From a bacterium (lineage in GTDB: Bacteria > Patescibacteriota > Minisyncoccia > UBA6257 > JAGOQP01): a DNA stretch of 64,000 bases. Below, one piece after another: positions 1-64,000 of this stretch. The position numbers were made by a program, and so were the translations under genes. The DNA lies in NCBI GenBank assembly GCA_021801825.1, contig JAJYXK010000007.1, forward strand, positions 24,509 through 88,508, read 5' to 3'. The notes beneath the pieces are model-generated. The model worked only from the letters and a program-made list of their open reading frames with translations, ran no database searches and was not told the origin of the DNA. Position 1 is the stretch's first letter; the number at the start of each line of letters is the position of its first letter.

Positions 1-602
1 TTGGTGCATTTCCCCGGAGTCTTTCCTTGTTCCACGAGGGGAAGTATCTTTCGAGCCTCAGCTATTTCGTCCTTACTCATCATTCCCGCGGCTTCGGCGA
101 ACGCTAAACATGAGGATGCGTTTTTAGGATTAGCGCAATAGGTATCGCAACTCTGGGCGCTGGTGCACCCACCAGGAAGTTGCGCGCCACCTGAGAGTGC
201 TTTAGCAACTTGTTGCGCGCGCGCCAGCTCTTTTTCGGGGAGAAGATTGTGTTCTCCAGCAAATGCAACACACTCTTGTATATGGGCAATGTCATTACAA
301 TAGGTCTGGCAAGATTTTTGATCAGTGCATCCGCCAGGGCCCTTGCCCTTTAAAACATCTTGATATTCTCGCGCATCCGCAACTTCCTGTTCGGAGAGCA
401 GCTGATGTTGTTGCGCGTAGGTAAGACACGCATCCAAATGTGTTGAATCGTCGCAGTACGTTTTACATGCTTGTTGGTTGGGACAATTTCCTAATTCAGT
501 AATAGGGTAGGTAATACTAGACGGAACTGCGTTTACGTTTTGTAGCGCAAACCCAAGAAACAATCCCACAATACCGATGTATAAAAATAGAAATTTTTTC
601 AT
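1..602 (-). CDS. Secreted cysteine-rich tandem-repeat protein, N-terminal part (3' end beyond window edge). Signal peptide, then at least three ~50-aa repeats each with C-x5-C-x3-C-x8-C
   Basis: Manual translation of minus strand from ATG at 602..600 (MKKFLFLYIGIVGLFLGFALQNVNA...) is open to position 1. Repeats GGCTDQKSCQTYCNDIAHIQECVAFAGEHNLLPEKELARA / GGCTSAQSCDTYCANPKNASSCLAFAEAAGMMSKDEIAEA. Not in ORF track because it runs off the window. Confidence 0.6.
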   Translation of the reverse strand, partial: MKKFLFLYIGIVGLFLGFALQNVNAVPSSITYPITELGNCPNQQACKTYCDDSTHLDACLTYAQQHQLLSEQEVADAREYQDVLKGKGPGGCTDQKSCQTYCNDIAHIQECVAFAGEHNLLPEKELARAQQVAKALSGGAQLPGGCTSAQSCDTYCANPKNASSCLAFAEAAGMMSKDEIAEARKILPLVEQGKTPGKCT

Positions 603-609
603 AAGTTTG

Positions 610-867
610 TTATTCAAAAGGATTTTTAGGAGCCTTTTGAAAGGGATTAATATTTTCGCTTGAAAGGGGGTTTGTCTCTGGCATATTTTGCGCGGGGTTT
701 TGTGAAACTCCTTCATACAGCGAACCACCTAAGGTGGGAGTTGATGAGGCGACCGTTGAAGAGCTGTTGTTTGGTGATTTTGTAGGAGATAATAATAAGA
801 AAATTATTATCGCAATAACAACTAAAACAACAAGACCGACAATGATACGTGTTTTGTTCATATACAT
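610..867 (-). CDS. Small membrane-anchored protein (N-terminal TM helix, S/T/P/N-rich tail), immediately upstream of and co-directional with the Cys-rich repeat protein
   Basis: ORF track 85 aa; hydrophobic stretch IIVGLVVLVVIAIIIFLLL; 7-nt gap to next gene on same strand. Confidence 0.45.
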   Translation of the reverse strand: MYMNKTRIIVGLVVLVVIAIIIFLLLSPTKSPNNSSSTVASSTPTLGGSLYEGVSQNPAQNMPETNPLSSENINPFQKAPKNPFE

Positions 868-981
868 AAGTATATATAAAATAGATACGAGGAGATAGTG
901 GTGGACGCTTTACAAATAATTATTTACGTGTTAGTATATAAGCTGAAAATTTACATACTTAATAATATAAGGAAAGCTACA

Positions 982-1668
982 ATGCTAAGCAGCAAATCAG
1001 ACAAACAGCTTGGAAAAGTTGCTACCGCAAAAGCACTCGCAGAGCAGGAAGATGCTTTAGGGGGTATGCTTAAGAATAAACAGGAGGAGCCAGTTGATCC
1101 ATTTAAAGAGAAAAAAGAGTGGTTCCAAAATTTCTATGCCGAAATGTTCGGACTTGAAAATGTTGATTTCTCCGACACTGTCGTTCCTGAACAATCTGGA
1201 GGAAAAGACACTATCCCTTTGTTTATTCCAAAATGGATAACCGCCAAGAAATTAATTGAAGGCGCGAAAAACAAAAAAGTTGATTTCCTCATTGAAATCG
1301 CTCTGGGGATCAATTTAGAGAGAATTGAATCTCAAAATATCTCTCGTCCATACGCGGTATGGGTTACTAATTCTGAAGACCCTGACTTCAAAATATCGGG
1401 ACAAAGAAGGATTCCTGGTGATAGAGAAATTATGTCTATTGAAGAACGGATCATTTTTGGAGTCTTTAAGTTCCAAAAAGGACATCGTTATATAGATGTC
1501 CAGAATCCAACTCTCACATCGGCATATACCTATGTGGGTAATAGCAAAACAGCTCGGGCAGTTATTACAAGGTATATAAAAAACGGCTTGCGTGTTGATA
1601 CACAGGACATAAGCTTAATTGGGTTTGCTCGCGAGGTGTTTGGCAGAATGCCTCACAAGAGTAAATAA
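982..1668 (+). CDS. Hypothetical protein (start moved to internal ATG preceded by aaggaaag)
   Basis: ORF 898..1668; internal Met at 982 with purine-rich RBS; intrinsic terminator follows. Confidence 0.5.
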   Translation: MLSSKSDKQLGKVATAKALAEQEDALGGMLKNKQEEPVDPFKEKKEWFQNFYAEMFGLENVDFSDTVVPEQSGGKDTIPLFIPKWITAKKLIEGAKNKKVDFLIEIALGINLERIESQNISRPYAVWVTNSEDPDFKISGQRRIPGDREIMSIEERIIFGVFKFQKGHRYIDVQNPTLTSAYTYVGNSKTARAVITRYIKNGLRVDTQDISLIGFAREVFGRMPHKSK

Positions 1669-1687
1669 AAGTTCTTCTGTCTTAATA

Positions 1688-1726
1688 AGAGCCCGTGGCA
1701 ACACGGGTTCTTTTTTATTTTTGTAG
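1688..1726 (+). terminator. Rho-independent terminator (agagcccgtg-gcaa-cacgggttct + T-run)
   Basis: 10-bp stem with GNRA-like loop followed by ttttttatttttg. Confidence 0.6.
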
Positions 1727-1735
1727 TTATATACT

Positions 1736-2386
1736 ATGAATATGAGTATTTATATTTCAGAATTGCTGCCAAATCCAGCAGGAAAAGATGTGGGGAATGA
1801 ATGGATTGAAATATGTAATAATGGGTCACAGCCGCAATCTCTCGCGGGGTGGAAGTTACAAGATGCAAGTGTAAAAAGTTTTACCATACAAAACATTTTT
1901 GTGGCACCGCAATCATGTGTGGTATTTGGAAACACAGAAACAAAAATATCTCTCAATAATGATAAAGAAACTGTTTCGTTATTTGATATGAGCGGAAATT
2001 TAGTTGATAGAGCTTCATATACTACAGTGGTAAAAGATGATCAGGCGCTTGTGTGGGACACATCAATAAAAAATTTACAACTCACTACCACGCCGACGAA
2101 GGGAGAAATAAGAAATATAATAGCCGCGTCTCCGGCGCGGACAACTAAAAACACAAAACTAAATACCGAAAATAAGATAACCACGACAATCCCGACGACC
2201 GTAGATGTCGGGACCCCTGCCTACCGGCAGGCAGGCCGACTAGAAGCGTCGGGACAGATACAAACACTCACCCCAGGAATGAGTATCGGGGAAGTGGTTT
2301 TAATTGGCGCGTGTGTTGTAGGAATTTTAACAGTGATATTTATGAAAGTTGTTATGCAACTTAAACCGAAAACCGAAGGTTTTTAG
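1736..2386 (+). CDS. Lamin-tail-domain (LTD) protein with Thr-rich linker and C-terminal TM anchor
   Basis: ISELLPNPAGKDVGNEWIEICNNGSQPQSLAGWKLQD matches LTD signature (family knowledge); C-terminal VVLIGACVVGILTVIFM. Confidence 0.6.
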   Translation: MNMSIYISELLPNPAGKDVGNEWIEICNNGSQPQSLAGWKLQDASVKSFTIQNIFVAPQSCVVFGNTETKISLNNDKETVSLFDMSGNLVDRASYTTVVKDDQALVWDTSIKNLQLTTTPTKGEIRNIIAASPARTTKNTKLNTENKITTTIPTTVDVGTPAYRQAGRLEASGQIQTLTPGMSIGEVVLIGACVVGILTVIFMKVVMQLKPKTEGF

Positions 2387-2424
2387 TTGTCCCCATGTTA
2401 TCCCCGTGATCGTATTGTGGACGC

Positions 2425-2452
2425 TTGACAACACTTTTAATTTTGTATACAC
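2425..2452 (+). promoter_or_regulatory. Sigma70-like promoter candidate upstream of rRNA operon (TTGACA-N15/17-TATACA/TACACT)
   Basis: cttgacaacacttttaattttgtatacact; a second weaker candidate TTGACT-N18-TATATC lies near 2593..2622. Confidence 0.35.
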
Positions 2453-2515
2453 TCCTTTACATGATAGTAACGCAAAGAATCGCAACGGACTAACTCTCGT
2501 GGCCTTCGTCGCGCC

Positions 2516-2542
2516 GAGTGTCCGCTTTGAGCGGATTTTTTC
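2516..2542 (+). terminator. Short hairpin + T6 (terminator of LTD gene or boxB-like element of rRNA leader; followed by boxA-like tgctcaaaattc)
   Basis: gtccgc-tttga-gcggat tttttt. Confidence 0.3.
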
Positions 2543-2788
2543 TGCTCAAAATTCTGAAAATCGTGTACTTCACAAACATATGACTTTTGACTGCAGGACA
2601 GGAGAAAGTCTATATCACATCATTATTTCTTTAATACCCCAGGTATTAAAGAATCAACATCAACAATTAAGGTACATCGTTTTCAAAACTTTTTTGAAAA
2701 GCGACGTATTTTCACAAGCAGCTTTACATGAACATAGTTTATGTGAAGCAAATGTTGTAGAGATACAACCCTGTACGTAGCGGTACAG

Positions 2789-6168
<3,380 letters not shown>

Positions 6169-6301
6169 ATCTGTACAATGCAAGTGATACCATCCGTCGC
6201 ATCTTTTGATGCTATGGTGTGGCACAATACGTCGCTTTTCAGAGAGGTTTTGAACGATACTTTAATAAAGAAAATATAATGATGTGATAGAAATGTTTTT
6301 A

Positions 6302-6447
6302 AAGAAGCATTTCATTTGCTGGTGATCTAGTGTTGCGTGCCCCACCTCTTCCCATTCCGAACAGAGAAGTGAAAGCGTAATACTCCGATGATACTCGTTC
6401 GCGGGGAAAGTAGGATTTGCCAGCATATGAAATGCTTCTTTTTTATT
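6302..6447 (+). other. 14-bp inverted repeat (aagaagcatttcat ... atgaaatgcttctt) enclosing the whole 5S gene, followed by T-run: processing stem / operon terminator
   Basis: Perfect complementarity 6302..6315 with 6428..6441, then tttttt. Confidence 0.55.
6318..6424 (+). rRNA. rrf: 5S ribosomal RNA
   Basis: gctggtgat...cccattccgaacagagaagtgaaag...gccagc; terminal helix pairing. Confidence 0.9.
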
Positions 6448-6487
6448 CTATATATAATTTATGATAAACTATAGCTATTAAATATTT

Positions 6488-7519
6488 ATGAGATTATTGA
6501 AACAAATTCTTTACGGAGGCATCTTTCTTATTATTATTGTGCTTGTAGTGTGGTGGTTGGTGGGTTTGATATATACACCAAGTCCAACCTGTTTTGATAA
6601 TTCACAAAACCAAGGAGAAGAAGGAGTTGATTGTGGTGGGCCCTGTATATCGTGCGAAATAAAATCCCTCAAACCAATCACTATTCAAAATAAATTTATT
6701 ATTCCCCTGGAAAATGAGGCGGGGGTAGTTATTGAATTAATTAATCCTAATACGGAATGGGCCGCAAAGTCTTTTGACTATACGCTTATTTTTAAAGATC
6801 AGTTTGGATCTGTGGTTCAATCTATAACAGGCAATTCATTTATATATGCGGGAGAGTTTAAGGACATAATACTTCCCCGTATTTCTGCAAGTAGCACCAC
6901 GGTAGCGACGGTAGACATAACAATACAAAATCCTCAATGGGAACAAAAAGAGATTTTTAGAAAACCCGAGGTGGAAATTCAAGAATTTGGAACAAGCTAC
7001 GAAAAAGGTATCGTTGTGTCAACAAAGATTAATAACAAAGACACTCAATCTCTTATAAACGTAGATGTCGCGGCGCTTGTTTTTAATCGTTCTGGTGTGC
7101 TTATTGGAGCCTCAAAAACACGCATAGATTCTCTTCCTGCATTTGAATCAAAACAAGTGCGCATTATATTCCCTAAAAATCTAGACCTCTATCAGCCAAC
7201 TATTGCTCCTGCTATTAGTTTTTCTCGTGTACTTATACAAGGAGATACCGGTGAAGATGTGGGAGATTTACAAATGGTATTAAAAGAACAGGGATTATAC
7301 GCGGGTGTTACTACAAAGTTTTTTGACGCTGATACACAAGCGGCGGTGCGAGAATTTCAGCAAAAAAATAAATTAGAAGTAACAGGGATGTTGGATGAAA
7401 CCACGCGAATATTTATTAACAAACTTTTAACCGATAATACACCACAACAAAATACTCAGGTTAAAGATACAAGCGTGGATGCGAGCAGGACAAAAGTGTT
7501 TGTGGAGGTGAGCAGATAA
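6488..7519 (+). CDS. Membrane-anchored protein with N-terminal Cys cluster and C-terminal peptidoglycan-binding (PG_binding_1-like) domain
   Basis: N-terminal TM; CFDNSQNQGEEGVDCGGPCISC; C-terminal GDTGEDVGDLQMVLKEQGLYAGVTTKFFDADTQAAVREFQQKNKLEVTGMLD. Confidence 0.6.
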   Translation: MRLLKQILYGGIFLIIIVLVVWWLVGLIYTPSPTCFDNSQNQGEEGVDCGGPCISCEIKSLKPITIQNKFIIPLENEAGVVIELINPNTEWAAKSFDYTLIFKDQFGSVVQSITGNSFIYAGEFKDIILPRISASSTTVATVDITIQNPQWEQKEIFRKPEVEIQEFGTSYEKGIVVSTKINNKDTQSLINVDVAALVFNRSGVLIGASKTRIDSLPAFESKQVRIIFPKNLDLYQPTIAPAISFSRVLIQGDTGEDVGDLQMVLKEQGLYAGVTTKFFDADTQAAVREFQQKNKLEVTGMLDETTRIFINKLLTDNTPQQNTQVKDTSVDASRTKVFVEVSR

Positions 7520-7578
7520 GAATGGGGATAAGGGGTTAGTTGTTAGATATTAGTGAAAATAGTTATATCACGAGTCAT

Positions 7579-8277
7579 ATGAAAGTTTCAGTTCTTGTAA
7601 TAGCGCATAATGAAGAGAAACACATACGAAAGTGTTTAGTCTCACTACAAAATCAAACAAAAATTCCGGATGAAATTGTGGTTATTGCGCATAACTGTAC
7701 TGACAACACCATAGCAATAGCAAATGAATTTTCTCGAGTGCGGGTAGTAACTCATAATACGAGAGAAAAAGGTCCTCTCTACGCGCGCATTAAAGGATTC
7801 CAAGAAGTGCGGGAAGATATTGTTGCGTGTATAGATGGAGATTCATGCGCTTCTCCCCAGTGGGTAGAAAAAATTACAAAACCATTTGAGAATAATTTGG
7901 TTGTTGGTGTCGGAGGTATTATTTGGTTCAATGGCGTTATGGCGAATCTTGCGACCATTGGGTTCTTCTTCTTAGATCCTCTATTTCGTCCTACATATCA
8001 TTTTTATTTTTGGGGTGCAAATTTTGCAGTGCGAAAATCTGCATATGGTGCGGTGGGGGGGCTGGAACCACTTATTACTCTAAAAGAAGAACTAAAACTA
8101 CATCTCATGCCGGATGATGCTTATCTTTCGTGTGCGCTTATAAGAATGGGGAAGGTAGTATACGCGCGCAAAGCTAAGGTTTTTTCTGATGATAACTACT
8201 CGGGAACAAAAAATAAGGGGGATTTCCAAAATGAAGATAGGCTAACACTTTTTAGACATTTTGGGTTAATAAAGTAA
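7579..8277 (+). CDS. Glycosyltransferase family 2
   Basis: MKVSVLVIAHNEEKHIRKCLVSLQNQT...DGDS motif region (ORF track 7540..8277, start moved to Met at 7579). Confidence 0.65.
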   Translation: MKVSVLVIAHNEEKHIRKCLVSLQNQTKIPDEIVVIAHNCTDNTIAIANEFSRVRVVTHNTREKGPLYARIKGFQEVREDIVACIDGDSCASPQWVEKITKPFENNLVVGVGGIIWFNGVMANLATIGFFFLDPLFRPTYHFYFWGANFAVRKSAYGAVGGLEPLITLKEELKLHLMPDDAYLSCALIRMGKVVYARKAKVFSDDNYSGTKNKGDFQNEDRLTLFRHFGLIK

Positions 8278-8310
8278 AAAAATAGCGTTTAAGCTGCTGT
8301 TTTTGGTATA

Positions 8311-8340
8311 TTGACAAATAATATAAACATGTGCTATAAT
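8311..8340 (+). promoter_or_regulatory. Strong sigma70-type promoter with extended -10 (TTGACA-N18-TGcTATAAT)
   Basis: ttgacaaataatataaacatgtgctataat. Confidence 0.5.
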
Positions 8341-8416
8341 ATAAACAGAAATTTGATACGGATTAAAAAGTCAAAGAAGAAGACACAAACCAAAAAAATA
8401 AAAAAAGGGGGACGCC

Positions 8417-8554
8417 ATGTTATTAGATCCTAAGAACGCCTTAGAATTCTGTATATTTTATATAGTATGGTTCTTCGGGACAGCTGCGGTATTGGGTTGC
8501 ATTACAGCAACAATTATATGCCAGCTGCTCAATATAAGTAGGAAGAGGTGTTAG
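8417..8554 (+). CDS. Small hydrophobic peptide (45 aa, one predicted TM), own promoter, strong RBS (aaaggggg) and terminator
   Basis: MLLDPKNALEFCIFYIVWFFGTAAVLGCITATIICQLLNISRKRC*; below ORF-track size cutoff. Confidence 0.4.
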   Translation: MLLDPKNALEFCIFYIVWFFGTAAVLGCITATIICQLLNISRKRC

Positions 8555-8575
8555 CGGCGGTAGAAAGGTTTTCTC

Positions 8576-8612
8576 CGGGGCTCATTCGTGAGCCCTTTCT
8601 GTTTTTATTCTT
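8576..8612 (+). terminator. Rho-independent terminator (gggctca-ttcg-tgagccc + ctttctgttttta)
   Basis: Perfect 7-bp stem, 4-nt loop, T-rich tail. Confidence 0.55.
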
Positions 8613-10429
8613 TATCTTTGTGATCTCTTGCGATCAAGTTCTGTTAAATACATTTTACGAATACGGATATTTTTTGGGGTAATTTCTACCAATTCATCGT
8701 CACCAATGTAATCAAGCGCGTCTTCCAAAGAAAGCGTACGGGGTACGTCTAACGTTTCTTGAATCCCTTGGTTCTTGGAACGCATGTTACTCAATTCTTT
8801 TGTTTTGCATACATTCACCGGGATATCACCTGCCTTTGCGTTTTGTCCTACTACCATACCTTCGTATACGGGCACTGCGGCGCCAATAAATAATTGTCCA
8901 CGTCCTTGCGCAGTCATGAGCCCATAGCTATTAGAGTCCCCTGAGTTTGAGGCGATAATGGATCCATGGGTGTCGGGTGGGAGTTCTCCTTTGTAGGGTT
9001 CGTATCCCAAAAAGAGAGAGTTCATAATACCCTGTCCTCGAGTGGCGGTCATGAACGCGTTGCGTACGCCGATAAGTCCACGCGTAGGTACTACAAAATC
9101 AAAAAATGAAATATTGCGGTCTACACGCATATCTTTCATAACTCCAAGTCTTTTTCCCATCAACTCAATAACTGTTCCAGAATATTGCTCGGGCACTTCA
9201 AATGAAACCAATTCCATAGGTTCTGATTTTTCTCCTGCATCGTTTGCTTTGAAAATAACTTGTGGTTTTGAGACTTCAAGTTCATATCCTTCACGACGCA
9301 TCTTTTCAATCAAAATAGATAAGTGAAGCTCTCCGCGTCCCGATACAATAAATTTTTCAGGAGAATCACTTTCTTCAACGCGTAACGCGACATCGGTATC
9401 TAATTCCTTAAAAAGTCGCTCGCGGATATTTCGAGATGTGGTGTATTCACCGTCTTGTCCCATAAATGGGGAAGTGTTTACACCAAAAATCATCTTAATA
9501 GTCGGTTTATCTATATGAATAAGGGGAAGCGCGAGAGGTTTCTCTGTGTCGGTAATAGTTTCTCCAATAGAAATATCAGGAATACCCGCAATAGCGACAA
9601 TTTCTCCCGCGGTCGCTTCATCAACATCAATACGTTTTAGTCCATCAAACAACATAACACCATTGATGGTGGTTGTTTTCTGTTCTCCAGCACGATTGAT
9701 GTGTAATACGCGAGATCCTTTGGTGAGTGTTCCGGCGTATAATCGTCCTACAGCGATTTTTCCTTTATAGTTGTCGTATACTAAATTCACCGTGAGCATT
9801 TGTAACGGAGTATCATCATGAATGGTTGGTCCAGGAATATACTTTAAGATGGTGTGAAACAAGGGCTCAATATCCTTCATTTCAGTAAGATCTGGTTCTA
9901 ACCCCGCTTTTCCAAGAGAACCCGCGGCATAGATAATAGGGAAATTTGCCTGCTCTTCACTTGCGCCGAGCTCCACAAACAAATCAAATGTTTTATCCAG
10001 TGCCCACAATGGTCGCGCATCGGGTTTGTCTATTTTATTTACCACGACAATGATTTTGTGTCCCGCTTGAATTGCCTTACGAAGCACAAATTTAGTTTGA
10101 GGCATGGGGCCCTCCTTTGCATCCACAAGAAGCAGAATGCCGTCTACCATACGCATAATACGTTCAACCTCTCCACCAAAATCTGCGTGTCCCGGAGTGT
10201 CAACAATATTGATCTTCACTCCGTGGTAATGAATAGAAGCATTTTTAGAGAAGATGGTAATACCACGTTCGCGCTCCAATTCATTGGAGTCCATAATGAG
10301 CTCTTTCACGTCATCAGTTTTGAGTTTGAAATTTTCGGATTGCTTTAAGAGGGCATCAACAAGTGTTGTTTTGCCGTGGTCGACGTGGGCGATAATAGCG
10401 ATATTTCTTAAGTCATTTCGTGTGGTCAT
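8612..10429 (-). CDS. typA: GTP-binding translational GTPase TypA/BipA
   Basis: [32 protein letters not shown], full-length 605 aa BipA architecture. Confidence 0.9.
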
Positions 10430-10456
10430 GATGGGAGATAAATAAATAGTGATTTA

Positions 10457-10486
10457 TCCCGACGAATTATTTCATAATTGTCGGGA
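10457..10486. promoter_or_regulatory. 13/14-bp inverted repeat TCCCGAC(G)AATTAT-ttc-ATAATTGTCGGGA in typA upstream region (operator-like)
   Basis: Near-perfect palindrome 28..58 nt upstream of typA start, overlapping a candidate minus-strand promoter (TTGAGC-N17-ATAATT). Confidence 0.35.
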
Positions 10487-10632
10487 TGCTCAATCTTATC
10501 GTTTCGTTTCACTCAAATAAGATTGGCATAATAAAAACCCCAAGGGGGATATAGACGAAGATTAGGTTATTATAGGGCATTTGTCAAGGTTCTAAGGGGA
10601 AAAATGGGCATAAAAACTGAATATTTTGATAA

Positions 10633-10661
10633 TTGACAATTATTTCACACTATGGTACAAT
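10633..10661 (+). promoter_or_regulatory. Sigma70-type promoter TTGACA-N17-TACAAT
   Basis: aattgacaattatttcacactatggtacaat. Confidence 0.5.
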
Positions 10662-10686
10662 AAACTCAGAAACTTAAAGTGGTGTT

Positions 10687-10735
10687 GTGATTGTGGGTTG
10701 GGTTCGCTGTGTGGGCGGCCTCAACCCACAATCAC
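10687..10735 (+). promoter_or_regulatory. Perfect 14-bp stem / 21-nt loop hairpin in 5' leader of 10759..11151
   Basis: gtgattgtgggttg...caacccacaatcac; not followed by U-run on either strand. Confidence 0.35.
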
Positions 10736-10758
10736 AATAAAAAGAGAAGGAACGAATC

Positions 10759-11151
10759 ATGAAAAAATATGTATTTGTTATTGTTGGCGCAATCCTTTTT
10801 GTGGGGATTATGATCGTAATAACCCCGAGAGAAAAAAGTGAAAAGGGAGAGAAATTAACAGTTTCCCCTGGTATTAGCGGCAATTCGCGAATATTCAAAG
10901 GGACCGTTAAGGAAAAAGATGTTGAGGTTTATAACGGCAACGTTATTGTTAGGTGTAATTCTGTTGAAAACAATGACGATATTGCTGTGATGATTGATGT
11001 TTTTGTACCACTCTCTCGGGCACATCAGTTATCTGTTGGTGATACGGTAAAATATGTTGAAAAGTATGTTACCGCCATCACAAAACCTCACGGAGACCCC
11101 AGGTCTGTTCTAATCGGTTTCTGGGTTGATGAAAATCTAATAAAGAAATAG
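10759..11151 (+). CDS. Small membrane-anchored hypothetical protein
   Basis: N-terminal TM (VFVIVGAILFVGIMIVI), RBS gaagga upstream. Confidence 0.5.
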   Translation: MKKYVFVIVGAILFVGIMIVITPREKSEKGEKLTVSPGISGNSRIFKGTVKEKDVEVYNGNVIVRCNSVENNDDIAVMIDVFVPLSRAHQLSVGDTVKYVEKYVTAITKPHGDPRSVLIGFWVDENLIKK

Positions 11152-11267
11152 CTTCTCCTGAAAAAGTTTTTCGCCGGCTTCTTCTAAAAACTGGTTGAAT
11201 CAGTAGCATCTTTGTATTACTGTGCGCCATTGCTTTTCTCCGTATGGCCGGAGATATGGCACATTTA

Positions 11268-11312
11268 CCGCCATAGATTTCTACGAGGCGTAGAAAACTA
11301 GGCGGTTTTTTT
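11268..11312 (+). terminator. Rho-independent terminator (ccgcc...tctacg-agg-cgtaga...ggcgg + T7)
   Basis: Nested hairpin followed by ttttttt. Confidence 0.5.
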
Positions 11313-11630
11313 ATTGAATTTTTTCTTCTTCTATCCATTAGCTCATAATAGCCCACCCCTCCTTATTGGGTTATCCCCATCCGCACTTGTATTAAAAAAT
11401 GGGTGGATGTATACTATAAATGTTCTTCAAAGGAATACAGCTTCAAAAGTCCCAAGGGACACGTGAAACAATAAACATCTTTTTCATCTTTTGATCTGTA
11501 TATTTTCATTAAGGGCACATAGATCTTTTAAATATATAAGTGTTTCTAAACTACATACAAAAGTTTTTCTGGCTTTGTCCAGGCAATACGTAACAAACGG
11601 TTACACTGTAGTACAGATTCACAGTTTCAC

Positions 11631-11693
11631 CGAAGGCCCTCCTTGCACGTTTGCTTTTTAGGAGAGGCCTTCTTTTTTTATTTTAATCTAAAA
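11631..11693 (+). terminator. Rho-independent terminator 40 nt upstream of valS ATG (gaaggccctcc...ggagaggccttc + T7ATTTT)
   Basis: 10-bp stem (one mismatch), ~19-nt loop, long T-run. Confidence 0.5.
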
Positions 11694-11733
11694 CCCTTTG
11701 AAAAGAGTGAATTTTAGTGTACTATTTTTAGTA

Positions 11734-13914
11734 ATGAACGAAGATTTTCTCAAACCATACAACCATTCACACGAAAAAGATATATATAACTCCTGGGAAA
11801 AGAGCGGTTTTTTTAACCCAGGAAATCTCACTCCTAATTCCTCGTCTCTCGCCCCTCGCCCCTTCTCTATTATCATGCCTCCTCCCAACTCCAATGGATC
11901 ATTACATGTGGGGCATGCGCTCACCATAACTGTGGAGGATTTGATGGTTCGCTATTGGCGCATGCGTGGAGCGCCAACATTATGGTTACCGGGTGCAGAT
12001 CATGCGGGATTTGAGACACAGGTGGTGTTTGAAAAAAGACTGGAAAAAGAAGGAACGAGTCGATTTGAGATACTGCAAAAACCCAATGGACGAGAAGAAC
12101 TATATAAACGCATTTGGGATTTTACACAAGAGAATAAGGTGCATATGGAGCATCAAATTCGTCAGCTGGGAGCATCCTGTGATTGGAGTAAGGAAACCTT
12201 TACCCTTGATCCAAAAATTGTAGCAACGGTGTATGAAACCTTTAAAAAATTGTACGACGACGGACTAATTTATCGCGATACGCGCATTGTAAATTGGTGT
12301 CCAAAACATCAAACGACTCTCTCTGATTTGGAGGTAAAATATGAAGAACGAGTTGATCCGTTGTATTACGTAAAGTACGGTCCAATTACTTTGGCGACCG
12401 TACGGTTAGAAACGAAATTCGGTGATACGGCCATCGCAGTGCACCCGAGTGATGCGCGCTATAAGGATTTAATAGGAACAGAAATAGAAGTAGAAGCAAT
12501 CGCGGGGAAAACAAAAATAAAAATTATTGCTGATGAACATGTGGATCCGACATTTGGTACCGGGGCGGTGAAGGTGACTCCTGCGCATGATGCGGATGAT
12601 TATGCGATCTGGCAACGACACAAGGATGAAATTGATGGCCCCAGGCCAGTCATTGATCAGTGGGGTAAAATGTCTTTATTGGCATATTTTGCGGATAACG
12701 CCGACGTAATGAAATATGAAGGTCTTAGAATTGCGGAAGCGCGTAAACACATCGCGCACGACATGCAGGAGAAAGGATTAATTGAAAAAGTTGAAGAACA
12801 ATATAAACATAACGTGGCGTTGTGTTATAAATGTGGAGCAGTTTTGGAACCACGAGTACTTCCGCAATGGTTTATCGATCTCACTAAAGAAGGCGTTAAA
12901 AAAATAGTGCAACCGGCAATTGACGCGGTAAAAAGTAAAAAGATACAAATAATCCCCGAGTTTCAGGAAAAGATATTTTTACACTGGATGGAAAATATTC
13001 GCGACTGGAATATTTCACGACAAATTGTGTGGGGGATTCCGATACCAGCGTGGTATAAAGAAAACTCAAAACTAGGAGAGAGGGAAGAAATTTATATTGG
13101 AAAGGAAAAACCCCAAGATGATGGGTGGGTGCAAGAAACCGACGTGTTTGATACATGGTTTTCGTCAGGGCAGTGGCCGTTTGCAACATTACGCGCGCAT
13201 GGATTAGAAAAAGAGTTCTATCCTACGAGTGTTATGGAGACGGCATATGATATTTTGTTCTTCTGGGTGGCACGCATGATAATGCTCGGGCTCTATATTA
13301 CGGGAGAAGTTCCTTTTAAGACGGTTTATTTGCATGGATTGGTGCGCGATAAAGACAAACAAAAAATGTCTAAGTCAAAAGGAAATGTGGTTGATCCGCT
13401 GGGCATTGTGGAACAATATGGCGCGGATGCGTTACGCATGGCATTGTTAGTTGGAAACTCTCCGGGGCAGGATGCAAGTTTTGATGAGGCAAAGGTAAAA
13501 GGATATAGAAATTTTTCTAATAAACTATGGAATATTGCGCGCTTTGTATTGTCACAAGGCGCAATTCCCAATAACTCTTCGGATATATCAAGCGAAGATA
13601 AGAAATATATAGAGCGTATGCAAGAGGTAAAAAAAGAAGTGGCAGAAAATATTGAGAAATACCGTTTCTCGCAAGCGGCAGAAATCGCATATCATTATGT
13701 GTGGCATGAGTTTGCAGATAAAATTATTGAAGAAAAGAAAAAAGATATTATTGAAGGGGATGAACAAAAAGGGAATTCAGCTCGTCACGTGTTGTATGTG
13801 CTACTTACGGAATCATTAAAAATATTACATCCGTTTATGCCATTTGTGACCGAGGCGATTTATACGCGACTACCTCATAAGAACGCGGAATTTCTCATGA
13901 TTGAGGAATGGTAA
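11734..13914 (+). CDS. valS: Valyl-tRNA synthetase (short form, 727 aa, lacks C-terminal coiled-coil)
   Basis: PPPNSNGSLHVGHAL (HIGH), DTWFSSGQWPF (ValRS hallmark), KMSKSKGNVVDP; ORF track start TTG 11698, ATG 11734 preferred. Confidence 0.85.
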   Translation: MNEDFLKPYNHSHEKDIYNSWEKSGFFNPGNLTPNSSSLAPRPFSIIMPPPNSNGSLHVGHALTITVEDLMVRYWRMRGAPTLWLPGADHAGFETQVVFEKRLEKEGTSRFEILQKPNGREELYKRIWDFTQENKVHMEHQIRQLGASCDWSKETFTLDPKIVATVYETFKKLYDDGLIYRDTRIVNWCPKHQTTLSDLEVKYEERVDPLYYVKYGPITLATVRLETKFGDTAIAVHPSDARYKDLIGTEIEVEAIAGKTKIKIIADEHVDPTFGTGAVKVTPAHDADDYAIWQRHKDEIDGPRPVIDQWGKMSLLAYFADNADVMKYEGLRIAEARKHIAHDMQEKGLIEKVEEQYKHNVALCYKCGAVLEPRVLPQWFIDLTKEGVKKIVQPAIDAVKSKKIQIIPEFQEKIFLHWMENIRDWNISRQIVWGIPIPAWYKENSKLGEREEIYIGKEKPQDDGWVQETDVFDTWFSSGQWPFATLRAHGLEKEFYPTSVMETAYDILFFWVARMIMLGLYITGEVPFKTVYLHGLVRDKDKQKMSKSKGNVVDPLGIVEQYGADALRMALLVGNSPGQDASFDEAKVKGYRNFSNKLWNIARFVLSQGAIPNNSSDISSEDKKYIERMQEVKKEVAENIEKYRFSQAAEIAYHYVWHEFADKIIEEKKKDIIEGDEQKGNSARHVLYVLLTESLKILHPFMPFVTEAIYTRLPHKNAEFLMIEEW

Positions 13915-13994
13915 AGCTAGTTTGATTTTTCAACATAGAAGTTTTATAGTACAAGTGGTTATTTTATTTTCTCACTAAATAAGTAGGAGTTAAT

Positions 13995-14225
13995 ATGGAT
14001 AAGCTTGACGAGCTTTTTGAGGTTGTGTTCGGATACCAGGGTCACGATCTCAGCTGCGATGAAAAGTTTAATATGCTTCAGAAGAAAGCATATGAAATAG
14101 GCGACAGGGCCACGCTTACCGAACTTGAACGAATCAAGGATTCCGAGGAGATACAATTTTCTTCGGAAACACTGCTTGGTTTTGAAGACTCATTACATTT
14201 TTTAGCTCCTCACCCGATATTTTAA
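13995..14225 (+). CDS. Small hypothetical protein (76 aa)
   Basis: Strong RBS (aagtaggag-N5-ATG), terminator immediately downstream. Confidence 0.45.
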   Translation: MDKLDELFEVVFGYQGHDLSCDEKFNMLQKKAYEIGDRATLTELERIKDSEEIQFSSETLLGFEDSLHFLAPHPIF

Positions 14226-14232
14226 GGGTAAA

Positions 14233-14261
14233 AGAGGCCGGTTCGTCCGGCCCTTTTTGTT
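14233..14261 (+). terminator. Rho-independent terminator (ggccgg-ttcgt-ccggcc + ctttttgtt)
   Basis: GC stem with T-run. Confidence 0.55.
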
Positions 14262-14289
14262 AAGCGTTTCAGCAATATAAGAAAAATTT

Positions 14290-14928
14290 TTGGACTTTTT
14301 TTCATTTTTAGTATATGGTACTATTCCACTAAGAATTATATTTATGAGAGAAGGATTGTTTAGAAAAATATATGAACAAACCCCACAGGAAAAAGGGAAT
14401 CTTGAGATTACTCCAGGGGGAGAAATAATACGACGGGAAGAAAATGGTGAATTAGTTGACCAAGAGATAGATAATACGGTGGCGCAAGAAGAGATGGCAC
14501 AGGAGGCCATGGATGATGTTGTAGAAGTATTAAATAAAGAGTTAAACCTTATCATCCCGCGCGCAATTGAAAAACCGGACGATTTTAAAAAACAATTTGA
14601 GGAGGATCTGGAACATGAATCAGTTGATAGAATTTTAAATGTAGTAGATAAAAACATAAAAGCATTGTCTCGCGCGTATGATAAACTAGATGATGCATAC
14701 GACGAGGTTCTTAACCAGCGATTAGATTATAGAGATATTGCCGATGCGGGAGTGAATAGAGAAATGAAAAAGCGATTAGATGATCGAATTCATAAACTGC
14801 AGGCACACAAAAAAACAACGCATGAGTTGATTGAATATCTTGATGCAAAACGAGCGGAAAGTCTTCTTCGTGGAGAAAAAGAAGGGTTCTTCTCTGGTTA
14901 TGGAGAAGATGAAAATACTGATGAATAA
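14290..14928 (+). CDS. Acidic, coiled-coil-rich hypothetical protein (alternative start 14344)
   Basis: ORF track; charged low-complexity sequence; hairpin terminator-like structure 14940..14975. Confidence 0.45.
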   Translation: MDFFSFLVYGTIPLRIIFMREGLFRKIYEQTPQEKGNLEITPGGEIIRREENGELVDQEIDNTVAQEEMAQEAMDDVVEVLNKELNLIIPRAIEKPDDFKKQFEEDLEHESVDRILNVVDKNIKALSRAYDKLDDAYDEVLNQRLDYRDIADAGVNREMKKRLDDRIHKLQAHKKTTHELIEYLDAKRAESLLRGEKEGFFSGYGEDENTDE

Positions 14929-14977
14929 TATGTGCCACGCTACTCTGTGTAGTGTGGCATTCTATAAATAAAATAGT

Positions 14978-15211
14978 ATGGATAGATTTATTAATGAAAT
15001 AAAGCAAAGAAAAACAGAAGTGAGAATGGACGATTTTTCGGAAGAGAAGCGGCAGTTAAAAGAGTCTCAGGTAACCCCAAAACCTCCAGTGGCTGTGTCG
15101 GGAAATCTTGTTTCTTCGTCGTGTAGTGTCACCAGGCCTGCGGTAATCATTCAGAAGTCAAGAAAAAATAAACGAACCGTGTATGTCAAAAAATATAACT
15201 GTGCGGCATAA
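14978..15211 (+). CDS. Small basic hypothetical protein (overlaps murD start by 29 nt)
   Basis: ORF track only; no strong RBS. Confidence 0.25.
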   Translation: MDRFINEIKQRKTEVRMDDFSEEKRQLKESQVTPKPPVAVSGNLVSSSCSVTRPAVIIQKSRKNKRTVYVKKYNCAA

Positions 15212-16604
15212 GAAAGTTTTGTTGGTGGGATTAGGAAGATTAGGTGGGGGAGTCGCTGCGGCGCGATTTTTTGTTGAACAGGGGGCGCGGTTAACGGTTT
15301 CAGACGCATTAACAAAAGACATATTGCGTCCCTCTCTGAACAAATTAAAATATCTTCCCATTAAATATGAATTAGGTATAAAAACTCCGACTCATATATC
15401 TGGTTATGATATGGTGGTGTGTAACCAGGCGATTTCGATCAATAGTGAGGTGGTGCGATTAGTAAAAAAAGCGCGTATTCCTTATTTTAATGATTTCACG
15501 ACACTATTGAATCTTTTAGAAAAAACCCCACATCGTCCATATATTGGGGTGACGGGTACACGAGGAAAGACTACGGTGACCACATGGATTGGGCATCTGA
15601 TAAAGCCGTCCATTGTAGGAGGAAATATGCCTCGGAATGGATCATTTACTATATTTAATAAGATAAAAAATAAACCAAACCTCCCCGTGGCACTAGAACT
15701 TTCTTCATTTCAACTTGAATATGTGCAAAAAGGAATGGAGCCCCCTCGCGTTGCGGTTGTGACAAATCTATATCAGGATCACTTGAATAGGCATGGAACT
15801 ATGGAGGAATATGCTCGTTGTAAAGCAAATTTATTTATAAACCAATCTTCTAAAGATGTACTTATTTTAAATGCTGATGATGCATATACGAAAAAATTTC
15901 TTTCTTTTAAACCGAAGGCGACGGTGTGGATGGTGTCCCGTAAAAAACTTTCTAAAGGAATGTGGGGCATGTATGAACAAAAGGGGATTTGTTATTTACA
16001 AGATGCATCTGGTGTAAGAGAAATTATTCATGTGCCAGAGGGTTTTAAAGACCATCAAATATATAATCTAATGGAGGCATTATGCGCAGCTCGGGCATAT
16101 GGAAGAGAGTGGAGTTCTATTGTTAAACGGATAGCGACACTTCCCCAAATTCCATTTCGGCAACAAATTGTCTTACAAACCAAAAAATATGTCGTTATAA
16201 ATGACTCGGCGGCGACAAGTCCGGAGGGGGCAGTGGCTGCCATTCGGGCGCATGTTCCTGAGGACGGGGCATATGCATACATTTGTGGTGGAACAGATAA
16301 ACAACTAGACTTCTCTATTTTAGCACGAACTATTAAAGAAAAAGTTAATCCAAAAAAAATATTTTTATTGCAGGGAAGCGGGACGCAAAAACTCATAGAA
16401 GCATTGAAAAAAGAAAAATATAATTTTATTACAGATCATATTTTTGAAACGCTTGAAGAGTTAGTATTGTCGGTCCGTCGTAATACTCCACGAGGTATAA
16501 TTATTTTTTCACCCGCTTGTGCAAGCTTTGAAAAATTCAAAAACGAGTTTCATAGAGGAAGACAGTTTACAAAATTAGTAAAGAGGTATTTTGCTAAGAA
16601 TTAA
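15183..16604 (+). CDS. murD: UDP-N-acetylmuramoylalanine--D-glutamate ligase-like Mur ligase
   Basis: N-terminal Rossmann VLLVGLGRLGGGVAAARFF, ATP P-loop GVTGTRGKTT, Mur-ligase central and C-terminal regions. Confidence 0.7.
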   Translation: MSKNITVRHKKVLLVGLGRLGGGVAAARFFVEQGARLTVSDALTKDILRPSLNKLKYLPIKYELGIKTPTHISGYDMVVCNQAISINSEVVRLVKKARIPYFNDFTTLLNLLEKTPHRPYIGVTGTRGKTTVTTWIGHLIKPSIVGGNMPRNGSFTIFNKIKNKPNLPVALELSSFQLEYVQKGMEPPRVAVVTNLYQDHLNRHGTMEEYARCKANLFINQSSKDVLILNADDAYTKKFLSFKPKATVWMVSRKKLSKGMWGMYEQKGICYLQDASGVREIIHVPEGFKDHQIYNLMEALCAARAYGREWSSIVKRIATLPQIPFRQQIVLQTKKYVVINDSAATSPEGAVAAIRAHVPEDGAYAYICGGTDKQLDFSILARTIKEKVNPKKIFLLQGSGTQKLIEALKKEKYNFITDHIFETLEELVLSVRRNTPRGIIIFSPACASFEKFKNEFHRGRQFTKLVKRYFAKN

Positions 16605-16648
16605 AGCCATTTTTTGACTATGTGGGATAAAAATGGTATTATAAAAAC

Positions 16649-17377
16649 ATGAATTGGATACTAGCGTTGCTGTTGGGGTTTATTCCGGGGCTGGTATGGC
16701 TTATGTTCTTTCTTCGCGAAGATGAACATCCAGAGCCGTCAAAAATGATTATCGCCGCTTTTGCGTCCGGTGGTATCGCGGCGTTTGTCTCTCTTTTTCT
16801 TGAAGCGATATCTTCAGGAATGTTAGAAAAGTTGATTATTACACTTCCTCGTGTTTTTGAGAGTAATATTAGTGTATTTGTGGGATTTGCAATTATTGAA
16901 GAAGTGGTAAAGTTTTTACTTATATTTGCGCTTATACGAAGAAGTAAATATTTTGACGAACCAGTGGATGCAATGATCTATATGATGACGGGAGCCCTAG
17001 GGTTTGCGACAGTTGAGAATGTTGTTATTACGTACCAAAATGGACTCGCTGATGCAACAACGCTTATTTTAGTTCGATTTGTAGGGGCAACACTTTTACA
17101 CGCGCTTGCCTCGGGTATTATTGGCCACTATTGGGCACGAGGAATTGTATTTAAAATGGAGGCAAAGTTTATTGTTGCGGGGGTAATTATGGCATCAGTA
17201 TTTCACAGTATGTTTAATATGTTAGTCACGAAATTTAGCGATTATCTAGTCTATCCACTCGCAGTCCTTTTATTAATTGGATTTTTCGTATTGTATGATT
17301 TTGAAGAACTAAAGAAATTAGCGCAAAATAATGTTGCGCCGGTTTCTTCGCGGGAAGATACTATAAACCCTGTTTGA
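16649..17377 (+). CDS. PrsW-family intramembrane protease
   Basis: Multi-TM; EEVVKF and GFATVEN motifs typical of PrsW family (family knowledge). Confidence 0.6.
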   Translation: MNWILALLLGFIPGLVWLMFFLREDEHPEPSKMIIAAFASGGIAAFVSLFLEAISSGMLEKLIITLPRVFESNISVFVGFAIIEEVVKFLLIFALIRRSKYFDEPVDAMIYMMTGALGFATVENVVITYQNGLADATTLILVRFVGATLLHALASGIIGHYWARGIVFKMEAKFIVAGVIMASVFHSMFNMLVTKFSDYLVYPLAVLLLIGFFVLYDFEELKKLAQNNVAPVSSREDTINPV

Positions 17378-17447
17378 TGTATCTTGGAGAGTGGGGTATA
17401 CTAAAAGAATATTAGTGATAAATATTTAGTATTAAGGAATTTAATTT

Positions 17448-17945
17448 ATGACCGATAACAAAGATTTTTTTGAACAATTGGCGGGTGTAAAAGCCGAAAA
17501 CGAAGAAGCGGAAGCAGAATTGGTACGCGCAAGCAAAGTGTCTGCGGTCGCGCAGGGCGAAGAAGCAGTGGTGGCAACTAAAAGTGGATTTGCTGAGGTT
17601 GGGTTTGATGATGCTGAAGGACACTTATTGATTGATGTATATCATGATGCGGAAACCATCACGATTGAATCAGCTATTGCGGGTGTTGAATCTGATGATT
17701 TGGATATTTCCATTACTCCTGAATCAGTAGTTATCAAGGGGACACGCAATCGCAAAGATAAGGTACATAAAAATAGTTTCTTACATCAAGAATGTTTTTG
17801 GGGAAAGTTTTCTCGTTCCATTATTTTACCGCAAGAAATTGACCCCGACACCGCTCAAGCAGGACTGAAAGATGGGGTGTTAAAGATTGTATTACCGAAA
17901 ATACACAGAGGACAAGGGAAGAAAATAAAGGTAAAGCTAGACTAG
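17448..17945 (+). CDS. Hsp20/alpha-crystallin small heat-shock protein
   Basis: Alpha-crystallin domain ending GVLKIVLPK. Confidence 0.8.
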   Translation: MTDNKDFFEQLAGVKAENEEAEAELVRASKVSAVAQGEEAVVATKSGFAEVGFDDAEGHLLIDVYHDAETITIESAIAGVESDDLDISITPESVVIKGTRNRKDKVHKNSFLHQECFWGKFSRSIILPQEIDPDTAQAGLKDGVLKIVLPKIHRGQGKKIKVKLD

Positions 17946-17989
17946 TGATTAGGGGCTAGGGGATAGTGTTTAGTAAATAGCGAATAAAA

Positions 17990-18020
17990 GAGTGGCCCTA
18001 GGGGCCACTCTTTATTTATT
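17990..18020. terminator. Bidirectional terminator between hsp20 (+) and recG (-) (gagtggccc-tag-gggccactc + TTTATTTATT)
   Basis: Perfect 9-bp stem. Confidence 0.55.
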
Positions 18021-20157
18021 CCAAATGTATTTTTTGTTCAAATAACTTAAGATATTCCGCAAGATAAGGATATTTTTTTAGCTCAGGATCTTGTTTGAGT
18101 AAGGATTGGACTGATTCATACACATTTTTTACCATATGGGGGTTCTGCATCGCCTTCATAGCTAAATCAGGAATTCCAGTTTGCTCGGTTCCTAAAAATT
18201 GTCCTGGTCCACGGAATTTTAAATCCATTTCGGCGAGCTCAAAACCATTTTTTGCCTTGATAAGCGCCTTGAGTCGCTCCATGGTTATCTTTGATCTGCT
18301 TTCGGTGAACAAGAAACAGTAAGATTGGTGTTCTCCTCGCCCGACACGCCCGCGAAATTGATATAGTTGAGAGAGTCCAAAATATTCGGAACCTTCTATC
18401 ATCATAATAGTTGCATTCGGCACATCTACGCCAACTTCAATAACTGAGGTGGATACTAATACGTCTATAGTTCCGTTCTTGAAACCACTCATCATCTTTT
18501 GTTTCTCATCAGACTTCATTTGTCCATGAAGCATGCCAACGCGAAGATCTTTGAAAACAGTCTTTGATAGTTTTTTATACTCTTCCTCAACATTTTTTAC
18601 ATCTAATTGAAGCAGTTGCCGTGGGGTTAATTTTTGTTCGGGATCTAGTGATGCAATGCGGGGGCATACCACATATACTTGTCTTCCCGTTTTTGCCTGC
18701 TGGTGAATAAATGCATATGCTTGTTGGCGATGTAGCGCGGGAACGATGCGTGTGTCAATTGGTTTTCTATTTTTGGGAAGCTCATTGATGATAGATAATT
18801 CTAGATCTCCCAGCAAAGTGAGCGAGAGGGTTCGAGGGATAGGTGTTGCCGACATACTGAGTAAGTGAGGATGATGTGTTTGTGTGCGGCTGAGCAGCGC
18901 GGCTCTTTGGTGAACACCAAAACGATGTTGTTCGTCTATTACCAGCAAACCAACATCATCAAAAGCAACATTTTTTTGTATAACTGAGTGAGTTCCGATA
19001 ACAATTTTGATTTTTCCTGAGGCAATGTGTGTTAGTAATTCTTTTTTTGATATATCTCGCTCTAATTCTTTGCCAAAAAAAACGGTGGTATGATTTGAGG
19101 TGAGGAGCGCAACGCCATGGGAAAATTCTTCAAAAAATGAAGTGAACGTATGATAATGTTGTTGGGCTAATACCTCAGTGGGAGCCATAAATACTGCCTG
19201 TTTCTGATGTGAGGCGACTACTAATGCCGCCATGGCGGCAACTACGGTCTTCCCTGACCCCACGTCTCCTTGGAGTAATCTGTGCGTTGCATGTGACTTT
19301 GAGATGTCCTCTAATATGTCATATAAGGCTTTTTTTTGCCCCGGCGTACACTCAAAAGGAAGATATGAAAAATATTTTTTTATCTGTTCTGGGGTATACG
19401 GAAGTGCGTGCGCTGGTTTTTGGGCAAGGTGATATTTCTCTTTCGTCTTTATTAATTGCAGGAGAAATAAATCTTGAAACGCGAATCGCTTCTGTGCTTC
19501 TTCGGCCTCTGTAAGTGATGCAGGGCGGTGTATATGTTCTAATGCGTCTGAAAGAGTGGGAAATGAATTCTTGTTAAGAATTTCTTGCGGAAGAAATTCT
19601 GGTAATGATGATGCGAGAGGTAGCACCTTCTCCATAACAAATCGTATTCCCTTAGAAGTAATTCCTTTTGTCTCGGAATAAATAGGAACCAGTTTCCCTG
19701 TATGCCGAGGAACGTATGAATCACGAGAAATTATCTCAAACTCGGGACTTTGAAATTGCAGTTTTTTACCCTGCATTTTAACGATACCAGCAATGTTTAT
19801 AGAGATACCCTCTTTTAATTGCGTGAGTAAATGTCTTTGATTAAACCACACTACCTCAATAGATCCTGATTCATCGGCAACACGCGCGGTAATAACTAAT
19901 AATTTTTTATAAAATGTTTTTGATATTGAGATTTTTTCAATTACTCCATGCACCGTTGCCACTTCGTTGGAAGATAATCCTGCAATGGATTTTATATTTG
20001 AAAAATCTTGATAGCGAAAGGGAAAATAATAAAGTAAATCTTTTACTGTTTTCAAGCCGAGTCGTTCAAGTCGTTCTGCAAACACGGGGCCAATACCATG
20101 TACGGTTGAAAGAGGGGTGATAAGAGTGTTTTCCTTCATGTGCATAGTATAGCACAT
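18016..20157 (-). CDS. recG: ATP-dependent DNA helicase RecG
   Basis: N-terminal wedge region, helicase motif I GDVGSGKTVVAAMA, DEQHRFG, C-terminal helicase domain. Confidence 0.85.
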   Translation of the reverse strand: MCYTMHMKENTLITPLSTVHGIGPVFAERLERLGLKTVKDLLYYFPFRYQDFSNIKSIAGLSSNEVATVHGVIEKISISKTFYKKLLVITARVADESGSIEVVWFNQRHLLTQLKEGISINIAGIVKMQGKKLQFQSPEFEIISRDSYVPRHTGKLVPIYSETKGITSKGIRFVMEKVLPLASSLPEFLPQEILNKNSFPTLSDALEHIHRPASLTEAEEAQKRFAFQDLFLLQLIKTKEKYHLAQKPAHALPYTPEQIKKYFSYLPFECTPGQKKALYDILEDISKSHATHRLLQGDVGSGKTVVAAMAALVVASHQKQAVFMAPTEVLAQQHYHTFTSFFEEFSHGVALLTSNHTTVFFGKELERDISKKELLTHIASGKIKIVIGTHSVIQKNVAFDDVGLLVIDEQHRFGVHQRAALLSRTQTHHPHLLSMSATPIPRTLSLTLLGDLELSIINELPKNRKPIDTRIVPALHRQQAYAFIHQQAKTGRQVYVVCPRIASLDPEQKLTPRQLLQLDVKNVEEEYKKLSKTVFKDLRVGMLHGQMKSDEKQKMMSGFKNGTIDVLVSTSVIEVGVDVPNATIMMIEGSEYFGLSQLYQFRGRVGRGEHQSYCFLFTESRSKITMERLKALIKAKNGFELAEMDLKFRGPGQFLGTEQTGIPDLAMKAMQNPHMVKNVYESVQSLLKQDPELKKYPYLAEYLKLFEQKIHLE

Positions 20158-20218
20158 TGACTCGCGGGTGTTTTTTAGGTATTCTCGTAAAACATCTTAT
20201 ATCTATGAAGGAGGTAAC

Positions 20219-20434
20219 ATGGAAGGAGCGATAGATATTAATAGCACCTTTTTGATGGGAGGGGTCATCAATGAGAGCGTCTTTGATGCTCTTGAAGAGG
20301 ACGTGTTAGAGAAAGAATCTTCGGAGTTTGAAAATTTCTTCTCAGAAATGGAGGATAAAAATTCCTTTAGCCTTCCCCCAATACAGTTTTTTTCACAAAA
20401 ACATGGAAATGGTCCCTCGGGACGATTTTCCTGA
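20219..20434 (+). CDS. Small acidic hypothetical protein (72 aa)
   Basis: Strong RBS gaaggaggtaac-ATG; ORF track 20168..20434 trimmed to Met18. Confidence 0.4.
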   Translation: MEGAIDINSTFLMGGVINESVFDALEEDVLEKESSEFENFFSEMEDKNSFSLPPIQFFSQKHGNGPSGRFS

Positions 20435-20526
20435 TAGTGATTTAGGTCAGATTTTTACTGACCGCCGCTCATTTAATGAGCGGTTTTGCTTAAATTATAA
20501 AGAGACATTCTTTCATAAAACAAAAT

Positions 20527-20552
20527 ACCTCTTACGAGGTATTTTGTTTTAT
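20527..20552. terminator. Hairpin (acctc-ttacg-aggt) flanked by T-runs on both strands; bidirectional terminator next to tRNA-Arg
   Basis: acctcttacgaggtattttgtttt. Confidence 0.35.
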
Positions 20553-20553
20553 G

Positions 20554-20625
20554 TGCACCCGAAGGGAATCGAACCCCTATTACAAGATCCGCAATCTTGC
20601 GTCCTATCCGTTGAACGACGGGTGC
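20554..20625 (-). tRNA. tRNA-Arg, anticodon GCG by manual folding (CCA not encoded)
   Basis: GCACCCG/CGGGTGC acceptor, D-stem GTTC/GGAC, anticodon stem CAAGA/TCTTG with loop TTGCGGA, T-arm AGGGG-TTCGATT-CCCTT; located next to argS. Confidence 0.75.
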
Positions 20626-20671
20626 TTATATCCGAGAACCATATCAAAAATAGGAATAGTTAGCAAGATCT

Positions 20672-21190
20672 CTAAATTCCTAGTATTTTTGAAACAGATT
20701 CAAAGAGTGAAATTTCTATATCTTTTTGTGGTAACTTTTTCTCTCGGAGCATGGCAACAATTTTTTCTCGGTCTCCTTTATAAACACGCATGTGGATAGG
20801 TGCTCGATTTTTATTTTTAAATGCAAAGAATATTTCTATATCGTCACTGGAAAATTCTTGTACGTTGAAATGACTCAATTCGTCGTATGAATATGAATCT
20901 TGATAGTTTCCAAAAATGATGTGAGAAGGAGTGAGTGAAAATTCATGCGAGTCAGGATGTTGTAAGGAAAGGAACAATAATGTCCCCGATGCGAGTATAA
21001 TAAAAATTCCAAACAAGAAATTTTTTTGCCAAATGGAAAAAAGCAACAATATAATCATTGCGGCGATAATCCATACAAAAAACCCAACCCCCCGCTCTTT
21101 GTGCTCATGACTGGGAATTTCCCAGGTGATGAGAGTTGTTTCGTCTTCGGACGTGATGGGTGTTTCTGGTTTGTTTTCCATATAACACAA
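20672..21190 (-). CDS. Membrane hypothetical protein (2 TM)
   Basis: ORF track; hydrophobic segments GFFVWIIAAMIILLLFSIW and LFGIFIILASGTLLFLSL. Confidence 0.45.
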   Translation of the reverse strand: MCYMENKPETPITSEDETTLITWEIPSHEHKERGVGFFVWIIAAMIILLLFSIWQKNFLFGIFIILASGTLLFLSLQHPDSHEFSLTPSHIIFGNYQDSYSYDELSHFNVQEFSSDDIEIFFAFKNKNRAPIHMRVYKGDREKIVAMLREKKLPQKDIEISLFESVSKILGI

Positions 21191-21226
21191 GTATAGCTTA
21201 AAAAAGAAATGTTGGAAATCACGCGG

Positions 21227-23017
21227 CTACATTTTTTCTTGTACCGTTATACCGAGAATACCAAGTCCATAGCGAATCGTACGAGCGGCAGTAGTGAGAA
21301 GTTGTATGCGCGCACTTCTTGTTGCAACGTTGGAATCACTCAAAATATGTGACTTTTCGTAAAGAGTGTTTATATTATTAGCGAGAGTAAACAAATACTC
21401 CGCAAGATGATGCAGTGATTGTGAAGAGGCTGAGGCCTCAATGGCGGCTTCAAATCGCACAAGAGATCGCATGAGTTCATAATCAGTCTTTGTTAGTTGA
21501 TTGTATGCCCGTGCAGTGTTTTGGCGTGGTGCCTTTGCGAGAATACTCATCACGCGTGCGTAGGTGTATTGTAGATAGGGGAAACTATTTCCTGAGAGAG
21601 AGAAGAGAGAATCAAAATCAAATGATATGTTTGAAGTACGGTTGCTACGGAGCATGCTGTATTTAATAACCCCCGAAGAAACCGTTTGGGCGGTCTGATC
21701 TAATTGCGTGTTGGATTGATTTGTTTGTTTTTCTTTCTGCGTGTCTTTCGCGTGAGCAAGTACTTCAGTAAACACTTCATCGGCTGTCACAATATCTCCT
21801 TTCCTAGTTGAGAACTTTTTTCCCAATGAATTTAATACCATACCAAACGAAACATGCTCAAAAGGAATAGTGGTGAGTTTTAATATAGAATTAATCGCTT
21901 GAAGTTGCTGAAAGTGAAGCGATTGTTCATTACCCACAATGTAGAGCATGCGCACGGGGTGTATCTTTCGCGCTCGGTACAATAGACTCACTAAGTCTCG
22001 GGTAAGATATAATGTCGCTCCGTCAGATTTTTGAATAAGTCCAGGTGGAAGGTGATATGAGTCAAGAGAGACAATAGTTGCTCCATCGCTGGTGGTTGCT
22101 TTTCCTGAGCGAAGTAGTTTCTGTATAAATGGAGTAAGTCGTGACTCGTAAAAACTTTCTCCAATAATATAATCAAATCGCACATCTAACGCCGCATACA
22201 TTCTCTGAAATTCCTTGAGAGATTGATCTACGATGTATTTCCAGATGCGGCGGTTTGCCGAATGTCCTTTTTCAAGATCATTAAATTCTTTTCGCGCCTC
22301 ATCTTCAAGCGAGGGGTCATCTTTTGCTTCCTCGTGAAATCGTACATAGAGTTTTTGTAATTCAGTAATAGGGTCTTTTTCTATTACCGTGTGATCTCCC
22401 CATTTTTTATATGCTACGAGCAGCTTCCCAAATTGAGTGCCCCAATCTCCCAAATGGTTCCAGGCGATGGTTTTATATCCCATGTGGTTATAGAGGTGCA
22501 CTAGAGCATTCCCGAGTATGGTTGCGCGGAGATGCCCAATGCTCATAGGCTTTGCAATGTTAGGAGAAGAAAATTCTATAATGATTTTCTTTTTAAAAAA
22601 TCGTTTGCGAGGAGCGGGAGAAGAAAGCTTTTGAGCAATGCGTGCCCATCCGGAAGGGGTGATAAAGAAATTTAAAAATCCTCCTCCGGCGACCTCAATG
22701 TGTATATATTCTTTAAATTCAGATGATAATGATTGTTGTATAGAGATGCTTATTTCTTGAGCAATTTCTAGTGGAGATTTTTTAAATAAAGGTGCATATA
22801 AAAAAGGAGCATTGGTAGAAAAATCTCCAAAAGTAGCTATTTCTTTAGTCTCCAGTTCAAAATGAGGGAATGGAGTAGGGTGCGATAGATGATGTGATTC
22901 TGCAAGTTTTTCAAAGGCGCCCTGAATTATAGTGTGAATATATTTTTCTGGATGCCGAGAAAAGAGCTCTAATTGACCTGATTTCATAGTATGCATTAAT
23001 AATACTGAATTTTTCAA
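21227..23017 (-). CDS. argS: Arginyl-tRNA synthetase
   Basis: SPNIAKPMSIGHLRATILGN (HIGH-type region), C-terminal DALR anticodon-binding region, 596 aa. Confidence 0.85.
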   Translation of the reverse strand: MKNSVLLMHTMKSGQLELFSRHPEKYIHTIIQGAFEKLAESHHLSHPTPFPHFELETKEIATFGDFSTNAPFLYAPLFKKSPLEIAQEISISIQQSLSSEFKEYIHIEVAGGGFLNFFITPSGWARIAQKLSSPAPRKRFFKKKIIIEFSSPNIAKPMSIGHLRATILGNALVHLYNHMGYKTIAWNHLGDWGTQFGKLLVAYKKWGDHTVIEKDPITELQKLYVRFHEEAKDDPSLEDEARKEFNDLEKGHSANRRIWKYIVDQSLKEFQRMYAALDVRFDYIIGESFYESRLTPFIQKLLRSGKATTSDGATIVSLDSYHLPPGLIQKSDGATLYLTRDLVSLLYRARKIHPVRMLYIVGNEQSLHFQQLQAINSILKLTTIPFEHVSFGMVLNSLGKKFSTRKGDIVTADEVFTEVLAHAKDTQKEKQTNQSNTQLDQTAQTVSSGVIKYSMLRSNRTSNISFDFDSLFSLSGNSFPYLQYTYARVMSILAKAPRQNTARAYNQLTKTDYELMRSLVRFEAAIEASASSQSLHHLAEYLFTLANNINTLYEKSHILSDSNVATRSARIQLLTTAARTIRYGLGILGITVQEKM

Positions 23018-23107
23018 AATATGCTATAGTATATAGGTACATAGCCTCACCGTTTTACAGAGGAGGCTGAAACACATTAAAAGGTCGGGCACATATATCT
23101 ATCTAAT

Positions 23108-23335
23108 ATGCAAAAATTAAATGCATTAGACTGGATTACTCTCATCCTCGTCATCATTGGTGGATTGAATTGGGGACTTGTCGGCCTGTTTAATTTTAAC
23201 TTGGTAACCGCCATATTTGGTGAGAATATTGTTTCCAGTATCATTTTTGTTATTGTGGGTCTTTCGGCGTTGTATCTTGCGATTGGCGCCGGATCATTCT
23301 CAAAGAAGGGAAGCGTTGCGGGAGATCAGGTGTAG
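23108..23335 (+). CDS. DUF378-family small membrane protein
   Basis: LDWITLILVIIGGLNWGLVGLFNFNLV signature. Confidence 0.6.
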   Translation: MQKLNALDWITLILVIIGGLNWGLVGLFNFNLVTAIFGENIVSSIIFVIVGLSALYLAIGAGSFSKKGSVAGDQV

Positions 23336-23362
23336 CAACATGTATTGGCCCAAGAGAAATAT

Positions 23363-23395
23363 AAAATCCACTCAATATATTGAGTGGATTTTATA
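23363..23395 (+). terminator. Rho-independent terminator (aatccactcaa-tatat-ttgagtggatt + tt)
   Basis: Perfect 11-bp stem. Confidence 0.5.
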
Positions 23396-23452
23396 ACAAG
23401 GTTTTCTTTTGCTATTTTCCCGTATCCTCTGTCTATTTTTTTGTATGCTTTT

Positions 23453-23496
23453 CGTTGTCCATTATTACTGACGATCGTCAGTAATAATGGACAACG
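23453..23496. repeat. 44-nt perfect palindrome cGTTGTCCATTATTACTGACGA|TCGTCAGTAATAATGGACAACg centred on GATC
   Basis: Read directly; 22+22 perfect inverted repeat in convergent intergenic region between DUF378 gene and AI-2E transporter gene. Confidence 0.8.
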
Positions 23497-23533
23497 AGAT
23501 TTACCTACATTATATAACTACATAATTACCCAA

Positions 23534-24643
23534 CTATAGAAATGGCTCTTTCTTGTGTATTTGTGCGTAGGTTTCAAGAAGCGTCACAAACAACGCAACT
23601 ACCACAGGACCTAATATAAATCCTAAGGGTCCAAAGAATGCAACACCACCTAAGATGGCGAGCAAAGTGATGATGGGGTGGAGTTTTAGTCCTTTATCAA
23701 TGAGTATAGGAGCAAGTGTATTATCTATGAGTCCAACTGCAATGGCTGACCAAATAATGAGTCCAAATGCGGAGGTGGGATTTCCAGTCGCAAAGAGATA
23801 TATGATGGAAGGAATGGTTACTATTGATGTTCCAAATGTAGGAACTAAAGCCGCGAGCGCCGCGAGCGCTCCCCACACCATAGGATTCGGAACTCCAAAT
23901 AGAGTAAATCCTACACTACAAATAATACCCTGCAAGATGGAAACGGTGAGATTCCCTCTGAGCACCGAATTTATACTCTCGCGAACTCTACGAATAACCA
24001 TTTCATCATAGGGATCGGGGATAGGGCTGATTCGCTTTACTAAAGCAACTAATTTTGTTTTGTGTTTGAGAATAAAGAAAAGAGAGAAAAGCGCCACCAA
24101 AACATCAGCAAGCGCTACCACCAAACCAGAGAATACCGGCCCTATGTTTTGTACCACAAAAGAAAGCGCCTGTTGTATATACACATCAATAGATTCCGCG
24201 ATGTGAGGATTCATACGCGTCACAAAGTTAGGAATAAGATTATTTATTCCTCTCACAATTTCAGAAGTTGGTTGGTTTGCGATGGAGGTATATAGGTTTT
24301 GGGCCCCCTCTACAATTTTCCATCCAAAGAATCCAACAGGAATGGCAACAATAAATATGACCAATATTACAGAAACCAGGGCCGCAAGCGTGGTCTTTTG
24401 TCTAAAGAGTTTTACTAAGTGGTTATATAATGGCTCTACCGCAATAGCGATAATAAGGGCAAGAAGGATTGAATATAGATAGGGGCCGAAAACAAAGAAA
24501 GATATAATTCCCACAATTGCAATGAGTGTGATGAAAAATATCTCCTGGGCATTTATAATTGGTTTGTTTTGCATATGACTAAGTATACGGCATAACAAAA
24601 ATATGGTAAAGCAATATGCTATGATAGATAACAATATGACCAC
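23534..24643 (-). CDS. AI-2E family (PerM/TqsA-like) transporter
   Basis: 8 TM helices, 369 aa, overall fold/length typical of PF01594-type permeases (family knowledge). Confidence 0.55.
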   Translation of the reverse strand: MVILLSIIAYCFTIFLLCRILSHMQNKPIINAQEIFFITLIAIVGIISFFVFGPYLYSILLALIIAIAVEPLYNHLVKLFRQKTTLAALVSVILVIFIVAIPVGFFGWKIVEGAQNLYTSIANQPTSEIVRGINNLIPNFVTRMNPHIAESIDVYIQQALSFVVQNIGPVFSGLVVALADVLVALFSLFFILKHKTKLVALVKRISPIPDPYDEMVIRRVRESINSVLRGNLTVSILQGIICSVGFTLFGVPNPMVWGALAALAALVPTFGTSIVTIPSIIYLFATGNPTSAFGLIIWSAIAVGLIDNTLAPILIDKGLKLHPIITLLAILGGVAFFGPLGFILGPVVVALFVTLLETYAQIHKKEPFL

Positions 24644-25448
24644 GAAGGCATTTCAAAGAAAAATCTGGAATTATTACAACAAACACAAACGCTCTATGCC
24701 GTGGCGAACGCGCGTGACCCCATATTATATATTGGTCTCTGAAATTATGTTACAGCAGACACAAGTCTCTCGTGTATTACAAATCTTTCCTGCATTTATT
24801 AAAGAATTTCCAACAATAACATCTCTCGCGCAAGCCACCCTAGCACAGGTACTAAAAGCATGGCAGGGACTAGGATATAACCGTCGCGCGCTCTATTTGC
24901 ACAGAAGCGCCCGAATTATTAAGGAACGGTACAAGGGAATTATCCCCAAGGACAGGGAACTATTGCAAACACTGCCTGGTATTGGTCCAAATACTGCCGG
25001 ATCTTTGTGCGCGTTTGCATTTAACCAACCAACTATTTTTATAGAAACAAATATTCGTAGTGTGTTTATCCACCATTTTTTTAAGAATGCAAAAAAAGTA
25101 TCCGATAAAGAAATTCTTGCTATAGTAAGAAAAACACTAGATACACAAAGGCCTCGTGAATGGTATTGGGCACTCATGGACTATGGAACGGAATTAAAAA
25201 GAAAAGAAGGTAATCCTAATAAGAAAAGCGCGCATTACACACAACAAAGCACCTTCAAGGGATCTTCACGACAACTTCGAGGAATGATATTGAAAGTATT
25301 ATTGACAACGGATGCAGGAATGACCGCGGGAGAAATTGGAAAGCGGGTGCGCAAAACACCAGATGAACTAAAAAAGTTGTTAGCTCAATTATGTGATGAG
25401 GGTTTTATTGTGTGTAATCGCGCTCGGTATTACATCGTTTCTCACTAA
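24636..25448 (+). CDS. HhH-GPD superfamily DNA glycosylase (MutY/Nth-like, no C-terminal 4Fe-4S Cys cluster)
   Basis: MPWRTRVTPYYILVSEIMLQQTQV, helix-hairpin-helix LPGIGPNTA, catalytic Asp region. Confidence 0.65.
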   Translation: MTTKAFQRKIWNYYNKHKRSMPWRTRVTPYYILVSEIMLQQTQVSRVLQIFPAFIKEFPTITSLAQATLAQVLKAWQGLGYNRRALYLHRSARIIKERYKGIIPKDRELLQTLPGIGPNTAGSLCAFAFNQPTIFIETNIRSVFIHHFFKNAKKVSDKEILAIVRKTLDTQRPREWYWALMDYGTELKRKEGNPNKKSAHYTQQSTFKGSSRQLRGMILKVLLTTDAGMTAGEIGKRVRKTPDELKKLLAQLCDEGFIVCNRARYYIVSH

Positions 25449-26524
25449 AACACTTTCAAAGTGCGAAGTATTTCGTCAAATAATTTCTTTTGATTATCAA
25501 AAGAGATAAACAGGGGTGTGGTTTTGTAACTGATTAGGGTGGTTTCGTCTATATATGTGCGAGTGATGAGGAGGGTTCTTGTTTCGGTAAGGGGGAGGGC
25601 ATATTCGTATAAGCCTTCGCCCTCAGCCCCCATAGAAGAGATTGAACCAGTGATATCTCCAAGAGTAAATGGTTCAGGGGACTGTCCAGTGCTTGATGCT
25701 ATTGCTTTCACAACTTCATCATAAGTAGCGGAGACATTATTAAGCTGAAGTTGCATGTTGGCGGTGGTGGGAGTACACGCGCCAGAGGGCGCACAATGTT
25801 TTGTGGGAATACGATATATGATAGTAGCTCCCGAGGAAGTGAGTCCTGAAAGAGTAGTGGTGTTTTTTGATTTTATAAATACACGCGGATAAGAAATAGA
25901 AAATGATTTCTGTGGATCGGTGTAAGTAGTCCAAGAAGAACTATCTTTTGTAGAAATCAAAAAATATGAGGGGTCGCAATATTTATTCTCAAGAGAACAT
26001 CCTACCTGAATCCAATCATAAAAGGTTTGAGGATTTTGATTGATTGCAAATATAACATGTTGTATGGAAGAAAATTGAGTAAGGGTATTAGTTACTTGTG
26101 CAAGAAACGCGCTTGATCCGCATGAGGAAGAAAGTTGTGATTGAGTTTTTCTAATATCCTGCAGATCTATGTAAGCAGTTCCATCCTCTATAGCAATATC
26201 AATAAGGGGTGAAGTTGTGGTGGTGAGCGCGCTGGAATATCCTTTCTGGATTTCATCTGCGGTTGGTCCTGCAAACAACTGTGCAAGCGCGGCACGCGCT
26301 ACGCCGGTGGTATAGGGGATGGTGCGTTTCACTGGTAGTACCGCCGAACAATCATTTTGAGAAACATTTTTTTGGGAAAAGAATACAGAAAAGGTTATTG
26401 TTTTTTCTTCGTCTTTTGCGGTAGGAGAGGTGACTAGAGAAAGATCTAATATATAAAAAAATAACCCCGCCACTATGATTGCGGTTATTCCTATAAACAT
26501 GAGCCAGCGATATCTTTGAGGCAT
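25445..26524 (-). CDS. Membrane-anchored GerMN-domain protein
   Basis: N-terminal TM; TGVARAALAQLFAGPT GerMN-like signature. Confidence 0.5.
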   Translation of the reverse strand: MPQRYRWLMFIGITAIIVAGLFFYILDLSLVTSPTAKDEEKTITFSVFFSQKNVSQNDCSAVLPVKRTIPYTTGVARAALAQLFAGPTADEIQKGYSSALTTTTSPLIDIAIEDGTAYIDLQDIRKTQSQLSSSCGSSAFLAQVTNTLTQFSSIQHVIFAINQNPQTFYDWIQVGCSLENKYCDPSYFLISTKDSSSWTTYTDPQKSFSISYPRVFIKSKNTTTLSGLTSSGATIIYRIPTKHCAPSGACTPTTANMQLQLNNVSATYDEVVKAIASSTGQSPEPFTLGDITGSISSMGAEGEGLYEYALPLTETRTLLITRTYIDETTLISYKTTPLFISFDNQKKLFDEILRTLKVF

Positions 26525-26605
26525 AAAAATAGTATGCGCGTTCTATCGGTGGAATTCAATAATGCTCCATGTTGTTTAGTGAAGTATGCTACACTGAAAT
26601 ATCGT

Positions 26606-27028
26606 ATGAAAAATATTTGGCAGGAAAACAAATACATTGACCTTTGGTCACTCAATCACTTTTTGTCTGGAGCTAGTCTCGCGGGTGTCGCATGGTATTT
26701 TAAAATCAGTTTTATTCTCGCAATAATTATTTCGGTAGCAATATTTATAGCGTGGGAGTTTATTGAATACTATACAAAAGTGGGAGAATCTCAGATAAAT
26801 CAGATATCAGATATTATTATTGCGATCATTGGCTTTTGTGTTTTTTATTTTATACAGACCCCACTTCTTTTATTGATGGTTATCACGGTGTTTTTAATTT
26901 TAGAAACATGGGGGTATTTGTATAAGTTTGTTGAAAAGCAAAGGGAATCTCCTAAGTACATGCCTATTATTTGTATTATTGCGGTGTTTATATATGTTGT
27001 TTGGTATGCATTTAGGATTATCTTTTAG
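26606..27028 (+). CDS. Hypothetical membrane protein (4 TM)
   Basis: ORF track 26516..27028 trimmed to Met at 26606. Confidence 0.45.
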   Translation: MKNIWQENKYIDLWSLNHFLSGASLAGVAWYFKISFILAIIISVAIFIAWEFIEYYTKVGESQINQISDIIIAIIGFCVFYFIQTPLLLLMVITVFLILETWGYLYKFVEKQRESPKYMPIICIIAVFIYVVWYAFRIIF

Positions 27029-27043
27029 AATTTCTTTTTAATC

Positions 27044-27069
27044 AAAATACCCCCATATGGGGGTATTTT
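27044..27069. terminator. Bidirectional terminator (aaaataccccc-atat-gggggtatttt)
   Basis: Perfect 11-bp stem with A/T arms serving both strands. Confidence 0.55.
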
Positions 27070-27102
27070 GATTTATAGGTGATTGCGTTTTTGGCGTGGG
27101 TA

Positions 27103-27333
27103 TTATAAATGCAAGAATCCTAAAAGTTGATATATAAGAAGCGCGGGCCATATAATCGCCTTTAAAACTCCGAGAACCCCCATCCAAAAAGTGTCTGCTT
27201 GTTGGATAAAATAAACCGCAGCTCCCACGAACGCCATGCCGTATACAGCGCACGGAGTAGAACCAGCGCGACATTTTTTACATTTGTGATGTGAACACAT
27301 ATCGTGTTCTTGTTTTTGTGTTTCGTTTTCCAT
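27103..27333 (-). CDS. Small membrane protein with N-terminal CSHHKCKKC Cys/His cluster
   Basis: 76 aa; 2 TM; terminator downstream on minus strand. Confidence 0.45.
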   Translation of the reverse strand: MENETQKQEHDMCSHHKCKKCRAGSTPCAVYGMAFVGAAVYFIQQADTFWMGVLGVLKAIIWPALLIYQLLGFLHL

Positions 27334-27338
27334 ATTTT

Positions 27339-28352
27339 TTAATTATTAATTATAGTGATTGCTAAGGGATTGCTTTGGGTAGAGGTCGCGGAGAGATCAT
27401 ATATATTTGAAACGCGCATGGTGTGATACCCCGCGGATATAGTTTGAGGAACCGTAAATACAAAAATGGTTCCATCGGGAGAAACATATGATGCTTTGGT
27501 GCTTCCATTAAATGAATCATCAAAATAGACAAATGAATTGTTGGTAAATCCAGATCCATATAGTACTGCGCCTGTTTTTGCGTCCGCAGTTAAAGTATTT
27601 TTTGGAAGAATAGATTGTATCACTAAGGGTTTTTGAGCGATGGTAAATACCTTACTCGTTTGATCAAGGGGTGATGGTCCGCCGACCTGATTCTGTACCC
27701 GAATACGATAATTTCCAGAAGCAATAGACGATGTATCTCCCGAAAGCATAGCTCCTACCCGCCACGTATATTGTTTTTCAGGGAATCCTCCGAGTGATAT
27801 GTATCCTTTTCCAACACCATTCTCATCTTCAAGTAGTATAGAATACGCAATGATATTTGAGGGAGCGGTCCAGGCAATAGAAATATAATCTCCCACTACA
27901 ACCGAGGTTCCTTGCGTGGGGGTGGTTACTACAATTGCGGAGGGATTTGTTGCGGAGGTAGTGGTTGTAACAGAGGGAGTAGAGGGGGAAGCTGGTAGCG
28001 TAGGAGTAATGGCAGGACAACTATTTTTTTGTATAGCGGCTCTGGTGAGTGGTCCGGTTACTCCCGTTGTTTGAATACCATATGCGGATTGAAATTTTTT
28101 AACCGCGGAGAGTGTTGCGGGACCAAAAACCCCGTTTGGTTGAGCGGTAAGATATCCGGTTGCAAAAAGATAGTTTTGTAATGAACGTATTTGTCCTCCC
28201 ATAGTGAGGTCGGTTGATCCCTGATATAAATTAGTGGTAATGAGCGTACAAGAAAGTGTCGCGGCGTACGTGGAAGAGCAACTTTCAAATAATATGATTG
28301 TTATACAGATGTTAATAAAAAGCGCCGAATATTTTCTCAAGTTGATTTTCAT
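27339..28352 (-). CDS. Secreted protein with peptidoglycan-binding domain and Ig-like beta-rich region
   Basis: Signal peptide MKINLRKYSALFINICITIILF; GGQIRSLQNYLFATGYLTAQPNGVFGPATLSAVKKFQSAYGIQTTGVTGPLT (PG_binding_1-like). Confidence 0.55.
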   Translation of the reverse strand: MKINLRKYSALFINICITIILFESCSSTYAATLSCTLITTNLYQGSTDLTMGGQIRSLQNYLFATGYLTAQPNGVFGPATLSAVKKFQSAYGIQTTGVTGPLTRAAIQKNSCPAITPTLPASPSTPSVTTTTSATNPSAIVVTTPTQGTSVVVGDYISIAWTAPSNIIAYSILLEDENGVGKGYISLGGFPEKQYTWRVGAMLSGDTSSIASGNYRIRVQNQVGGPSPLDQTSKVFTIAQKPLVIQSILPKNTLTADAKTGAVLYGSGFTNNSFVYFDDSFNGSTKASYVSPDGTIFVFTVPQTISAGYHTMRVSNIYDLSATSTQSNPLAITIINN

Positions 28353-28432
28353 ATAGATATATCTTATCGCCTTTCTATTTTTCAAACAACCCAACTCAAG
28401 ATTTTTCATAATTTCTTGCGATTGAAATATGT

Positions 28433-28471
28433 TAAAAAACAAAAAAATCCCGCCGAGGAAAAGGGGCGGGA
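28433..28471 (-). terminator. Rho-independent terminator downstream of tRNA-Trp (minus strand: tcccgcc-N10-ggcggga + T7GT6)
   Basis: Plus strand aaaaaacaaaaaaatcccgccgaggaaaaggggcggga. Confidence 0.5.
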
Positions 28472-28498
28472 CATATCTAACTTAAACAAAAAGGTTTG

Positions 28499-28572
28499 CA
28501 CCGGCGGAGGGAGTCGAACCCCCAACTTGCGGTTTTGGAGACCGTTGCTCTAGCCAATTGAGCTACGCCGGC
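28499..28572 (-). tRNA. tRNA-Trp (anticodon CCA), discriminator G73, CCA not encoded
   Basis: GCCGGCG acceptor, D-arm GCTC-AATTGGCTA-GAGC, anticodon loop CTCCAAA, T-arm GGGGG-TTCGACT-CCCTC. Confidence 0.85.
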
Positions 28573-28590
28573 AGAAACCTTATTTATAAA

Positions 28591-29937
28591 CTAATTACTC
28601 AAAGTGCTAATGAAGTCGTCTATATCCTTTTTAGTAACATGTGGCATGATCGTAAATCGATATACTAGGATAGTACGTTTTATGATCATAGTCTTTTCAT
28701 CGCGCTCTGTCAAGTCTTTAGGAAAATGATCCTGTACAATACAAAATTGTTCTCGTATTTCTGAAAACCGCTTTTTTAAATTCCGCGAAAGTCTAACGGT
28801 TAAGATGTTTGTGCGGCCCTTGTAGATTTGTATTCCGGGAATAGTTTTCAGGGCGTCCTCTAAGTATTGGCGATGCTTCATGCATCTCTGTATTATTTCA
28901 TTGAATCCTTCATACCCGTGCTGTTGAAGTGTTGCCCAACATGCTGCAGCGATTGCTCCAGACCGAGATCCAGGAATAGTATAGTCGGTGTGTCCATAGA
29001 TATATCGCGCGGTTGTTTTAGTAAATTCAAGGAATCCTTTGCGGCATAAGAATATACCAGCAGAATAAGGAACCCACCCTGTCTTATGGGCATCAATAGA
29101 TACAGATCCTACTAAGGGATGCTGGAATGCAAATTTACAATCCGGTTCTATAAATGGAATTACAAATCCGCCAAAAGCGGCATCTACATGAACATATGCG
29201 GCCATGTATAATTCAGATCTTAGACGCTCTAGGGTCTTACAGATTTCATACACGGGATCAATACTGCCCATATTAGTTGTTCCGGCTGTAAGAAAAACAG
29301 CAAATCGCCGGTAACCTTTTTTGTGGTGTGCGCGGATTTCTTCTTCTACAACGCGCGGTTCTAATTCGCCGTTATTATCCGTGGGGAGTTCCAGGAGCAT
29401 GTTGCTGTGTTTGCAGCTTTCATTAGGGTTCTTTCCCAAAAGACGATGAAAGGCCTTCTCAATGCTGTAGTGAAATAGAAATGATCGAAGGACTACAATT
29501 CCTTGGTTTTCACCTTCGGTAACGGTTATATCTTTCCACAGCTTATTTCGAGCGAGCCACAATCCGTGGTCATTTCCATCGGTTCCACCGGTACATAAAT
29601 ATCCATCTATTTTTTTAGAAGGATTTTTAACGCCGATCATTTGCGCTACGCCATATATGAATTCTCTCTCAAGTTTTTGGGTACCCGCAAAACCCATCTC
29701 AGATGGTTTTTCATCTGCTGATTTGGTATGGTAGCCGATATTATTTGGTTGTCTCTTAGAGAACATGTTGTGAACTTGTAGCGCGAGTTTATTTGGTGTT
29801 GTCCCGGGGAATCCAAGAATTGGTTGGGATTCATAATTAATACATTGAGCAAGGGAGTCGATGAGTGTTTTGTTTATTTCTTGTATGTTGTTTCCTTTGT
29901 GAGGAAACCAGTCGGGGTCCTCTGTTTTCTTCTTCAT
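28591..29937 (-). CDS. Group II PLP-dependent decarboxylase (MfnA/aromatic-amino-acid decarboxylase-like)
   Basis: HVDAAFGGFVIPF and S-x-D-x-HK (SVSIDAHKTGWVPYSAG) PLP-lysine motif; 448 aa. Confidence 0.65.
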   Translation of the reverse strand: MKKKTEDPDWFPHKGNNIQEINKTLIDSLAQCINYESQPILGFPGTTPNKLALQVHNMFSKRQPNNIGYHTKSADEKPSEMGFAGTQKLEREFIYGVAQMIGVKNPSKKIDGYLCTGGTDGNDHGLWLARNKLWKDITVTEGENQGIVVLRSFLFHYSIEKAFHRLLGKNPNESCKHSNMLLELPTDNNGELEPRVVEEEIRAHHKKGYRRFAVFLTAGTTNMGSIDPVYEICKTLERLRSELYMAAYVHVDAAFGGFVIPFIEPDCKFAFQHPLVGSVSIDAHKTGWVPYSAGIFLCRKGFLEFTKTTARYIYGHTDYTIPGSRSGAIAAACWATLQQHGYEGFNEIIQRCMKHRQYLEDALKTIPGIQIYKGRTNILTVRLSRNLKKRFSEIREQFCIVQDHFPKDLTERDEKTMIIKRTILVYRFTIMPHVTKKDIDDFISTLSN

Positions 29938-29938
29938 A

Positions 29939-30961
29939 TCATCCTCCGTTGAAGAATTTATTTTTAATGCCTATTTTATCGCGTATTTCCGCGATGGTTT
30001 CATTAAATATCGGTGTTACATAAGCTTTTCCTGCCTCAAGAACGTCTCTTATAAGGCTGGGTTTTTCCAATAGCTGTATGCGTTGCTCTCTAAATTCTTC
30101 CAGAAGATTGTTTACATTAACCGAAAGTAATTTTTTGCAATCAATACAACCAATCGCAGCTTTTTCGCAACCGTTCTTGCTCCAATTAGTTTCGTCTGGA
30201 GCACTAATTAATTTGTGAAGTTGGAAAATAGAACAATGTTCCGGGTTTCCCTGGTCCGTCTTTCTTATGCGGTTCGGATCCGTGGGGGCGATTTTAATTT
30301 TACGCCATGTTTCTTCTGGATTTTCTAAGAGGACAATGGTGTTTCCGTCGCTCTTTCCCATTTTTGGAAATCCGTTTTCGTTCATGGCCGACAACCCGGG
30401 GACAGTTATCATTTCGTTTAGAAGGGCGTCCGGAATAGGAAAATTCGTTTTGTAAAGATGATTAAGTCTCCTTGTAAGCGAAATAGTTAACTCAAGATGC
30501 GCCTGCTGGTCTTTTCCAACAGGGACGAGGTTCGCCTGGGGACCGATAATATCTGCTGCCATAAGTACTGGATAATTAAATAGTCCAGCATTTACATCTT
30601 CGGGATGTTTAGCAACCTTATCCTTATAGGTGGGGAGCCCCTCTAAATCTTTTACCGGAGTTATACAGGATAGATACCAGGCAAGTTCAGTAACCTGTGG
30701 TACGTCAGATTGAAGATAGATAAAAGAATTTTCCAAACTAATCCCGGACGCAAGATAATCAATAACAATGTTAGGCATGTGTTGCTCAATCATCTGCGCC
30801 TCTTTCAGTGTGGTAAGGGTGTGTAAATCTGCCACAAAGAATAAACATTTGTAGCTACTATTTTTTGACATTTCTGCAAAACGGGTGAGTACGCCGAGAT
30901 AATTTCCAAGATGTAACTTTCCTGTTGCTCTAATGCCTGACAAAACAACCTTTTTTTGCAT
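29939..30961 (-). CDS. trpS: Tryptophanyl-tRNA synthetase with C-x21-C-x6-C-x2-C putative Fe-S motif
   Basis: SGIRATGKLHLGNYLG (HIGH), KMGKS (KMSKS), Cys cluster HCSIFQ...NGCEKAAIGCIDCKK. Confidence 0.85.
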   Translation of the reverse strand: MQKKVVLSGIRATGKLHLGNYLGVLTRFAEMSKNSSYKCLFFVADLHTLTTLKEAQMIEQHMPNIVIDYLASGISLENSFIYLQSDVPQVTELAWYLSCITPVKDLEGLPTYKDKVAKHPEDVNAGLFNYPVLMAADIIGPQANLVPVGKDQQAHLELTISLTRRLNHLYKTNFPIPDALLNEMITVPGLSAMNENGFPKMGKSDGNTIVLLENPEETWRKIKIAPTDPNRIRKTDQGNPEHCSIFQLHKLISAPDETNWSKNGCEKAAIGCIDCKKLLSVNVNNLLEEFREQRIQLLEKPSLIRDVLEAGKAYVTPIFNETIAEIRDKIGIKNKFFNGG

Positions 30962-31081
30962 ACTACATCTCCTTTTAGCATTTGCTAAAGTTAGTTTTTT
31001 TGAATGACTTTATTATCAAATTTCTGATTTTATAATAAAACATTATATAAAAAGAGTCAATTTCATACTATAACAAAGTAT

Positions 31082-31111
31082 TTGACAAAAACACACCGAA
31101 GTGTTTACAAT
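31082..31111 (+). promoter_or_regulatory. Sigma70-type promoter TTGACA-N17/18-TACAAT
   Basis: tttgacaaaaacacaccgaagtgtttacaat. Confidence 0.5.
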
Positions 31112-31222
31112 AAAAGTATATATGTCTCACGCAGCTATTATAAGAAATGCAAGTTGGGCATGGTGGGTAATAAAACCTTTGTTCACATAGGTCTGCATTT
31201 TTCGCTTTTACAGTTTTTAACT

Positions 31223-31258
31223 AATAGACCTCTGTGATAAAGGTCTATTGTTTTATTG
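31223..31258 (+). terminator. Intrinsic terminator inside the 250-nt leader upstream of 31364 (aatagacct-N9-aggtctatt + gttttattg): attenuator/riboswitch-like
   Basis: Perfect 9-bp stem + T-run, located between promoter and RBS gaggagacagt-ATG. Confidence 0.45.
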
Positions 31259-31363
31259 TGGGCTGGTAATTAAATATATTTGTGTTTAGTTATCAGCACA
31301 TAATTAAGGTGTCTGAATAGTGCACTTTTAAAATTTTTTTAAACATATCCATGAGGAGACAGT

Positions 31364-32110
31364 ATGAAAATAACGATAGGCATAGAACGAGAGTGGTTTA
31401 TCTTAAAAGATAATAAGATAGCCCCTTTTATTGGAAAACTTCTTCCCGAGCTTGAAATAGAATGCACTCGAAGAAATCTTCCAAAAGAATTATTCTCATT
31501 TGAGCTGTTTGCGGGACAGGTTGAAGATAGAACACGAGTTGCCTCCAGTGTTCAAGAGGCCCTTTGTTTTCTTCATAGTAACGAAGAAATACTTATGGCG
31601 GTTGGGAGAAGGCTTGGATTACAGTTCCTGTGTACCGAGTATGTCTCTGAGGAGGATCTGGGAGAGCTTGTGGTAAATCCTTTTAATCCTCGCCATAAAG
31701 AAATTTGGCAAGGATTACAAAAGATTGAGAAAGTCTCCGCTTCTCAAGTTGCGGCTATCCATATTCATATTAGCGCCACCCTGGAAGAGGCGATGTGTGT
31801 CTTAAACTTTTGTCGAAAACCGATTATAGATGATCTATGTAAACTAGGGGATTTTTCTTCCGGAAAACGCATGGAGTCATATAGAACTATGGCAAAAGTT
31901 TATGGAGATCCGCCTGAATTTGAAAACTCAAACGACCTACTCTCTTATATTAAAAACAAGGGGGGGGAAAAAAATGTTTGGGATCTCGTGAGATATAAAC
32001 CATCGACCGGAACCGTTGAATTCAGAATGTTTGGCGCTACAAATAACGATAGTTTTATTGCGCTATTCATCTTAGCTTGCGAAGAGGTATTCGCAAGAGC
32101 CTGTGTGTAA
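31364..32110 (+). CDS. Truncated GCS2/YbdK-family carboxylate-amine ligase (248 aa)
   Basis: N-terminal IGIEREWFIL (cf. GxExE motif), central AAIHIHISA (HxH), C-terminal GTVEFRMFGAT (cf. TVEVRV), all typical of the YbdK family from memory. Confidence 0.55.
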   Translation: MKITIGIEREWFILKDNKIAPFIGKLLPELEIECTRRNLPKELFSFELFAGQVEDRTRVASSVQEALCFLHSNEEILMAVGRRLGLQFLCTEYVSEEDLGELVVNPFNPRHKEIWQGLQKIEKVSASQVAAIHIHISATLEEAMCVLNFCRKPIIDDLCKLGDFSSGKRMESYRTMAKVYGDPPEFENSNDLLSYIKNKGGEKNVWDLVRYKPSTGTVEFRMFGATNNDSFIALFILACEEVFARACV

Positions 32111-32164
32111 CACGCAGGCTTTTTTTATTTATTATATAGAGAATACGTTTTTATTTCTTGTCTG

Positions 32165-32992
32165 TTGTTCTATACTACTAATATTATGTATCGCGACAAA
32201 CCACTTATAAAAGAATATGGGAAAGGTAGTCCTCGGGTCGTTGTTGTTGGATCCCTTCATGGGGATGAACCAGTGGGCGCTCGTATCATTAAAGCGATAG
32301 AAAAACATCCTCTGTATAAAGGGACATTGATTACTATTGTAGGGAATCCTGTTGCGCTACAGAAGGGAGTTAGGTATATTGCTCAAGATTTGAACAGGTG
32401 TTTTCCTGGGAAAAAGACGGGTTCTCACGAAGAGAAATTAGCACATCAGATTGAGAAAATAATTCGTCATGCTGATTATTGTATTGATATTCATTCAACC
32501 TCTACCAACACTCGTCGGGCGGCTATTATAAAGAAAAAGAATGTTTTTGTTAAGAAATTACTTTCACTGTGTGTGCCTGAGCATATAGTAATTATGCCTA
32601 AAGGAGTTGGAGATGGATCTTTGATTAATTTCTGTAAAGCTGGTGTCAGCTTAGAATATGGTAAACACCAGAGCCGGCAGACGTATACGGAATCATTAAG
32701 AGACACACTCTTGGTATTGGAAAATTTAGGGATGATACAAAAGACTCGCCTCACAAAGAAACCATGGAAAATCAGCAAATATTATTCGGTATATGGGACT
32801 GAACCAAAACCGGAAAGTTTTATTATGAGAAAATCCATCTTAAACTTTGAGCTAATCAAAAAGGGGGACGTTCTGGGAAAAGTGAGTGAAAAAGAGATAT
32901 TTGCAAAAGAATCTTTCTATCCAGTCCTTTTTGGAGGAAGATCTTACAAAGAAATAATGGGTTTTAAAGCAAAACGATTGGAAAGTTTATAA
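32165..32992 (+). CDS. Succinylglutamate desuccinylase/aspartoacylase (AstE/AspA, M14-like zinc hydrolase) family protein
   Basis: GSLHGDEPVG, DLNRCFPG, DIHST motifs. Confidence 0.6.
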   Translation: MFYTTNIMYRDKPLIKEYGKGSPRVVVVGSLHGDEPVGARIIKAIEKHPLYKGTLITIVGNPVALQKGVRYIAQDLNRCFPGKKTGSHEEKLAHQIEKIIRHADYCIDIHSTSTNTRRAAIIKKKNVFVKKLLSLCVPEHIVIMPKGVGDGSLINFCKAGVSLEYGKHQSRQTYTESLRDTLLVLENLGMIQKTRLTKKPWKISKYYSVYGTEPKPESFIMRKSILNFELIKKGDVLGKVSEKEIFAKESFYPVLFGGRSYKEIMGFKAKRLESL

Positions 32993-33048
32993 TTTTATTC
33001 AAGAAAAACCCCCGCCACATTTATTATTTATATTGTGACGGGGGGTGT

Positions 33049-33717
33049 TCAGAGAACAAGTCTTCTAACAGCTTGTAATGTTGAGAGTTGGTCCTGGGGG
33101 AGTACGTTCCCAATTACGTTATTCAGGATTGTTATAATTCCAACGGGCTGGTGTCTTAATGGATCTATCACAAAAAGAGCCCCTTTTGGAAATTGATATT
33201 TTTTTATCGAAAATAGCGTAGGCGGGAAAGCTTCCCTTAACATCGTTATAAAACCAGATTGAGTATACCAGTGTGACAGAAAGAAGCCCTGTTGTTTTTC
33301 TAATCTACCGATAACTTGCAAACACGCAACATCTGTTTCGTTTCTATCGGATATGGAGCGATGGAAGCTTCTTAAGAATTTCTTAATATTGTGTTTGTTT
33401 TTCTGTTGATCTGATGATCTGACAAGCGAGCGAATGCCACATGAGGTGAATATTCCACCGGGGCTGTACCGCATCCAGTCCATTAGGAGTTCATTTCCAA
33501 GAATCTCATGATTCTTCAAATATTCATCAAATCCACAAGAGGGATATTTGGATGAGGGCTGTGCTCTGAAGAAACTCCTAGATTCATATATACCAATTAA
33601 TAGACGTCGTGGTATATCATTGCTTATTTCTTTACATACTAACCCAATGTTTCCAGGTAGGTATTTAATATCAGCACCAGCATCGGCATAGTTTTTAATG
33701 TTTTTTCTCGTGCCCAT
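33049..33717 (-). CDS. Hypothetical protein; possible C-terminal part of a frameshifted SAM-dependent methyltransferase
   Basis: Overlaps 33639..34001 by 79 nt in a different frame on the same strand. Confidence 0.35.
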   Translation of the reverse strand: MGTRKNIKNYADAGADIKYLPGNIGLVCKEISNDIPRRLLIGIYESRSFFRAQPSSKYPSCGFDEYLKNHEILGNELLMDWMRYSPGGIFTSCGIRSLVRSSDQQKNKHNIKKFLRSFHRSISDRNETDVACLQVIGRLEKQQGFFLSHWYTQSGFITMLREAFPPTLFSIKKYQFPKGALFVIDPLRHQPVGIITILNNVIGNVLPQDQLSTLQAVRRLVL

Positions 33718-34001
33718 GCCACTTGTTGGCTTGAAAGATCATTGAATAATACACGAGGGAGCGGTTTTTTATTTCTGGAGATAATATCATCCAGAATAAT
33801 TTTTGGATCTCTGCATCCAACGGCACCGCCGAGAGTTATAAGCTCTTTAAAGGAAATTTCTCTACATCTTTTAAGGACACACATGAGTTCTCCTTGATTA
33901 TCAACGGTCATATCTGCCTTTTCATACAGAGAAGCCTGTCTATCCCAGAATGTTTTTTGTCCTTGAATATCTAATTTTGGCTTTCGCCAATATTTTTCCA
34001 T
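33639..34001 (-). CDS. Methyltransferase-like N-terminal fragment (motif I ELITLGGAVGC, post-I VLFNDLS)
   Basis: Class I SAM-MTase motif order; ORF ends prematurely at 120 aa. Confidence 0.4.
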   Translation of the reverse strand: MEKYWRKPKLDIQGQKTFWDRQASLYEKADMTVDNQGELMCVLKRCREISFKELITLGGAVGCRDPKIILDDIISRNKKPLPRVLFNDLSSQQVAWAREKTLKTMPMLVLILNTYLETLG

Positions 34002-34015
34002 AAAATCCTCCGGTC

Positions 34016-34495
34016 TTAGTTATGGGGTTGTTCTGTTATCTGCACAACAAATGCTTTAGTGAGCGTGATGACATCTTTTGGTTTCAGTGAGAATGTCTTG
34101 CTATTATCACCGGCGCCACAATACAAAATGTCTTGTTTGAGAAATGAATCATCAATATAAGTTGGAATTTCAGCCCCGAATGGGGGAATTGCTCCAATAG
34201 TAAAGCCAGCCTCCTCCACAGATTCTTTTGAGGCAAGTTGTATATCTTTCCGCGTAACCGAGAGAACTTCTGCTAATTTCTTTAGATTAAGATGGGCCAT
34301 ACCAGGAATCACTACTCTACACAATCCTTTTCCTGAAATAACCATGAGTAGGGTTTTTGCCATTTCATTTTCTGGGATGTCTAACTCACGTACGACATCC
34401 TCCATAGTAAAAACTGGTGCGTGATCCATTATTTCAAAAGCAATAGCATTATCTATCAATATAGCGCGAAGTTGTTCAAATGAGATTTTTGTCAT
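34016..34495 (-). CDS. YbaK/ProX-family aminoacyl-tRNA trans-editing deacylase
   Basis: KTLLMVISGKG, GAIPPFG, CGAGDNSKTF match YbaK family pattern (KTLL, GGxSPLG, SGGKRG) recalled from memory. Confidence 0.7.
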   Translation of the reverse strand: MTKISFEQLRAILIDNAIAFEIMDHAPVFTMEDVVRELDIPENEMAKTLLMVISGKGLCRVVIPGMAHLNLKKLAEVLSVTRKDIQLASKESVEEAGFTIGAIPPFGAEIPTYIDDSFLKQDILYCGAGDNSKTFSLKPKDVITLTKAFVVQITEQPHN

Positions 34496-34575
34496 AAGTA
34501 CTCCTTTCTAGTTATTAAAGAACAATTCTTTGTATTTATATAATGCTTTATTTTTAGCTTTTGTGCAAACCCTTA

Positions 34576-35727
34576 TTATTGTTGTGAAAACTTCATAGAG
34601 AGCACCATCTGCTCAACATTTGCGGTCATGCGCAAAATGTCGTTTTCTAATTTATCGGGAGCTTGGTAGAGCGCGTTGTTTGAGAATGGAATTTGAACGC
34701 GGTGGATCTTAAATTGAAACGCATAACAAGTCCCATTATATGAAGTGTAGTAGTAAATGTAATCAGAGCGTTGATTGTTTATTCCAAAATCGCTTCTCTT
34801 TATTCTTTTAAATAGTTGATAAAGTCCCTGTAAGGTATCTATGTTTCCATATACATAACCACGTGCAATGTTTACTTCGGCGGTGGTGGGGCAGGCATCG
34901 GCGTTTCCGGGTTTCTCAGATAGGATTATTTCAGAGGCATCTACCGTTTCAATATCATTGGCGTGAATGTAGTAATTCAGCTTAGGCGCCAATTTTAAAA
35001 CGGTGGTCCCAGGATACTGTGGTCCAAACGAAGCAAAAGAAAAATCATCGGGGTAGGTGAGAGAAAAATTATGTTGGATATCTTTGTAGGTTTGCCAAAC
35101 CGATTGTGGGTGCTGCGAAGAGTCAGGTGAAGCAATGTTAAATTCATCACTTAAGTCTTCGGCGATTGTTCCCTTTGGTGTGGTGCTATGAACACGAAGA
35201 CGATATGAGCCATTAGATATCGTTACATCAGAAAACCACACATATGTTCCAGTGTCGGCGGTATTAGTGACAATATTTTTTACAATCGCGCCACTCTGAT
35301 CTTGTAAATCAAGAGTTATATTTTTAAGACCTGCTAATTTTGATTTCCACAAAATGATAGCAACTGGGGTGTGATAGCGCGGATCATTGATGAGCGTTTT
35401 GTTACGCGTGGGATAGAGTATAGAAATAGCCGATGGTGATTGGGGGATAGTAACCGTAGGAGCATCTGGTAAAGAATTTTGTGTTGAGGGTGATGATGGT
35501 ACCGTTGAAAGAGTCGTTCCTTGTCCTTGTTGATAGGTGTTATTTTCTGGATTTTTTAGCTGATAAGGTATTCCCACAGTTGTAGTAGTGGGGGATTGGG
35601 TGTCGTCTGTGGAAGTTGGTGTTGTTTTGCTCCCGTATGAAGAGATTCCAATACCAATTCCGATAATGACCACAAAAATAACAACAAATACGGCGAGGGG
35701 TATATGTTTTTTTGGTAAACTAATCAT
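34576..35727 (-). CDS. Membrane-anchored extracellular hypothetical protein (Thr/Ser/Pro-rich linker, beta-rich C-terminus)
   Basis: N-terminal TM LAVFVVIFVVIIGIGIGI. Confidence 0.5.
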   Translation of the reverse strand: MISLPKKHIPLAVFVVIFVVIIGIGIGISSYGSKTTPTSTDDTQSPTTTTVGIPYQLKNPENNTYQQGQGTTLSTVPSSPSTQNSLPDAPTVTIPQSPSAISILYPTRNKTLINDPRYHTPVAIILWKSKLAGLKNITLDLQDQSGAIVKNIVTNTADTGTYVWFSDVTISNGSYRLRVHSTTPKGTIAEDLSDEFNIASPDSSQHPQSVWQTYKDIQHNFSLTYPDDFSFASFGPQYPGTTVLKLAPKLNYYIHANDIETVDASEIILSEKPGNADACPTTAEVNIARGYVYGNIDTLQGLYQLFKRIKRSDFGINNQRSDYIYYYTSYNGTCYAFQFKIHRVQIPFSNNALYQAPDKLENDILRMTANVEQMVLSMKFSQQ

Positions 35728-35842
35728 AGTAATTATGATATATCAAAACGTGAGGAATTAAAATCATCGGTTGATTTTTGAGCTTAAAAAAAGTATGCTG
35801 TTTTATGTTATAAGTTATATATTGTTAGTTTTCTGTTGTTTT

Positions 35843-35888
35843 GGAGAGGTGTCAGAGTCCTGCCTGCCGGTAGGCAGGGGTCTATTGT
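35843..35888 (+). repeat. Direct repeat copy 1: tRNA-Ser positions 1-16 + 20-nt hairpin insertion (cctgcctgccggtaggcagg) + tRNA positions 17-26/30
   Basis: ggagaggtgtcagagtcctgcctgccggtaggcaggggtctattgt(gcag). Confidence 0.85.
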
Positions 35889-35906
35889 GCAGAGTTACTT
35901 ATAATT

Positions 35907-36152
35907 ATGTACTTTGTGTATATCTTAAAAAGTGAAAAAGATGGTGGAATATATGTTGGTAAAACAAACGACATTCATCGAAGACTCTTAGAGCACAACG
36001 CTGGACACACACAGTCGTTAAAAAACAGGACACCCCTAACACTTTTAGAATGCATAGAGTGTGGAACAGAAGAAGATGCTCGTCATCTTGAAAAAGAATA
36101 CAAGAAAGGATATAAGCGTGAGGAGATAAAAAGAAAGTACAATTTACAATAA
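35907..36152 (+). CDS. GIY-YIG nuclease family protein (81 aa, UPF0213/YazA-like)
   Basis: MYFVYILKSEKDGGIYVGKTNDIHRRLLEHN GIY-YIG motif; flanked by 46-nt direct repeats. Confidence 0.7.
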   Translation: MYFVYILKSEKDGGIYVGKTNDIHRRLLEHNAGHTQSLKNRTPLTLLECIECGTEEDARHLEKEYKKGYKREEIKRKYNLQ

Positions 36153-36157
36153 AATAT

Positions 36158-36203
36158 GGAGAGGTGTCAGAGTCCTGCCTGCCGGTAGGCAGGGGTCTAT
36201 TGT
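36158..36203 (+). repeat. Direct repeat copy 2 (identical 46 nt), ends in TATAAT 42 nt upstream of tRNA-Ser
   Basis: ggagaggtgtcagagtcctgcctgccggtaggcaggggtctattgt + ataat. Confidence 0.85.
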
Positions 36204-36245
36204 ATAATCCTCGACATATTCTATATTTACATAAAGCATGAGTAT

Positions 36246-36332
36246 GGAGAGGTGTCAGAGTGGTCTATTGTGCAGCTTTGCTAAAGCTGTGGGGCTTAAC
36301 CGCCCCCGGGAGTTCGAATCTCCCCCTCTCCG
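36246..36332 (+). tRNA. tRNA-Ser (anticodon GCU), long variable arm, G73
   Basis: GGAGAGG acceptor, anticodon arm CAGCT-TTGCTAA-AGCTG, variable arm GGGGC-TTAACC-GCCCC, T-arm GGGAG-TTCGAAT-CTCCC. Confidence 0.85.
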
Positions 36333-36440
36333 CAGTAAGAACTTTTTATCGGATGACCTGAATGCCCGCATATTTCCTTACTTTTTGAAAATCAAAATTT
36401 ATTAAAAAGCAGGCAGGAGGAAGGGATTCGAAATATAATT

Positions 36441-36917
36441 ATGAAAAACCCAGAAAAAAGCTTTCAATGGATAGTGAATATTTTACAAAAACATAACGTT
36501 CCTTTTGTGGTGACGGGGGGACTTGCCGCAAAAAGTTATGGATCTCCACGACCGCTTAACGATATTGATATAGATATTCATGATAATGACTTTGCAAAAA
36601 TAATAGATGACATAAGACCATATCTTACCTTTGGTCCTGCGGTGCTTGTTGATGAGCGATGGGACACTATGCTTGCAACGTTAAATTATGAGGGGCAAGA
36701 TATAGATTTGAGTGGGGGAGATACACTTAAAATATGCGATGCGCGAACAGGAGAATGGAAACTCAACAAGACCGACTTCTCAAATGTTGAACATAAAGAT
36801 ATTTTTGGAATCACGGTCCCCGTTGCTATCCGTGAAGATCTTATAGCGTATAAATCAATGTTAGAAGGAGACCATCAATTAGTTGATATTCAAGCGATGA
36901 AAGATTCTATAAAATAA
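36441..36917 (+). CDS. Minimal nucleotidyltransferase of the pol-beta superfamily, Lnu(A)/ANT-like (158 aa)
   Basis: VTGGLAAKSYGSPRPLNDIDIDIH fits hG[GS]-x9-13-DhD NTase motif; size and C-terminal region resemble lincosamide nucleotidyltransferases (from memory). Confidence 0.5.
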   Translation: MKNPEKSFQWIVNILQKHNVPFVVTGGLAAKSYGSPRPLNDIDIDIHDNDFAKIIDDIRPYLTFGPAVLVDERWDTMLATLNYEGQDIDLSGGDTLKICDARTGEWKLNKTDFSNVEHKDIFGITVPVAIREDLIAYKSMLEGDHQLVDIQAMKDSIK

Positions 36918-36956
36918 TTTTTTATAGTGATGAGTTTATATTTTTAAGTATTCAGA

Positions 36957-37799
36957 ATGATTTTACATATGATTTCTTGTGACGTACGAGAGGTTGAATT
37001 TAAAGGAGAAAAAATTGATGTGGGAATATATAAAAATAAGAATAAGAACAAAAAAGATGTTCTGTTTCTCCATGGACTGGGATCAAATACTTTAGATTCT
37101 TATAGTAAGACTTTAGACAAACTTCCCCAAGAGAGAATATGCGCGATTGATTGGTTGGGGCATGGAGCAACAACAAAATTACTTCGCGATAAAGATTCTT
37201 ATGGGGCAGAGTATATGGCGGACTATCTAAAAACGGTTATAGATTTCTTGATAGATAATGATATTTTAGATACGCACTTTTTCATTGTGGCTATGTCTAT
37301 GTCGGCAATTCCTATTGCCTATCTGTACCCACAGTATGAGAAAAATATTAAAAAAATAGTTTTCTTGCACCCTGCGGGAATGGATAAAAAGATGGGATAT
37401 GTATTCGCGTTTTTTAGTAAGTACATCACACAAAATATTTTTTTCTCGTGGTTCTTTTCTTATTGGATACTGAATAAAAAAGCAAGAAGAGTTCTTCAAA
37501 AGAACTTAAAAGTGAAAAATTGGGGTGTTATTGTTTCAAAATATGCCAGTGAAGGATATGATCTTTTTGGTCATATGAAAGAGACTCATTATATTCCGGA
37601 AAAATTTAATAAAATAAAGAAACCCGTTTTGCTCGTATGCGGAGAGAGGGACATGATCTTTACACGGAGGAAATATTTACATTTTGCAGTTGAGCATAAT
37701 TGGAAAGTACACATTCTAGGAAAAGAGGAGCATGCGTTGGGGAGAGGTAACTCAGATAGTGTTGCTGAGGAGATAAAAAATTTCTTTGAGTTAGTATAA
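36957..37799 (+). CDS. Alpha/beta-hydrolase fold protein
   Basis: VLFLHGLGSN oxyanion region, AMSMS nucleophile elbow-like, C-terminal His region. Confidence 0.5.
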   Translation: MILHMISCDVREVEFKGEKIDVGIYKNKNKNKKDVLFLHGLGSNTLDSYSKTLDKLPQERICAIDWLGHGATTKLLRDKDSYGAEYMADYLKTVIDFLIDNDILDTHFFIVAMSMSAIPIAYLYPQYEKNIKKIVFLHPAGMDKKMGYVFAFFSKYITQNIFFSWFFSYWILNKKARRVLQKNLKVKNWGVIVSKYASEGYDLFGHMKETHYIPEKFNKIKKPVLLVCGERDMIFTRRKYLHFAVEHNWKVHILGKEEHALGRGNSDSVAEEIKNFFELV

Positions 37800-37871
37800 A
37801 GCGCTTTGTGCGTGTATGGGCATTTTGTAGTAAAACTTGCTCTTTTCGCGTTTTCTGATATTATATAATCC

Positions 37872-39338
37872 ATGTCAAAAACTACCGCACAAAATCAGGC
37901 TTCTGAGCAAATAACCCGTCCTCCCGTTGTGGTGGTTATGGGCCATGTTGATCATGGCAAAACAACTCTTTTGGATTACATCCGCAAAACTCGCGTAGCA
38001 GAACGTGAAGCGGGTGGTATCACACAAGCAACTGGAGCGTATGAAATTGTATGGAAAGATAAAAAAATAACGTTTATTGATACTCCTGGACACCAAGCGT
38101 TTACCTGTATGCGTCAGCGAGGAGCAGATATTGCTGATTTGGCGGTGTTGGTAGTTGCGGCGGATGATGGCGTAAAACCGCAAACCAAAGAAGCGATTGA
38201 TATTTTGAAAAAATGTGGCACGCCGTTTGTGGTGGCAATTAATAAAATTGATAAGAACAATGCCGACCCAGAACGAACCCGACAATCACTCATGGGAAAC
38301 AGCGTGCTTCTTGAAAAATATGGAGGAGATATTGCGTGGGTAGAAATCTCGGCAAAATTAGGAACCGGAGTTGATGAATTATTGGATCATTTGTTGTTGA
38401 TGTGGGAAATGGAGCCGGGTACGTGTAATCTTTCTGCTCCGGGAAAGGGGTTTGTATTAGAATCGCATCGTAATGGACAACAAGGAATCGTAGTGTCAGT
38501 AATTATAAAAGATGGAACGGTTCGTACTGGAGAACAGATTTGTACGAAAAGTGCGTATGGAAAAATTCGCGCGTTGGAAACATTCTCAGGTGCGCGAACA
38601 CAGCTTCTGCAACCTTCAAGCCCTGCGCGCATTATTGGTTTTGAATCATTGCCAGAAACCGGAGAAGAATTTTTTATTGGCGCAGAATTGGATGCGTTTG
38701 TAAATGCTGCGCCTATGGAGCAGGAAAAGAAAAATACACAAGTGATTTCTCCCGAAGAAGATGCGGTGAAAATTATTTTGAAGGCAGATGTGTCGGGATC
38801 TTTAGAGGCGCTCTCTCAGGTGTTGTTAGCATTGTCACTGAAGAATCTTAAATTGCACATTGTTTCTCAAGAAGTGGGAGAGGTGAGTGATGGAGATGTT
38901 AAATTGGCAAGCACTACGGGGGCGACTATTATTGCGTTCAACGTGAAGGTGACTAAACCAGCAGAAAATTTGGCTATGGGGCAACACGTGAAGATTGTGT
39001 CATCTGATATTATCTACCGACTCATTGAAAGATTAGAAGAAATGGACGAACACGCGAACGAGAAACCGGTGGCGGGAATTCTGGAAATTCTAGCGGTATT
39101 TAGCAATAAAAATAAGAAATGGCTCATCGGAGGAAAAGTGGTTGAGGGGAGATTATTATTACAAGATAAATTTACGGTATCTCGCGCTGACGCGCCGTTA
39201 GGACGGGGGCGTATTACGAATTTGCAACGCAATAAAATGGATGCAAAACGCGTTGAAGAGGGGGAGTGTGGTTTGATGGTAGAAACACCCGTTGAATTAA
39301 AGGTGGGAGACCATCTCATTGTGGAATTTGAAGACTAG
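37872..39338 (+). CDS. infB: Translation initiation factor IF-2 (short form, 488 aa, G domain + C-terminal domains only)
   Basis: [29 protein letters not shown]; followed by rbfA as in canonical operon. Confidence 0.85.
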   Translation: MSKTTAQNQASEQITRPPVVVVMGHVDHGKTTLLDYIRKTRVAEREAGGITQATGAYEIVWKDKKITFIDTPGHQAFTCMRQRGADIADLAVLVVAADDGVKPQTKEAIDILKKCGTPFVVAINKIDKNNADPERTRQSLMGNSVLLEKYGGDIAWVEISAKLGTGVDELLDHLLLMWEMEPGTCNLSAPGKGFVLESHRNGQQGIVVSVIIKDGTVRTGEQICTKSAYGKIRALETFSGARTQLLQPSSPARIIGFESLPETGEEFFIGAELDAFVNAAPMEQEKKNTQVISPEEDAVKIILKADVSGSLEALSQVLLALSLKNLKLHIVSQEVGEVSDGDVKLASTTGATIIAFNVKVTKPAENLAMGQHVKIVSSDIIYRLIERLEEMDEHANEKPVAGILEILAVFSNKNKKWLIGGKVVEGRLLLQDKFTVSRADAPLGRGRITNLQRNKMDAKRVEEGECGLMVETPVELKVGDHLIVEFED

Positions 39339-39341
39339 ACT

Positions 39342-39617
39342 ATGACACTATATAGAACACAGAGGATGGAGAGTGTGATGGAACAGATTCTCGCGGAAGA
39401 AATTGTGAAAACGATTGAAGACGCGGATACCTTGATTACGCTTACGAATATACACATTGATCTAGAAAACGACCAAGCGATTATTTCGGTTGCGGTGTTC
39501 CCCGACGAAAAACGCGAGGCGGTATTGGGAGGGCTGAATAGACGAGCGGGGAATCTTGCGTTCACAGTTTTGAAAAAAATGAAAGTAAAGAAAATTCCGT
39601 TTTTAGTTTTTGTATAA
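39342..39617 (+). CDS. rbfA: Ribosome-binding factor A-like
   Basis: Position after infB; ITLTNIHIDLENDQAIISVAVFP and C-terminal KKIPFLVF resemble RbfA. Confidence 0.5.
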   Translation: MTLYRTQRMESVMEQILAEEIVKTIEDADTLITLTNIHIDLENDQAIISVAVFPDEKREAVLGGLNRRAGNLAFTVLKKMKVKKIPFLVFV

Positions 39618-39693
39618 AGAAACTGAAAACAAAAAACTCAAAATATAATTTTGAAAAAGGACACTGGTTTGTGTTACAGTAATAGTCTTGATT

Positions 39694-39766
39694 GGCCATG
39701 TGGTGAAGTAGCTAACACAGCGGTCTGCAAAACCGCGATTCGTGGGTGCAAATCCCACCATGGCCT
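39694..39766 (+). tRNA. tRNA-Cys (anticodon GCA), U73
   Basis: GGCCATG/CATGGCC acceptor, anticodon arm GCGGT-CTGCAAA-ACCGC. Confidence 0.8.
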
Positions 39767-39782
39767 CAAAACATGCAAAAGA

Positions 39783-39814
39783 ACATTCTCACATTCTCAA
39801 GAGTGTGAGAATGT
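39783..39814 (+). other. Perfect 11-bp hairpin between tRNA-Cys and tRNA-Leu (processing/structure element)
   Basis: acattctcaca-N10-tgtgagaatgt. Confidence 0.4.
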
Positions 39815-39876
39815 CTGAAGTAAAAAGATTTGGAAGTTGAAAATATAATTAAATAGTGCTTGAATACAAGGCGTAA

Positions 39877-39959
39877 GCTCGGATGGCGGAATGGTATACG
39901 CGCAACACTTAAAATGTTGTGATCGCAAGGTCATGTGGGTTCGAGTCCCACTCCGAGCA
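39877..39959 (+). tRNA. tRNA-Leu (anticodon UAA), type II with variable arm, A73
   Basis: GCTCGGA/TCCGAGC acceptor, anticodon arm CAACA-CTTAAAA-TGTTG, T-arm GTGGG-TTCGAGT-CCCAC. Confidence 0.8.
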
Positions 39960-39983
39960 CATAAAGTAAAATAAATATTATAT

Positions 39984-40193
39984 ATGAAAAAATTATATCG
40001 TTCACAAGATAATAAGGTCATTGCGGGAATACTGGGAGGAATAGGGGAGTATTTTGATGTTGATCCGGTGGTGATTCGCGTATTGTTTGTGTTTGCGGCG
40101 TTTGCAACGGGAGTGCTTCCGTTTGTAGTTGCATACATAGTTGCGTTGTTTATTGTTCCGAAGCGCCCACAGACACAAAGTGAATCAAAGTAG
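39984..40193 (+). CDS. PspC-domain small membrane protein
   Basis: KLYRSQDNKVIAGILGGIGEYFDVDPVVIRVLFVF PspC signature. Confidence 0.65.
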   Translation: MKKLYRSQDNKVIAGILGGIGEYFDVDPVVIRVLFVFAAFATGVLPFVVAYIVALFIVPKRPQTQSESK

Positions 40194-40417
40194 CTTGATT
40201 GTTACAACTTTTTTTGCTTAAATAATGGCGTGGAGCAATCCACGCCATTCAATTGTGTGGATGGAGACGGAAGTTATAATTTAATTGGTATTGTTTAGTT
40301 GCTAATGAGATCAGCAATGATCTTTTTAGCGTCTATAATCATTTCGTAGTAGAAATTAATAAAACATACTTTCAGTCCTCTTACCGCTCGCCCCTAAACA
40401 CTAACGACTTATTCATA

Positions 40418-40491
40418 GGGCCCTATCGTCTAGCCTGGTCAGGACACAGGATTTTCATTCCTGTAACCCGGGTTCAAATCCCGGTGGGGTC
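40418..40491 (+). tRNA. tRNA-Glu (anticodon UUC)
   Basis: Acceptor GGCCCTA/TGGGGTC (two G-U pairs), D-arm GTCTAGCCTGGTCAGGAC like E. coli tRNA-Glu, anticodon arm CAGGA-TTTTCAT-TCCTG, T-arm CCGGG-TTCAAAT-CCCGG. Confidence 0.75.
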
Positions 40492-40501
40492 ACACCTTTT
40501 T

Positions 40502-40531
40502 AAAATCACTCCTATAGGAGTGATTTTAAAA
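40502..40531 (+). terminator. Hairpin after tRNA-Glu (aaaatcactcc-tata-ggagtgatttt)
   Basis: Perfect 11-bp stem with A/T-rich flanks. Confidence 0.35.
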
Positions 40532-40593
40532 TAGCTATACCACCGGGATTTGATGAGTATTCAAAAAAATGCAACCTGCTTTGCGTTTTTCTG

Positions 40594-40706
40594 AAACCCG
40601 GGCTTTGAAGGAGGAGCGAAGCATGTGCATAAGCACGGCGAAGCGACGGGTGAAAAGAAATCCGCTTGCCTCGCTTCGCAAGTCGAAGCGGGGTGTGGTT
40701 ACCCCG
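40594..40706. repeat. GC-rich hairpin element A of CGAAGCGGG family (contains cctcgcttcg-caagt-cgaagcgggg hairpin and gcgaagcgacgggtgaa)
   Basis: GC-rich island in AT-rich intergenic DNA; shares sub-motifs with 48011..48090, 55200..55275 and 55650..55665. Confidence 0.6.
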
Positions 40707-40788
40707 TAAAAAACAAATCATCACACCTTCCAATTTTAATTTCACCCATTCTGCGATATACTTATAGGAAATATAACACAATATATTT

Positions 40789-41451
40789 ATGCAATTATTT
40801 ACTATAAAAGAAGCGCTCTCATATGGATGGGAAACGCTTAAGAAAAATTTTTGGTTTTTGGTGGGGGTGTTCGCATTCATTATTGTGGTAAGCGGAATAG
40901 TTTCATCTATTTCTGAATATGCCACCAAACATAATATGGATGCGATATCTGCGGTTGTGCAGTTACTTGGATTCTTAATACAACTAATGCTTGGTATTGG
41001 TTCCACACGCATTGCGCTTGATATATATAATGGAGCACCCACTTCTTTCAAAAAGTTATTTGTTTTTGATAAAACATTTTGGCCTTATTTAGGCGCAACA
41101 CTTTTATACATAATTATAGTGACGGTAGGTTTTGTCTTACTTGTCATCCCAGGATTTATATGGATGATAAAGTATCAACTCTATCCATGGTTAGTTATTG
41201 ATAAGGGCATGAGCAGTAAAGAGGCAATAAAAGCAAGTGGAGTTATTACAAAGGGGAGCAGGAACAGACTTCTTCTATTTTGGATAACCAGCATAGGGAT
41301 ATCTTTTGTAGGGATTCTAATAGTGGGAGTGGGACTTTTCCCTGCGGTTGCACTATTATTCATGGCAAATGCGTATATATATAAGAAGCTATCCACAAAA
41401 CTTGATCAGATGGTTCCGTTAGTGGCTTCGGCAGAGGGAACGGCGCAATAA
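40789..41451 (+). CDS. Hypothetical membrane protein (multi-TM)
   Basis: ORF track; 5-6 hydrophobic helices. Confidence 0.5.
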   Translation: MQLFTIKEALSYGWETLKKNFWFLVGVFAFIIVVSGIVSSISEYATKHNMDAISAVVQLLGFLIQLMLGIGSTRIALDIYNGAPTSFKKLFVFDKTFWPYLGATLLYIIIVTVGFVLLVIPGFIWMIKYQLYPWLVIDKGMSSKEAIKASGVITKGSRNRLLLFWITSIGISFVGILIVGVGLFPAVALLFMANAYIYKKLSTKLDQMVPLVASAEGTAQ

Positions 41452-41553
41452 ATACCATAAAAACAAATGCTCTCCACACAAGAGCATTTGCGTATCTAAA
41501 AATTTTTATGTGTGCTATTATGTAAACTCATAAATATAAGTAATCTATTTTTT

Positions 41554-42354
41554 ATGGATCAAAAACAACACGATATCATAAAAGCGGAGCATTCATTTGA
41601 GAAAGTTCAGAGCAAAAATACGCTTATTATTAGCGCGTCAATTATTTTAGGGGCAGTTATTGTAGGGGTGTGTGTACTCTATGCAGGAAGCATATTTAAA
41701 TCCATTGGAGACACCGGAAGTCAAGTTGTAAACAATCCGACCAATAATGCCGCACCGCAGGCGGGAGGTACCGCGACCCCAGAAGAAACGAAACAGATCC
41801 TTTCTGTAAAATCAGACGATTATGTATGGGGAAATCCACAAGCACCGGTAAAATTAGTTTTATTTACTGATCTTGAATGTCCATTCTGTAAGAGATTTGA
41901 CGAAACACTGAACTCCGTTATGAAAACATATGGAAAAGATGGAAAACTTGCAGTGGTGTATAGACATTTCCCGCTTACTAACATTCACAAAAAAGCCCTT
42001 CCTGAGGCTCAAGCGTTAGAGTGCGCGGGTAAATTGGGTGGCAACGAAGCTTTTTGGAAATTTGTATCTCGCGTTTTCTCGGTGACTCCATCAAACGATG
42101 GACTTGATCCAAAAGAATTGCCAAATATCGCTTCATTTATTGGTTTGGATGTAAAAGCATTTACCGCATGTCAGAACAATAATAATTTTTCCGATAAAAT
42201 TCAGAGAGAACAACAAGAAGGAGTTAAAATTGGTGTTCAGGGAACTCCGCACAGCGTGGTGGTGGCTCAAAATGGGAAAACCTTTGTTATCAACGGGGCT
42301 CAAGATGAAACAAGCGTAAAATCTATTATTGATACCGCGTTGCAGGAAAAATAA
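41554..42354 (+). CDS. DsbA-family thiol:disulfide oxidoreductase with N-terminal TM anchor
   Basis: CPFC active-site motif in thioredoxin fold; ORF trimmed to Met at 41554. Confidence 0.65.
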   Translation: MDQKQHDIIKAEHSFEKVQSKNTLIISASIILGAVIVGVCVLYAGSIFKSIGDTGSQVVNNPTNNAAPQAGGTATPEETKQILSVKSDDYVWGNPQAPVKLVLFTDLECPFCKRFDETLNSVMKTYGKDGKLAVVYRHFPLTNIHKKALPEAQALECAGKLGGNEAFWKFVSRVFSVTPSNDGLDPKELPNIASFIGLDVKAFTACQNNNNFSDKIQREQQEGVKIGVQGTPHSVVVAQNGKTFVINGAQDETSVKSIIDTALQEK

Positions 42355-42378
42355 TTTACAAAAGATATTAGTGTAATT

Positions 42379-42903
42379 ATGAATAACACCGTATCCGTGC
42401 TTAAGCGACCGGCATATCTTCTCTGTACTATTGGGGGTATGCTAGTAGGATATAGTGTTATTTCTTTTTCTATCCACGCTTCTCTAATTATTTCTCTCCT
42501 CGCCTCAGCTCATTCTTTTAAGGTTATTCCAGTGGTTCTTCATATTCTTATGTGGGGAACTTATGCGGTAGGTGGGTGGATTACGGTTACTACGAGTGTG
42601 ATTACATCTTTTTTATGGGGAGTGGTTATTGCTCTGGGTATATATTATATGCGTCACGCAAAAACCATTCACGTTATTATGTCGTCAGGAATTAGGGGTG
42701 TTATTGCTTTAGTGGGAGGAGTGTTGAGCGCGGGGTGTTGGGCGTGTGGAGGGGTATTATTAGCCCCTCTTGTTGGCATGATTGCTGGTGGCGTTTCGGT
42801 GACATTACTATATATTGGGGGAACCGTTATGACCTCCATCAGTTTTGGGCTCTTGGCATATTCTATTTATAAATTAGATAGAGCAATTGGACGATTGGGC
42901 TAA
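42379..42903 (+). CDS. Polytopic membrane protein with membrane-embedded CWAC (CxxC) motif; candidate DsbA redox partner (DsbB/VKOR analog)
   Basis: 4-5 TM helices; GCWACGG; directly downstream of dsbA-like gene. Confidence 0.4.
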   Translation: MNNTVSVLKRPAYLLCTIGGMLVGYSVISFSIHASLIISLLASAHSFKVIPVVLHILMWGTYAVGGWITVTTSVITSFLWGVVIALGIYYMRHAKTIHVIMSSGIRGVIALVGGVLSAGCWACGGVLLAPLVGMIAGGVSVTLLYIGGTVMTSISFGLLAYSIYKLDRAIGRLG

Positions 42904-42941
42904 AAATAGGAAAGGGTTGACCCACGGGGCAATTTTGCCAT

Positions 42942-44474
42942 ATGATAGTGGGTACCATTGTTATGATTGATAAAAGTACTGGATATTATCGTTGGATGGA
43001 AATAGTCCCCGCGTTGTTAGTGTGGGGAACTTTTGTGTTAATGATTTTATTGTCATTTCTAGTTCCTGCAGCGGTTGCTATCTTTATTATTCTATTTGAT
43101 GTGTATTGGTTCCTAAAAACGGTATATTTTGCGGTGTATTTACGTAGTAGCTATAAGAAACTACGCGCAAACTTAGCGGTTAATTGGTTAGAAAAACTAA
43201 AAACAGACGAACGCACAAGCTCTCGCTGGAATGATGTACATCACGTAATTCTTCTTCCTATGTATAAAGAGGAATATTCTGTGGTTAGAGAAACATTTGT
43301 CAGATTGTCTCAGTCAAATTATCCAAAAGAGAAATTTTTTGTTGGACTTGGATTTGAAGAACGCGCGGGAATAGAAGTACAAGAGATAGGAAAGAAGATA
43401 CAAGAAGAATTTGGTAATACTTTTGGAGCTCTCGTTATTACCGTGCACCCATCAAATCTTCCTGGAGAAAAACCAGGAAAGAGCTCTCATGAGTCATGGA
43501 TGGCACAAGAGATGAAAAAACAAGTATTGGATCCTCGTCAGATTGTATACACCAACATTATCGCCTCTGTATTTGATGTTGATACGCAAATATTTCCTAA
43601 TTATTTTGGTATTCTTACACATACATTTCTTACCACCGAAAAACCGCTTCGCTCTAGCTATCAACCAGTACCATTTTTCTCCAACAATGTTTTTGAGGTT
43701 CCCGCGCTTTCACGTATTATTGGGTTTTCGGGAACGTTCTGGCATCTTATGCAACAATCAACTCCAGAGAAGTTGGTTACTTTTTCTTCTCACTCTATGC
43801 CATATCAGGCACTTATAGATATTGGATTTTGGCACAAAGATATTGTTTCCGAAGATTCTCGCATATTTTTTCAATGCTTAACACATTATGATGGAGATTG
43901 GCGTACCGTTCCGTTGTTTTACCCCGTCTCCATGGATGCGATCATCGCAAAATCATTCTGGGGAACCATGCTTAATTTATATAAACAACAACGTCGCTGG
44001 GCATGGGGATCTGAAAATATTGCGTATCTTTTCTCTGCTTTTAAAGAAAATAAAAAAATATCACTTCGTCAGAAATTATTCTGGAAGTTTAATATTTTAG
44101 AAGGGTTTCATTCTTGGGCAACAAATTCAATTATGATTTTTGCTTTAGGGTGGCTTCCTATTATTATGGGAGGGCAAGGATTTCGCATTACCTTATTAGC
44201 ATACAATCTTCCAAATATTACACAGTGGATTTTAACAGGGGCGTCATTTGGTATTGTAACCACGGCGGCATTGAGTCTCTTTTTGTTACCTCCGCGTCCC
44301 GAAGGATTCCGCTGGTATCATTATTTTTATTATTTCATTTCATGGTTATTGATGCCTATAACGTTAACGGTATTTGGCGCATTCCCCGCGATTGATGCGC
44401 AAACTCGTTTGGCAATATCGGGGAAATTCAGATTGGATTTTTGGGTAACACCGAAGCATCGCAAGGGAGCATAA
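42942..44474 (+). CDS. Processive family-2 glycosyltransferase (cellulose/chitin-synthase-like) membrane protein
   Basis: QQRRW (QxxRW) motif, D,D,D region, N- and C-terminal TM bundles. Confidence 0.65.
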   Translation: MIVGTIVMIDKSTGYYRWMEIVPALLVWGTFVLMILLSFLVPAAVAIFIILFDVYWFLKTVYFAVYLRSSYKKLRANLAVNWLEKLKTDERTSSRWNDVHHVILLPMYKEEYSVVRETFVRLSQSNYPKEKFFVGLGFEERAGIEVQEIGKKIQEEFGNTFGALVITVHPSNLPGEKPGKSSHESWMAQEMKKQVLDPRQIVYTNIIASVFDVDTQIFPNYFGILTHTFLTTEKPLRSSYQPVPFFSNNVFEVPALSRIIGFSGTFWHLMQQSTPEKLVTFSSHSMPYQALIDIGFWHKDIVSEDSRIFFQCLTHYDGDWRTVPLFYPVSMDAIIAKSFWGTMLNLYKQQRRWAWGSENIAYLFSAFKENKKISLRQKLFWKFNILEGFHSWATNSIMIFALGWLPIIMGGQGFRITLLAYNLPNITQWILTGASFGIVTTAALSLFLLPPRPEGFRWYHYFYYFISWLLMPITLTVFGAFPAIDAQTRLAISGKFRLDFWVTPKHRKGA

Positions 44475-44503
44475 TGATCAATTTTTAACTTCTAATTTTG
44501 GAT

Positions 44504-44558
44504 AACACTCCCATCCTAACATATTGGGATGAGAGTGTTTTATTATATTGCTTTTTTG
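44504..44558 (+). terminator. Long hairpin terminator (aacactcccatcc-N9-gggatgagagtgtt + T-rich tail)
   Basis: 13-bp stem with one mismatch, followed by ttattatattgcttttttg. Confidence 0.5.
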
Positions 44559-44654
44559 TGAAAATGTGGTAGCGTATAAAAATGCGGACGGTACACAAAA
44601 TATATATAACCCCCGCATAAATGAACATTTATAACTAGTTAAGGAGGACTTGCC

Positions 44655-45497
44655 ATGGGCAACCCTACAACAGCAAGACAGCTCGATAAACTTTTTGATT
44701 CGGCGCGTCCACTGTTTGATAACAGTGAAGCCATGCAAAAATTTTTAGGATCTGGTCTTTTCTCTGATCTGGTAAAAAGTTTCGAAAATGGAAATGGAGA
44801 AAATATCTCGAGAAACGAGTTCAGGAAGGTATCAAAACTTCCGTTCTATCAAACCGTGGAAGTTGCAAAAGAGATTTTAGGAGAGCGCCGTGTTCTGTAT
44901 AAAAGGCCATTCTCTCCAGAAAATCCAAAGGGTTTCAATTTTGACCTTATCCCATATTTTAAAGAGACACTCTTATGGGCAAAGGATCAGAATGAAAAAG
45001 AAGATAGAAATATCTGCTTGGTTGAAATCCCCGGCTCAACCGGAAGCACCTTCTCAGAAATACAAGCTGATCTCATCAGGGACAACAAAGATTTTGATTT
45101 TCTGAATAACGATAAAACCAAAAAAGAATGTTCTAATCCCGAGCTCTTTAGTATTTTTAGAGAAGCACATAGGGTTTGGGAAGGATATTATCTTGTTGAT
45201 TTCGGAGAGAAAAAACTTGTACTTTTTTCTGAAGAGAGAAAAAGAAGAGATTATTTATCGGTTCCTTCGGCGTGTTTATTCCTTTATTTCCTTGGAAAAT
45301 TCTTCAAAATTACAGGAAGATATTGGATGTCTCGTTCCGGCGATAGCCTTTCTAAAAGATCTCTTATTTGCATTAGGATGGTAGACTCTACATTGAAACT
45401 GGAGATTTCAGTAGAGGAAAATCATAGTAACGCCGTTTTTATTGGAGACTCCATAGATGGAGAAGATATTCACCTCATCAAACGCGATGAGTACTAA
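44655..45497 (+). CDS. Hypothetical cytoplasmic protein (280 aa), no recognised domain
   Basis: Strong RBS ttaaggagg-N7-ATG; terminator downstream. Confidence 0.5.
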   Translation: MGNPTTARQLDKLFDSARPLFDNSEAMQKFLGSGLFSDLVKSFENGNGENISRNEFRKVSKLPFYQTVEVAKEILGERRVLYKRPFSPENPKGFNFDLIPYFKETLLWAKDQNEKEDRNICLVEIPGSTGSTFSEIQADLIRDNKDFDFLNNDKTKKECSNPELFSIFREAHRVWEGYYLVDFGEKKLVLFSEERKRRDYLSVPSACLFLYFLGKFFKITGRYWMSRSGDSLSKRSLICIRMVDSTLKLEISVEENHSNAVFIGDSIDGEDIHLIKRDEY

Positions 45498-45510
45498 GTG
45501 GATTATTGTG

Positions 45511-45537
45511 CTGCGGCCTATGGCCGCAGTTTTTATA
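45511..45537 (+). terminator. Rho-independent terminator (ctgcggcc-tat-ggccgcag + ttttta)
   Basis: Perfect 8-bp GC stem. Confidence 0.6.
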
Positions 45538-45576
45538 TTCTCAAGAGAGGAAATATGATACAATAGAAAAAATTTT

Positions 45577-47994
45577 ATGAAACCATTTATTAAATTAATT
45601 CGTGAACTAACGATACATGATATTCCGGAGGTCGGTGGTAAAAACGCATCATTGGGAGAAATGTTTAAGCATTTGGAACCAAAGGGTGTTCGTATTCCTG
45701 ATGGATTTGTAGTTACAGCAACTGCCTATAAACATTTTATTGCTGAAGGAAAAGTAAAAGACACTACTTTAAAAGATTTTATAGAGCAAACGTTGAAAGG
45801 ATTGAATACAAAGGACCTGAAACAGCTTCAGCACGTAGGGAAATTGATTCGTGAGGCGATAACTTCAGCTCATATGCCCGAGGATTTAGAAAAAGACATT
45901 CGTTTTGCATATAAACAAATGGAGCGGCAATATAAGAAAAATGTAGATGTCGCGGTGCGTTCTTCGGCAACCGCAGAAGATTTGCCAGGAGCTTCGTTTG
46001 CGGGACAGCAAGAGACATTTCTCAATATTTGTGGGGCTGATATGTTAATGCGCGCGGTCCAAAAATGTATTGCCTCATTATTTACTGATAGAGCGATTTC
46101 TTACCGACACGATAAGGGATTTGACCATACAGACATTGCGCTTTCGGTGGGAGTACAAAAAATGGTCCGTTCTGATTTGGGGGCGTCGGGAATTATGTTT
46201 ACCGTAGATACTGAATCAGGTTTTAAAGATGTGGTGAATATAAACGCAACCTGGGGATTGGGAGAAATGATTGTGCAAGGAGAAGTTATCCCTGATGAGT
46301 ACTTGGTTTTTAAACCGTTTGTTGGAAATAAAAAACTAGTGCCGATTTTGAGCAAGAAGTTGGGAAAGAAAGAGGAAAAAATGGTTTATGCAACAGGTGA
46401 GAAGCCAACAAAAATTGTTTCGGTTGATGAAAAAGACAGAAACACATTTGTGTTGAGTGATAAGGAAATTCTTACCTTGGCGCAATGGGGAGTTTATATT
46501 GAAGAGCACTATACTGCAGTGCATAAGAAATGGACTCCTATGGATATGGAATGGGCAAAAGATGGAGAAACGGGGAAATTATATATGGTACAAGCGCGCC
46601 CCGAGACGGTGCAGGCGCAGAAAGATTTCACTCGCTATGTTGAATATAAACGGGTGGAAGATGGCGCTTCTATGGTGACGGGGGCATCAGTGGGAAGTTC
46701 CATTGTTTCAGGAATGGCTCGAGTAATTTTAGATGTGAAAGACATCTACGAATTTCGAAAGGGAGAAATTTTGGTAACCGATATGACTGATCCCGATTGG
46801 GAGCCGATTATGAAAATTGCTTCGGGAATTGTGACGGATAAAGGAGGGCGCACTTCACACGCGGCAATTATTTCTCGTGAACTTGGAATTCCCTGTGTAG
46901 TAGGCAGTGTGGAGGCAACGAAGAAAATAAAAACGGGAGATGTAATTACCATTGATACTACAGGGAGCGAGGGAGTTATTCTGAAAGGAAATTTGAAATA
47001 TACACGCAAGGAACACAATATTGGAAAACTGAAACAACCAAAGGTAAAAATCATGATGAATATTGCTACGCCCGATACCGCATTTGAAAAATCATTTATC
47101 CCAAATAGCGGAGTGGGGCTTGCGCGGGAAGAATTTATTATTGCCTCTGCTATTGGCATTCACCCGAACCTTTTGGTTGATTTTGATAAACTAAAAAAAC
47201 AGGGTCATGATGAAAAAACGATACAGTTACTCAAAGAGGTAGAGAAGCGAACGCCTGGATATACTGACAAAGCGCAATACTATGTAGATATGCTTGCATA
47301 TGGAATTGCAAAAATAGGCGCGGCGTTTTATCCCAAGCCAGTTATTGTACGCTTCTCTGATTTTAAAACAAATGAATACAGACAATTAGTTGGTGGAGAT
47401 TTATATGAGCCACATGAAGAGAATCCTATGATTGGATGGCGCGGCGCTTCCCGATATTATCACCCCTTATTTACAGACGCGTTTTGGTTGGAATTAATGG
47501 CATTAAAAAAAGTTCGTCAAGAAATGGGACTTACGAATGTACAGGCGATGGTTCCGTTTTGCCGTACACCCGAAGAAGGGAAAAAAGTAAAGTCGCTTAT
47601 CAAAAAAGCGGGATTGTTAAAAGATGGTATGAAAGTTCATGTAATGTGTGAAATCCCCGCAAACATTATTCGCGCGAAAGAATTTTTAGAGATCTTTGAT
47701 GGGATGAGTATCGGATCCAATGATTTGACACAGCTGTTGTTAGGAATTGATCGTGATGGTAATGAACGGATTAGAAGTATTAGTAATGAAACTGATGACG
47801 CGGTAACTCAGACAATTTCTGAAATTATAAAAATATGTCGCAAAGACGGAAAATATATTGGTATTTGCGGACAAGCCCCTTCAGACATTCCGGAGTTTGC
47901 GCGATTTATTGCAAAAGCGGGAATTGAAAGTATTTCATTAAGCCCCGACTCAGTTATAAAAACATTAGTTGATTTTGATAGAATGGGGTTGTAG
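45577..47994 (+). CDS. ppsA: Phosphoenolpyruvate synthase (pyruvate, water dikinase)
   Basis: N-terminal PEP/pyruvate-binding ATP-grasp region, phosphohistidine mobile domain GGRTSHAAIISRELGIPCVVG, C-terminal PEP-utilizing TIM barrel; 805 aa. Confidence 0.8.
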   Translation: MKPFIKLIRELTIHDIPEVGGKNASLGEMFKHLEPKGVRIPDGFVVTATAYKHFIAEGKVKDTTLKDFIEQTLKGLNTKDLKQLQHVGKLIREAITSAHMPEDLEKDIRFAYKQMERQYKKNVDVAVRSSATAEDLPGASFAGQQETFLNICGADMLMRAVQKCIASLFTDRAISYRHDKGFDHTDIALSVGVQKMVRSDLGASGIMFTVDTESGFKDVVNINATWGLGEMIVQGEVIPDEYLVFKPFVGNKKLVPILSKKLGKKEEKMVYATGEKPTKIVSVDEKDRNTFVLSDKEILTLAQWGVYIEEHYTAVHKKWTPMDMEWAKDGETGKLYMVQARPETVQAQKDFTRYVEYKRVEDGASMVTGASVGSSIVSGMARVILDVKDIYEFRKGEILVTDMTDPDWEPIMKIASGIVTDKGGRTSHAAIISRELGIPCVVGSVEATKKIKTGDVITIDTTGSEGVILKGNLKYTRKEHNIGKLKQPKVKIMMNIATPDTAFEKSFIPNSGVGLAREEFIIASAIGIHPNLLVDFDKLKKQGHDEKTIQLLKEVEKRTPGYTDKAQYYVDMLAYGIAKIGAAFYPKPVIVRFSDFKTNEYRQLVGGDLYEPHEENPMIGWRGASRYYHPLFTDAFWLELMALKKVRQEMGLTNVQAMVPFCRTPEEGKKVKSLIKKAGLLKDGMKVHVMCEIPANIIRAKEFLEIFDGMSIGSNDLTQLLLGIDRDGNERIRSISNETDDAVTQTISEIIKICRKDGKYIGICGQAPSDIPEFARFIAKAGIESISLSPDSVIKTLVDFDRMGL

Positions 47995-48010
47995 AAGAAG
48001 TAACTAGTTA

Positions 48011-48090
48011 TGAGGGGGTAGGACTTAGCTCACCTCGCTGAGTCGAAGCGGGCTCGCCTCGCTAAAGCTATAGCGAAGCGGGTGAATGGT
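48011..48090. repeat. GC-rich hairpin element B of CGAAGCGGG family (cctcgctgagtcgaagcgggc ... agcgaagcgggtgaa)
   Basis: Same two sub-motifs as element A in reversed order. Confidence 0.6.
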
Positions 48091-48127
48091 GGTTAGACAG
48101 TAATAATTAGATTTTCTGAAAATAATG

Positions 48128-48153
48128 AAACCCCGGAGGAATCCGGGGCTTTT
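48128..48153. terminator. Terminator hairpin (ccccgga-ggaa-tccgggg + cttttaaac), probably bidirectional
   Basis: 7-bp GC stem, GNRA-like loop. Confidence 0.5.
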
Positions 48154-48186
48154 AAACAGATGAGCAATGATAATAAAGCGGAAAAA

Positions 48187-48603
48187 TTATGGAATAACTT
48201 TTATTTTTCTAGTCATTAACACCCCTAACAAGGATATTATCATCCCCGCAATCAAGCTTGGGTATGTAACGTTATCGCTCCAGTCAGTAGGAATTTTGAA
48301 GAAGATATTGGCTACCACAATACTTGAGGCTATTATAGCTGTCATTCCCATCCCAACCGACAAAATAAAAGATATTGATAGAATCGACGAGTTTTTTTCT
48401 AGAAGCATGTCAGTGATAAATGCTAGGTATAAAAGAATGTTTAGGATTGAGAAGATAGCTAATGAGATAATGTAAGGCTCATCCTTACTTTTGTTTATGG
48501 AAAAATAAACGATGCTGAATATAGAAGGAAATAACAGAAAGAATACGAAAATTCCCATCAGTTTGATTTTCTCCAAGAACGATTTTTTTACTTCCAATTT
48601 CAT
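48187..48603 (-). CDS. Hypothetical membrane protein (4 TM)
   Basis: ORF track; RBS-like ggggga upstream; preferred over overlapping plus-strand ORF 48167..48475. Confidence 0.45.
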   Translation of the reverse strand: MKLEVKKSFLEKIKLMGIFVFFLLFPSIFSIVYFSINKSKDEPYIISLAIFSILNILLYLAFITDMLLEKNSSILSISFILSVGMGMTAIIASSIVVANIFFKIPTDWSDNVTYPSLIAGMIISLLGVLMTRKIKVIP

Positions 48604-48741
48604 GTTTCCCCCATCATCTTTTTTGTTTTTAAGTTAATGTGCTATTTACCTATTTTGAGACCACAAAATTTATGAGCTCAAAAAGGGTGTTCATCCTCAT
48701 CTTTTGTTTTAGAAAAGTGAAGATGAACGGAAATGGGGGAG

Positions 48742-49071
48742 TTAGAAGTTGAATGGCAGCCCTATTAGATTAGGGTGCCTTTTTTCTATAAAAATTTGTA
48801 TGTCTGTGTGGTCTTCTTTGCGGACCGGAGAAATTTTCACCGCTTTCACATTATTTTCTGTGAGGTATTCCTTTGAAGCCTTGAATCCAGGAACGACTAC
48901 AAAAGAATCTCTCCCTTCCTTGACCCCAATTAGAAAATACAATAGGCGTCCTTTATAAGGAACCGCTTTCCGCACGAGAATCGGAATATCGTCGTGAAAA
49001 CTTAATTTCATTAATAATCTTGGGCGCTCAACGAGCAAGAACTCCCTTAATAATTCTTTTCTTTTGGACAT
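48742..49071 (-). CDS. Hypothetical protein (109 aa)
   Basis: ORF track; RBS-like tggggga upstream. Confidence 0.4.
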   Translation of the reverse strand: MSKRKELLREFLLVERPRLLMKLSFHDDIPILVRKAVPYKGRLLYFLIGVKEGRDSFVVVPGFKASKEYLTENNVKAVKISPVRKEDHTDIQIFIEKRHPNLIGLPFNF

Positions 49072-49190
49072 ATGTCCCCCATTTATTATTTAGAAAAACT
49101 TTAATGTGCTAATTAACTGTGGGGTGATTGTATAATTAAAACATATAAATGTCAACTATGCCCAGATAGTAGAAATTCGCATACTTTGTA

Positions 49191-49209
49191 CTAAAAAGGC
49201 GCATAGCGC
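49191..49209 (-). terminator. Weak terminator downstream of gpmI (minus: ggcgc-tat-gcgcc + T5)
   Basis: 5-bp stem only. Confidence 0.3.
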
Positions 49210-49250
49210 CCAGCGAATTTAAAACTTGGTTAGAAATTGAAGGTGGTTAT

Positions 49251-50798
49251 TTACCCGTATAATAGTTGTTTTAGTAAACTTTCCCCACTCATATAGGGAG
49301 GTTTTGATAATCCAAGGAGCTCTAACACCGTAGGAGCTATATCAGTAAGAAGACCAATGGTCATGTGTTCACGTTGTTTTATAGTCATGGCATCTACGGG
49401 GCGGTAAAATCTTTTTCCTATTAAATAGACGGGTACGGGATTTGCATCATGTTTCGTTTCGGGTTCTCCGGTGGTGGGATTGAAAAGTCTCTCAGCATTA
49501 CCATGATCAGAGGTGATGATAAGTGTGGTGTTGTCTTTTTTTAATACTGTGGCTACTACTTTTGCAAGCTCTTCGTCTATTACATGAATTGCTTTTTCGG
49601 TAGCGGCATAATTTCCCGTGTGCGCAATCATGTCGGGATTTGCGTAATTCACCAGAATAAAATCAAATGTCTCTTCTTCAATGGCTTGCAGGAGGCGAGT
49701 AGTAATGGCGGGCGCCTGCATGGTGGGGTCATCATCTTGGCGGGGGAGCATGCGAGAGGGAATAAGAACGCGATATTCATTAGGAAACGGTTTGTCATTT
49801 AATCCATTAAAGAAAAAAGTGACATGGGCATATTTTTGGGTTTCAGCGATACGAAGTTGTGTTCTGCTTTGCTCGGCGAGTACCTTTCCTAAACAACCCT
49901 GAATTTTTTCCGGAGGGAACGCAATGGGAATGGTGAAATCTTCACGGAGGAGTGTCATAGAAGCAAAGTACACATTATTGAATTTCTTTACCGGAAATTG
50001 CGTAAAATAAGGATTTACAAAACTCTCTGCAATCTGTCTCATGCGGTCTTCACGGAAATTGAAAAAGAACACCGCATCATTATCGTGGATTGCATTTTCA
50101 CTAGAACCAATTCCTACGGGTAAAACGAACTCATCATTCAATTTCTTTGCGTAGGTTTGTTCTATGTGTTTTTGAATATCTCCTGATGCAATATATGGTC
50201 CCGTCCCCGTCAATGCCTCATAGGTGCGTTGTGTAAGATCCCAGTGTTTATCGCGATCCATGGCATAATATCGCCCCGAAACACTTCCCATATGATCAAG
50301 AGGAAACTGAGAAAGCGTTTTAAATCCGGCATAGGGATCGCTATCGCGTCCATCGGTGAAGAGATGTAAAACATAGGAAACCTGTTTTTGCTGCGCCATG
50401 GCAATAAGTTCCTTTAGATGTTCCGATGACGCGTGAATATTTGCTTGTCCTACTAGCCCTATTAAATGTATACGAGATTTATTTTGGAGCGCATGGTTAA
50501 ATGCATTGCAAATCGCGTCGTTTTTTTGAAAGGTTCCATCTTGGATTGCGAGACTGATACGAGGATAATGCTGATACATAATACTTCCGATTCCCATGGT
50601 AAGATGTCCTACTTCGCTATTACCCTCTTCTTTCCAGGGGAGTCCAACTGACATACCCGCTGACTGCAATGCGCCTGATGGAAAATTCTGCTTTACGTAT
50701 TCAAATGTTTTTGGTTTTACTTTATAGATGGGATTTGATTGATCATCTTGTCCAATACCCCAACCATCAAGAACCACAAGAACAACCGTATGTTTCAT
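49251..50798 (-). CDS. gpmI: 2,3-bisphosphoglycerate-independent phosphoglycerate mutase
   Basis: MKHTVVLVVLDGWGIG, SDHGNAE; ORF 49251..50819 trimmed to Met8. Confidence 0.85.
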   Translation of the reverse strand: MKHTVVLVVLDGWGIGQDDQSNPIYKVKPKTFEYVKQNFPSGALQSAGMSVGLPWKEEGNSEVGHLTMGIGSIMYQHYPRISLAIQDGTFQKNDAICNAFNHALQNKSRIHLIGLVGQANIHASSEHLKELIAMAQQKQVSYVLHLFTDGRDSDPYAGFKTLSQFPLDHMGSVSGRYYAMDRDKHWDLTQRTYEALTGTGPYIASGDIQKHIEQTYAKKLNDEFVLPVGIGSSENAIHDNDAVFFFNFREDRMRQIAESFVNPYFTQFPVKKFNNVYFASMTLLREDFTIPIAFPPEKIQGCLGKVLAEQSRTQLRIAETQKYAHVTFFFNGLNDKPFPNEYRVLIPSRMLPRQDDDPTMQAPAITTRLLQAIEEETFDFILVNYANPDMIAHTGNYAATEKAIHVIDEELAKVVATVLKKDNTTLIITSDHGNAERLFNPTTGEPETKHDANPVPVYLIGKRFYRPVDAMTIKQREHMTIGLLTDIAPTVLELLGLSKPPYMSGESLLKQLLYG

Positions 50799-51001
50799 AT
50801 ATAGTGAATGTCTGTGCATGCTAAGTATAGCATACCTTGCGGGCAGATTGACTCATATGAGAGGGGAGAGTATCATAGAAACATACCAGCATTACAAACT
50901 AACACATCTTCAGATGAATTCTTGTGTTATTCGGAACCAAATCTTTGAATATATAATGATCACAAGCGGAACCACACAACAGAGGAAGAATCTGGAGTTT
51001 T

Positions 51002-52531
51002 TTGGATATGATTACTACTATTATCAGCTCAATCGCTGCCCTCATAGTGGGTGCGGCGTTCGGATACTTAGTGCGACATCTCGTCGTATCTAAGCAGGCT
51101 CAGTCAATTGAGGAGACCATAAAGAAACAATTAGAAGAAAGCCGCATTAATGCAAACAATGTGGTGCTTGAGGCACAAGAAAAGGCATCGGGTATTTTGG
51201 AGGAAATAAAGAGAGAGGAGCGGGAGCGTAAAGCGCAAGCTGATAAAATTGAGGAGCGCTTGTTAAAACGAGAGGAGTCTTTAGAACAGCACGCGGTTGA
51301 TTTAAGAGAGAAAGAAAAACAGATTCAAAATGATTTGCAAAAATTAACCGAAGCAAAAGAATTTGTAACACAAGCAAAGGAACGCATTGGGCAAGAATTA
51401 CAACGAGTTGCGAACCTCTCTATTGAGGATGCGAAAGCGGCATTGTTTAAAGATGTTGAACAAAAGTATCAGCAAGATTTGGTTGAGTATGTGGCAAAAT
51501 TGATGCAACAACGACGAGAAGAAGTTGAGAAAAAAATCATCGGAATTCTGACAACAGTTATGCAACGATATAGTCGTTCGTCAGCGGCAGAATTTACTAC
51601 CACCAGTGTGAATCTTCCCGATGAAGATTTTAAGGGAAAGATTATTGGAAAAGAGGGAAGAAATATTCGTGCGTTAGAACGATTAACGGGTGTTGAGCTT
51701 ATTGTTGATGAAACTCCTGATACTATCGTGATTTCATCGTTCGATCCGGTACGCCGAGAGGTAGCAAAAACATCTTTAGAAAAATTGATAAAAGATGGGC
51801 GTATTCAACCCGCAAAGATTGAGGAGAAAGTGGAGGAAGCAAAGCAGGAGGTAACGAAAAAAATGCAAGAAGCGGCAGAGGCGGCGGCGTATGAAATTGG
51901 TATTTTTGATTTACCAAAAGAAATTATACAAATCTTGGGACGGCTTCATTTTCGTACCAGCTATGGACAAAATGTATTGCGTCACTCGGTAGAGGTTGCG
52001 CTTTTTGCGGGGATGATTGCGGAAGAATTAGGTTTGAATGTGGATGTGGCAAAACGAGGAGCCCTATTGCATGATATTGGAAAAGCGATTGATCATGAGG
52101 TGCAGGGGAGCCACGTGGAGATCGGAAGAAAAATTCTTAAAAAATATAATGTGGATGAGCGCATTATCCAGGCCATGGAGGCTCACCACGATGAATATCC
52201 CTATGCAACCTCTGAGGCATATGTAGTTGCGGCGGCTGATGCTCTTTCTGCGGCACGCCCTGGAGCCCGTCGTGATACTTTAGAAAATTATCTCAAGCGA
52301 TTACAAGAGTTGGAAAATATTGCGGGGCAGTTTGGGGGAGTAAAACAGGCATATGCAATTTCTGCAGGACGAGAATTGCGTATCTTTGTGACACCTGAAA
52401 AAATTGATGATTTTGGGGCGCTAGAGTTGGCGCGCGAGGTAGCTCGTCGCATTGAATCAGAATTAAAATATCCAGGAGAGATTAAGGTTATTGTGGTGCG
52501 AGAAACACGAGCGGTGGAGTATGCCAAGTAA
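51002..52531 (+). CDS. rny: Ribonuclease Y
   Basis: N-terminal TM, coiled-coil, KH domain (IIGKEGRNIRALERLTGVELIVDETP), HD domain (LLHDIGKA...HH). Confidence 0.85.
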   Translation: MDMITTIISSIAALIVGAAFGYLVRHLVVSKQAQSIEETIKKQLEESRINANNVVLEAQEKASGILEEIKREERERKAQADKIEERLLKREESLEQHAVDLREKEKQIQNDLQKLTEAKEFVTQAKERIGQELQRVANLSIEDAKAALFKDVEQKYQQDLVEYVAKLMQQRREEVEKKIIGILTTVMQRYSRSSAAEFTTTSVNLPDEDFKGKIIGKEGRNIRALERLTGVELIVDETPDTIVISSFDPVRREVAKTSLEKLIKDGRIQPAKIEEKVEEAKQEVTKKMQEAAEAAAYEIGIFDLPKEIIQILGRLHFRTSYGQNVLRHSVEVALFAGMIAEELGLNVDVAKRGALLHDIGKAIDHEVQGSHVEIGRKILKKYNVDERIIQAMEAHHDEYPYATSEAYVVAAADALSAARPGARRDTLENYLKRLQELENIAGQFGGVKQAYAISAGRELRIFVTPEKIDDFGALELAREVARRIESELKYPGEIKVIVVRETRAVEYAK

Positions 52532-52575
52532 TGAGGGGTAAGTTGATAGGGATTAGGGGATAGTTATGAAAATCC

Positions 52576-52603
52576 AAAACCCGCTATATGGCGGGTTTTG
52601 GAT
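52576..52603. terminator. Terminator after rny (aaaacccgc-tatatg-gcgggtttt)
   Basis: 9-bp stem including A/T arms. Confidence 0.55.
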
Positions 52604-52626
52604 TGTAGCTTATTAATACTTAATAT

Positions 52627-52718
52627 CCCGACGTAAAGCTCCGACGTTTCAGTCGGAGAGCCGACTCATTACGTCCTGGCTTCGGGACCCCGACCTCTTT
52701 GTAAAAAGAGCGTCGGGG
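52627..52718. other. GC-rich multi-hairpin element C: outer pairing cccgacg...cgtcggg enclosing hairpins ctccga-N8-tcggag, gtcc-N8-ggac, ctcttt-N6-aaagag
   Basis: Structured 92-nt island 16 nt upstream of dedA ATG; shares ATCCCGACG with typA upstream palindrome. Confidence 0.45.
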
Positions 52719-52733
52719 CTTTATACTATTTCT

Positions 52734-53360
52734 ATGATTTATTCGGTTCTCGCATTTATTGCTAATATTATTATAGTAATCATTAGTAAAACGGGATATC
52801 TCGGTATCGGAATATTAATGGCAATTGATAGTTGTAATATTCCTATTCCATCCGAAGTCACCATGCCATTTGCTGGATTCTTGGCACAAAATGGAACTCT
52901 TTCTCTATGGGTGATTATTCTTGCGGGAACTATAGGAAGCGTTATTGGCTCTATTGTTTCTTATTACATTGCGAATTGGATAATTTCTCACCGAACAAAA
53001 AACAAAGTCCTACATAAAATTTTTTCAGATCATTCTGTCGCTACTGCAGAGCGATGGTTCCAAAAATATGGAAACGCTTCGGTATTTTTCGGGCGCATGG
53101 TCCCCGTGGTGCGTACCTTTATTTCACTTCCGGCAGGGGTCGCGCGAATGAAGCTTTCTTCATTTGTATGGTTTACGGCCGCGGGGTCATTAGTGTGGTC
53201 TTTCATTCTTGCATACGGAGGATATGTACTAGGGGAACAATGGCAACATATTGAAAACTACACACGTCAATTTGAATATATAATATTAGCCGCAGTGATT
53301 GTTATAGGGGCAATTTTTCTTATAAAAAGGAGTAGAATAAAAACAAAAAATTCTGCATAG
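52734..53360 (+). CDS. DedA/SNARE-associated (VTT-domain) family membrane protein
   Basis: GYLGIGILMAIDSCNIPIPSEVTMPFAGF signature region. Confidence 0.7.
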   Translation: MIYSVLAFIANIIIVIISKTGYLGIGILMAIDSCNIPIPSEVTMPFAGFLAQNGTLSLWVIILAGTIGSVIGSIVSYYIANWIISHRTKNKVLHKIFSDHSVATAERWFQKYGNASVFFGRMVPVVRTFISLPAGVARMKLSSFVWFTAAGSLVWSFILAYGGYVLGEQWQHIENYTRQFEYIILAAVIVIGAIFLIKRSRIKTKNSA

Positions 53361-53385
53361 TTTTTTGATGTGATATACTTTTAGT

Positions 53386-54117
53386 ATGAAAAATCCATGT
53401 ATTGTGTGTAATTGGAAAATGAATCCCGCTTCTCAAAAAGAGGCCGCTGCGCTTGCTCGAGAAATAACGCGTGCGGCAAAATCAAAAAAAGGCGAGGTTA
53501 TTATTGCTCCACCAGCAATCTACCTATCGACCGTTAAGAATGAACACACCCATGTTGCATTACAAGATGTGTCGGAATACGCCAAAGGGGCTCACACCGG
53601 ATCAATTTCTGCATCTATGGCAAAGAATATGGGGGCCTCGTATGTTATTGTGGGTCATTCCGAGAGACGGAGAGAACAACACGAAACAAATGAACAGATA
53701 GCACAAAAGATTGAACGCGCGTATGAAGCAAAATTAACTCCCATTATATGTGTGGGAGAATTAAAAAAAGAAACCCCTGAGCGTGCGTGGGGGAAAATAA
53801 AAAAGCAATTAGATGAAATTATCCCATCCCTTAAAAAGGGAAAAGGGGTTATTGCGTATGAACCTGTGTGGGCGATTGGAGGTGATAAAAAAACTGATAG
53901 CGCCTACGCGCAGGCAATGATGTATCGCATTAAATTATATATACGGATGCAGGCGCAACTTATAACGCCAATTCTTTATGGAGGAAGTGTCAATTGTAAA
54001 AACATAGAAGATTTCTTAGAATATAAAGACAGCATAGACGGATTTCTTGTCGGATCCGCTAGTGCGCAAAAAAAAGAAATAACAACATTAATAAAAAAAA
54101 TTTATGGATCTTATTAA
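53386..54117 (+). CDS. tpiA: Triosephosphate isomerase
   Basis: NWKMN, VIVGHSERR, AYEPVWAIG. Confidence 0.85.
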   Translation: MKNPCIVCNWKMNPASQKEAAALAREITRAAKSKKGEVIIAPPAIYLSTVKNEHTHVALQDVSEYAKGAHTGSISASMAKNMGASYVIVGHSERRREQHETNEQIAQKIERAYEAKLTPIICVGELKKETPERAWGKIKKQLDEIIPSLKKGKGVIAYEPVWAIGGDKKTDSAYAQAMMYRIKLYIRMQAQLITPILYGGSVNCKNIEDFLEYKDSIDGFLVGSASAQKKEITTLIKKIYGSY

Positions 54118-54943
54118 AGAAAAGAAAGCTCTCTTAGGAGCATTAACTGGATTGGCAGGAGTCGCCATTGTGGTATTGTTGTACATAATGTTCTGGGGAG
54201 TGTTAGAACCGCAAGAACAGTTTCCGGCGCGTAATATCTCGGTATCAGCGACGGGTAAAGCGGTTGCTAAACCAGATATTGCTGTGACTTCGTTTTCGGT
54301 AGTTTCAGAGGGGACGGACATAAAAGCAATTTCTGATCAGAATAACGAGACGATTGGTAAGGCGGTATCTTTTTTGAAAGAAAAAGGAATTGATGAAAAA
54401 GATATACAAACCGTAGAGTACAATTTATCTCCCGTGTATTCTCAAAAGACATACGCGCCATCAGCAATCTTATCTACTCCGTCGGTAAATATGCGTACGC
54501 AACCAGTTAGTGCTCCTGTTATAGAAACGACTACTGCTCCGACCATTGTAAAATATTCTCTGACGCAGACGGTCCGTGTAAAAATTCGTGATTTTACTAA
54601 AACATCAGAAATTATTGGTGCCCTTGCTCCTATGGGAATCAATAAAGTAAGTCAAATTTCGTTTGGTATTGATGATCCTGAGGTATATAGGGCACAAGCG
54701 CGCGCGGAGGCTATAGAAAAAGCAAAAGCGAAAGCTCAGGTAATGGCACAGCAACTTGGCGTATCTCTTGGTCATTTGGTAAGTATTTCAGAATATGCGC
54801 AGGATAGTGGTTATCAACCAATGATGTCTGCGGTAAAAAGCATGGGGGGATATAGCGAAATAGCGGCTCCGGTGGCCCCCTCTATTGAAGCAGGAAGTCA
54901 AGAGGTTGTGGTAAACGCAAATATCACTTACGAAATTAAATAG
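54104..54943 (+). CDS. SIMPL/DUF541-domain secreted protein
   Basis: N-terminal TM/signal; domain architecture and C-terminal VVVNANITYEI typical of SIMPL family (from memory). Confidence 0.5.
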   Translation: MDLIKEKKALLGALTGLAGVAIVVLLYIMFWGVLEPQEQFPARNISVSATGKAVAKPDIAVTSFSVVSEGTDIKAISDQNNETIGKAVSFLKEKGIDEKDIQTVEYNLSPVYSQKTYAPSAILSTPSVNMRTQPVSAPVIETTTAPTIVKYSLTQTVRVKIRDFTKTSEIIGALAPMGINKVSQISFGIDDPEVYRAQARAEAIEKAKAKAQVMAQQLGVSLGHLVSISEYAQDSGYQPMMSAVKSMGGYSEIAAPVAPSIEAGSQEVVVNANITYEIK

Positions 54944-54955
54944 TTTTGTCATTAT

Positions 54956-55192
54956 ATGAATCTGTCACGCAAAAAGAGACGATGGGTTTCTATTGGAGTC
55001 GGTGTTATTGGATTAGTTACTATTGTGGGATTATCTGATTTGCTCTTTCTTATTCCAAGAGAAGAAACGATCCCAACGCCAACGATTGAGTCTGAGGTGG
55101 TTACCACCACCCCTAATGAGATAAACGTTCCTCTTACTATTCCGACAACCACTACCTCAACCCAAAAAACGGAGAATGAGTTTAAGTTATAG
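54956..55192 (+). CDS. Small membrane-anchored Thr-rich protein
   Basis: ORF track; TM WVSIGVGVIGLVTIVGL. Confidence 0.3.
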   Translation: MNLSRKKRRWVSIGVGVIGLVTIVGLSDLLFLIPREETIPTPTIESEVVTTTPNEINVPLTIPTTTTSTQKTENEFKL

Positions 55193-55199
55193 ATATAAG

Positions 55200-55275
55200 G
55201 TGACCCCGATAGTAGAAGCGAGCGCATTTCATGTATAACCGCTTCGCGGCAAGCTTGCTTCACTACGGGGTTCAA
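55200..55275. repeat. GC-rich hairpin element D (gaccccg...cggggtt outer stem; gaagcgagcgc / ccgcttcgcgg; palindrome gcaagcttgc)
   Basis: Contains CGCTTCG/GAAGCG motif pair of the CGAAGCGGG family. Confidence 0.5.
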
Positions 55276-55301
55276 GTGCGTATGTCTAAAACATACGCAC
55301 T
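55275..55301 (+). other. Perfect 10-bp hairpin agtgcgtatg-N7-catacgcact immediately upstream of promoter
   Basis: Read directly. Confidence 0.5.
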
Positions 55302-55328
55302 TGACTTTTGAAAAAATAGGAGTATAAT
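55301..55328 (+). promoter_or_regulatory. Sigma70-type promoter TTGACT-N16-TATAAT
   Basis: ttgacttttgaaaaaataggagtataat. Confidence 0.5.
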
Positions 55329-55334
55329 GCAAAT

Positions 55335-55425
55335 ATTGAGTGAGTTGATTTTGCCCATATTATTATAGGGGACAAAATTACCTCTTTTTCTCCGCCACCC
55401 AGCAATGGGTGGCGGAGTTTTTATT
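55335..55425 (+). ncRNA. Candidate ~90-nt small RNA delimited by consensus promoter and perfect 11-bp terminator (ctccgccaccc-agcaat-gggtggcggag + T5ATTT)
   Basis: No ORF longer than 15 codons inside. Confidence 0.35.
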
Positions 55426-55480
55426 TGCATGTTGATTAATTTTATGGTATAAAAATTGTAGAACATTTTTGGAGTCAAAC

Positions 55481-55615
55481 ATGAAAACGACTATAAAATA
55501 TAACGAACCAAGATGGGTCAGATTTTTAGGGAACCATCCGCTCTCTCTTCTGATTCCGATTACGGTAATTCCCACTGTTATTTATGTTGTTATAGGGTTT
55601 TCGGCGGCCCTATAG
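55481..55615 (+). CDS. Small hydrophobic peptide (44 aa) with RBS ggag and downstream terminator
   Basis: MKTTIKYNEPRWVRFLGNHPLSLLIPITVIPTVIYVVIGFSAAL*. Confidence 0.35.
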   Translation: MKTTIKYNEPRWVRFLGNHPLSLLIPITVIPTVIYVVIGFSAAL

Positions 55616-55621
55616 CACAGA

Positions 55622-55676
55622 CCCCCTCCTCCCTTGATCCGCGTGTTTCTTGCGGAAGCGGGGAGGCTTTTTATTA
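55622..55676 (+). terminator. GC-rich terminator-like hairpin(s) + T5 (ccgc-N9-gcgg, aagcggggagg motif) = family element E
   Basis: cccctcctcccttgatccgcgtgtttcttgcggaagcggggaggcttttt. Confidence 0.4.
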
Positions 55677-55719
55677 TAGTTGCTATTTATGGTGGGGGAT
55701 TTATACTCATAACATCTGT

Positions 55720-56625
55720 ATGCCAAAGAAAAAAAATATTGAAATATCCAAAGGAGCAGTTTTATACGGATATGATGAAATTGTTCAATCTTTAAAAAAA
55801 CTCGCAGATGATAGGCGGCTTTCTCATACCTATATTTTTTTTGGAGAACCGCAGGTTGGCAAATTTTTGTGCGCAAAAACACTCGCTAACTATCTTGAAA
55901 AAGGAGTGTGGGTGGAACCAGTGCATACACTACAAGAAACGCTTATAGTTGACATGACGCAACAAGAGGATGATTCTGAAGAGTCGGCGGAGAGTATTGG
56001 TATCGCAACCGCTCGTCGCGTAGCTTATTTTTTACATCAACAACCGGCCCTTTCTCCTTATAGAGTGGTTATTATTCGTGATGGGGAATGGCTTACTGAT
56101 CAAGCCCAGAACGCATTATTAAAAACACTTGAAGAGCCTCCGGAGCATAGTGTGATTATTCTTATTGCTACTGATAGCAGCGCATTTTTGCCCGCAGTTG
56201 CCTCTCGGGCGCAAAAAATCTACTTCAAAACGCTCTCAAATGAACAGATGCTTGACTTTTGCGATAGGAGTGGTATAATAAAAGACACAAACTTAGTACA
56301 AAAGTCTTTTGGAAGAATAGGTCGTTTACAGTCTCTTTTGGAGCCACAAAAAAACAGCGAAGTTATTGATCGCTTGGTGCGAGACATATGCACTCCCCAA
56401 ACATCGGATATGGCGCGAGAAAAATTGGTTGATGCGATTATCGCATTTGATCAAAAAAATCCTCATAACCTACCGGCGTTACAAGAGGCGCTTATGATGG
56501 AATTCTATACTCAGAAAAAATATTATTATGCTCTCAAAGAGATACTACAACTTATTACCAACACACAGACTTTGACGCTAAGTAAGCGAATTCATCTAAA
56601 AAAACTACTATGTCTGATAAATTAA
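55720..56625 (+). CDS. holB: DNA polymerase III delta-prime subunit (clamp-loader)
   Basis: P-loop-like FFGEPQVGKF, NALLKTLEEPP; ORF 55513..56625 trimmed to Met70. Confidence 0.7.
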   Translation: MPKKKNIEISKGAVLYGYDEIVQSLKKLADDRRLSHTYIFFGEPQVGKFLCAKTLANYLEKGVWVEPVHTLQETLIVDMTQQEDDSEESAESIGIATARRVAYFLHQQPALSPYRVVIIRDGEWLTDQAQNALLKTLEEPPEHSVIILIATDSSAFLPAVASRAQKIYFKTLSNEQMLDFCDRSGIIKDTNLVQKSFGRIGRLQSLLEPQKNSEVIDRLVRDICTPQTSDMAREKLVDAIIAFDQKNPHNLPALQEALMMEFYTQKKYYYALKEILQLITNTQTLTLSKRIHLKKLLCLIN

Positions 56626-57722
56626 TTTTTACTTTAATGTTGGGTATCTCCGTTATAGGCGCATACATAGGTATATCGGGAGTATCAAGCGCGTTGGGTG
56701 CTTCATTTGATGTGGGTGATTTAGCCCCCTCACTTTCTTCAGGGGCTTCTATTGGAGCGGGGAGTGGATTTCTTGCTTCTGCGGCGTCAGTTATTGGTGG
56801 AGCTTCTTCACATGAAGCAAGCCACTTTCTTATTTCATTTGATTCATTGAAAAATGTACACCAAGCAACCATCAGCGCTCAAGAAGGAGGATTAAGAATA
56901 TATGATGTTGATGTTGCTACACACACAGCTCCTGAAACTATAATTATTTCCACCAACAAGGGATTATATTACAGCAATAACACTGGTCTTACCTGGCACA
57001 TAGTTACTTCTGCAAAAGGAGAAATAAATGAAAATAGTGTTATCTTGCGAGTTATTCCTGCGGAAAATAATGCGTATATAGTGTCGGTGTTTCAAAATGG
57101 GATCGGATCGGTGTATTACACGCAAGACATGTTTAAAACGATGAAACGTTTGGTTTATTTCACTGACGAGGGAGTATATGACATGGCCTTGTATGGAAAT
57201 ACTCTTTATTTAGGTATGTCAAATGGACAATTGATTCAATATGACAGAACAAAAGAAACGTTTACGGTGGTACGCACGTTTCCTTCTCCCGTAGTACGAT
57301 TTTATGATAACGGAGACGGATTCTTTTATGCATTTTTGAAATCAGGAACTCTTATGCAGGCAGTTGGTCCCATGGGAGACTTTGGTAAAATTAAAGTAGG
57401 TGGAGGATGGTTTTCTTCGGGAACTATTAGAAATGTTGGATTTGCTTCATCGGGCGATATGTACGTGTTAGGAAAAGATGGGGTGTATAAAAGTGAAAAT
57501 TATGGAGTAACGTTTGATTTGATAGATAATATTCCATTACTTAAAAAACAAATTGACGCGCTCGCGGTTTTGGGAAACACCGTATATGTCATATCCGACG
57601 GACGCATGTATGTAAGCTCAGACAGTGGTAAGAGTTGGAAACTGCAAGACAACATTCCGCTTGATTTTATAGTAAATCAATTCTACTTCTTAGGAGGAGG
57701 ACGAGTGATATTGAGTGAATAG
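56610..57722 (+). CDS. Secreted BNR/beta-propeller-like protein
   Basis: Signal/TM N-terminus; Gly/Ser/Ala low-complexity; SDSGKSW BNR-type repeat. Confidence 0.5.
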   Translation: MSDKLIFTLMLGISVIGAYIGISGVSSALGASFDVGDLAPSLSSGASIGAGSGFLASAASVIGGASSHEASHFLISFDSLKNVHQATISAQEGGLRIYDVDVATHTAPETIIISTNKGLYYSNNTGLTWHIVTSAKGEINENSVILRVIPAENNAYIVSVFQNGIGSVYYTQDMFKTMKRLVYFTDEGVYDMALYGNTLYLGMSNGQLIQYDRTKETFTVVRTFPSPVVRFYDNGDGFFYAFLKSGTLMQAVGPMGDFGKIKVGGGWFSSGTIRNVGFASSGDMYVLGKDGVYKSENYGVTFDLIDNIPLLKKQIDALAVLGNTVYVISDGRMYVSSDSGKSWKLQDNIPLDFIVNQFYFLGGGRVILSE

Positions 57723-57761
57723 GGCCTAGTGTTTAGTGACTAGTAGGGTGTAAGGACTTTG

Positions 57762-57790
57762 TTGTCAAAAATAGTTTACACTAGTATAAT
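57762..57790 (+). promoter_or_regulatory. Sigma70-type promoter TTGTCA-N17-TATAAT
   Basis: gttgtcaaaaatagtttacactagtataat. Confidence 0.5.
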
Positions 57791-57819
57791 ATAACTAATT
57801 TTAATTAATAAAAATTATT

Positions 57820-58455
57820 ATGAATAATTTCGAAAAGTTAGGGAAAACCACGGATACGATAGAAAGAAATCAAGAAGCCAAACTCAGAGAGTTTAAGGAA
57901 AAAGAACTTCCACAATTAAGAGAGAGAGCTCGGGAAATTGCCCAAAAGTTAGGAAGAGATGTTATAAAAAAAGCTTATGGGTTTCCCGAATCATACAGTG
58001 ATGAGCGAATAGATGGAATGATCAATAAAGAAATTACAAATTGGGCCCTAACATCTTTAGCGTTCGCAGAAAAGATGAAAGATGTTGAGATTACCGATGA
58101 AATGTGTAATAGAGAGAATTTTAATAGTGAACTTTACGAAGGAATATTTGATGGGGTTGACGAAGAAGAGCGTTATGACAAATATCTTGGTCTTTTAAAT
58201 CCTGATTCTATACAAAAACTGACAGAAAAAATACTTCCAGAATTAATTAAAAGTCATACTTACGGGTATAGTAATAAAGAGGGTAAGATAAAGAAGGGGG
58301 ATGACAATACTTTTTGTAATATGAGGATATTTGAATTAAAATTCGGAAAGAATGGAACTATGTTTTTTGAGGGAGAATATTATGATACTGATGGAGCTAC
58401 TTATGATGAAAGTCATGGGGAAAGTTGTCATATTGAGATAGAAAAAGTTGATTAG
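57820..58455 (+). CDS. Hypothetical cytoplasmic protein (211 aa)
   Basis: ORF track; promoter upstream, terminator downstream. Confidence 0.5.
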   Translation: MNNFEKLGKTTDTIERNQEAKLREFKEKELPQLRERAREIAQKLGRDVIKKAYGFPESYSDERIDGMINKEITNWALTSLAFAEKMKDVEITDEMCNRENFNSELYEGIFDGVDEEERYDKYLGLLNPDSIQKLTEKILPELIKSHTYGYSNKEGKIKKGDDNTFCNMRIFELKFGKNGTMFFEGEYYDTDGATYDESHGESCHIEIEKVD

Positions 58456-58476
58456 TTAAATTGTGAATAAAATATT

Positions 58477-58501
58477 AAAATCCGCCCAAGGGCGGATTTT
58501 T
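58477..58501 (+). terminator. Rho-independent terminator (aaaatccgccc-aag-ggcggatttt)
   Basis: Perfect stem + T-run. Confidence 0.6.
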
Positions 58502-58541
58502 AGTAATTGGAAATTGGGGTTTTTTTTGCTACACTAATCAA

Positions 58542-59087
58542 ATGGATATACAAAAAGAATTTAGTCAAAAATTGGCTGATATACTGAAATTTTTTAAAGA
58601 TGAGGCATCTGCTATACGCGGATCTCGTCCTACTCCAGCACTTATAGAGGATATTCAGGTGGAATATTACGGGCAGAACGTTCCTATCAAACAATTGGGT
58701 TCCATTTCTATTATACCTCCGCGAGAAATACAGGTGATAGTATGGGATATGTCAGTAGTTGGAGCGCTCGCAAAAACAGTCGCGGAAAAATTGAATGTAA
58801 ATCCCGCTAACGACGGAACCACCATTCATATTAATCTTCCTTCCTTAACTGACGAACGCCGCGCAGATCTCATACGAATTATCAAAGGAAAAGCAGAGGA
58901 GGCGCGAATAAAATCACGAGCTGCTCGTGATGACGCCAAGAAAGTTATTACCACGCAAGAAAAAGAGGGGACCATCACCGAAGATGATAGATTTGGTATT
59001 CAAGAAGAAATTCAGAAATCATTAGACATATTTAACAAAGAAGTAGATGCTCTGGTTGAGAAAAAAATGACGGAAATTAATGAATAA
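58542..59087 (+). CDS. frr: Ribosome recycling factor
   Basis: Full-length RRF fold, EDIQVEYYGQNVPIKQLGSISI, RADLIRIIKGKAEEARI. Confidence 0.85.
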   Translation: MDIQKEFSQKLADILKFFKDEASAIRGSRPTPALIEDIQVEYYGQNVPIKQLGSISIIPPREIQVIVWDMSVVGALAKTVAEKLNVNPANDGTTIHINLPSLTDERRADLIRIIKGKAEEARIKSRAARDDAKKVITTQEKEGTITEDDRFGIQEEIQKSLDIFNKEVDALVEKKMTEINE

Positions 59088-59167
59088 TTCATTCTAGGTT
59101 ATAAGGCTGCCAAAAGCGCAGAGATATACACTTTATAACTTTATACTTTCAACTTTATAACTATTAT

Positions 59168-60217
59168 ATGTTGCTTACAATTGTTGTTTTTATAATAATG
59201 CTAGCCGTTTTAGTGGTGGCACATGAGTTTGGGCATTTTTTTACTGCCAAAAAATTTGGAATGTATGTAGAGGAATTTGCAGTCGGATTTCCCCCTCGCG
59301 TTTTTTCGTGGATACGAAAAGGAACACGAATAAGCATAAACGCCATTCCCTTGGGGGGATATGTTAAAATTCCCGGAGAAAATGGAGAAGAAGATCTTAC
59401 CGAAGAAGAGAAGAGTGTTATTTCTCAAGAGCAGTTATTTTCTCGTAAAAGCGCGTGGAAACGAATTGTAGTTCTTTGTGCCGGAGTGGGAATGAATATT
59501 ATGGTGGGATGGTTGCTTCTCGTGCCGGTTTTTATGCACGGTATCAATCCAGAAGTAGTAGTCATCTCGGTATCAAAAAATTCCCCCGCGTTTAATTCAG
59601 GGATAGAAATAGGAGATGTTATAAAAGGATTTTCTACGGTAGAAACGTTTGTGCAAACGATGCGGGATAGTGCAGGAAAAGAAACGAATATTACTATTGA
59701 GCACAATGGTGTTGTAAAAACAATCTCTACCATTCCACGAACCAATCCTCCCGCGGGAGAAGGAGCGCTAGGGGTTGCTCTTTCTGAGTCGGGGGTTCCC
59801 GCATTTTCATTTTTTGATGCGTTACAGCAATCAGCTTTATTTGCCATTAAAATATTTAGCGCAATCTTTGTATTATTGTTTAAATTATTAGGAGCTCTGT
59901 TTGGATTTATTCCGGGCGATTTATTACAATCACTCACCGGACCTGTGGGGGTATTTCAGGCAACCGCGCAAGCATCGGCGATGGGGTGGGTGCATATATT
60001 TTATTTGGCAGCCATGATATCGCTGAATTTGGCGGCAGTAAACATTTTCCCGTTTCCTGCGCTTGATGGAGGGAGAGTTTTGATGGTTATTATAGAAAAA
60101 ATAAAACGATCCCCGGTGTCTTCAAAGGCGCAATCAATAACGAATACCGTTGGATTTTTACTTCTTATCTGTTTATTATTATTTATAAGTGTACGCGATG
60201 TAATACGGATATGGTAA
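59168..60217 (+). CDS. rseP: RIP site-2 metalloprotease RseP (M50) with PDZ domain
   Basis: HEFGHFFTAKKFG (HExxH), PDZ region, FPFPALDGGRV. Confidence 0.8.
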   Translation: MLLTIVVFIIMLAVLVVAHEFGHFFTAKKFGMYVEEFAVGFPPRVFSWIRKGTRISINAIPLGGYVKIPGENGEEDLTEEEKSVISQEQLFSRKSAWKRIVVLCAGVGMNIMVGWLLLVPVFMHGINPEVVVISVSKNSPAFNSGIEIGDVIKGFSTVETFVQTMRDSAGKETNITIEHNGVVKTISTIPRTNPPAGEGALGVALSESGVPAFSFFDALQQSALFAIKIFSAIFVLLFKLLGALFGFIPGDLLQSLTGPVGVFQATAQASAMGWVHIFYLAAMISLNLAAVNIFPFPALDGGRVLMVIIEKIKRSPVSSKAQSITNTVGFLLLICLLLFISVRDVIRIW

Positions 60218-60274
60218 GTGAAATTAATCATTCAATAGAAATTAGTAATTAGAAATTAGACATTATTCAAATTC

Positions 60275-61522
60275 ATGCTTCAATCTCAGTATCCATATTT
60301 TGCCCGCAAGGAGGCGCCGAAAGACGAAGAATCATATAATGCTCAAATTTTGATTCGCGCAGGATTTATTGAAAAAATTATGGCGGGAGTGTATGCGTTT
60401 TTGCCGCTGGGGTTACGAGTTTTGCGGAATATAGAACGCATTGTTCGCGAAGAAATGGACGCGGCGGGCGCGCACGAGGTATTACTTCCGGTCCTTAGTC
60501 CAAAAGAAAATTGGCAAAAAACAGGGCGATGGGAATCACTTGATGTATTGTTTAAATTAATTTCTCGGGAGAAAAAAGAATATGCGCTGGGACCCACGCA
60601 TGAAGAAATTATTGTTCCTGTGGGTCAAAAGGCAATTTTTTCATATCGCGATTTGCCGTTTGGGTTGTATCAGATTCAGACGAAATTCCGTGATGAGCCT
60701 CGCGCAAAATCAGGATTGCTCCGTGGTCGCGAATTTTTAATGAAAGATTTATATTCATTTCACACCAGCGTGGAAGATTTGGAGGTATACTATAAAAATA
60801 TGCTTGCGGTTTATAAGAAGATATTCTCTCGTTTAGGATTAGAAGCGTTACAAGTGGAAGCATCGGGAGGCACATTTTCAAAATATTCCCATGAATTTCA
60901 AGTGTTAACTCCAAATGGAGAAGATACTATTATCCATTGTTCTGCGTGTGGATTTGCTCAAAATAGAGAGATAAATACGCAACAAGAGGGCGATGCATGC
61001 CCTACCTGTGGTACACCAGTGCATATTTCTGCGGGGAGTGAGGTGGGAAACATATTTCAACTAAAAACAAAATATTCTACTCCATTCGGATTATCTTACA
61101 CTGATGCGCAGGGTGTAACGCAAGAAGTGCAGATGGGATGTTATGGTATTGGTATCTCACGACTCATGGGGATATTAGCAGAAGTGTACCATGATGATAA
61201 AGGATTGTTGTGGCCCAAATCCGTGGCTCCATTTCACGCGCACCTTTTAGCGTTATTAGGTCAAGACGAAGAACAGAATAACGCGATACGTAGCCAATCA
61301 ATGCGTGTATATGAATTCTTAAAATCAAAAGGAATTGAGATTATTTTTGATGATCGTGCGAATGTTTCGGCGGGACAGAAATTTGCGGAAAGCGATCTTG
61401 TGGGAATTCCAGTCCGTCTTGTGGTAAGTCAGAAAACGGGCGATAAAGTTGAGATAAAACGTCGCGGCGACGAGAAAAGTGTCTTAGTTGACCTTTCAGA
61501 TATTATGCCGTATGTTTCATAA
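60275..61522 (+). CDS. proS: Prolyl-tRNA synthetase, short form lacking INS editing domain (415 aa)
   Basis: Class II motifs; N-terminal YAQILIRAGFI...; C-terminal anticodon-binding domain. Confidence 0.8.
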   Translation: MLQSQYPYFARKEAPKDEESYNAQILIRAGFIEKIMAGVYAFLPLGLRVLRNIERIVREEMDAAGAHEVLLPVLSPKENWQKTGRWESLDVLFKLISREKKEYALGPTHEEIIVPVGQKAIFSYRDLPFGLYQIQTKFRDEPRAKSGLLRGREFLMKDLYSFHTSVEDLEVYYKNMLAVYKKIFSRLGLEALQVEASGGTFSKYSHEFQVLTPNGEDTIIHCSACGFAQNREINTQQEGDACPTCGTPVHISAGSEVGNIFQLKTKYSTPFGLSYTDAQGVTQEVQMGCYGIGISRLMGILAEVYHDDKGLLWPKSVAPFHAHLLALLGQDEEQNNAIRSQSMRVYEFLKSKGIEIIFDDRANVSAGQKFAESDLVGIPVRLVVSQKTGDKVEIKRRGDEKSVLVDLSDIMPYVS

Positions 61523-61537
61523 CAAGCTATTTTTACC

Positions 61538-62578
61538 ATGAAATTATTTGATAAATTTAAAACAGATATCGGAATTGACCTTGGAACCGCAAATACACTT
61601 GTATATATCAAGGGGGAGGGCATTGTTATCAATGAACCAACTATTGCCTCAGTAAATGAAAAAACAGGACAAACACTTGCGGTAGGAGAAGAAGCAAAAC
61701 GAATGATGGGCCGCACGCCGAATCATATTAATGTGGTTAGACCGCTCATAAATGGAGTTATCTCTGACTTTGTGATGACACAGGAAATTTTGAAGCAGTA
61801 TATGAAGCGTGTGAAAAACGATTCATTATTTAAATATATTCGCGCGGTGGTGGCCATCCCCACCAACCTCACTGAAGTTGAGCGTAAATCCGTGGAAGAT
61901 GCGGTAATTTCTGCCGGAGCTTCTAGCGTGTATCTTCTAGAAGAACCAATCGCTGCAGTGTTAGGAGCTCGCCTCCCTATTAATGAGCCAACCGCAAGTA
62001 TGGTGGTTGATATCGGAGGAGGAACTACTGAAATTGCAATTATTTCTATGGGGGGCGTCGTGGTTTCTAAAAGCTTAAAGATAGCGGGAGATCGTTTTAA
62101 TGAAGAGATTATTAGGTTTGTACGAGATGAGTTTAAAATGTTAATAGGGGAACCAACTGCAGAGCGAATTAAAATAGAGATAGGATCGGCACTCCCGGGA
62201 ACAGAGAAATTAGAAACACTTATCTCGGGGCGTGATTTGTCATCAGGACTTCCGCGAGAAGTTACTATCCGCGATATTCAGGTTCGAGCAATTCTCTTGC
62301 CGCTGTTAAAGCAAATGATAGAAGCTATCCGTGATATTATAGAAAAGACTCCCCCAGAGCTTTCAGGAGACATATTACGTCACGGTATTTATTTTTCGGG
62401 TGGAGGGAGTCTATTGCGTGGGCTTATTGAGTTGGTAGAAAAAGAATTAGCGGTGAAAACGATACTAGTAGATGATCCGCTTACCTGTGTGGTTCGAGGA
62501 ACGGGGATCGCCGCGGAAAATATTGATGCGCACAAAAATGTATTTTCGCTTCTCGTTAAACCAATCGTGTTGGAATAG
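61538..62578 (+). CDS. mreB: Rod-shape actin homolog MreB
   Basis: DIGIDLGTANTLVYIKGEGIVINEPT, full actin-fold length. Confidence 0.9.
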   Translation: MKLFDKFKTDIGIDLGTANTLVYIKGEGIVINEPTIASVNEKTGQTLAVGEEAKRMMGRTPNHINVVRPLINGVISDFVMTQEILKQYMKRVKNDSLFKYIRAVVAIPTNLTEVERKSVEDAVISAGASSVYLLEEPIAAVLGARLPINEPTASMVVDIGGGTTEIAIISMGGVVVSKSLKIAGDRFNEEIIRFVRDEFKMLIGEPTAERIKIEIGSALPGTEKLETLISGRDLSSGLPREVTIRDIQVRAILLPLLKQMIEAIRDIIEKTPPELSGDILRHGIYFSGGGSLLRGLIELVEKELAVKTILVDDPLTCVVRGTGIAAENIDAHKNVFSLLVKPIVLE

Positions 62579-62620
62579 TGAGGTGTAGGTATAGTAAGTA
62601 GTTAGTTTTTTACGAAATCC

Positions 62621-63295
62621 ATGAAATATATTCAATTTATTCTTATTCTCATGTGTTTGCTAATTGGTACTAGTGTATTTGCGACCTCAGTATTTATAAA
62701 AAAACCGAGTTTTCTTATGGGCCAGATTCAGGGATTATTTTCAAACGTGTCGCTTGATGATCAAAAGCGGTTGATTCAAGAGAATGAAGATTTAAGGAAT
62801 AAATTATATGCGCGAGAACATACTATAACCATTGCTTCATCAGGGACCATGCAAGCCAAAGTGTTCTCACTATATCCATTTAATACCAAAAACCGTCTTT
62901 TTATTGATAAGGGGCTACAAGATGGTCTACAGGTAGGAAGTATTGCTCTTTTTTCTGAAAGAGTTTTTGCGGGTCAGGTACAGAATGTAACAAAAACTAC
63001 GGGTGAGGTGGCAACGGTGTTTGACGGGGGACTCAGTGTTCCAGTGCGTATCGGGAGTCAGGAAGTAAATGGATTACTACAAGGAGGAGTCAACCCACAA
63101 ATTACTCTTATTGATAAAGCAAAGAAGGTACAAGTAGGAGATGTGATTATAACTGCAGCAAAGGATATGCCTTATGGATTAACCGTAGGAGCGATACGAG
63201 AGGTGCACGAAGATTCTTTAGGGGCATTTTTGGAGGCAACCATTGAACTTCCGTATACCATTAATGATTTGCGTACCATTTTATTAACGCAATAA
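62621..63295 (+). CDS. mreC: Rod-shape protein MreC
   Basis: N-terminal TM, coiled coil, beta-rich periplasmic domain, position after mreB. Confidence 0.65.
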   Translation: MKYIQFILILMCLLIGTSVFATSVFIKKPSFLMGQIQGLFSNVSLDDQKRLIQENEDLRNKLYAREHTITIASSGTMQAKVFSLYPFNTKNRLFIDKGLQDGLQVGSIALFSERVFAGQVQNVTKTTGEVATVFDGGLSVPVRIGSQEVNGLLQGGVNPQITLIDKAKKVQVGDVIITAAKDMPYGLTVGAIREVHEDSLGAFLEATIELPYTINDLRTILLTQ

Positions 63296-63306
63296 AGATT
63301 TATAGT

Positions 63307-63768
63307 ATGACTCCTTCTGTACGAAATGAACTCTTGCACGGATGTATAATTCTGGTTGTTCTAATGTTACTCTCTCTTATCGTGAGCGCTCCATTATCCA
63401 TAAAACCAAATATATATTTAGTAGCTATTATATTTCTCGCGTTTACTTTTGATGAAATACTGATATTTTTTCTATTTTTATTGAGTGTGTTGGCATGGTT
63501 AAAATATATTCCCTCTGCAACCTCAGAACTTATAACATTGGGTAGTATGGGAATTGTGTTGTTTAGTGTACGTAAGGCACTCATTCGTGAATCGCATATG
63601 GGACTCATGGTGGGCACCTTGTTTGTGTTTCAGGCGGTATTCTGGGCATTCTTTTTTGAGAAACAAATCTTTCGTATGCCCTTTTTCCTAGAATTTTTTT
63701 ATAATGTATTAATATTGCTTATTTTTTACTCAGTGAATAGATTTTTTGCGAGAAGCAAGCTATCATGA
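63307..63768 (+). CDS. mreD: Rod-shape protein MreD (polytopic membrane)
   Basis: Position after mreC; 4-5 TM. Confidence 0.5.
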   Translation: MTPSVRNELLHGCIILVVLMLLSLIVSAPLSIKPNIYLVAIIFLAFTFDEILIFFLFLLSVLAWLKYIPSATSELITLGSMGIVLFSVRKALIRESHMGLMVGTLFVFQAVFWAFFFEKQIFRMPFFLEFFYNVLILLIFYSVNRFFARSKLS

Positions 63769-63803
63769 CGAGACTAGACTAATAGAATGGTCACGGTATA
63801 GAT

Positions 63804-64000
63804 ATGGGTAAAAAAGATTTCTTTTTAGAAGATATTGCGCTGGATGATTTTTCCGATGAATTGGGCGTGGTTGAGCGTCCGCTTTCCGAGAAATTATTTC
63901 GTATTTTTGGAATAGTTATGGCATTAGTAGTGGGCGCGGCAGGTATCCGCATCCTTTATTTTGGCGGTATCCGTGGGGGGGAATATCAAAGTCGTTCAGT
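63804..64000 (+). CDS. mrdA: Penicillin-binding protein 2-like, N-terminal fragment (continues beyond window)
   Basis: MGKKDFFLEDIALDDFSDELGVVERPLSEKLFRIFGIVMALVVGAAGIRILYFGGIRGGEYQSRS; TM anchor + typical PBP2 N-terminus after mreBCD; not in ORF track (runs off edge). Confidence 0.5.
   Translation, partial: MGKKDFFLEDIALDDFSDELGVVERPLSEKLFRIFGIVMALVVGAAGIRILYFGGIRGGEYQSRS

Follow-up and report, generated by a model that had tools for sequence, protein, structure and literature searches.

The window, that is, the whole 64-kb stretch of DNA that was analysed, contains an exact direct repeat of 47 nt (35842-35888 and 36157-36203), a small nuclease gene between its two copies and, 42 nt past the end of the second copy, an intact tRNA-Ser(GCU) gene (36246-36333), all on the plus strand. 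The tRNA gene was called by ARAGORN and by a local Rfam search (tRNA, 48 bits, E = 4e-9), folds as a cloverleaf of -40.1 kcal/mol (z = -3.8) and is read here as a rebuilt functional gene. Each repeat copy consists of GGAGAGGTGTCAGAGT, corresponding to nt 1-16 of the tRNA-Ser, followed by the 20-nt hairpin CCTGCCTGCCGGTAGGCAGG and by GGTCTATTGT. In the first tRNA fragment, the outer arm (35843-35858) is identical to 36246-36261 of the intact gene, the hairpin (35859-35878) lies between tRNA nt 16 and 17, in the D-loop, and the inner arm (35879-35892) continues the match for 14 nt, to tRNA nt 30. Sequence comparison of the second fragment placed its outer arm at 36158-36173, again a copy of nt 1-16, its hairpin at 36174-36193 and its inner arm, a 10-nt match to tRNA nt 26, at 36194-36203. 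A 42-nt spacer (36204-36245), the first bases of which overlap a TATAAT hexamer, separates this fragment from the intact tRNA.

The sequence-only reading had derived both repeats from the 5' part of the tRNA-Ser with a 20-nt hairpin in each, and this was confirmed, although with a repeat of 47 rather than 46 nt and a distance to the tRNA of 42 rather than 40 nt. Its statement that the open reading frame fills the gap between the repeats exactly holds almost, as 18 nt remain between the first repeat and the start of the gene (35907-36152) and 5 nt between its stop and the second repeat. The nuclease gene is the sole coding content of the 315-nt repeat unit, and the neighbouring genes are unrelated to it.

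The public MAG contig GCA_027422995.1, which the names of its homologues place in Patescibacteria, was 100% identical across the locus, and the second repeat, the spacer and the tRNA were recovered exactly in three independent assemblies (Logan SRR13178629 and SRR22746134, and ENA ERZ27237183), the contigs of which end within the repeat, as a true repeat predicts. An assembly artefact, which had been named beforehand as a possible source of the repeats, was ruled out by this agreement. A Rfam search of positions 35700-36450 with E values up to 1 returned only the tRNA and one sub-threshold chance match, with no group I ribozyme core, and no tyrosine or serine recombinase was found in the 315-nt unit or in the adjoining genes. 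A split tRNA or a tRNA intron was also discarded, as the fragments have no 3' partner, there is no ribozyme and no complete tRNA is broken by the hairpin alone.

The encoded 81-aa protein matched the GIY-YIG family of Pfam (PF01541) over its full length (E = 1.8e-14, protein residues 1-78 on profile positions 1-77 of 78), and this catalytic domain spans the whole protein, without a separate DNA-binding module. Residues Y5, Y16, G18, R26, H30, N31 and E62 were invariant in an alignment of eight sequences, and the two Tyr, the Arg, the His/Asn pair and the Glu are presumably those of the catalytic core. The nearest solved structures were the UPF0213 proteins 1ZG2 (E = 2.9e-5) and 1YWL (E = 5.8e-5), both over residues 2-72. 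The protein also shares with the UPF0213 type a length of about 80-110 aa, a catalytic domain alone and similarity to BH0048 and EF2693; it is a bona fide GIY-YIG domain of this type. None of the curated NCBIfam families reached its own cut-off for the 81-aa protein, and the PADLOC defence models gave only marginal matches (E above 8e-4), to the candidate model PDC-S14. Against relatives from the Ser lineage, the dN/dS of the gene was 0.07-0.15 at pS values of 0.57-0.80, at or near saturation, and the nuclease is thus under purifying selection and functional.

The hairpin CCTGCCTGCCGGTAGGCAGG folds into an 8-bp stem with a CCGG loop (-11.8 kcal/mol) and is a one-base variant of the perfect palindrome CCTGCCTGCCGGCAGGCAGG; no shuffle of the window contained it. 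Further copies of the insert, for which a search had been suggested from the sequence, were found in the window and beyond it. A third, solo copy lies on the minus strand at 2216-2235, inside an ORF with an LTD domain (1736-2386) and in the loop of a GTCGG/CCGAC hairpin, and two of the three copies in the 64 kb are therefore within tRNA fragments. In a scan of one genome per species, the exact 20-mer was present at at least 120 loci.

When the relatives of the locus were compared, 52 close homologues of the nuclease were found, mostly in Patescibacteria, with identities to the window protein of 88% in L213 and 76% in L215-218 and L219-222. Every homologue for which the context was fetched presented nt 1-16 of tRNA-Ser, the hairpin, nt 17 to about 30, the ORF, 4-10 nt and an intact tRNA-Ser(GCU). 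L213, in which the first inner arm is identical to that of the window, has the same genes on the left and a single unit; in the alignment, the window carries 88 nt more, made up of the second repeat and the 42-nt spacer, which would represent a second unit devoid of ORF. An orthologue (56% identity) of the upstream 383-aa gene led to L271 and L272, which have the same flank and a tRNA-Ser identical at 85 of 88 positions, without fragment, hairpin or ORF. These two loci represent the empty site, and hence a presence/absence polymorphism with respect to the occupied window, L213 and L273. In the last of these, an older fragment with two decayed hairpins stands by the native flank and is followed by a fresh fragment with a canonical hairpin; older decayed fragments are likewise distal to the tRNA in L112. 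Synteny through the downstream nucleotidyltransferase gene was uninformative, its homologues being in unrelated contexts. The comparison of related tRNA-Ser loci that had been proposed beforehand therefore gave both occupied (L213, L215-222, L273) and empty ones. The diverged repeats in relatives that would have spoken for an ancient, immobile arrangement were not what was found: relatives share the arrangement, with repeats that are conserved and follow the tRNA at each locus.

To place the locus within a broader class, 80 metagenome loci were picked by nuclease similarity alone. A 4-sequence nuclease alignment was used for the search, the 8-sequence one being too diverse, and the sample represents the KSGxGKEFLK subfamily; that of the window was sampled separately. 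The layout was that of a tRNA 5' part with a 20-nt GC hairpin in a loop, a gene for a GIY-YIG protein of about 80 aa and a complete tRNA. An intact tRNA on the same strand was present just past the ORF in 65 of the 80 loci, and 8 of the remainder are cut contigs. These 65 tRNAs comprise 21 anticodon types, at a median of 8 nt from the ORF match (20 nt or less in 55/65). About 60 loci have an upstream 5' copy of the same tRNA, which begins at nt 1 in 57 of 60 and stops at nt 15-74 (median about 36). A hairpin with up to three mismatches was found within 130 nt upstream of the ORF in 57/80 loci, and the perfect palindrome CCTGCCTGCCGGCAGGCAGG in 39/80; in loci without the 20-mer, these positions are taken by GC hairpins that are related to it or different, and nearly all of the fragments (about 57/58) bear one hairpin or another. 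Three clusters of insertions were apparent, one at the 3' end of the D-loop (nt 20-23, typically ...GGTA|GAGC...), one in tRNA-Leu (nt 14-15) and one at nt 9, with further sites at nt 32, 39, 45 and 55. Tandem and ORF-less units were found in other lineages too.

A Bacteroidota-type promoter box (TAnnTTTG) was present upstream of the fragment in 16 of 57 loci and upstream of the tRNA in only one, which indicates that the fragment occupies the original place of the tRNA. Given this position of the box and the short spacer between ORF and tRNA, both are most simply read as parts of one transcript. The nearest neighbour of each nuclease had the same anticodon in 33 of 69 cases, compared with 5% by chance, and isoacceptors clustered together, as expected if spread depends on the sequence of the tRNA. 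Membership of the locus in this class and the conservation of its function are well supported.

The fragment and its hairpin are identical in the window and L213 at 50 of 50 positions, while the next 14 nt differ at 3 and the ORF has a pS of 0.57. At this pS, the chance that a neutral 20-mer stays unchanged is about 4e-8. As the hairpin is unchanged at saturated synonymous divergence and has no tRNA partner from which it could be corrected, it is under selection at the level of its sequence, and is a functional element rather than a scar. In the variant hairpins of other loci, such as CCAGCC..GGCTGG and CCTGAC..GTCAGG, changes that are paired and shifted in register retain a stem of 6 bp, which points to the folded form as the one that is read.

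The two arms of the fragments differ in their fidelity, with 1.3% mismatches to the tRNA in the outer arm, far from the ORF, and 5.7% in the inner arm (60 loci, Fisher p = 4e-6). In a mirror variant (L176, L179 and L166), an intact tRNA-Leu with its terminator is followed by the ORF, a short decayed arm, the hairpin and a near-perfect 3' part of the tRNA with terminator. In both orientations the hairpin therefore sits at the junction that was not restored, with a pristine outer arm and a short, eroding inner one. Arm asymmetry, the mirror variant and the position of older fragments distal to the tRNA suggest that the hairpin marks the break point, and fit a hairpin that forms the end of the unit, with entry at that loop position. 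They are harder to reconcile with a cassette that entered at the fragment's variable end and a hairpin that was inserted separately afterwards. Altogether, the hairpin appears to be a selected, sequence-specific cis element at the unrestored junction, and it is most likely bound by the nuclease. A role as regulator in the 5' UTR was weakened by the mirror variant, which has the hairpin downstream of the ORF, and so was a role in merely shortening homology to block deletion, since the same variant retains about 75 nt of uninterrupted homology.

The 20-mer is also found outside tRNA contexts, at more than 100 loci. The matches listed belong to Bacteroidota, many Patescibacteria, Omnitrophota, Planctomycetota, Chloroflexota, Nitrospirota and delta-proteobacteria, and cultured isolates are among them; this near-universal, cross-phylum occurrence of the insert had been missed from the sequence alone. 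Among these matches, 86% were intergenic, and the flanks were mutually unrelated except for a purine before and mostly a G after the 20-mer. These flanks pair with each other better than random sites do (-12.9 vs -10.0 kcal/mol, p = 2e-5), and the 20-mer is often in the loop of another hairpin, sometimes nested in a copy of itself. Comparison of fragments with their tRNAs showed a precise insertion of 20 nt without target duplication. The traits of REP or MITE-like elements (many copies, target-site duplication, terminal inverted repeats) were not found, with three copies in the 64 kb. Solo hairpins had no orientation bias with respect to the neighbouring genes (37 vs 36 at 3' ends and 31 vs 38 at 5' ends), which disfavours a function in the RNA of the sense strand. 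An origin from a sequencing adaptor or linker was rejected after comparison with common adaptors and in view of the isolate genomes, the nested and mutated forms and the consistent context. A profile search of 808 kb of DNA selected by the hairpin gave seven nuclease genes of the same family, all seven adjoining a hairpin and an intact tRNA and arranged as in the window. Viral contigs contained the hairpin in only 47 stretches, with a single nuclease locus, and plasmids gave no match to the cassette, arguing against carriage by phages or plasmids.

The best reading of these data, to which we assign a probability of about 0.55, is that the locus is a selfish nuclease cassette resident in a tRNA gene, here with one complete unit and one without ORF. 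The mechanism that we infer for it would start with the nuclease nicking or cutting the tRNA gene at a loop position, in this case in the D-loop between nt 16 and 17, the target probably being recognized by its structure, as a hairpin-forming and heavily transcribed tRNA gene. The break would be repaired from an occupied allele, for which the displaced outer arm and the rest of the tRNA would serve as homology arms, and a segment made of the hairpin, the short inner arm, the nuclease ORF and a replacement for tRNA nt 1-16 would be copied in. An intact tRNA would be rebuilt in this way just downstream, and the old 5' half would stay upstream, capped by the hairpin. The promoter of the tRNA would also drive the nuclease gene, and the tRNA would be freed by RNase P. 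Renewed invasion of the rebuilt tRNA would add units on the tRNA side, and the second 46-nt repeat of the window with its 42-nt spacer may be such an added unit, lacking the ORF. A nickase activity would make an intact rebuilt tRNA tolerable.

This homing-type cassette is favoured by the recurrence of the three-part layout at 21 tRNA types when loci were selected on the nuclease only, by the same layout and hairpin site at tRNA-Ser(GCU) throughout the subfamily of the window, by the empty orthologous site in L271/L272 and by nuclease similarity that follows tRNA type. On these grounds, the tRNA-targeting mobile cassette related to homing endonucleases that had been proposed from the sequence was upheld. 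Several observations count against it. The displaced fragment is broken by the hairpin, yet an intact tRNA stands next to the ORF in most loci; this rebuilt tRNA is an intact potential target, and classical homing immunity, by disruption of the site, would be lacking, except if the enzyme nicks its target and is tolerated. The inner arm is in every case a match to the tRNA type of its own locus, and a switch between tRNA types goes beyond simple homing. Persistence at the same locus across saturated lineages could also mean domestication, the solo hairpins in non-tRNA contexts fall outside this reading, relative decay in fragments with two hairpins has no consistent order, and no vehicle for transfer was found, the cassette being rare in viral contigs and absent from plasmids.

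In another reading the locus would have two independent layers, namely a GIY-YIG cassette that entered at the end of the fragment, in the region of the anticodon arm, with duplication of the tRNA 5' part, and hairpins that are separate miniature mobile palindromes. Any exposed loop could receive these palindromes, but only the tRNA copy without function would tolerate them. We consider this possible, though doubtful. It is consistent with the occurrence of the hairpin alone in many phyla, mostly intergenic, often in hairpin loops and self-nested, with the variable insertion sites in the fragments, with the other hairpin sequences that fill the same places in some loci, and with the fact that no intact tRNA carrying the hairpin was found. 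However, nearly every fragment bears a hairpin that is rare elsewhere, the hairpin was kept under saturated synonymous divergence, the asymmetry of outer and inner arms is not predicted, and each of the seven nuclease genes in the hairpin-selected DNA was directly beside a hairpin. A domesticated module that is no longer mobile, retained by the host at particular tRNA genes as a leader or processing device or as an addiction system (a toxin with an RNA decoy, for instance), seems unlikely. Long retention at tRNA-Ser(GCU), an ORF under strong purifying selection, a fragment and hairpin conserved in full and the embedding in the transcription unit of the tRNA would agree with it, as would the link that the UPF0213 family has, in other bacteria, with a gene for a tRNA methyltransferase. 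Against it stand the patchy distribution over 21 tRNA types and many phyla, the tandem and ORF-less units, the empty orthologous site and the mirror variant, where the hairpin is downstream of the ORF and so cannot act as a 5' leader.

tRNA genes are classical integration sites, and tRNA-derived direct repeats do flank a small gene here, as would be left if an integrase-type element had been lost, with its att duplication of the tRNA end as a scar and the nuclease as leftover cargo. Such an origin, one of the options raised from the sequence, is very improbable: there is no recombinase in or beside the unit, it is the 5' end that was duplicated, about 60 independent loci share the minimal unit of three parts, and the repeats are conserved, with no sign of decay even against a relative at saturation. 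That the repeat is a promoter module, as likewise raised before, or a terminator one, with a copy ahead of each of two genes, or that it was duplicated by assembly, has hardly any probability left either. Both repeats of the window are accompanied by TATAAT hexamers (35900-35905 and 36203-36208), and the hairpin with its T-rich tail scores as terminator-like. However, loci at other tRNA types lack the hexamers and the tail, as do relatives, where the tRNA begins 4-10 nt past the stop codon. A sigma-70 site was called neither at the two repeats nor in the 36204-36245 spacer, the Bacteroidota-type box precedes the fragment instead of the tRNA, and independent assemblies reproduce the sequence.

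Within the reading as a tRNA-resident selfish cassette, the hairpin may be a handle bound by the 80-aa nuclease, and the tRNA-identical arms a guide, either transcript RNA or single-stranded DNA, that would pair with the tRNA gene and so place the cut opposite the hairpin. We regard this version as a long shot. If true, it would describe a minimal guide-directed GIY-YIG nuclease, and it would explain tRNA specificity without a DNA-binding domain, arms that stay identical to the tRNA, the invariance of the hairpin across phyla and the persistence of hairpin-fragment units without ORF.

Among known systems, the nearest tRNA-linked example of a free-standing homing endonuclease gene would be that of SegB, a GIY-YIG enzyme of T4-like phages encoded in the T4 tRNA gene cluster (PMC2330249). 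As with SegB, the gene of the cassette is among or next to tRNA genes and outside introns, and the break-induced copying of itself and its flanks by which SegB spreads is proposed, by analogy, for the cassette. SegB is larger and is not known to duplicate part of its target or to have a conserved hairpin, whereas the cassette encodes a catalytic domain alone (81 aa), is chromosomal and would bring half a tRNA to rebuild the gene. The cassette also resembles integrative elements with tRNA genes as targets, which restore the gene through a copy of the displaced end that they carry, in leaving a partial tRNA duplicate on one side and the intact gene on the other. These elements use tyrosine or serine recombinases and usually have a duplicate of the 3' end and clean att repeats; the cassette has no recombinase, it is usually the 5' end that is duplicated, and a hairpin always breaks up the copy left behind. 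The cassette therefore misses defining features of both homing endonuclease genes (a separate binding domain and, with the tRNA rebuilt, probably a destroyed target) and integrative elements (a recombinase, duplication of the 3' end).

I-HmuI, from SPO1-type phages, is an intron-encoded homing endonuclease of the HNH family that nicks its target. It may offer a precedent for a homing enzyme that acts on DNA bearing its own element while the host survives, and by analogy this would resolve the paradox of the intact target; unlike I-HmuI, the cassette protein belongs to the GIY-YIG family and is not encoded in an intron, and nicking by it is hypothetical. The IS200/IS605 and REP/RAYT systems share with the cassette a short GC hairpin as cis element, precise insertion without target duplication and scattered intergenic solo hairpins. 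In contrast, their proteins are HUH tyrosine transposases, and the only protein associated with the cassette is a GIY-YIG nuclease: no HUH (Y1) transposase or TnpB was found beside the hairpins in the unit. The cassette hairpin also differs in being a single 20-nt palindrome, identical across phyla and of low copy number. The GC clusters of yeast mitochondria and the palindromic elements of Rickettsia are, likewise, small GC-rich palindromes in structured or coding regions of AT-rich genomes, and the copy in the coding region at 2216 is comparable to them. They differ from the cassette hairpin in sequence, size and host range, and we know of no tie between them and a nuclease-tRNA cassette.

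In the searchable full-text literature, which leaves subscription-only papers outside, no description of the cassette or of the palindrome was found, also when the sequences themselves were used as queries. The class is widespread and apparently undescribed. If our reading is true, essential genes without introns would be open to a selfish nuclease by a route not recognised before: in place of splicing, the element would bring a spare half of its target and rebuild the gene alongside. This would take a protein of 80 aa and a palindrome of 20 nt, the latter being the same in Patescibacteria, Bacteroidota, Chloroflexota and other phyla. It would also give a testable function to a subfamily of the small UPF0213-like GIY-YIG proteins, whose nearest solved structures, 1ZG2 and 1YWL, are without an assigned one, and account for a class of tRNA "pseudogene" fragments and for contig breaks near tRNA genes. 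The analysis in addition draws attention to a tiny hairpin element shared across phyla, and an enzyme guided by hairpin and arms, if that proved to be the case, would be a programmable nuclease of very small size.

Group I introns occur in the tRNA genes of Patescibacteria (PMC13011429), and the cassettes would resemble them as selfish insertions in tRNA genes of the same phylum; GIY-YIG proteins and hairpins are not mentioned in that paper. Unlike these introns, the cassette has no ribozyme, and the function of the tRNA would be kept by duplication instead of splicing. Some of the tRNA-Asn genes that bear a cassette appear to carry a group I intron too.

The 20-nt hairpin that is inserted in both tRNA-Ser 5' fragments of the cassette has a third, identical copy on the minus strand at 2216-2235, within an ORF (1736-2386) encoding a lamin-tail-domain protein. 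A larger hairpin with a GTCGG/CCGAC stem, flanked on both sides by GTCCCGAC repeats, holds this copy in its loop. The copy falls in the linker of the protein before the C-terminal membrane helix, with the reading frame remaining open across it.

Further recurring GC hairpin families, with examples of the GTCATTCCCGCGAAAGCGGGAATC and GTCATCCTGAGC... type, were found grouped near the 20-mer in seven other loci (L005, L057, L094, L027, L047, L053 and L115), and their loops at times contain the 20-mer. This clustering suggests a broader collection of small hairpin elements that extends across phyla. In a Dehalococcoidia contig (L063), several tRNA-Met fragments are arranged in tandem with CCCGCCYRAGGCGGG hairpins in place of the D-arm, and a tRNA copy further downstream is interrupted by three or more distinct hairpins, one of them being the 20-mer in the T-loop.

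The order of the cassette was found as a mirror image in three loci (L176, L179 and L166), in which an intact tRNA is followed by the nuclease ORF and then by a 3' tRNA fragment bearing the hairpin and a duplicated terminator; L063 and L143 resemble this arrangement. In four other loci (L122, L144, L190 and L102), the gene downstream of the nuclease ORF is a tRNA-Asn with a long insertion 3' of the anticodon, and ARAGORN fails to call the interrupted gene. A group I intron like those reported from Patescibacteria is the probable identity of this insertion, in which case a single tRNA gene would host two distinct selfish elements.

Downstream of the tRNA-Ser of the window, the 3' half of the hairpin, GCAGGCAGG, recurs about 75 nt 3' of the tRNA (36409-36417) and is followed, over the next 20 nt or so, by the T-loop-like GGGATTCGAAAT; together they may represent the remnant of another hairpin or tRNA fragment. 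The nucleotidyltransferase-like gene beside the tRNA (36441-36917, 158 aa) has homologues with 65-75% identity in quite unrelated gene neighbourhoods of other Patescibacteria, and behaves as a mobile accessory gene.

Regarding the rRNA genes, no 16S gene adjoins the 23S rRNA match (2797-6164) on its upstream side. This match spans 3368 nt compared to 2925 nt for the model, and therefore the gene contains about 440 nt of insertions. The 5S rRNA is located at 6318-6425.

Follow-up and report, generated by a model that had tools for sequence, protein, structure and literature searches.

Organization of the locus

The window analyzed was a stretch of 64,000 nucleotides from one contig of a bacterium of the Patescibacteriota (GenBank assembly GCA_021801825.1, contig JAJYXK010000007.1), and all positions are given in window coordinates. 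The gene order in the region studied is GIY-YIG, tRNA-Ser(gct), nucleotidyltransferase (NTase), hydrolase, and infB, all on the + strand. An earlier note on this DNA had placed the first four of these features, and their positions were confirmed by open reading frames, Pfam, ARAGORN, and Rfam. The GIY-YIG ORF (35907–36152; PF01541, E 1.8e-14) lies between perfect 47-nt direct repeats (35842–35888 and 36157–36203), and the whole element occupies 35842–36203. Each repeat is made up of 5′ fragments of tRNA-Ser plus a 20-nt palindrome, and an equivalent arrangement of GIY-YIG ORF and repeats was found in the relative L098. This element is a neighbor and has no part in NTase function.

The tRNA-Ser(gct) gene (36246–36333), identified by ARAGORN and scoring 48 bits with the Rfam tRNA model, is followed after a gap of 107 nt by the NTase gene (36441–36917), which encodes a stand-alone minimal nucleotidyltransferase of 158 aa. 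The gene for an alpha/beta-fold serine hydrolase of 280 aa (36957–37799) starts 39 nt 3′ of the NTase gene, and the two genes are probably co-transcribed. The spacer between hydrolase and infB (37800–37871) contains a synteny breakpoint detected by blastn and alignment. The infB gene itself (37872–39338) encodes a short IF-2 of 488 aa (NCBIfam TIGR00487, 445 bits) and opens a block, infB-rbfA-tRNA-Cys-tRNA-Leu-pspC-tRNA-Glu, whose synteny is conserved in relatives.

Conserved residues and predicted fold of the NTase

The NTase ORF encodes the motif TGGLAAKSYGSPRPLNDIDID. In an alignment of 39 homologues, down to 45% identity, 17 columns were invariant across bacteria and archaea, and G26 G27, R37, D41, D43, D89, Y137, K138, and D149 were unchanged throughout; the family is under strong purifying conservation. 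Because G26 G27, R37, D41, D43, and D89 were invariant in all 39 homologues, a chance match to the motif was excluded. These same residues are the predicted catalytic residues, and K138 likely contributes to catalysis as well. The two-metal catalytic set (D41, D43, and D89) is intact, and R37 precedes D41 by four residues, as does the Arg of ANT(2″)-Ia. The protein has the features that define the pol-beta superfamily: the hG[GS] motif, metal-binding residues in a D-x-D arrangement, and, on a strand further along, a third carboxylate, within a core of the type alpha-beta-alpha-beta-beta. The structure model (pLDDT 97) had the secondary-structure elements in the expected order. After the core, the model contains short strands (97–99, 106–108, 116–121, and 124–129) and then helices, which we read as similar to the C-terminal domain of ANT(2″), composed of two beta-hairpins plus helices (PMC4313920). 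The NTase has no signal peptide or membrane anchor. Members of the family are acidic by sequence charge, with a median pI of 5.1 and a net charge of −7, and only two basic residues are invariant in the 39-homologue alignment. The 158-aa gene encodes a real small NTase that is apparently catalytically competent.

Relationship of the NTase to known nucleotidyltransferases

The earlier note had described the protein as a minimal pol-beta NTase resembling lincosamide and aminoglycoside nucleotidyltransferases, and had proposed an HMM search as a check. With Pfam, the window protein matched PF10706 (Aminoglyc_resit) over residues 11–57 only, with 17.1 bits (E 0.0064), below the gathering cut-off of 21 bits. 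Nevertheless, 36 of 39 family members matched PF10706 at E ≤ 0.1 (best E 9.4e-6), and some homologues already carry that label. Since the window protein falls below the cut-off, whereas other members match and some are labeled, the NTase clade straddles the PF10706 threshold. No NCBIfam family matched the NTase at E ≤ 0.1; NCBIfam presumably includes the antimicrobial-resistance models for Lnu and ANT(2″).

Searching PDB with the single NTase sequence gave only E ~1. With the family profile, TM1012 of Thermotoga maritima was matched with E 3e-5 and Lnu(A) with E 0.004 over its full length; hhalign gave probabilities of 93% and 52%, respectively, and Foldseek aligned the NTase model to TM1012 with a TM-score of 0.78. 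TM1012 and Lnu(A) were both confirmed as PF10706 members, and the NTase family is thus similar over its full length, in structure and in profile, to solved members of PF10706. The resemblance proposed in the note therefore held. Membership in the Lnu or ANT resistance families did not: in structural alignments the NTase was only 13–17% identical to Lnu(A) and ANT(2″)-Ia, and the sub-threshold PF10706 score together with the lack of an NCBIfam match makes the clade a divergent, uncharacterized sister clade and not an orthologue of Lnu or ANT. We conclude that, within the pol-beta superfamily, the NTase belongs in one branch with TM1012, Lnu(A), and ANT(2″)-Ia, in the neighborhood of PF10706, and that its gene is accessory and does not correspond to a known resistance gene.

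The closest solved relative, TM1012 (PDB 2EWR/2FCL/4HX0), is a PF10706 member annotated as a "putative nucleotidyltransferase". It has the same size, the same single-domain architecture, and the same G-G/S ... D-x-D core as the window NTase; however, the two are only 17–22% identical, TM1012 has Glu as its third carboxylate where the NTase has Asp89, and TM1012 clears the PF10706 cut-off easily (106 bits on a fragment). Because TM1012 has no known function, it provides no clue to the substrate.

Lnu(A), a lincosamide O-nucleotidyltransferase (PDB 4FO1/4WH5), has a similar length (~160 aa), and its profile alignment with the NTase ran from end to end (residues 4–153 vs. 7–157). Further likenesses are the DIDID core and an Asp conserved in the C-terminal part, where D149 of the NTase aligns with the D of "HFDIKNL", although the structural identity is 17%. 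The lnu(A) gene is a resistance gene on small staphylococcal plasmids (PMC4598088), unlike the NTase family, which is chromosomal and found in uncultured Patescibacteria and DPANN archaea.

In ANT(2″)-Ia (AadB, an aminoglycoside 2″-O-adenylyltransferase), Arg40, Asp44, Asp46, and Asp86 serve in NTP and Mg binding and as catalytic base (PMC4313920). Judged by motif spacing and by profile alignments to relatives, R37, D41, D43, and D89 of the NTase are spaced in the same way. The acidic character of the window NTase is a further likeness, and we conjecture that the invariant W74 and Y137 are comparable in position to Tyr74 and Tyr134 of ANT(2″). The differences are an identity of 12–14%, two C-terminal helices in the window NTase vs. 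three to four in ANT(2″)-Ia, and Leu39 in place of His42.

A viral origin of the NTase was considered and rejected: a scan of IMG/VR with family patterns gave no viral relative, and fold matches in BFVD were weak (best E 4e-5, TM ~0.5–0.6), mostly to LicD-like or uncharacterized proteins.

The hydrolase gene

The 280-aa protein matched Abhydrolase_1 (E 1.6e-13; 51.3 bits vs. a cut-off of 25.8) and also Hydrolase_4 and Abhydrolase_6 in Pfam, whereas its NCBIfam matches were all sub-threshold. An HG oxyanion motif (H39-G40) and a triad of Ser114, Asp232, and His259 were invariant in five homologues, with S114 in A-M-S-M-S, a nucleophile elbow of the type Sm-x-Ser-x-Sm. The Pfam match, oxyanion motif, elbow, acid, and His that characterize an alpha/beta-fold serine hydrolase are thus all present. 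No sequence relative was found in PDB at E ≤ 0.001.

Those five homologues were the only ones found, and they are located in other contexts without an NTase. Conversely, no hydrolase of the same family occurred among the neighbors of the NTase in 80 loci, and the pair was seen in this genome only. Hydrolase and NTase are not conserved as partners.

Synteny and composition of the locus

The earlier note had suggested that NTase and hydrolase form a small accessory islet, to be examined by synteny and by composition. The closest relatives, L094 and L095, have IF-2 proteins 86% and 76% identical to that of the window, and in both, rsgA lies directly upstream of infB. The NTase, hydrolase, and tRNA-Ser genes were not found within 4–7 kb of infB in either relative. 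DNA similarity to L094, the closer of the two, started at 37831 by blastn, which is 41 nt upstream of the ATG of infB, and was colinear to about 44458. The NTase locus therefore combines the two properties of a tRNA-linked island, an adjacent tRNA gene and absence from close relatives.

In composition, however, NTase and hydrolase are native to this genome: GC z-scores were −0.66 for the NTase and −2.1 for the hydrolase, but synonymous codon use was typical (z +1.8 and +1.4, respectively). No recombinase or integrase ORF was present between 35.7 and 37.9 kb, and no att-type repeat of the tRNA 3′ end was present downstream of tRNA-Ser. A classical genomic island, with integrase, att-like repeat, and compositional anomaly, was accordingly rejected. 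The accessory character of the two genes stood, both being missing from the two closest relatives and the NTase occurring elsewhere in unrelated contexts; the pairing as a unit did not.

Distribution and genomic contexts of the NTase clade

The clade comprises about 230–580 clusters at 50% identity and is patchily distributed in Patescibacteria, DPANN archaea, Coxiellaceae-like Gammaproteobacteria, Dependentiae, and Bdellovibrionota. Only 139 loci were confirmed in the genomes of 185,579 species, a count limited by the search patterns. Copies in DPANN archaea were 50–57% identical to the window NTase. The gene had been called unexpected in a minimal symbiont-like genome; on the contrary, reduced-genome Patescibacteria and DPANN archaea are the main home of the family. 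Its members were annotated as "hypothetical protein" throughout, except for one generic "nucleotidyltransferase".

Neighborhoods were surveyed in 80 dereplicated loci by BLAST clustering of the three genes that flank the NTase on either side. The contexts were mutually unrelated: no cluster of neighbors occurred in more than 5 of the 80 loci, and a Pfam scan of the 146 immediate flanking genes matched 188 families, none of them in more than 4 genes. In 9 of the 80 loci, vs. roughly 1.5–3 expected, a same-strand tRNA gene lay upstream at a distance of up to 500 nt, and these tRNAs were of many different types. Neighbors that recurred were isochorismatase, MarR, MFS, Ble-like, and GNAT proteins and a cytidine-deaminase-family (dCMP_cyt_deam_1) protein of ~130 aa, which may be blasticidin-S-deaminase-like; histidine-phosphatase and phosphoribosyltransferase were also present. 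One operon consisted of an FAD-monooxygenase, the NTase, an isochorismatase, and an MFS transporter, and some copies were situated amid housekeeping genes (pth, dnaE). Fusions of the NTase to GNAT, an MFS half, NUDIX, and cupin were also seen, some of which may be gene-calling errors.

Discussion

The explanation that we prefer, with a probability of about 0.55 for the whole, is that the gene encodes a competent NTase performing O-nucleotidylylation of a small molecule in a modification of the detoxification or antibiotic type, and that the hydrolase is an unrelated accessory. The NTase would bind Mg-NTP and move NMP onto a hydroxyl of the acceptor, probably a ring-bearing or cationic small molecule. 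By analogy to Lnu(A) and ANT(2″), this Mg-dependent reaction may detoxify its target or modify it as an antibiotic is modified, with another substrate. The hydrolase would be an independently acquired serine hydrolase and not a functional partner of the NTase, and the interval from tRNA-Ser(gct) to infB, which holds both genes, may be a site of rapid gene turnover in this lineage of Patescibacteria. The neighbors and fusions of the clade point softly to small-molecule chemistry, all of the families involved being broad. MenT1 scored as high as Lnu(A) in fold searches with the NTase; thus, the fold alone cannot separate small-molecule from RNA substrates.

A possible alternative, which we do not favor, is that the NTase acts on an endogenous substrate, either a salvage metabolite or cofactor intermediate or, by AMPylation, a protein. 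Its role would then be metabolic or regulatory and confined to particular lineages, and not one of defense against xenobiotics. The 17 invariant columns shared by bacteria and archaea, the enrichment in host-dependent lineages that rely on salvage, the copies among housekeeping genes, and the one fusion with NUDIX are consistent with such a role. So are the neighbors isochorismatase, histidine-phosphatase, cytidine deaminase, and phosphoribosyltransferase; the isochorismatase family includes nicotinamidases. High conservation across bacteria and archaea is no less compatible with a widespread endogenous metabolite than with an antibiotic that targets the bacterial ribosome. However, the family is rare and patchy, the closest relatives lack the gene at this position, and no pathway neighbor is conserved. 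More speculatively, the clade might be an unrecognized, horizontally circulating modification enzyme specific to ultra-small episymbionts (Patescibacteria and DPANN archaea) and other host-dependent bacteria (the gammaproteobacterial, Dependentiae, and Bdellovibrionota groups named above), with a substrate class outside those of known ANT and Lnu enzymes. Candidates would be a host- or community-derived toxin active on both bacteria and archaea, or an RNA 3′ end, the latter in view of the excess of loci with a tRNA gene shortly upstream.

The NTase is unlikely to share the substrates of Lnu(A) or ANT(2″)-Ia and to protect the cell, as a true resistance enzyme, from lincosamides or aminoglycosides. 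The three proteins do have superfamily, size, and architecture in common, the acidic character of the NTase (at the level of sequence charge) resembles that of aminoglycoside-binding enzymes, and resistance-like genes are reported to be abundant in CPR genomes (PMC8651080). The low identities and the absence of a match above threshold argue against it. In addition, the residues of ANT(2″)-Ia that contact the antibiotic reportedly differ markedly even from those of Lnu(A) (PMC4313920), so the substrate of neither can be transferred to the NTase. The family also occurs in DPANN archaea, and archaeal ribosomes are poor targets for lincosamides.

The earlier note had also raised a toxin-type NTase, which our results disfavor. 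A toxin of the MenT/AbiEii kind, which would attach nucleotides to the acceptor ends of tRNAs and halt translation, would fit the excess of upstream tRNA genes, yet the variety of these tRNAs fits an insertion hot spot better than a link to the substrate. In the 80 loci, no adjacent gene was conserved that could serve as antitoxin. AbiEii/DUF1814 (PF08843) was absent from the 10 Pfam families matched by the 39 members at E ≤ 0.1, and PADLOC gave no match for either the NTase or the hydrolase, nor for the upstream protein of 383 aa. In MenT1 (Rv0078A), a tRNA nucleotidyltransferase toxin, the cavity is electropositive and the C-terminal lobe consists of four helices (PMC10435456), whereas the window NTase lacks that lobe and is acidic by sequence charge, as is its family with its two invariant basic residues. 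Lacking both a partner gene and an AbiEii signature, the toxin-antitoxin reading was set aside as improbable. Still less probable is a phosphotransferase of the LicD/fukutin type, which would use a CDP-alcohol to donate phosphocholine or ribitol-phosphate to a glycan of the cell surface. TM1012 was the closest template in the modeling of fukutin and FKRP (PMC2794190), but no LicD family appeared in the Pfam lists at E ≤ 0.1, similarity to FKRP was clearly below that to TM1012, Lnu(A), and ANT(2″), cell-envelope genes were not enriched among the neighbors, and a signal peptide and membrane anchor are lacking.

The practical consequence is modest in either case, since the finding concerns a single small enzyme of accessory character rather than a novel type of system. 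If the small-molecule modification that we prefer is correct, the NTase would represent an unannotated branch of the antibiotic-nucleotidyltransferase superfamily, lying below the thresholds of both Pfam and NCBIfam and circulating among uncultured ultra-small bacteria and archaea. It would provide a concrete candidate for the so far purely in silico claim of divergent resistance-like genes in CPR bacteria, and a first functional handle on TM1012-like proteins. If instead the substrate is endogenous, the NTase would indicate that host-dependent microbes have a salvage or regulatory step of their own.

Locus organization

The earlier note had placed a minimal nucleotidyltransferase and an alpha/beta hydrolase beside a tRNA-Ser/GIY-YIG cassette, and ORF, tRNA, and Pfam calls bore out this layout. 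In order, all on the forward strand, are a GIY-YIG ORF (35907–36152; ORF call, Pfam), tRNA-Ser(gct) (36246–36333), the 158-aa nucleotidyltransferase (NTase) ORF with the motif quoted in that note (36441–36917), a 280-aa alpha/beta hydrolase ORF (36957–37799), and infB (37872–39338), followed by rbfA. The tRNA was overlooked in the whole-window Rfam scan and scored 48 bits against the Rfam tRNA model when the region was searched by itself. The hydrolase matched Abhydrolase_1 (Pfam, E = 1.6e-13), and its HG motif and Ser114/Asp232/His259 triad were invariant. The infB product, IF-2, has just 488 aa and aligns to positions 77–575 of the 587-position model TIGR00487; because the alignment starts at position 77, IF-2 begins near the GTPase domain, without long N-terminal domains. 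This short form was common to all relatives recovered.

Sequence and active site of the NTase

The Pfam match of the NTase was PF10706 (Aminoglycoside-2''-adenylyltransferase), which covered only N-terminal residues 11–57 at 17.1 bits, below the cut-off of 21; no NCBIfam model matched, and a single-sequence search of PDB gave no significant match. A database search returned 223 homologues, nearly all of 150–170 aa, whose source names, where given, were "hypothetical protein" save for one generic "nucleotidyltransferase". Alignment of 39 homologues, with identity down to 45%, had 17 invariant columns, including G26 G27, R37, D41, D43, D89, Y137, K138, and D149, so the minimal pol-beta core proposed earlier was upheld. 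The R-x3-D-x-D spacing, with a third Asp about 46 residues past the second Asp of the motif, is the pol-beta NTase signature, and it matches ANT(2'')-Ia, in which Arg40 binds NTP, Asp44 and Asp46 bind Mg, and Asp86 is the catalytic base (PMC4313920). The conserved residues indicate that the catalytic apparatus is intact, with a complete two-metal active site under strong constraint.

Against solved structures, the family profile matched Thermotoga maritima TM1012 (E = 3e-5) and Lnu(A) (E = 0.004, end-to-end alignment), and hhalign with the NTase family gave 93% and 52%, respectively. Fragments of both proteins scored strongly with PF10706, and 36 of the 39 family members touched that model. 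By sequence, then, we assign the NTase to a divergent sister clade of PF10706 enzymes, closest to the functionally uncharacterised TM1012. The suggested Lnu/ANT likeness holds for the architecture, which is that of ANT(2'')-Ia, Lnu(A), and TM1012, and for the profile matches to Lnu(A); it does not extend to calling this an Lnu or ANT gene.

Distribution and genomic context of the family

When 1.84 billion cluster representatives were searched exhaustively with an HMM, the clade numbered 228 clusters at E <= 1e-30, rising to 584 at <= 1e-10 and to 1196 at <= 1e-3. Among genomes of 185,579 species, each represented once, at least 139 NTase loci were confirmed with the search patterns applied, which limit the count. 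In bacteria they occur in many Patescibacteria classes, Peregrinibacteria, Gammaproteobacteria (including Coxiellaceae), Dependentiae, and Bdellovibrionota; in archaea, they occur in DPANN (Aenigmatarchaeota, Micrarchaeota, Woesearchaeota, and Nanoarchaeota). No relatives were found among the viral contigs searched. One archaeal copy shares 57% identity with the window NTase, which implies horizontal transfer of the gene across domains.

An identical NTase with the same neighbors was present on contigs of the same genome (GCA_027422995.1). Relatives of 65–75% identity lay in contexts unrelated to one another: overlapping a GrpB gene downstream of another tRNA-Ser, adjoining an isochorismatase, between pth and dnaE, or near HicAB. 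The most informative context for function of the family is a tight operon at locus L011 (4875–8931; likewise in L012 and L013), encoding an FAD-dependent monooxygenase (374 aa), an NTase homologue (74% identity), an isochorismatase-family hydrolase, an MFS transporter, and a 225-aa unknown. Close to this operon are a serine recombinase and a fragment of an EamA transporter. At another locus (L002, 277–2463), about 2.5 kb upstream of the NTase homologue, an HTH protein, an HNH nuclease, a 176-aa unknown, and a SMODS-domain nucleotidyltransferase form a cluster resembling a small defence-type module.

The NTase has no obligate partner: no neighbor family recurred in more than 5 of 80 dereplicated loci; the 146 immediate neighbors carried 188 different Pfam families, each in four genes or fewer. 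The commonest were isochorismatase, SAM methyltransferases, MarR, MFS, Ble-like, GNAT, cytidine deaminase, and GIY-YIG, and rare fusions joined the NTase domain to GNAT, an MFS half, NUDIX, or GFA or cupin. In 9 of the 80 loci the NTase is preceded on its own strand, at a distance of up to 500 nt, by a tRNA gene, compared with roughly 1.5–3 expected from local tRNA density; these tRNAs are of many types.

Predicted activity

By analogy with Lnu(A) and ANT(2'')-Ia, the NTase would bind Mg-NTP and transfer NMP to the hydroxyl of a small molecule. The neighbors and fusions (monooxygenase, isochorismatase, MFS, MarR, GNAT, Ble-like, and a deaminase that looks blasticidin-S-deaminase-like) lend soft support to detoxification-type chemistry. 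At only 13–17% identity, the acceptor pocket is not transferable from Lnu(A) or ANT(2'')-Ia; the antibiotic-contacting residues of ANT(2'')-Ia are already markedly unlike those of Lnu(A) (PMC4313920).

Action on an endogenous metabolite or protein is plausible, given the high conservation of the NTase across domains. The toxin-type NTase raised in the earlier note is disfavored: a MenT-like, tRNA-modifying toxin would suit the fold similarity and the tRNA adjacency of the loci, but no conserved antitoxin gene adjoins the NTase in the 80 loci, the AbiEii signature is missing, the C-terminal lobe differs, and the family is acidic (median pI 5.1, net charge −7, with only two invariant basic residues). 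A LicD/fukutin-type phosphotransferase is unlikely, there being no LicD match and a weaker fold similarity.

The region upstream of infB

The block infB-rbfA-tRNA-Cys-tRNA-Leu-pspC-tRNA-Glu-DUF975 is conserved in the window and its relatives. The two closest relatives, whose IF-2 is 86% and 76% identical, carry rsgA immediately before infB, and none of the NTase, hydrolase, GIY-YIG, or tRNA-Ser genes occurs within 4–7 kb. DNA similarity to the closest relative sets in at 37831, 41 nt short of the infB start codon, and rsgA was not found across the 64-kb window. More distant relatives (IF-2 identity 56–57%) have tRNA-Ser(gct) 1.6–2.9 kb upstream of infB, with other genes between. Only five hydrolase homologues were found; one, 65% identical, is in another relative, 2.9 kb from infB and surrounded by methyltransferase, DUF1761, and inositol monophosphatase genes, and another adjoins a DDE transposase. 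Because the two genes are absent from this position in the closest relatives and homologues are scattered, we conclude that this interval is a gene-turnover slot in the lineage and that both genes are accessory.

The locus has no integrase and no detected repeat of the tRNA-Ser 3' end. The deviant composition that had been looked for did not appear: the GC z was −0.66 for the NTase, and although it was −2.1 for the hydrolase, both genes had typical synonymous codon use (z = +1.8 and +1.4). The pair is therefore not a classical island, and pairing with this alpha/beta hydrolase was never seen outside this genome; of the proposed accessory islet, the accessory character of both genes stands.

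The GIY-YIG element and other features

Perfect 47-nt direct repeats (35842–35888 and 36157–36203) flank the GIY-YIG ORF. Each comprises the first ~17 nt of tRNA-Ser(gct), the 20-nt palindrome CCTGCCTGCCGGTAGGCAGG, and the next ~10–14 nt of the tRNA; beyond the second repeat, at 36246, comes the intact tRNA. The more distant relative L098 (57% IF-2 identity) repeats this arrangement at 4118–4856: GIY-YIG immediately precedes tRNA-Ser(gct), the 5' fragment of the tRNA is present five times, and the palindrome is nearly identical. From these repeats, the unit looks like a mobile element whose target is the 5' part of tRNA-Ser, which it duplicates. Small GIY-YIG ORFs recur beside tRNA genes in relatives: in six (L099, L103, L104, L105, L122, and L132; tblastn) just downstream of rbfA, the tRNA-Cys position in the window and in tRNA-scanned relatives, and in L073 (4481–4915) in the order tRNA-Gly, GIY-YIG, NTase. 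In 3 of the 80 family loci, a same-strand GIY-YIG gene immediately precedes the NTase.

A third window copy of CCTGCCTGCCGGTAGGCAGG (2216–2235; 0 matches expected by chance) has other short hairpins alongside and lies ~560 nt upstream of the 23S rRNA gene; the palindrome may be a small dispersed element. Just upstream of the NTase start (36408–36432), GCAGGCAGG is like the right arm of the palindrome, and GAGGAAGGGATTCGAA, which contains the T-loop-like GGGATTCGAA, shows 81% complementarity to the tRNA-Ser T-arm and 3' end (inverted repeat I4). These features may be what is left of a degraded tRNA or element, or may be fortuitous.

The 23S rRNA gene (2797–6164) spans 3368 nt against a 2925-position Rfam model, all positions of which are covered; the ~440 extra nt suggest one or more insertions or introns. 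No 16S rRNA gene adjoins it within the window. On the reverse strand, 27109–27355, which takes in intergenic sequence together with the 5' end of ORF 27339–28442, is 71% identical over ~245 nt to the long rsgA-infB intergenic region of the second closest relative (L095, 3841–4079). No Rfam family matched this stretch; a conserved non-coding element is one possibility, and a promoter or leader that has been relocated is another.

Relation to known enzymes

The NTase would work like a PF10706 enzyme yet fails the sequence threshold of that family and matches no NCBIfam model; we place it in a new, so far uncharacterised clade within a known kind of enzyme. An in-silico study has already claimed that CPR genomes contain divergent resistance-like genes (PMC8651080). 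Because "lnu" is absent from the main text of that survey and its cut-off was 20% identity, the survey probably missed this clade. The observation is genuine and, through the distribution and tRNA-adjacent placement of the clade, mildly informative, although it would not surprise a specialist.

Follow-up and report, generated by a model that had tools for sequence, protein, structure and literature searches.

The four GC-rich islands considered here lie between genes of a Patescibacteria (CPR) MAG, in a window of 64 kb (the whole stretch of DNA that was analysed); the analysis also took in 8.3 kb on its upstream side, which brings the part of this genome that was read to about 72 kb. Unless indicated otherwise, features are on the plus strand. 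Island A follows a tRNA-Glu(UUC) gene at 40419..40493, recognised by ARAGORN and Rfam. Island B lies in the 3'-UTR of ppsA, ahead of a bidirectional terminator hairpin (48128..48153, no strand assigned) between ppsA and a convergent ORF. Island D is a long hairpin at 55202..55273, and island E (55625..55675) is situated after a small ORF (55481-55615) and upstream of the holB promoter (55680-55707). The sequence-only reading had quoted shared strings from these islands, all of which are present where it placed them, and the capacity for GC-rich hairpins that it noticed is real, with fold z-scores of -7.6 for D, -2.9 for the plus strand of A and -3.7 for the minus strand of B.

Downstream of the tRNA-Glu gene, which anchors the element in A, there is a unit with the order tRNA, terminator hairpin, inverted copy of the tRNA 3' part (INV), core and direct copy of the tRNA 3' end (DR). 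The first hairpin, X (40500..40529), is a perfect AT-rich, terminator-like palindrome that is conserved in L103, and equivalent hairpins follow the tRNA at other unit loci. INV (CCACCGGGATTTGA, 40540..40553) is the reverse complement of the T-loop, T-stem and acceptor bases of tRNA-Glu (TCAAATCCCGGTGG) and forms the 5' strand of helix P1; equivalents that are specific for the respective tRNA exist at Leu, Gly, Gln, Pro and other loci. The core consists of hairpin P2 (40557..40597) and the irregular hairpin P3 (40601..40657), both belonging to the consensus fold of the type-1 unit and both showing compensatory changes. DR, which is a degenerate copy of the tRNA-Glu 3' end, is split into a left part (40658..40664, AAATCC-G) and a right part (40693..40701, GTGTGGTTA, from GTGGGGTCA). 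In the predicted fold INV pairs with DR, thereby closing a three-way junction, and a covariance model of the unit (R1) matches 40542-40673 with 125 bits. No promoter consensus was found in the window's copy. Apart from a mini-hairpin inserted in DR (H3, see below), island A is a decaying copy of this structured unit of ~125 nt.

In P3 the two GCGAAGC words face each other, and there is a variable tetraloop that is AUAA here and GCAA, GUAA or GAAA elsewhere; the GCGAAGC words in the left part of A are part of the larger tRNA-linked element and not of H. P3 also covers a Shine-Dalgarno sequence and the start of a 28-codon ORF. The sequence-only reading suspected this ORF to be fortuitous, which is borne out by codon 3, varying as ATA, GCA, GTA or GAA in four copies at what are hairpin loop positions, and by a C-terminus that differs with the adjacent tRNA. 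A small protein gene was rejected on the same grounds: in place of mainly synonymous change, the substitutions in codon 3 fall on its first two positions, and the ATG is lost in unit 4 of L009. Three Logan contigs that start at 40502 do not call for an insertion hotspot, an assembly break inside the palindrome of hairpin X being the simpler explanation.

When words were counted over the window against expectation, CGAAGCGGG occurred three times (0.20 expected; three was reached in none of 100 shuffles), with all matches within A and B, and GCGAAGCG five times (0.87 expected). These words are enriched, but the shorter cores are at chance level: CGAAGCG was found nine times against 4.4 expected, a count reached in 7 of 100 shuffles, and GCGAAGC six times against 4.6 expected. 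It is the latter cores that tie D and E to A and B. All three copies of CGAAGCGGG sit in GC-rich palindromes of 24-30 nt, here called H, of the form CTCRCCTCGCT-loop-CGAAGCGGG, which start with CTC(G/A/T)CC and end with GCGGG. One of them is the 28-nt mini-hairpin H3 (CTTGCCTCGCTTCGCAAGTCGAAGCGGG, 40665..40692), and the other two, H1 (CTCACCTCGCTGAGTCGAAGCGGG, 48029..48052) and H2 (CTCGCCTCGCTAAAGCTATAGCGAAGCGGG, 48053..48082), are arranged in tandem and constitute island B. With stems of 10 bp in H3 and of 9 bp with one mismatch in H2, these are short imperfect palindromes that can fold into hairpins, which is one of the features of REP/REPIN. The terminal inverted repeats and fixed-length target-site duplication of a MITE were not found with H, which is a single hairpin, and the repeat that flanks the tRNA-linked unit also varies in length (13 to about 48 nt).

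The H hairpins are homologous, and comparison with orthologous sites shows that they were inserted into pre-existing DNA. On its left side island B is bordered by a conserved ppsA 3'-UTR motif (GGGGGTAGGACTTAG, 48014..48028) that runs on into TGAAT/TGGAT in L009 and L107, and on its right side by TGAATGGTGGTTAGA (48083..48097), which is ancestral 3'-UTR sequence. In L009 and L107, GGGG(C/G)TAGGGTTTAG is joined to TG(A/G)AT without interruption, and the window has 54 extra bases at that junction. In the L103 ortholog of A the end of the tRNA-Glu copy is likewise interrupted, reading AAATCCCG[H]GTGGGGTTA, with a U.G pair of the stem changed to C-G, while the DR copies in L009 are uninterrupted and lack H. 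In the unrelated CPR genome L063, H interrupts with precision a unit that is present without H in L085, and a tRNA-Ala 5' fragment of L063 contains an H-like copy in reverse orientation. The insert is the sole difference between filled and empty sites, with an ambiguity of at most 1 nt and no target duplication longer than 1 nt. H3 entered a copy of the tRNA-Glu 3' end and H1+H2 a conserved ppsA 3'-UTR motif. In total there are three copies of H at two sites in ~72 kb, and the extra 8.3 kb upstream of the window gave no further copies. The hairpins pair better on the minus strand in B and on the plus strand in A, an opposite preference that fits DNA-level or neutral elements and no consistent RNA role. 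The idea that B represents the right end of the tRNA-linked unit in degenerate form (GGGTGAA..GGTGG) was dropped because TGAATGGTGG is ancestral flank that is present in L009 and L107.

These observations bear on the possibility that the islands are unrelated, terminator-like GC-rich hairpins that have words in common by accident. Short GC-rich stems easily share 6-8-mers, and one of the islands, E, is indeed just a terminator, but the 9-mer count exceeds that of every shuffle, the insertions are exact relative to relatives, H is found again in L063 and L103, and the unit gives covariance model and nhmmer matches with E-values down to 1e-41. As an account of all islands chance is very improbable, and for A and B it is already contradicted.

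Island D is a separate conserved hairpin of 72 nt with its own small family. It is conserved at the same locus in relatives, being nearly invariant in L110 and L112, and a covariance model made from it (R2) scores 104 bits on D itself. The same model detects a diverged D-like copy with compensatory stem changes in L112 (49.8 bits, E 1.7e-9). It is located in the coding sequence of holB, where a 201-nt in-frame insertion ends with it. Diverged copies of the family are known from only two loci. The strong conservation at one locus suggests a function rather than selfish spread. D is followed by a terminator hairpin (55274..55309), the stem of which covaries among relatives and the 3' end of which overlaps the -35 element of the next promoter. 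Two other readings around D were discarded: the small ORF MYNRF... lacks its ATG in L112, and the promoter-like TTGACTTTT..TATAAT after the D-like copy of L112 is holB coding sequence for LDFYNSSGII.

Island E is an ordinary intrinsic (Rho-independent) terminator, with a CCTCC..GGGGAGG stem and a T-run. The terminator scan placed it at 55646-55665 followed by GCTTTTTATT, and at this place relatives have unrelated hairpins, also with a T-run.

The earlier proposal that A, B, D and E form one REP/MITE-like family, or shared binding sites, with a CGAAGCGGG/CGCTTCG core is contradicted by these data. GAAGCG-type words and the capacity to form GC-rich hairpins do occur in all four islands, and local alignment with shuffles shows that A and B share more than expected by chance, B aligning to the right part of A with z 4.7 and to the L103 ortholog of A with z 4.3. 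For D and E, z stayed below 2.5 against A, B and any related unit, and what they share is short GC-rich words, in the form of 7-mers no commoner than chance. Covariance models of the A-type unit and of D recover nothing but their own kind, which together with the shuffled alignments rules out D and E as family members, and the terminators found in relatives at the place of E are unrelated. What stands of a REP/MITE-like family is the three H hairpins, one in A and two in B; the left part of A, D and E fall outside it, and a single family for all four islands is now highly unlikely. A strict census gave five GC-rich hairpins in the 64 kb, two of which are those of A and B. Rfam searches of the window returned no family at gathering score for the islands, and separate searches with A, B, D and E gave no match up to E 10. 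On balance we regard the islands as a stack of unrelated small palindromic elements.

The tRNA-linked unit is not restricted to this locus. Window positions 40545-40663 match L009 twice, after tRNA-Glu and after tRNA-Leu, and the window's own tRNA-Leu site is empty. A metagenome copy follows tRNA-Gly, with a 29-nt direct repeat. Units in relatives are located just downstream of tRNA-Glu, tRNA-Leu or tRNA-Gly, with INV and DR matched to each. The window core is 87% identical to the Leu copy of L009, 85% to the Gly copy of L089 and 74% to the syntenic Glu copy of L009, and overall the same core, at 85-88% identity, is found with the ends of three different tRNAs; within flanks that are more than 90% identical, the window and L103 differ by a swapped core. 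Of 90 tRNAs sampled, 12 are followed, at a distance of 77-240 nt, by a direct repeat of 13 nt or more of their 3' end, all at CPR-type loci and all with gene-free inserts. The start and length of DR vary among loci, from 13 to about 48 nt, INV was found in 11 of the 13 loci listed, and L009 harbors an array of four units. The origin of a tRNA-specific INV is accounted for by no standard transposition or integration mechanism.

In a structural alignment of type-1/2 units, comprising seven sequences from only four genomes, 91% of the cells of the consensus structure are paired and 15 pairs show double changes; the corresponding values for slid controls are 30-54% and 0-5. In degenerate copies A.C mismatches and G.U pairs are about equally frequent, which makes the evidence for structure at the RNA level suggestive only. 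This touches on the possibility that the units, and perhaps also H inside transcripts, are functional RNAs and not selfish inserts. In one version, the closing helix and 3' tail of a non-coding RNA copy the T-arm/acceptor strand of the neighbouring tRNA, and this RNA could serve as a decoy, processing signal or guide for an enzyme handling that tRNA or its gene. The compensatory changes in P2 and P3, the variation of the tetraloop on top of a conserved stem, the better folding of the tRNA-sense strand in 13 of 16 units, the wide occurrence of the architecture in the phylum, and a GCGA(C/T)G..TGA(A/G)A motif beside DR that is common to types 1 and 3 from different CPR lineages all agree with an RNA function. 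Nevertheless, we consider it rather improbable: the unit is present or absent at orthologous tRNAs of close relatives and occurs at only about 13% of tRNAs, cores differ strongly between lineages, the window copy is degenerate, interrupted and without consensus promoter, and stems are preserved by palindromic DNA elements as well.

Duplication of a tRNA 3' segment starting in the T-loop and sometimes extending into the flank is the classic signature of tyrosine integrases. Accordingly, the units might be scars of integrase elements at tRNA 3' ends, with DR representing attR and the hairpin, INV and core representing P' and P arms fused by internal deletion, or, in a variant, CIME-like attL-attR mini-elements mobilised in trans. 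Such duplications, in places reaching the flank, are seen here, tandem arrays resemble accretion at a single att site, and the unit with its hairpin has about the size of a minimal attP. On the other hand, a kb-scale element or an integrase between the tRNA and its repeat was found at none of the 90 tRNAs and the sizes are confined to 77-240 nt; one core at three tRNA ends is unexpected for an element carrying attP, and neither the variable start and length of DR nor the tRNA-specific INV fits. An origin as integrase scars is unlikely, and less probable than an RNA function.

As a whole, the locus is in our opinion best read, with some confidence, as layered non-autonomous palindromic insertion elements similar to REP, SDR and RPE, of which the tRNA-linked unit may be a new kind. 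This unit would be mobile and non-coding, inserting at the 3' ends of tRNAs with duplication of that target, and would later decay and gain nested mini-hairpins. Tentatively, and with less confidence than in the layered reading, Patescibacteria may possess an undescribed class of non-coding elements of ~100-200 nt that home to tRNA 3' ends, each 'programmed' for its own tRNA by the INV and DR that close a structured core, the cores being colonised by mobile palindromes of 20-30 nt. This would imply target-templated insertion, or an RNA acting as a mimic of, or a guide to, the T-arm/acceptor strand, which differs from known transposon, integrase and intron mechanisms.

Comparison with known systems shows partial likeness in each case. 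The cyanobacterial SDRs, reportedly treated by Elhai et al. in 2008, are said to be mobile palindromes of about 21-27 nt that nest in repeats and structured RNA genes and extend local hairpins. H resembles them as a very small nested palindrome, but phylum and sequence are different and the likeness is one of appearance only. TnpB/IscB omega-RNAs consist of a scaffold followed by a guide derived from the flank. The unit has a similar layout, as compared also to IS110 bridge RNA, with an RNA-like scaffold followed by 13-29 nt identical to the 3' part of the adjacent tRNA; here too it is a resemblance only, and unlike in these systems there is no TnpB, IscB or IS110 gene nearby, the upstream tRNA is intact and INV pairs with the would-be guide. 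With tRNA integration by tyrosine integrases and the long duplications of casposons and CRISPR repeats the unit shares its link to the tRNA 3' end, a DR from T-loop to gene end and arrays with a common repeat. It differs in its gene-free inserts of 100-200 nt, the occurrence of one core at several tRNA ends, the variable repeat length and the extra tRNA-specific inverted copy, which none of these systems produces.

REP and REPIN elements are short, extragenic, non-coding, GC-rich imperfect palindromes that form hairpins in single-stranded DNA or RNA, cluster, nest in one another and insert without conspicuous target duplication (PMC3116915, in which small dispersed repeats (SDR) are also named). 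The H and P hairpins are similarly short, GC-rich, nested and without conspicuous duplication. In contrast to REPINs, which are inverted doublets, H occurs as singlets or direct tandems of 24-30 nt, and unlike REP/REPIN with their RAYT proteins (IS200/IS605-like Y1 transposases) it is found without a RAYT or Y1 gene in ~72 kb, in a CPR genome of roughly 1 Mb. H is probably non-autonomous hairpin DNA that would depend on an enzyme acting in trans from another locus, as REP/REPIN depend on RAYT; across the ~72 kb no transposase or integrase annotation, no member of the RAYT (Y1 transposase) Pfam family among the genes called and no other mobilising enzyme was found. Rickettsia palindromic elements (RPE) are found both between genes and, in frame, within protein-coding sequences (PMC1779305). 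The D-like copy within the in-frame holB insertion of L112 is reminiscent of this, whereas RPE are 100-150 bp and restricted to Rickettsiales and D is 72 nt with only two diverged copies.

If layered tiny palindromic inserts are confirmed, they would give a new reading of CPR intergenic DNA, 3' UTRs and insertion-bearing genes, and the same would apply to a structured element that follows individual tRNA genes and is present at about one in eight of them. CPR/Patescibacteria genomes measure about 1 Mb, and mobile DNA is considered to be scarce in them. The elements probably also give rise to assembly breaks and to wrongly called small ORFs and tRNA fragments. Should the tRNA-matched helix reflect targeting or templating, it would be a novel means by which DNA or RNA homes to tRNA genes.

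A literature search gave no account of the tRNA-linked architecture, nor any of the 20-nt palindrome, and a preprint on Patescibacteria tRNA introns concerns group I introns at position 35/36 only. With Rfam, eight unit-bearing loci gave matches to tRNA and RNase P only. Casposon-like terminal inverted repeats were suggested by eye in one case (L089) and were not seen again in other copies. The type-1 core had no matches in viral contigs, those of a type-3 15-mer were chance matches in coding DNA, and matches to the H pattern were phage repeats of 61-73% GC for which relatedness is not demonstrable. CCTGCCTGCCGGYAGGCAGG, a palindrome of the 20-30-nt class from the unit cores, is present without any change in viral contigs with 33-70% GC, where its locations include tRNA loops.

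The window (GC content ca. 40%) contains a 23S rRNA gene with insertions, a 5S rRNA gene and six tRNAs; window proteins are also present on MAG GCA_027422995.1, and the nearest PpsA relatives occur in Patescibacteria/Paceibacteria-type MAGs. The 23S rRNA (2797-6164) spans 3368 nt as compared to 2925 nt for the model, indicating insertions typical of CPR rRNAs, and 16S is absent upstream of it within the window.

Of the GC-rich islands, A occupies the spacer from tRNA-Glu (40419-40493) to a DUF975-like membrane-protein gene (40789-41451). B follows the ppsA stop (47994) and precedes a bidirectional terminator (48128-48153). D is 3' of a 78-codon ORF with its stop at 55192, and E comes after a 44-48-codon ORF, before the holB promoter. 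The sequence-only reading had proposed a single REP/MITE-like family or shared binding sites. All the strings it quoted were found in the window. The observation is partly confirmed, and its interpretation is partly supported: A and B share more than expected by chance; D and E are tied to them by chance-level words only. In window counts, CGAAGCGGG occurs three times against 0.2 expected, in A and B only; CGAAGCG (9 observed, 4.4 expected) and GCGAAGC (6 observed, 4.6 expected) are at chance level. In local alignments with shuffles, B proved related to A's right-hand part (z 4.7) and, in the relative L103, to the ortholog of that part (z 4.3); D and E showed no relation to anything compared. 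A strict census of GC-rich hairpins in the 64 kb gave five: one in the 23S, two terminators, the A hairpin and the B hairpin. The real content of the islands comes down to small palindromic inserts in several layers and a structured element linked to tRNAs.

This element, the unit, starts with the reverse complement of the adjacent tRNA T-loop/T-stem (INV; CCACCGGGATTTGA in the window, GGGACTCGAA at tRNA-Leu) and ends, after a core, with a direct copy of the tRNA 3' end (DR; Leu GAGTCCCACTCCGAGCACA, Glu AAATCCCGGTGGGG). Positions 40545-40663 match the relative L009 at two sites, the syntenic tRNA-Glu and after tRNA-Leu; in the window the PspC gene is directly 3' of tRNA-Leu, with no unit between. 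A 22-mer scan of metagenomes yielded one true extra copy, 3' of tRNA-Gly(CCC), with a direct repeat of 29 nt that extends 11 nt beyond the tRNA. The window core is 87% identical to the Leu copy and 85% to the Gly copy, but only 74% to the syntenic Glu copy of L009. L009 carries four tandem units, each closed by AAATCCCGGTGG. L103 (an 87%-identical relative) carries other types of unit at the position of the window unit, with the core swapped between it and the window inside flanks that are >90% identical. Cores vary from lineage to lineage, and GCGA(C/T)G..TGA(A/G)A adjoining the repeat is common to types 1 and 3. Of 90 tRNAs scanned in 35 loci, 12, all in CPR-type loci, are followed by a direct repeat of ≥13 nt of their 3' end; these copies lie 77-240 nt downstream (up to 537 nt in arrays), and none of the 12 is separated from its copy by a kb-scale insert. 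Of the 13 listed loci, 11 have INV. The window unit is degenerate, its DR being one base short and split by hairpin H3.

Downstream of the tRNA in L049 (tRNA-Pro) and L085 (tRNA-Glu), the tRNA end, the terminator hairpin and the inverted copy are together duplicated once more, here without a core; the repeated module thus varies between loci. L028 carries a 40-nt copy of the tRNA-Ile 3' half, 53 nt downstream, with no obvious core. Short tRNA 5'-end copies located 38-82 nt upstream of tRNA-Val, tRNA-Gly and tRNA-Ala (L029, L030, L063) mirror the 3' architecture. Three independent Logan contigs (L005, L007, L008) all start at one base inside the perfect palindrome 40500-40529, probably a de Bruijn assembly break and not biology.

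Structure alignment of seven type-1/2 copies, with mini-inserts taken out, gave a three-way junction composed of P1 (INV:DR), P2 and P3 as consensus fold. Paired cells amount to 91%, versus 30-54% with partners slid, and 15 pairs changed on both sides, versus 0-5 in the slid controls; 0 of 500 shuffles reached these values. In P3 two GCGAAGC words face each other, and a variable loop (AUAA, GCAA, GUAA, GAAA) sits atop the conserved stem. Folding energy is lower on the tRNA-sense strand in 13 of 16 units. Since A.C mismatches are about as common as G.U in degenerate copies, RNA-level selection on the structure is suggested, no more. The covariance model of the type-1 unit matched only known unit copies in 1.36 Mb; B, D and E were not matched. 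The 28-codon ORF in A, rightly suspected of being fortuitous, is not a gene: its SD-like GGAGG and ATG both fall within P3, the variable first two positions of codon 3 belong to the P3 loop, the ATG is missing from one copy, and the tail is whichever tRNA end comes next. Two units of L009 (3670-3690, 4860-4880) carry a third mini-palindrome, CATGCCTGCGCATGCAGG, within P3 at AAG|GAG; other copies are without it.

Two hairpins in tandem, H1 (48029-48052, CTCACCTCGCTGAGTCGAAGCGGG) and H2 (48053-48082, CTCGCCTCGCTAAAGCTATAGCGAAGCGGG), make up element B, which aligns to 40663-40712 of A. In L009, whose PpsA is 85% identical to that of the window, and in L107, the conserved 3'-UTR sequence GGGG(C/G)TAGGGTTTAG runs straight into TG(A/G)AT; the window keeps these ppsA flanks, parted by exactly H1+H2. 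In the region 48029-48706 the window also has a membrane-like ORF of 138 codons on the minus strand (48187-48603); L009, with 43 nt at this position, lacks it. H3 (40665-40692) splits the copy of the tRNA-Glu 3' end; the L103 ortholog reads AAATCCCG[CTCGCCCCGCTTCGCAAATCGAAGCGGG]GTGGGGTTA and the tRNA itself AAATCCCGGTGGGGTCA, and a U.G pair of the window stem is C-G in L103. Another H copy, CTCGCCTCGCTGCGCTACGGCGAAGCGGG in L063, is an exact insert when compared with the homologous L085 unit. L063 also has a tRNA-Ala 5' fragment with a reversed H-like copy in its D-loop. No target duplication of more than 1 nt was found at any H insertion compared. Stem pairing is better on the minus strand for B and on the plus strand for A, which argues against one shared RNA role; the H hairpins fit DNA-level, largely neutral inserts.

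D is a 72-nt hairpin (fold z -7.6), nearly unchanged in L110/L111 (SIMPL protein 74% identical) and L112 (67%), and the terminator stem 3' of it covaries among relatives. A second copy in L112, diverged and with compensatory changes in its stems, was found by the covariance model of D (49.8 bits, E 1.7e-9). It forms the right end of a 201-nt in-frame holB insertion (67 aa; L112 3905-4108) that is not in L110 or the window. Given this copy and the near-invariance at one locus, D is a separate small family, and may be functional at its locus. The coding-region copy resembles Rickettsia palindromic elements (PMC1779305). E is a terminator-like site by terminator scan; relatives have unrelated hairpins and T-runs at this position, followed by the conserved holB promoter. 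At 55301-55422 a near-perfect promoter (TTGACT-16-TATAAT, 11/12) precedes ca. 88 nt, almost identical in L110 and L112, which hold ACCUCUUUUUCUCC, similar to the 16S 3' end, and finish with a strong terminator (55390-55417 plus T-run). This is a candidate for a conserved small RNA gene and has no Rfam match.

Close relatives differ by gain or loss of H hairpins and units, which nest in one another and recur across genomes and at different tRNAs. Both would be non-autonomous elements mobilised in trans. No standard transposition, integrase or intron mechanism yields a tRNA-specific inverted copy; speculatively, INV could arise by template switching within a hairpin, and P1 might have a targeting role. 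REP/REPIN-RAYT (PMC3116915), cyanobacterial SDRs (named in PMC3116915), RPEs and tRNA-targeted integrative elements are the nearest analogues; for none of them could every defining feature be recognised here. A 2025 preprint reports that Patescibacteria tRNA genes are often hit by group I introns, at position 35/36, and does not describe the tRNA-unit architecture; the tRNA-linked element may be new. Within ca. 72 kb no candidate mobilising enzyme was found; there is only an 81-aa GIY-YIG protein nearby, between tRNA-Ser 5' fragments.

This cassette (35842-36333; GIY-YIG domain protein at 35907-36152, Pfam E 1.8e-14) is directly upstream of the intact tRNA-Ser (36246-36333). The two flanking tRNA-Ser 5'-part copies are identical and 47 nt long, and the D-loop of each contains an insert, the palindrome CCTGCCTGCCGGTAGGCAGG. 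The 20-nt palindrome CCTGCCTGCCGGYAGGCAGG, for which a literature search gave no paper, occurs at window 35859, 36174 and 2216 (reverse variant), in L009 (4650-4830), L103 and L112 (ca. 2252), and in the viral loci L137-L183. In several CPR genomes it is inserted precisely at T|G sites; L112 is filled and L108 empty. Viral-contig DNA with 33-70% GC contains 56 copies in 47 stretches, frequently several to a contig; one copy is in a tRNA-Met variable loop (L167), another in the D-loop of a tRNA-like sequence (L178). The variant at 2216-2235 lies inside ORF 1736-2386 (Lamin-tail-domain protein), downstream of the domain, and is possibly a coding-region insertion.

Follow-up and report, generated by a model that had tools for sequence, protein, structure and literature searches.

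Upstream of holB, in the 64-kb stretch of DNA analysed here (the window), a promoter close to the bacterial consensus is followed after about 60 nt by a strong intrinsic terminator and then by a gene for a small membrane peptide. The locus raises the question whether the segment in between is a gene for a small RNA (sRNA) in its own right or a leader of the peptide gene, and, if it is a gene, how its product would act. In a preliminary description, roughly 55335-55425 had been put forward as a stand-alone sRNA some 90 nt long. The proposal is supported by an invariant promoter, covariation, frame shifts between homologues, the lack of an antiterminator and a variable downstream spacer, and from the sequence evidence a real, independent non-coding RNA gene is highly probable. 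Such a gene would yield a discrete transcript. How this RNA would act is a more tentative matter, which is weighed in the last two sections.

The promoter-to-terminator unit and its neighbours

The features of the locus are collected in Table 1. The promoter had been described as TTGACT-N16-TATAAT, and this is what is found: the -35 element (TTGACT, 55301-55306) and the -10 element (TATAAT, 55323-55328) are separated by 16 nt and agree with the consensus at 11 of 12 positions. A consensus scan of positions 54000-57000 gave only two sites of this quality, one of them being the sRNA promoter, and the pattern TTGACN-N15-18-TANAAT occurs at six sites across the 64 kb, again including this one. The region contains 13 promoter-like sites where 8.1 +/- 2.5 are expected, a count that is not significant by itself; what decides the matter is the conservation and covariation seen in other genomes. 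Across the nine genomes compared (the window and eight relatives, see below; homologous loci are referred to by L numbers), the -35 element with its T-run (TTGACTTTT) and the end of the spacer with the -10 element (GAGTATAAT) are invariant, and this conserved promoter is the unit's own. The 5-7 nt of the discriminator, between the -10 element and the conserved segment TATTGAGTGA, differ in nearly every genome. Because of the distance to the -10 element and the point where conservation begins, transcription would start at about 55334-55336; a variable discriminator is what is expected for such a start, with selection acting on the RNA rather than on the DNA upstream of it. The form cTTGACTTTT...TGnTATAAT recurs in a conserved promoter-like element inside holB.

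Table 1. Positions of the predicted features of the locus, numbered from the first nucleotide of the window.
Feature	Position	Strand	Description
Upstream hairpin	55272-55285 / 55291-55304	+	14 perfect pairs, TCAAGTGCGTATGT / ACATACGCACTTGA
sRNA promoter	55301..55328	+	-35 extended as cTTGACTTTT, 16-nt A-rich spacer ending AGGAG, -10 TATAAT
sRNA gene (candidate)	55334-55426	+	About 90 nt, own promoter and own intrinsic terminator
5' tail	55334..55341	+	UAUUGAGU, single-stranded, 8 nt, invariant
Hairpin 1	55342..55384	+	Base GAG/CUC, stem UGAUUUUGCCC / GGG-A-CAAAAUUA, encloses conserved loop
Apical loop	55357..55369	+	AUAUUAUUAUAGG, 13 nt, candidate interaction site
U5 linker	55385..55389	+	Connects hairpin 1 to terminator
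Intrinsic terminator	55390..55426	+	12-bp stem 55390-55401 / 55406-55417, GCAA loop, then UUUUUAUUU
Extended -10-like element	55445..55453	+	TGGTATAAA, putative separate promoter of peptide gene
Membrane-peptide gene	55481..55615	+	44 aa, ATG 55481, stop 55615; neighbour, separate unit
holB (DNA polymerase III delta')	start 55720

The predicted transcript (94 nt) has a folding energy of -41.6 kcal/mol, against -18.7 +/- 3.3 kcal/mol for dinucleotide shuffles (z = -7). When each homologue is folded alone, the same succession of hairpin 1, a U linker of 4-6 nt, the terminator and a U-tail is obtained, with z between -6 and -8. The conserved part of the 5' tail extends over 8-10 nt (UAUUGAGUGA), and TATTGAGTGA is invariant in all nine homologues. 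The tail is unpaired in the minimum free energy structure of eight of them; in L004 it is partly paired in that structure and free in the centroid. Hairpin 1, predicted independently in each homologue, has a stem of about 12-17 bp by manual inspection. Its apical loop, near-pure A/U, is identical in eight of the nine genomes and has a single-base insertion in L003; in the alignments it is conserved as ATATTATTATAGG, with TATTATTATAGG present in all nine sequences. The linker is C-U(4-6)-C in every genome, conserved but not invariant.

The terminator had been described as a perfect 11-bp stem with a 6-nt loop; the same nucleotides, 55390-55417, can equivalently be drawn as 12 perfect pairs (CTCCGCCACCCA / TGGGTGGCGGAG), nine of them G-C, closed by a GCAA tetraloop and followed by TTTTTATTT. 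All homologues have a terminator at this place, with 12-14 G-C-rich pairs and a U5-6 run, and for none is an antiterminator alternative apparent. Between promoter and terminator no open reading frame of at least 25 aa is present on the + strand of the window, in agreement with the preliminary description.

A second hairpin stands at the promoter itself. It had been reported as perfect and as directly abutting the -35 element; it is indeed perfect, but its stem is longer (14 bp) and runs 4 nt into the -35 element. A tie between this hairpin and the promoter did not hold up on comparison, as it lies outside the conserved sRNA unit and is present in only three of the nine genomes. These three are the window, L001 and L003; all changes in its stem are compensated among them (GUGCGUAUG, GUACAUAUG and GUGUACGCG versions), and in each it follows a 71-nt hairpin (55202-55272 in the window) that is near-identical among them. 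Both hairpins are missing in L002, L004, L009 and L012. Most likely, the two belong to the transcript of the upstream 78-aa gene, as its 3' end or terminator.

In all eight other genomes, the promoter-hairpin-terminator unit is located between a gene for a protein of 70-100 aa and a gene for a membrane peptide of 32-52 aa, the latter upstream of holB. The gene order is tpiA, a SIMPL-domain gene, the 70-100-aa gene, the intergenic region, the membrane-peptide gene, holB and a BNR/sortilin-like gene. Where the locus extends that far, frr (RRF) is found downstream of the BNR/sortilin-like gene, except that L005/L006 have a different gene, of 212 aa, in its place.

The peptide gene had been called a separate gene with its own ribosome-binding site and GC-rich terminator, and the sequence agrees: GGAG is located 6 nt 5' of the ATG at 55481, and a GC-rich, terminator-like hairpin follows the gene at about 55628-55666. 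The 44-aa peptide of the window has no Pfam match. A homologue with a GxHP[LF] motif and a transmembrane segment is encoded in eight of the nine genomes; in L004, the peptide sequence is different and the sRNA is retained. In a profile search with the peptide, the GxHP[LF] family was seen only in this clade; the contig of one match, P0121, stops short of the sRNA position.

Across the genomes, the spacer between the sRNA and the peptide gene varies from 53 to 265 nt, and a promoter-like element lies within it every time. In the four closest genomes (the window, L001, L002 and L003) this element is TGnTATAAA, with AGAA and a comparable A-rich run after it, the rest of the spacer being poorly conserved, and the elements of other homologues read TTGCAA-N16-TATATT, TTGATT-N16-TATAGT and TTGCAT-N17-TACTAT. 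The spacer of L005 contains inserted palindromes. These consensus-like matches are putative promoters of the peptide gene's own.

Homologues and covariation

Homologues and compensatory changes in relatives had been named as ways of checking the sRNA, and both were found. The homologues were reached through relatives of HolB, by a genome scan and a protein search, and the DNA around eleven relatives was taken. The genome scan gave two relatives, labelled 'bacterium' (75% identity) and 'Candidatus Paceibacterota bacterium' (69% identity). The same unit is present in eight other Paceibacterota-like genomes, in which HolB is 50-75% identical. Samples that contain these genomes include those of the records JAKAIF010000012, JBAYWE010000004, DAICAM010000001, SRR12486996, SRR23969321 and JGI 3300033757 / 3300014204. 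In four more distant relatives (HolB 47-48%), no covariance-model match was obtained within 3-10 kb; there, mreB lies directly upstream of holB, without the peptide gene. Promoter and sRNA are 73-92% identical to those of the window, the downstream spacer is 18-63% identical and the DNA of the peptide gene about 50-58%, the coordinates of some peptide genes being approximate in this comparison.

Within the window the unit is present as a single copy, and the covariance model detected no second one, also with its filters off. BLAST searches of phages and plasmids gave no match to the sRNA. Two matches from a scan of viral contigs were discarded as chance, neither being confirmed by the covariance model. 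A scan of the JGI metagenomes for the pattern TTGAGTGA..TTATTATAGG..CTTTTTC returned, besides the L002 contig, only a chance match, L007, which lacks promoter and terminator, lies in a foreign context and was rejected as a homologue. By these searches, the sRNA gene is neither repeated nor mobile, and the unit is restricted to a narrow clade of Paceibacterota.

Even from the unedited MAFFT alignment, RNAalifold recovered both hairpins, and in 13 pairs it counted double changes. A covariance model was built, the nine sequences were realigned and the pairs were counted. Among the nine genomes, 13 of 20 pairs change on both sides: seven of 11 in helices 1 and 2, and six of nine in helices 3 and 4, which form the terminator. 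Helix 2 is 98.6% paired. Over all cells 94.9% are standard pairs, and in 500 column shuffles this level was not attained once by any measure, figures to be read with the caution that there are nine sequences only, some of them closely related, in an alignment fitted by the model. In a control in which the 3' partners were slid by 1-3 columns, 46-58% of the cells were paired and 0-5 pairs covaried.

The compensatory changes are also evident on inspection. The arms listed for hairpin 1 of the window in Table 1 are replaced by AAUUUAUCU/AGAUAAAUU in L004, UGAUUUGUUUGU/ACAAACAAGUUA in L009 and GUAUGUGCCUGC/GCAGGCAUAUG in L010, the GAG/CUC base of the hairpin becomes GAAGU/ACUUC in L005 and L010, and the changes in the terminator stem include one from G-C to A-U in L002. 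Twelve cells hold G-U pairs, which would read as A-C mismatches on the opposite strand; the RNA is therefore on the + strand. An RNA from the minus strand is ruled out by these pairs together with the orientation of the promoter and of the U-run.

The distance from tail to loop is 16-18 nt (16, 17 or 18) in eight genomes and 13 nt in L004. Through insertions and deletions in the stem, these distances differ modulo 3, and therefore no open reading frame is conserved. A small frame in the window with a TTG start (MSELILPILL) was rejected as coding, its frame differing between homologues. An own conserved promoter, an own terminator, a structure supported by covariation and the lack of a conserved reading frame are among the attributes of an independent bacterial sRNA gene, and the unit has these four.

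Relation to known RNAs and proposed mode of action

At gathering thresholds, Rfam 15 identifies only rRNA and tRNA in the whole window, which carries several tRNAs and a 23S/5S rRNA containing insertions. With permissive thresholds, 55150-55750 gave only sub-threshold matches driven by the terminator, the best being RsaJ (21.9 against 100), and in a scan of the L010 homologue the best match was PyrR (28.5 against a gathering score of 54, E = 0.06). The unit thus belongs to none of the Rfam 15 families. SRP RNA, 6S RNA, tmRNA and small riboswitches, preQ1 among them, were weighed and rejected, their Rfam models being silent and their defining motifs absent. In the literature searched, no sRNA family or regulatory RNA is described for CPR/Patescibacteria. 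As far as Rfam 15 shows, the family appears to be undescribed; as a kind, the sRNA gene running from promoter to terminator is well known.

In many characterised base-pairing sRNAs, as here, a free 5' segment is followed by a hairpin, then by a U-rich stretch and finally by an intrinsic terminator; the free segment is the seed in those sRNAs. RybB, MicA and RyhB of Proteobacteria and RoxS/RsaE of Firmicutes are likewise about 90 nt long and have their own promoter and Rho-independent terminator. Such classical trans-acting sRNAs also share with the RNA described here a conserved unpaired 5' end and/or loop, variable stems that covary and a U-rich stretch before the terminator. They differ in that no similarity is detected by sequence or covariance model, in that the loop here is A/U-rich instead of C-rich, and in the host, a member of CPR/Paceibacterota.

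The stems vary under a pairing constraint only, whereas the single-stranded tail, loop and U-linker stay frozen; the latter would therefore be the functional surfaces, contacting something in trans. As the order of the parts matches that in the classical base-pairing sRNAs, pairing in trans is the most likely form of such a contact, although taken by itself we put its probability at slightly under one half. In the mechanism we propose, transcription of the RNA would begin at a strong promoter of the sigma-70 type and stop at a strong intrinsic terminator, both its own. Its tail UAUUGAGU(GA) and/or its loop AUAUUAUUAUAGG would pair with at least one mRNA from another part of the genome, which would alter the translation or stability of that mRNA, and the U-linker and terminator would serve as a module for stability or chaperone binding. 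For the statement as a whole, a stand-alone non-coding RNA gene whose product acts as a trans-acting, base-pairing sRNA via tail and/or loop, the chances seem to us evenly balanced.

The target searches covered the 64-kb window, which makes up about 5-10% of one genome, together with roughly 7 kb at each other locus. In the rRNA, tRNA and translation-initiation regions of the window, the complements of the loop (CCUAUAAUAAUAU) and of the tail (CUCACUCAAUA) do not occur beyond chance, and the only exact complement match in the window is the apical loop AUAUUAUUAUAGG itself. Duplex scans of every translation-initiation region of the window and of about 7 kb around each of the nine loci gave no conserved site, and no conserved pairing with any neighbouring mRNA. 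The duplex matches that recur lie in rseP and the BNR-like gene, where the coding sequence is rich in purines. Two more specific pairings were examined and rejected. The motif CCUCUUUUUCUCC might have acted as an anti-Shine-Dalgarno sequence, but CUC is paired within hairpin 1, CUCC belongs to the stem of the terminator, and L005 and L010 have CUUC/CCAC instead. A pairing of the linker with the spacer of its own promoter is not conserved, the 9-nt match being found in L003 and L012 only. The A/U-rich loop, which would form weak duplexes, is a point against base pairing. So is the extent of conservation: a simple seed would not require three invariant segments that add up to about 30 nt, and these would suit a protein-binding RNA just as well.

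Alternative explanations and biological meaning

The main rival explanation is that the RNA binds a protein, as a sponge, a decoy or a component of a ribonucleoprotein particle, with tail, loop and U-linker as the recognition sites. Titrating or scaffolding a protein is in principle what CsrB/RsmZ and 6S RNA do. The extent of conservation argues for such a role, as some 30 nt in three single-stranded blocks are invariant among genomes in which HolB is only about 50% identical, exceeding the constraint typical of a seed; the tail (UAUUGAG) and the loop (UAUUAUAG) moreover share the pattern UAUU..AG, which could be a repeated site. The high constitutive expression suggested by the strong, invariant promoter and the lack of an mRNA target in the regions searched (the 64-kb window and about 7 kb per other locus) are consistent with it as well. 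However, a conserved CsrA motif of the GGA type is missing, the junction of loop and stem being AGGGG, AGGAG, AGGAC or AGGGC depending on the homologue, and the protein-binding RNA families in Rfam give no match. We regard protein binding as unlikely, though well worth keeping in mind.

The segment might instead be a cis-acting 5' leader or attenuator, with conditional read-through from the promoter at 55301 into the peptide gene and holB. The unit is located immediately upstream of the peptide gene and in the same orientation in all nine genomes, the peptide gene's own promoter is only a consensus-like match, and the L010 copy weakly matches the model of the PyrR attenuator (28.5 bits, E = 0.06, gathering score 54). 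This match is far below threshold, however, and aligns the generic shape of a hairpin plus terminator rather than the PyrR binding loop. The PyrR binding site (RF00515) shares hairpin, U-rich linker and terminator with the unit, but its recognition loop is absent here, as are an antiterminator and a downstream pyr gene, and the copy in the window has no match. The terminator stem varies without a covarying upstream segment; there is therefore no antiterminator, and with no conserved alternative pairing the unit is not a riboswitch or transcription attenuator. Further points against read-through are the very strong terminator (12-14 G-C-rich pairs and U5-6 in all homologues) and the poorly conserved spacer of 53-265 nt, with a promoter-like element in each genome and inserted palindromes in L005. 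A leader or attenuator accordingly has a very low probability.

Very improbable, in our judgement, is an antitoxin-like RNA or dedicated regulator of the adjacent hydrophobic peptide, in the manner of a type I toxin-antitoxin system. Like IstR-1/TisB and Sib/Ibs, the locus combines a small RNA gene with a gene for a very small hydrophobic peptide. The sRNA and the 32-52-aa membrane-peptide gene are adjacent in nine of nine genomes, both are missing beside holB in the more distant relatives, and the GxHP[LF] family has been found in this clade only; this co-occurrence may, though, merely reflect one conserved synteny block. Unlike in the type I systems, the two genes are arranged in tandem on the same strand, with no antisense overlap and no inverted repeat joining the sRNA and the peptide mRNA, and duplex searches in the nine genomes found no conserved complementarity between them. 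The conserved GxHP[LF] motif and the fixed synteny are more typical of a small housekeeping membrane protein than of a toxin, and L004 keeps the sRNA beside a different peptide sequence. The locus consequently lacks the make-up of a type I toxin-antitoxin system.

A lineage-specific housekeeping RNA, either a miniature promoter mimic that would bind RNA polymerase or sigma in the manner of 6S RNA, or an obligatory subunit of a ribonucleoprotein particle, has equally little probability. Such a role would be compatible with the three invariant single-stranded blocks, with a strong promoter that does not vary and with the lack of a detectable target in the regions searched. For the promoter mimic, the TTGAGT-like tail and the TATTAT loop, 13-18 nt apart and separated by the helix, would provide the binding site; in linear order (TTGAGT ... 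TATTAT) they resemble -35 and -10 elements. 6S RNA is also highly conserved, and like the RNA described here presumably abundant. It is about 180 nt long and has a long irregular helix on either side of a central bubble, whereas the present RNA is half that size or less (about 90 nt), consists of two separate hairpins without a large central bubble, has its -35-like part single-stranded with a spacing of 13 nt in one homologue, and gives no match to RF00013; it is not a 6S RNA.

Finally, that there is no RNA gene at all, the blocks being DNA-level signals (a tandem promoter TTGAGT-N16-TATTAT at 55336-55363, or a regulator site) and the hairpins incidental, is hardly credible: tail and loop can be read as a 9/12 promoter-like site with a spacing of 16-18 nt in eight of nine genomes, but the compensatory changes and the 12 G-U cells show selection on an RNA helix of the + strand, both blocks are kept in L004 at a spacing of 13 nt that is incompatible with a promoter, and a transcript from a second promoter would omit the 5' arm whose covariation is observed.

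The reading we prefer is thus that of a stand-alone sRNA gene whose product pairs in trans. One more bacterial sRNA running from promoter to terminator is by itself no surprise. Among candidates obtained by computation alone, this one is unusually well supported. CPR/Patescibacteria are ultra-small and uncultivated, with tiny genomes and few recognisable regulators, and an sRNA with strong comparative support and an exact candidate start, end, structure and surfaces gives metatranscriptomics, and the prediction of targets in metagenome-assembled genomes, something definite to work from. If its targets or its partner were found, they would show how such reduced organisms regulate gene expression.

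Conserved promoter-like element within holB

The coding sequence of holB contains a near-consensus promoter-like element, present in all genomes examined (13 out of 13), among them the distant genomes without the small RNA (sRNA). It is encoded in the HolB motif (L/V/I)DF....G(I/K)I, and the synonymous positions across the element are invariant, the codons reading NTT GAC TTT followed by GGT ATA AT or GGT AAA AT. The element probably serves as an internal promoter from which the BNR/sortilin-like gene downstream of holB is transcribed, together with the genes after it, which in most loci include frr. As the holB-internal element shows, the predicted promoter form of this lineage is cTTGACTTTT...TATAAT.

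A sequence identical to the L005-type variant of the sRNA 5' tail, the conserved unpaired start of this RNA, occurs in sense orientation at the BNR-like gene's stop codon (...ILSE*); the homologous locus L005 likewise has it at the stop codon of its BNR-like gene. The occurrence is probably a coincidence, because chance alone would give the window about one match with at most one mismatch.

Positions of sequence elements in the window and in homologous loci of related genomes (L-numbers)
Element	Sequence	Position	Location
71-nt hairpin	GACCCCGAUAGUAGAAGCGAGC...GCUUGCUUCACUACGGGGUUC	window 55202-55272; L001 ~865-935; L003 ~2366-2436	immediately 3' of 78-aa gene
Longer hairpins		L005 ~2110-2186; L010 ~2340-2472	position of 71-nt hairpin
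Two long perfect palindromes	ccacacaatgcacgccatggcgtgcattgtgtgg and gtgtatcacaatggccgccatggcggccattgtgatacac	L005 2345-2470	inserted between sRNA terminator and peptide gene
Putative holB promoter	TTGCTATTTA-N-GATTTATACT	window 55680-55707 and homologous positions	upstream of holB
holB-internal promoter-like element	cTTGACTTTT-N-TGGTATAAT	window 56252-56279; L001 1864; L002 4521; L003 3689; L004 3494; L005 3623; L009 2620; L010 3662; L011 3491; L012 2228; L013 7922; L014 10497; L015 4924	within holB coding sequence
sRNA-tail-like sequence	TATTGAGTGAA	window 57709-57719 (+); L005 ~5076	stop codon of BNR-like gene
23S rRNA gene		window 2797-6164	

Structured and inserted elements

The 71-nt hairpin downstream of the 78-aa gene is near-identical among three genomes (the window, L001 and L003) and missing from four others. 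It occurs once in the window and has no match in Rfam. Its candidate identities are an element of the 3' UTR, another small RNA or an insertion. The longer hairpins of L005 and L010, with fold z-scores of -3.5 and -6.3, respectively, each end in a U-run and share the 3' motif GCCAAGCUUUAC(C/U)CACCC, which resembles GGCAAGCUUGCUUCAC of the window hairpin. No Rfam family match was found for these two either; a structured element of the 3' end, related to the window hairpin, is a possible reading. The palindromes in the L005 spacer look like insertions of the REP/MITE type.

The 23S rRNA gene measures 3368 bp, against 2925 positions in the model, and contains large insertions, which are frequent in CPR bacteria; near model position 312, for example, about 90 nt are inserted. 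The 64-kb window yielded no 16S gene.

The small membrane peptide and the tandem arrangement

The alignment of the small membrane peptide (encoded at 55481-55615) with its homologues reveals a conserved G-x-H-P-(L/F) motif, located immediately N-terminal to the transmembrane segment. The peptide has no Pfam match and was found in this clade only, its five database matches all coming from the same genomes. In L004, its position is occupied by a hydrophobic peptide of 32 amino acids with a different sequence.

The element upstream of holB is kept in close relatives, taking the form TTGCTATAC in L009 and L012, and is probably the holB promoter. With holB thus probably having its own promoter, the sRNA, the peptide gene and holB would form a compact tandem series of three transcription units, every one of them with its own promoter and a terminator-like hairpin.
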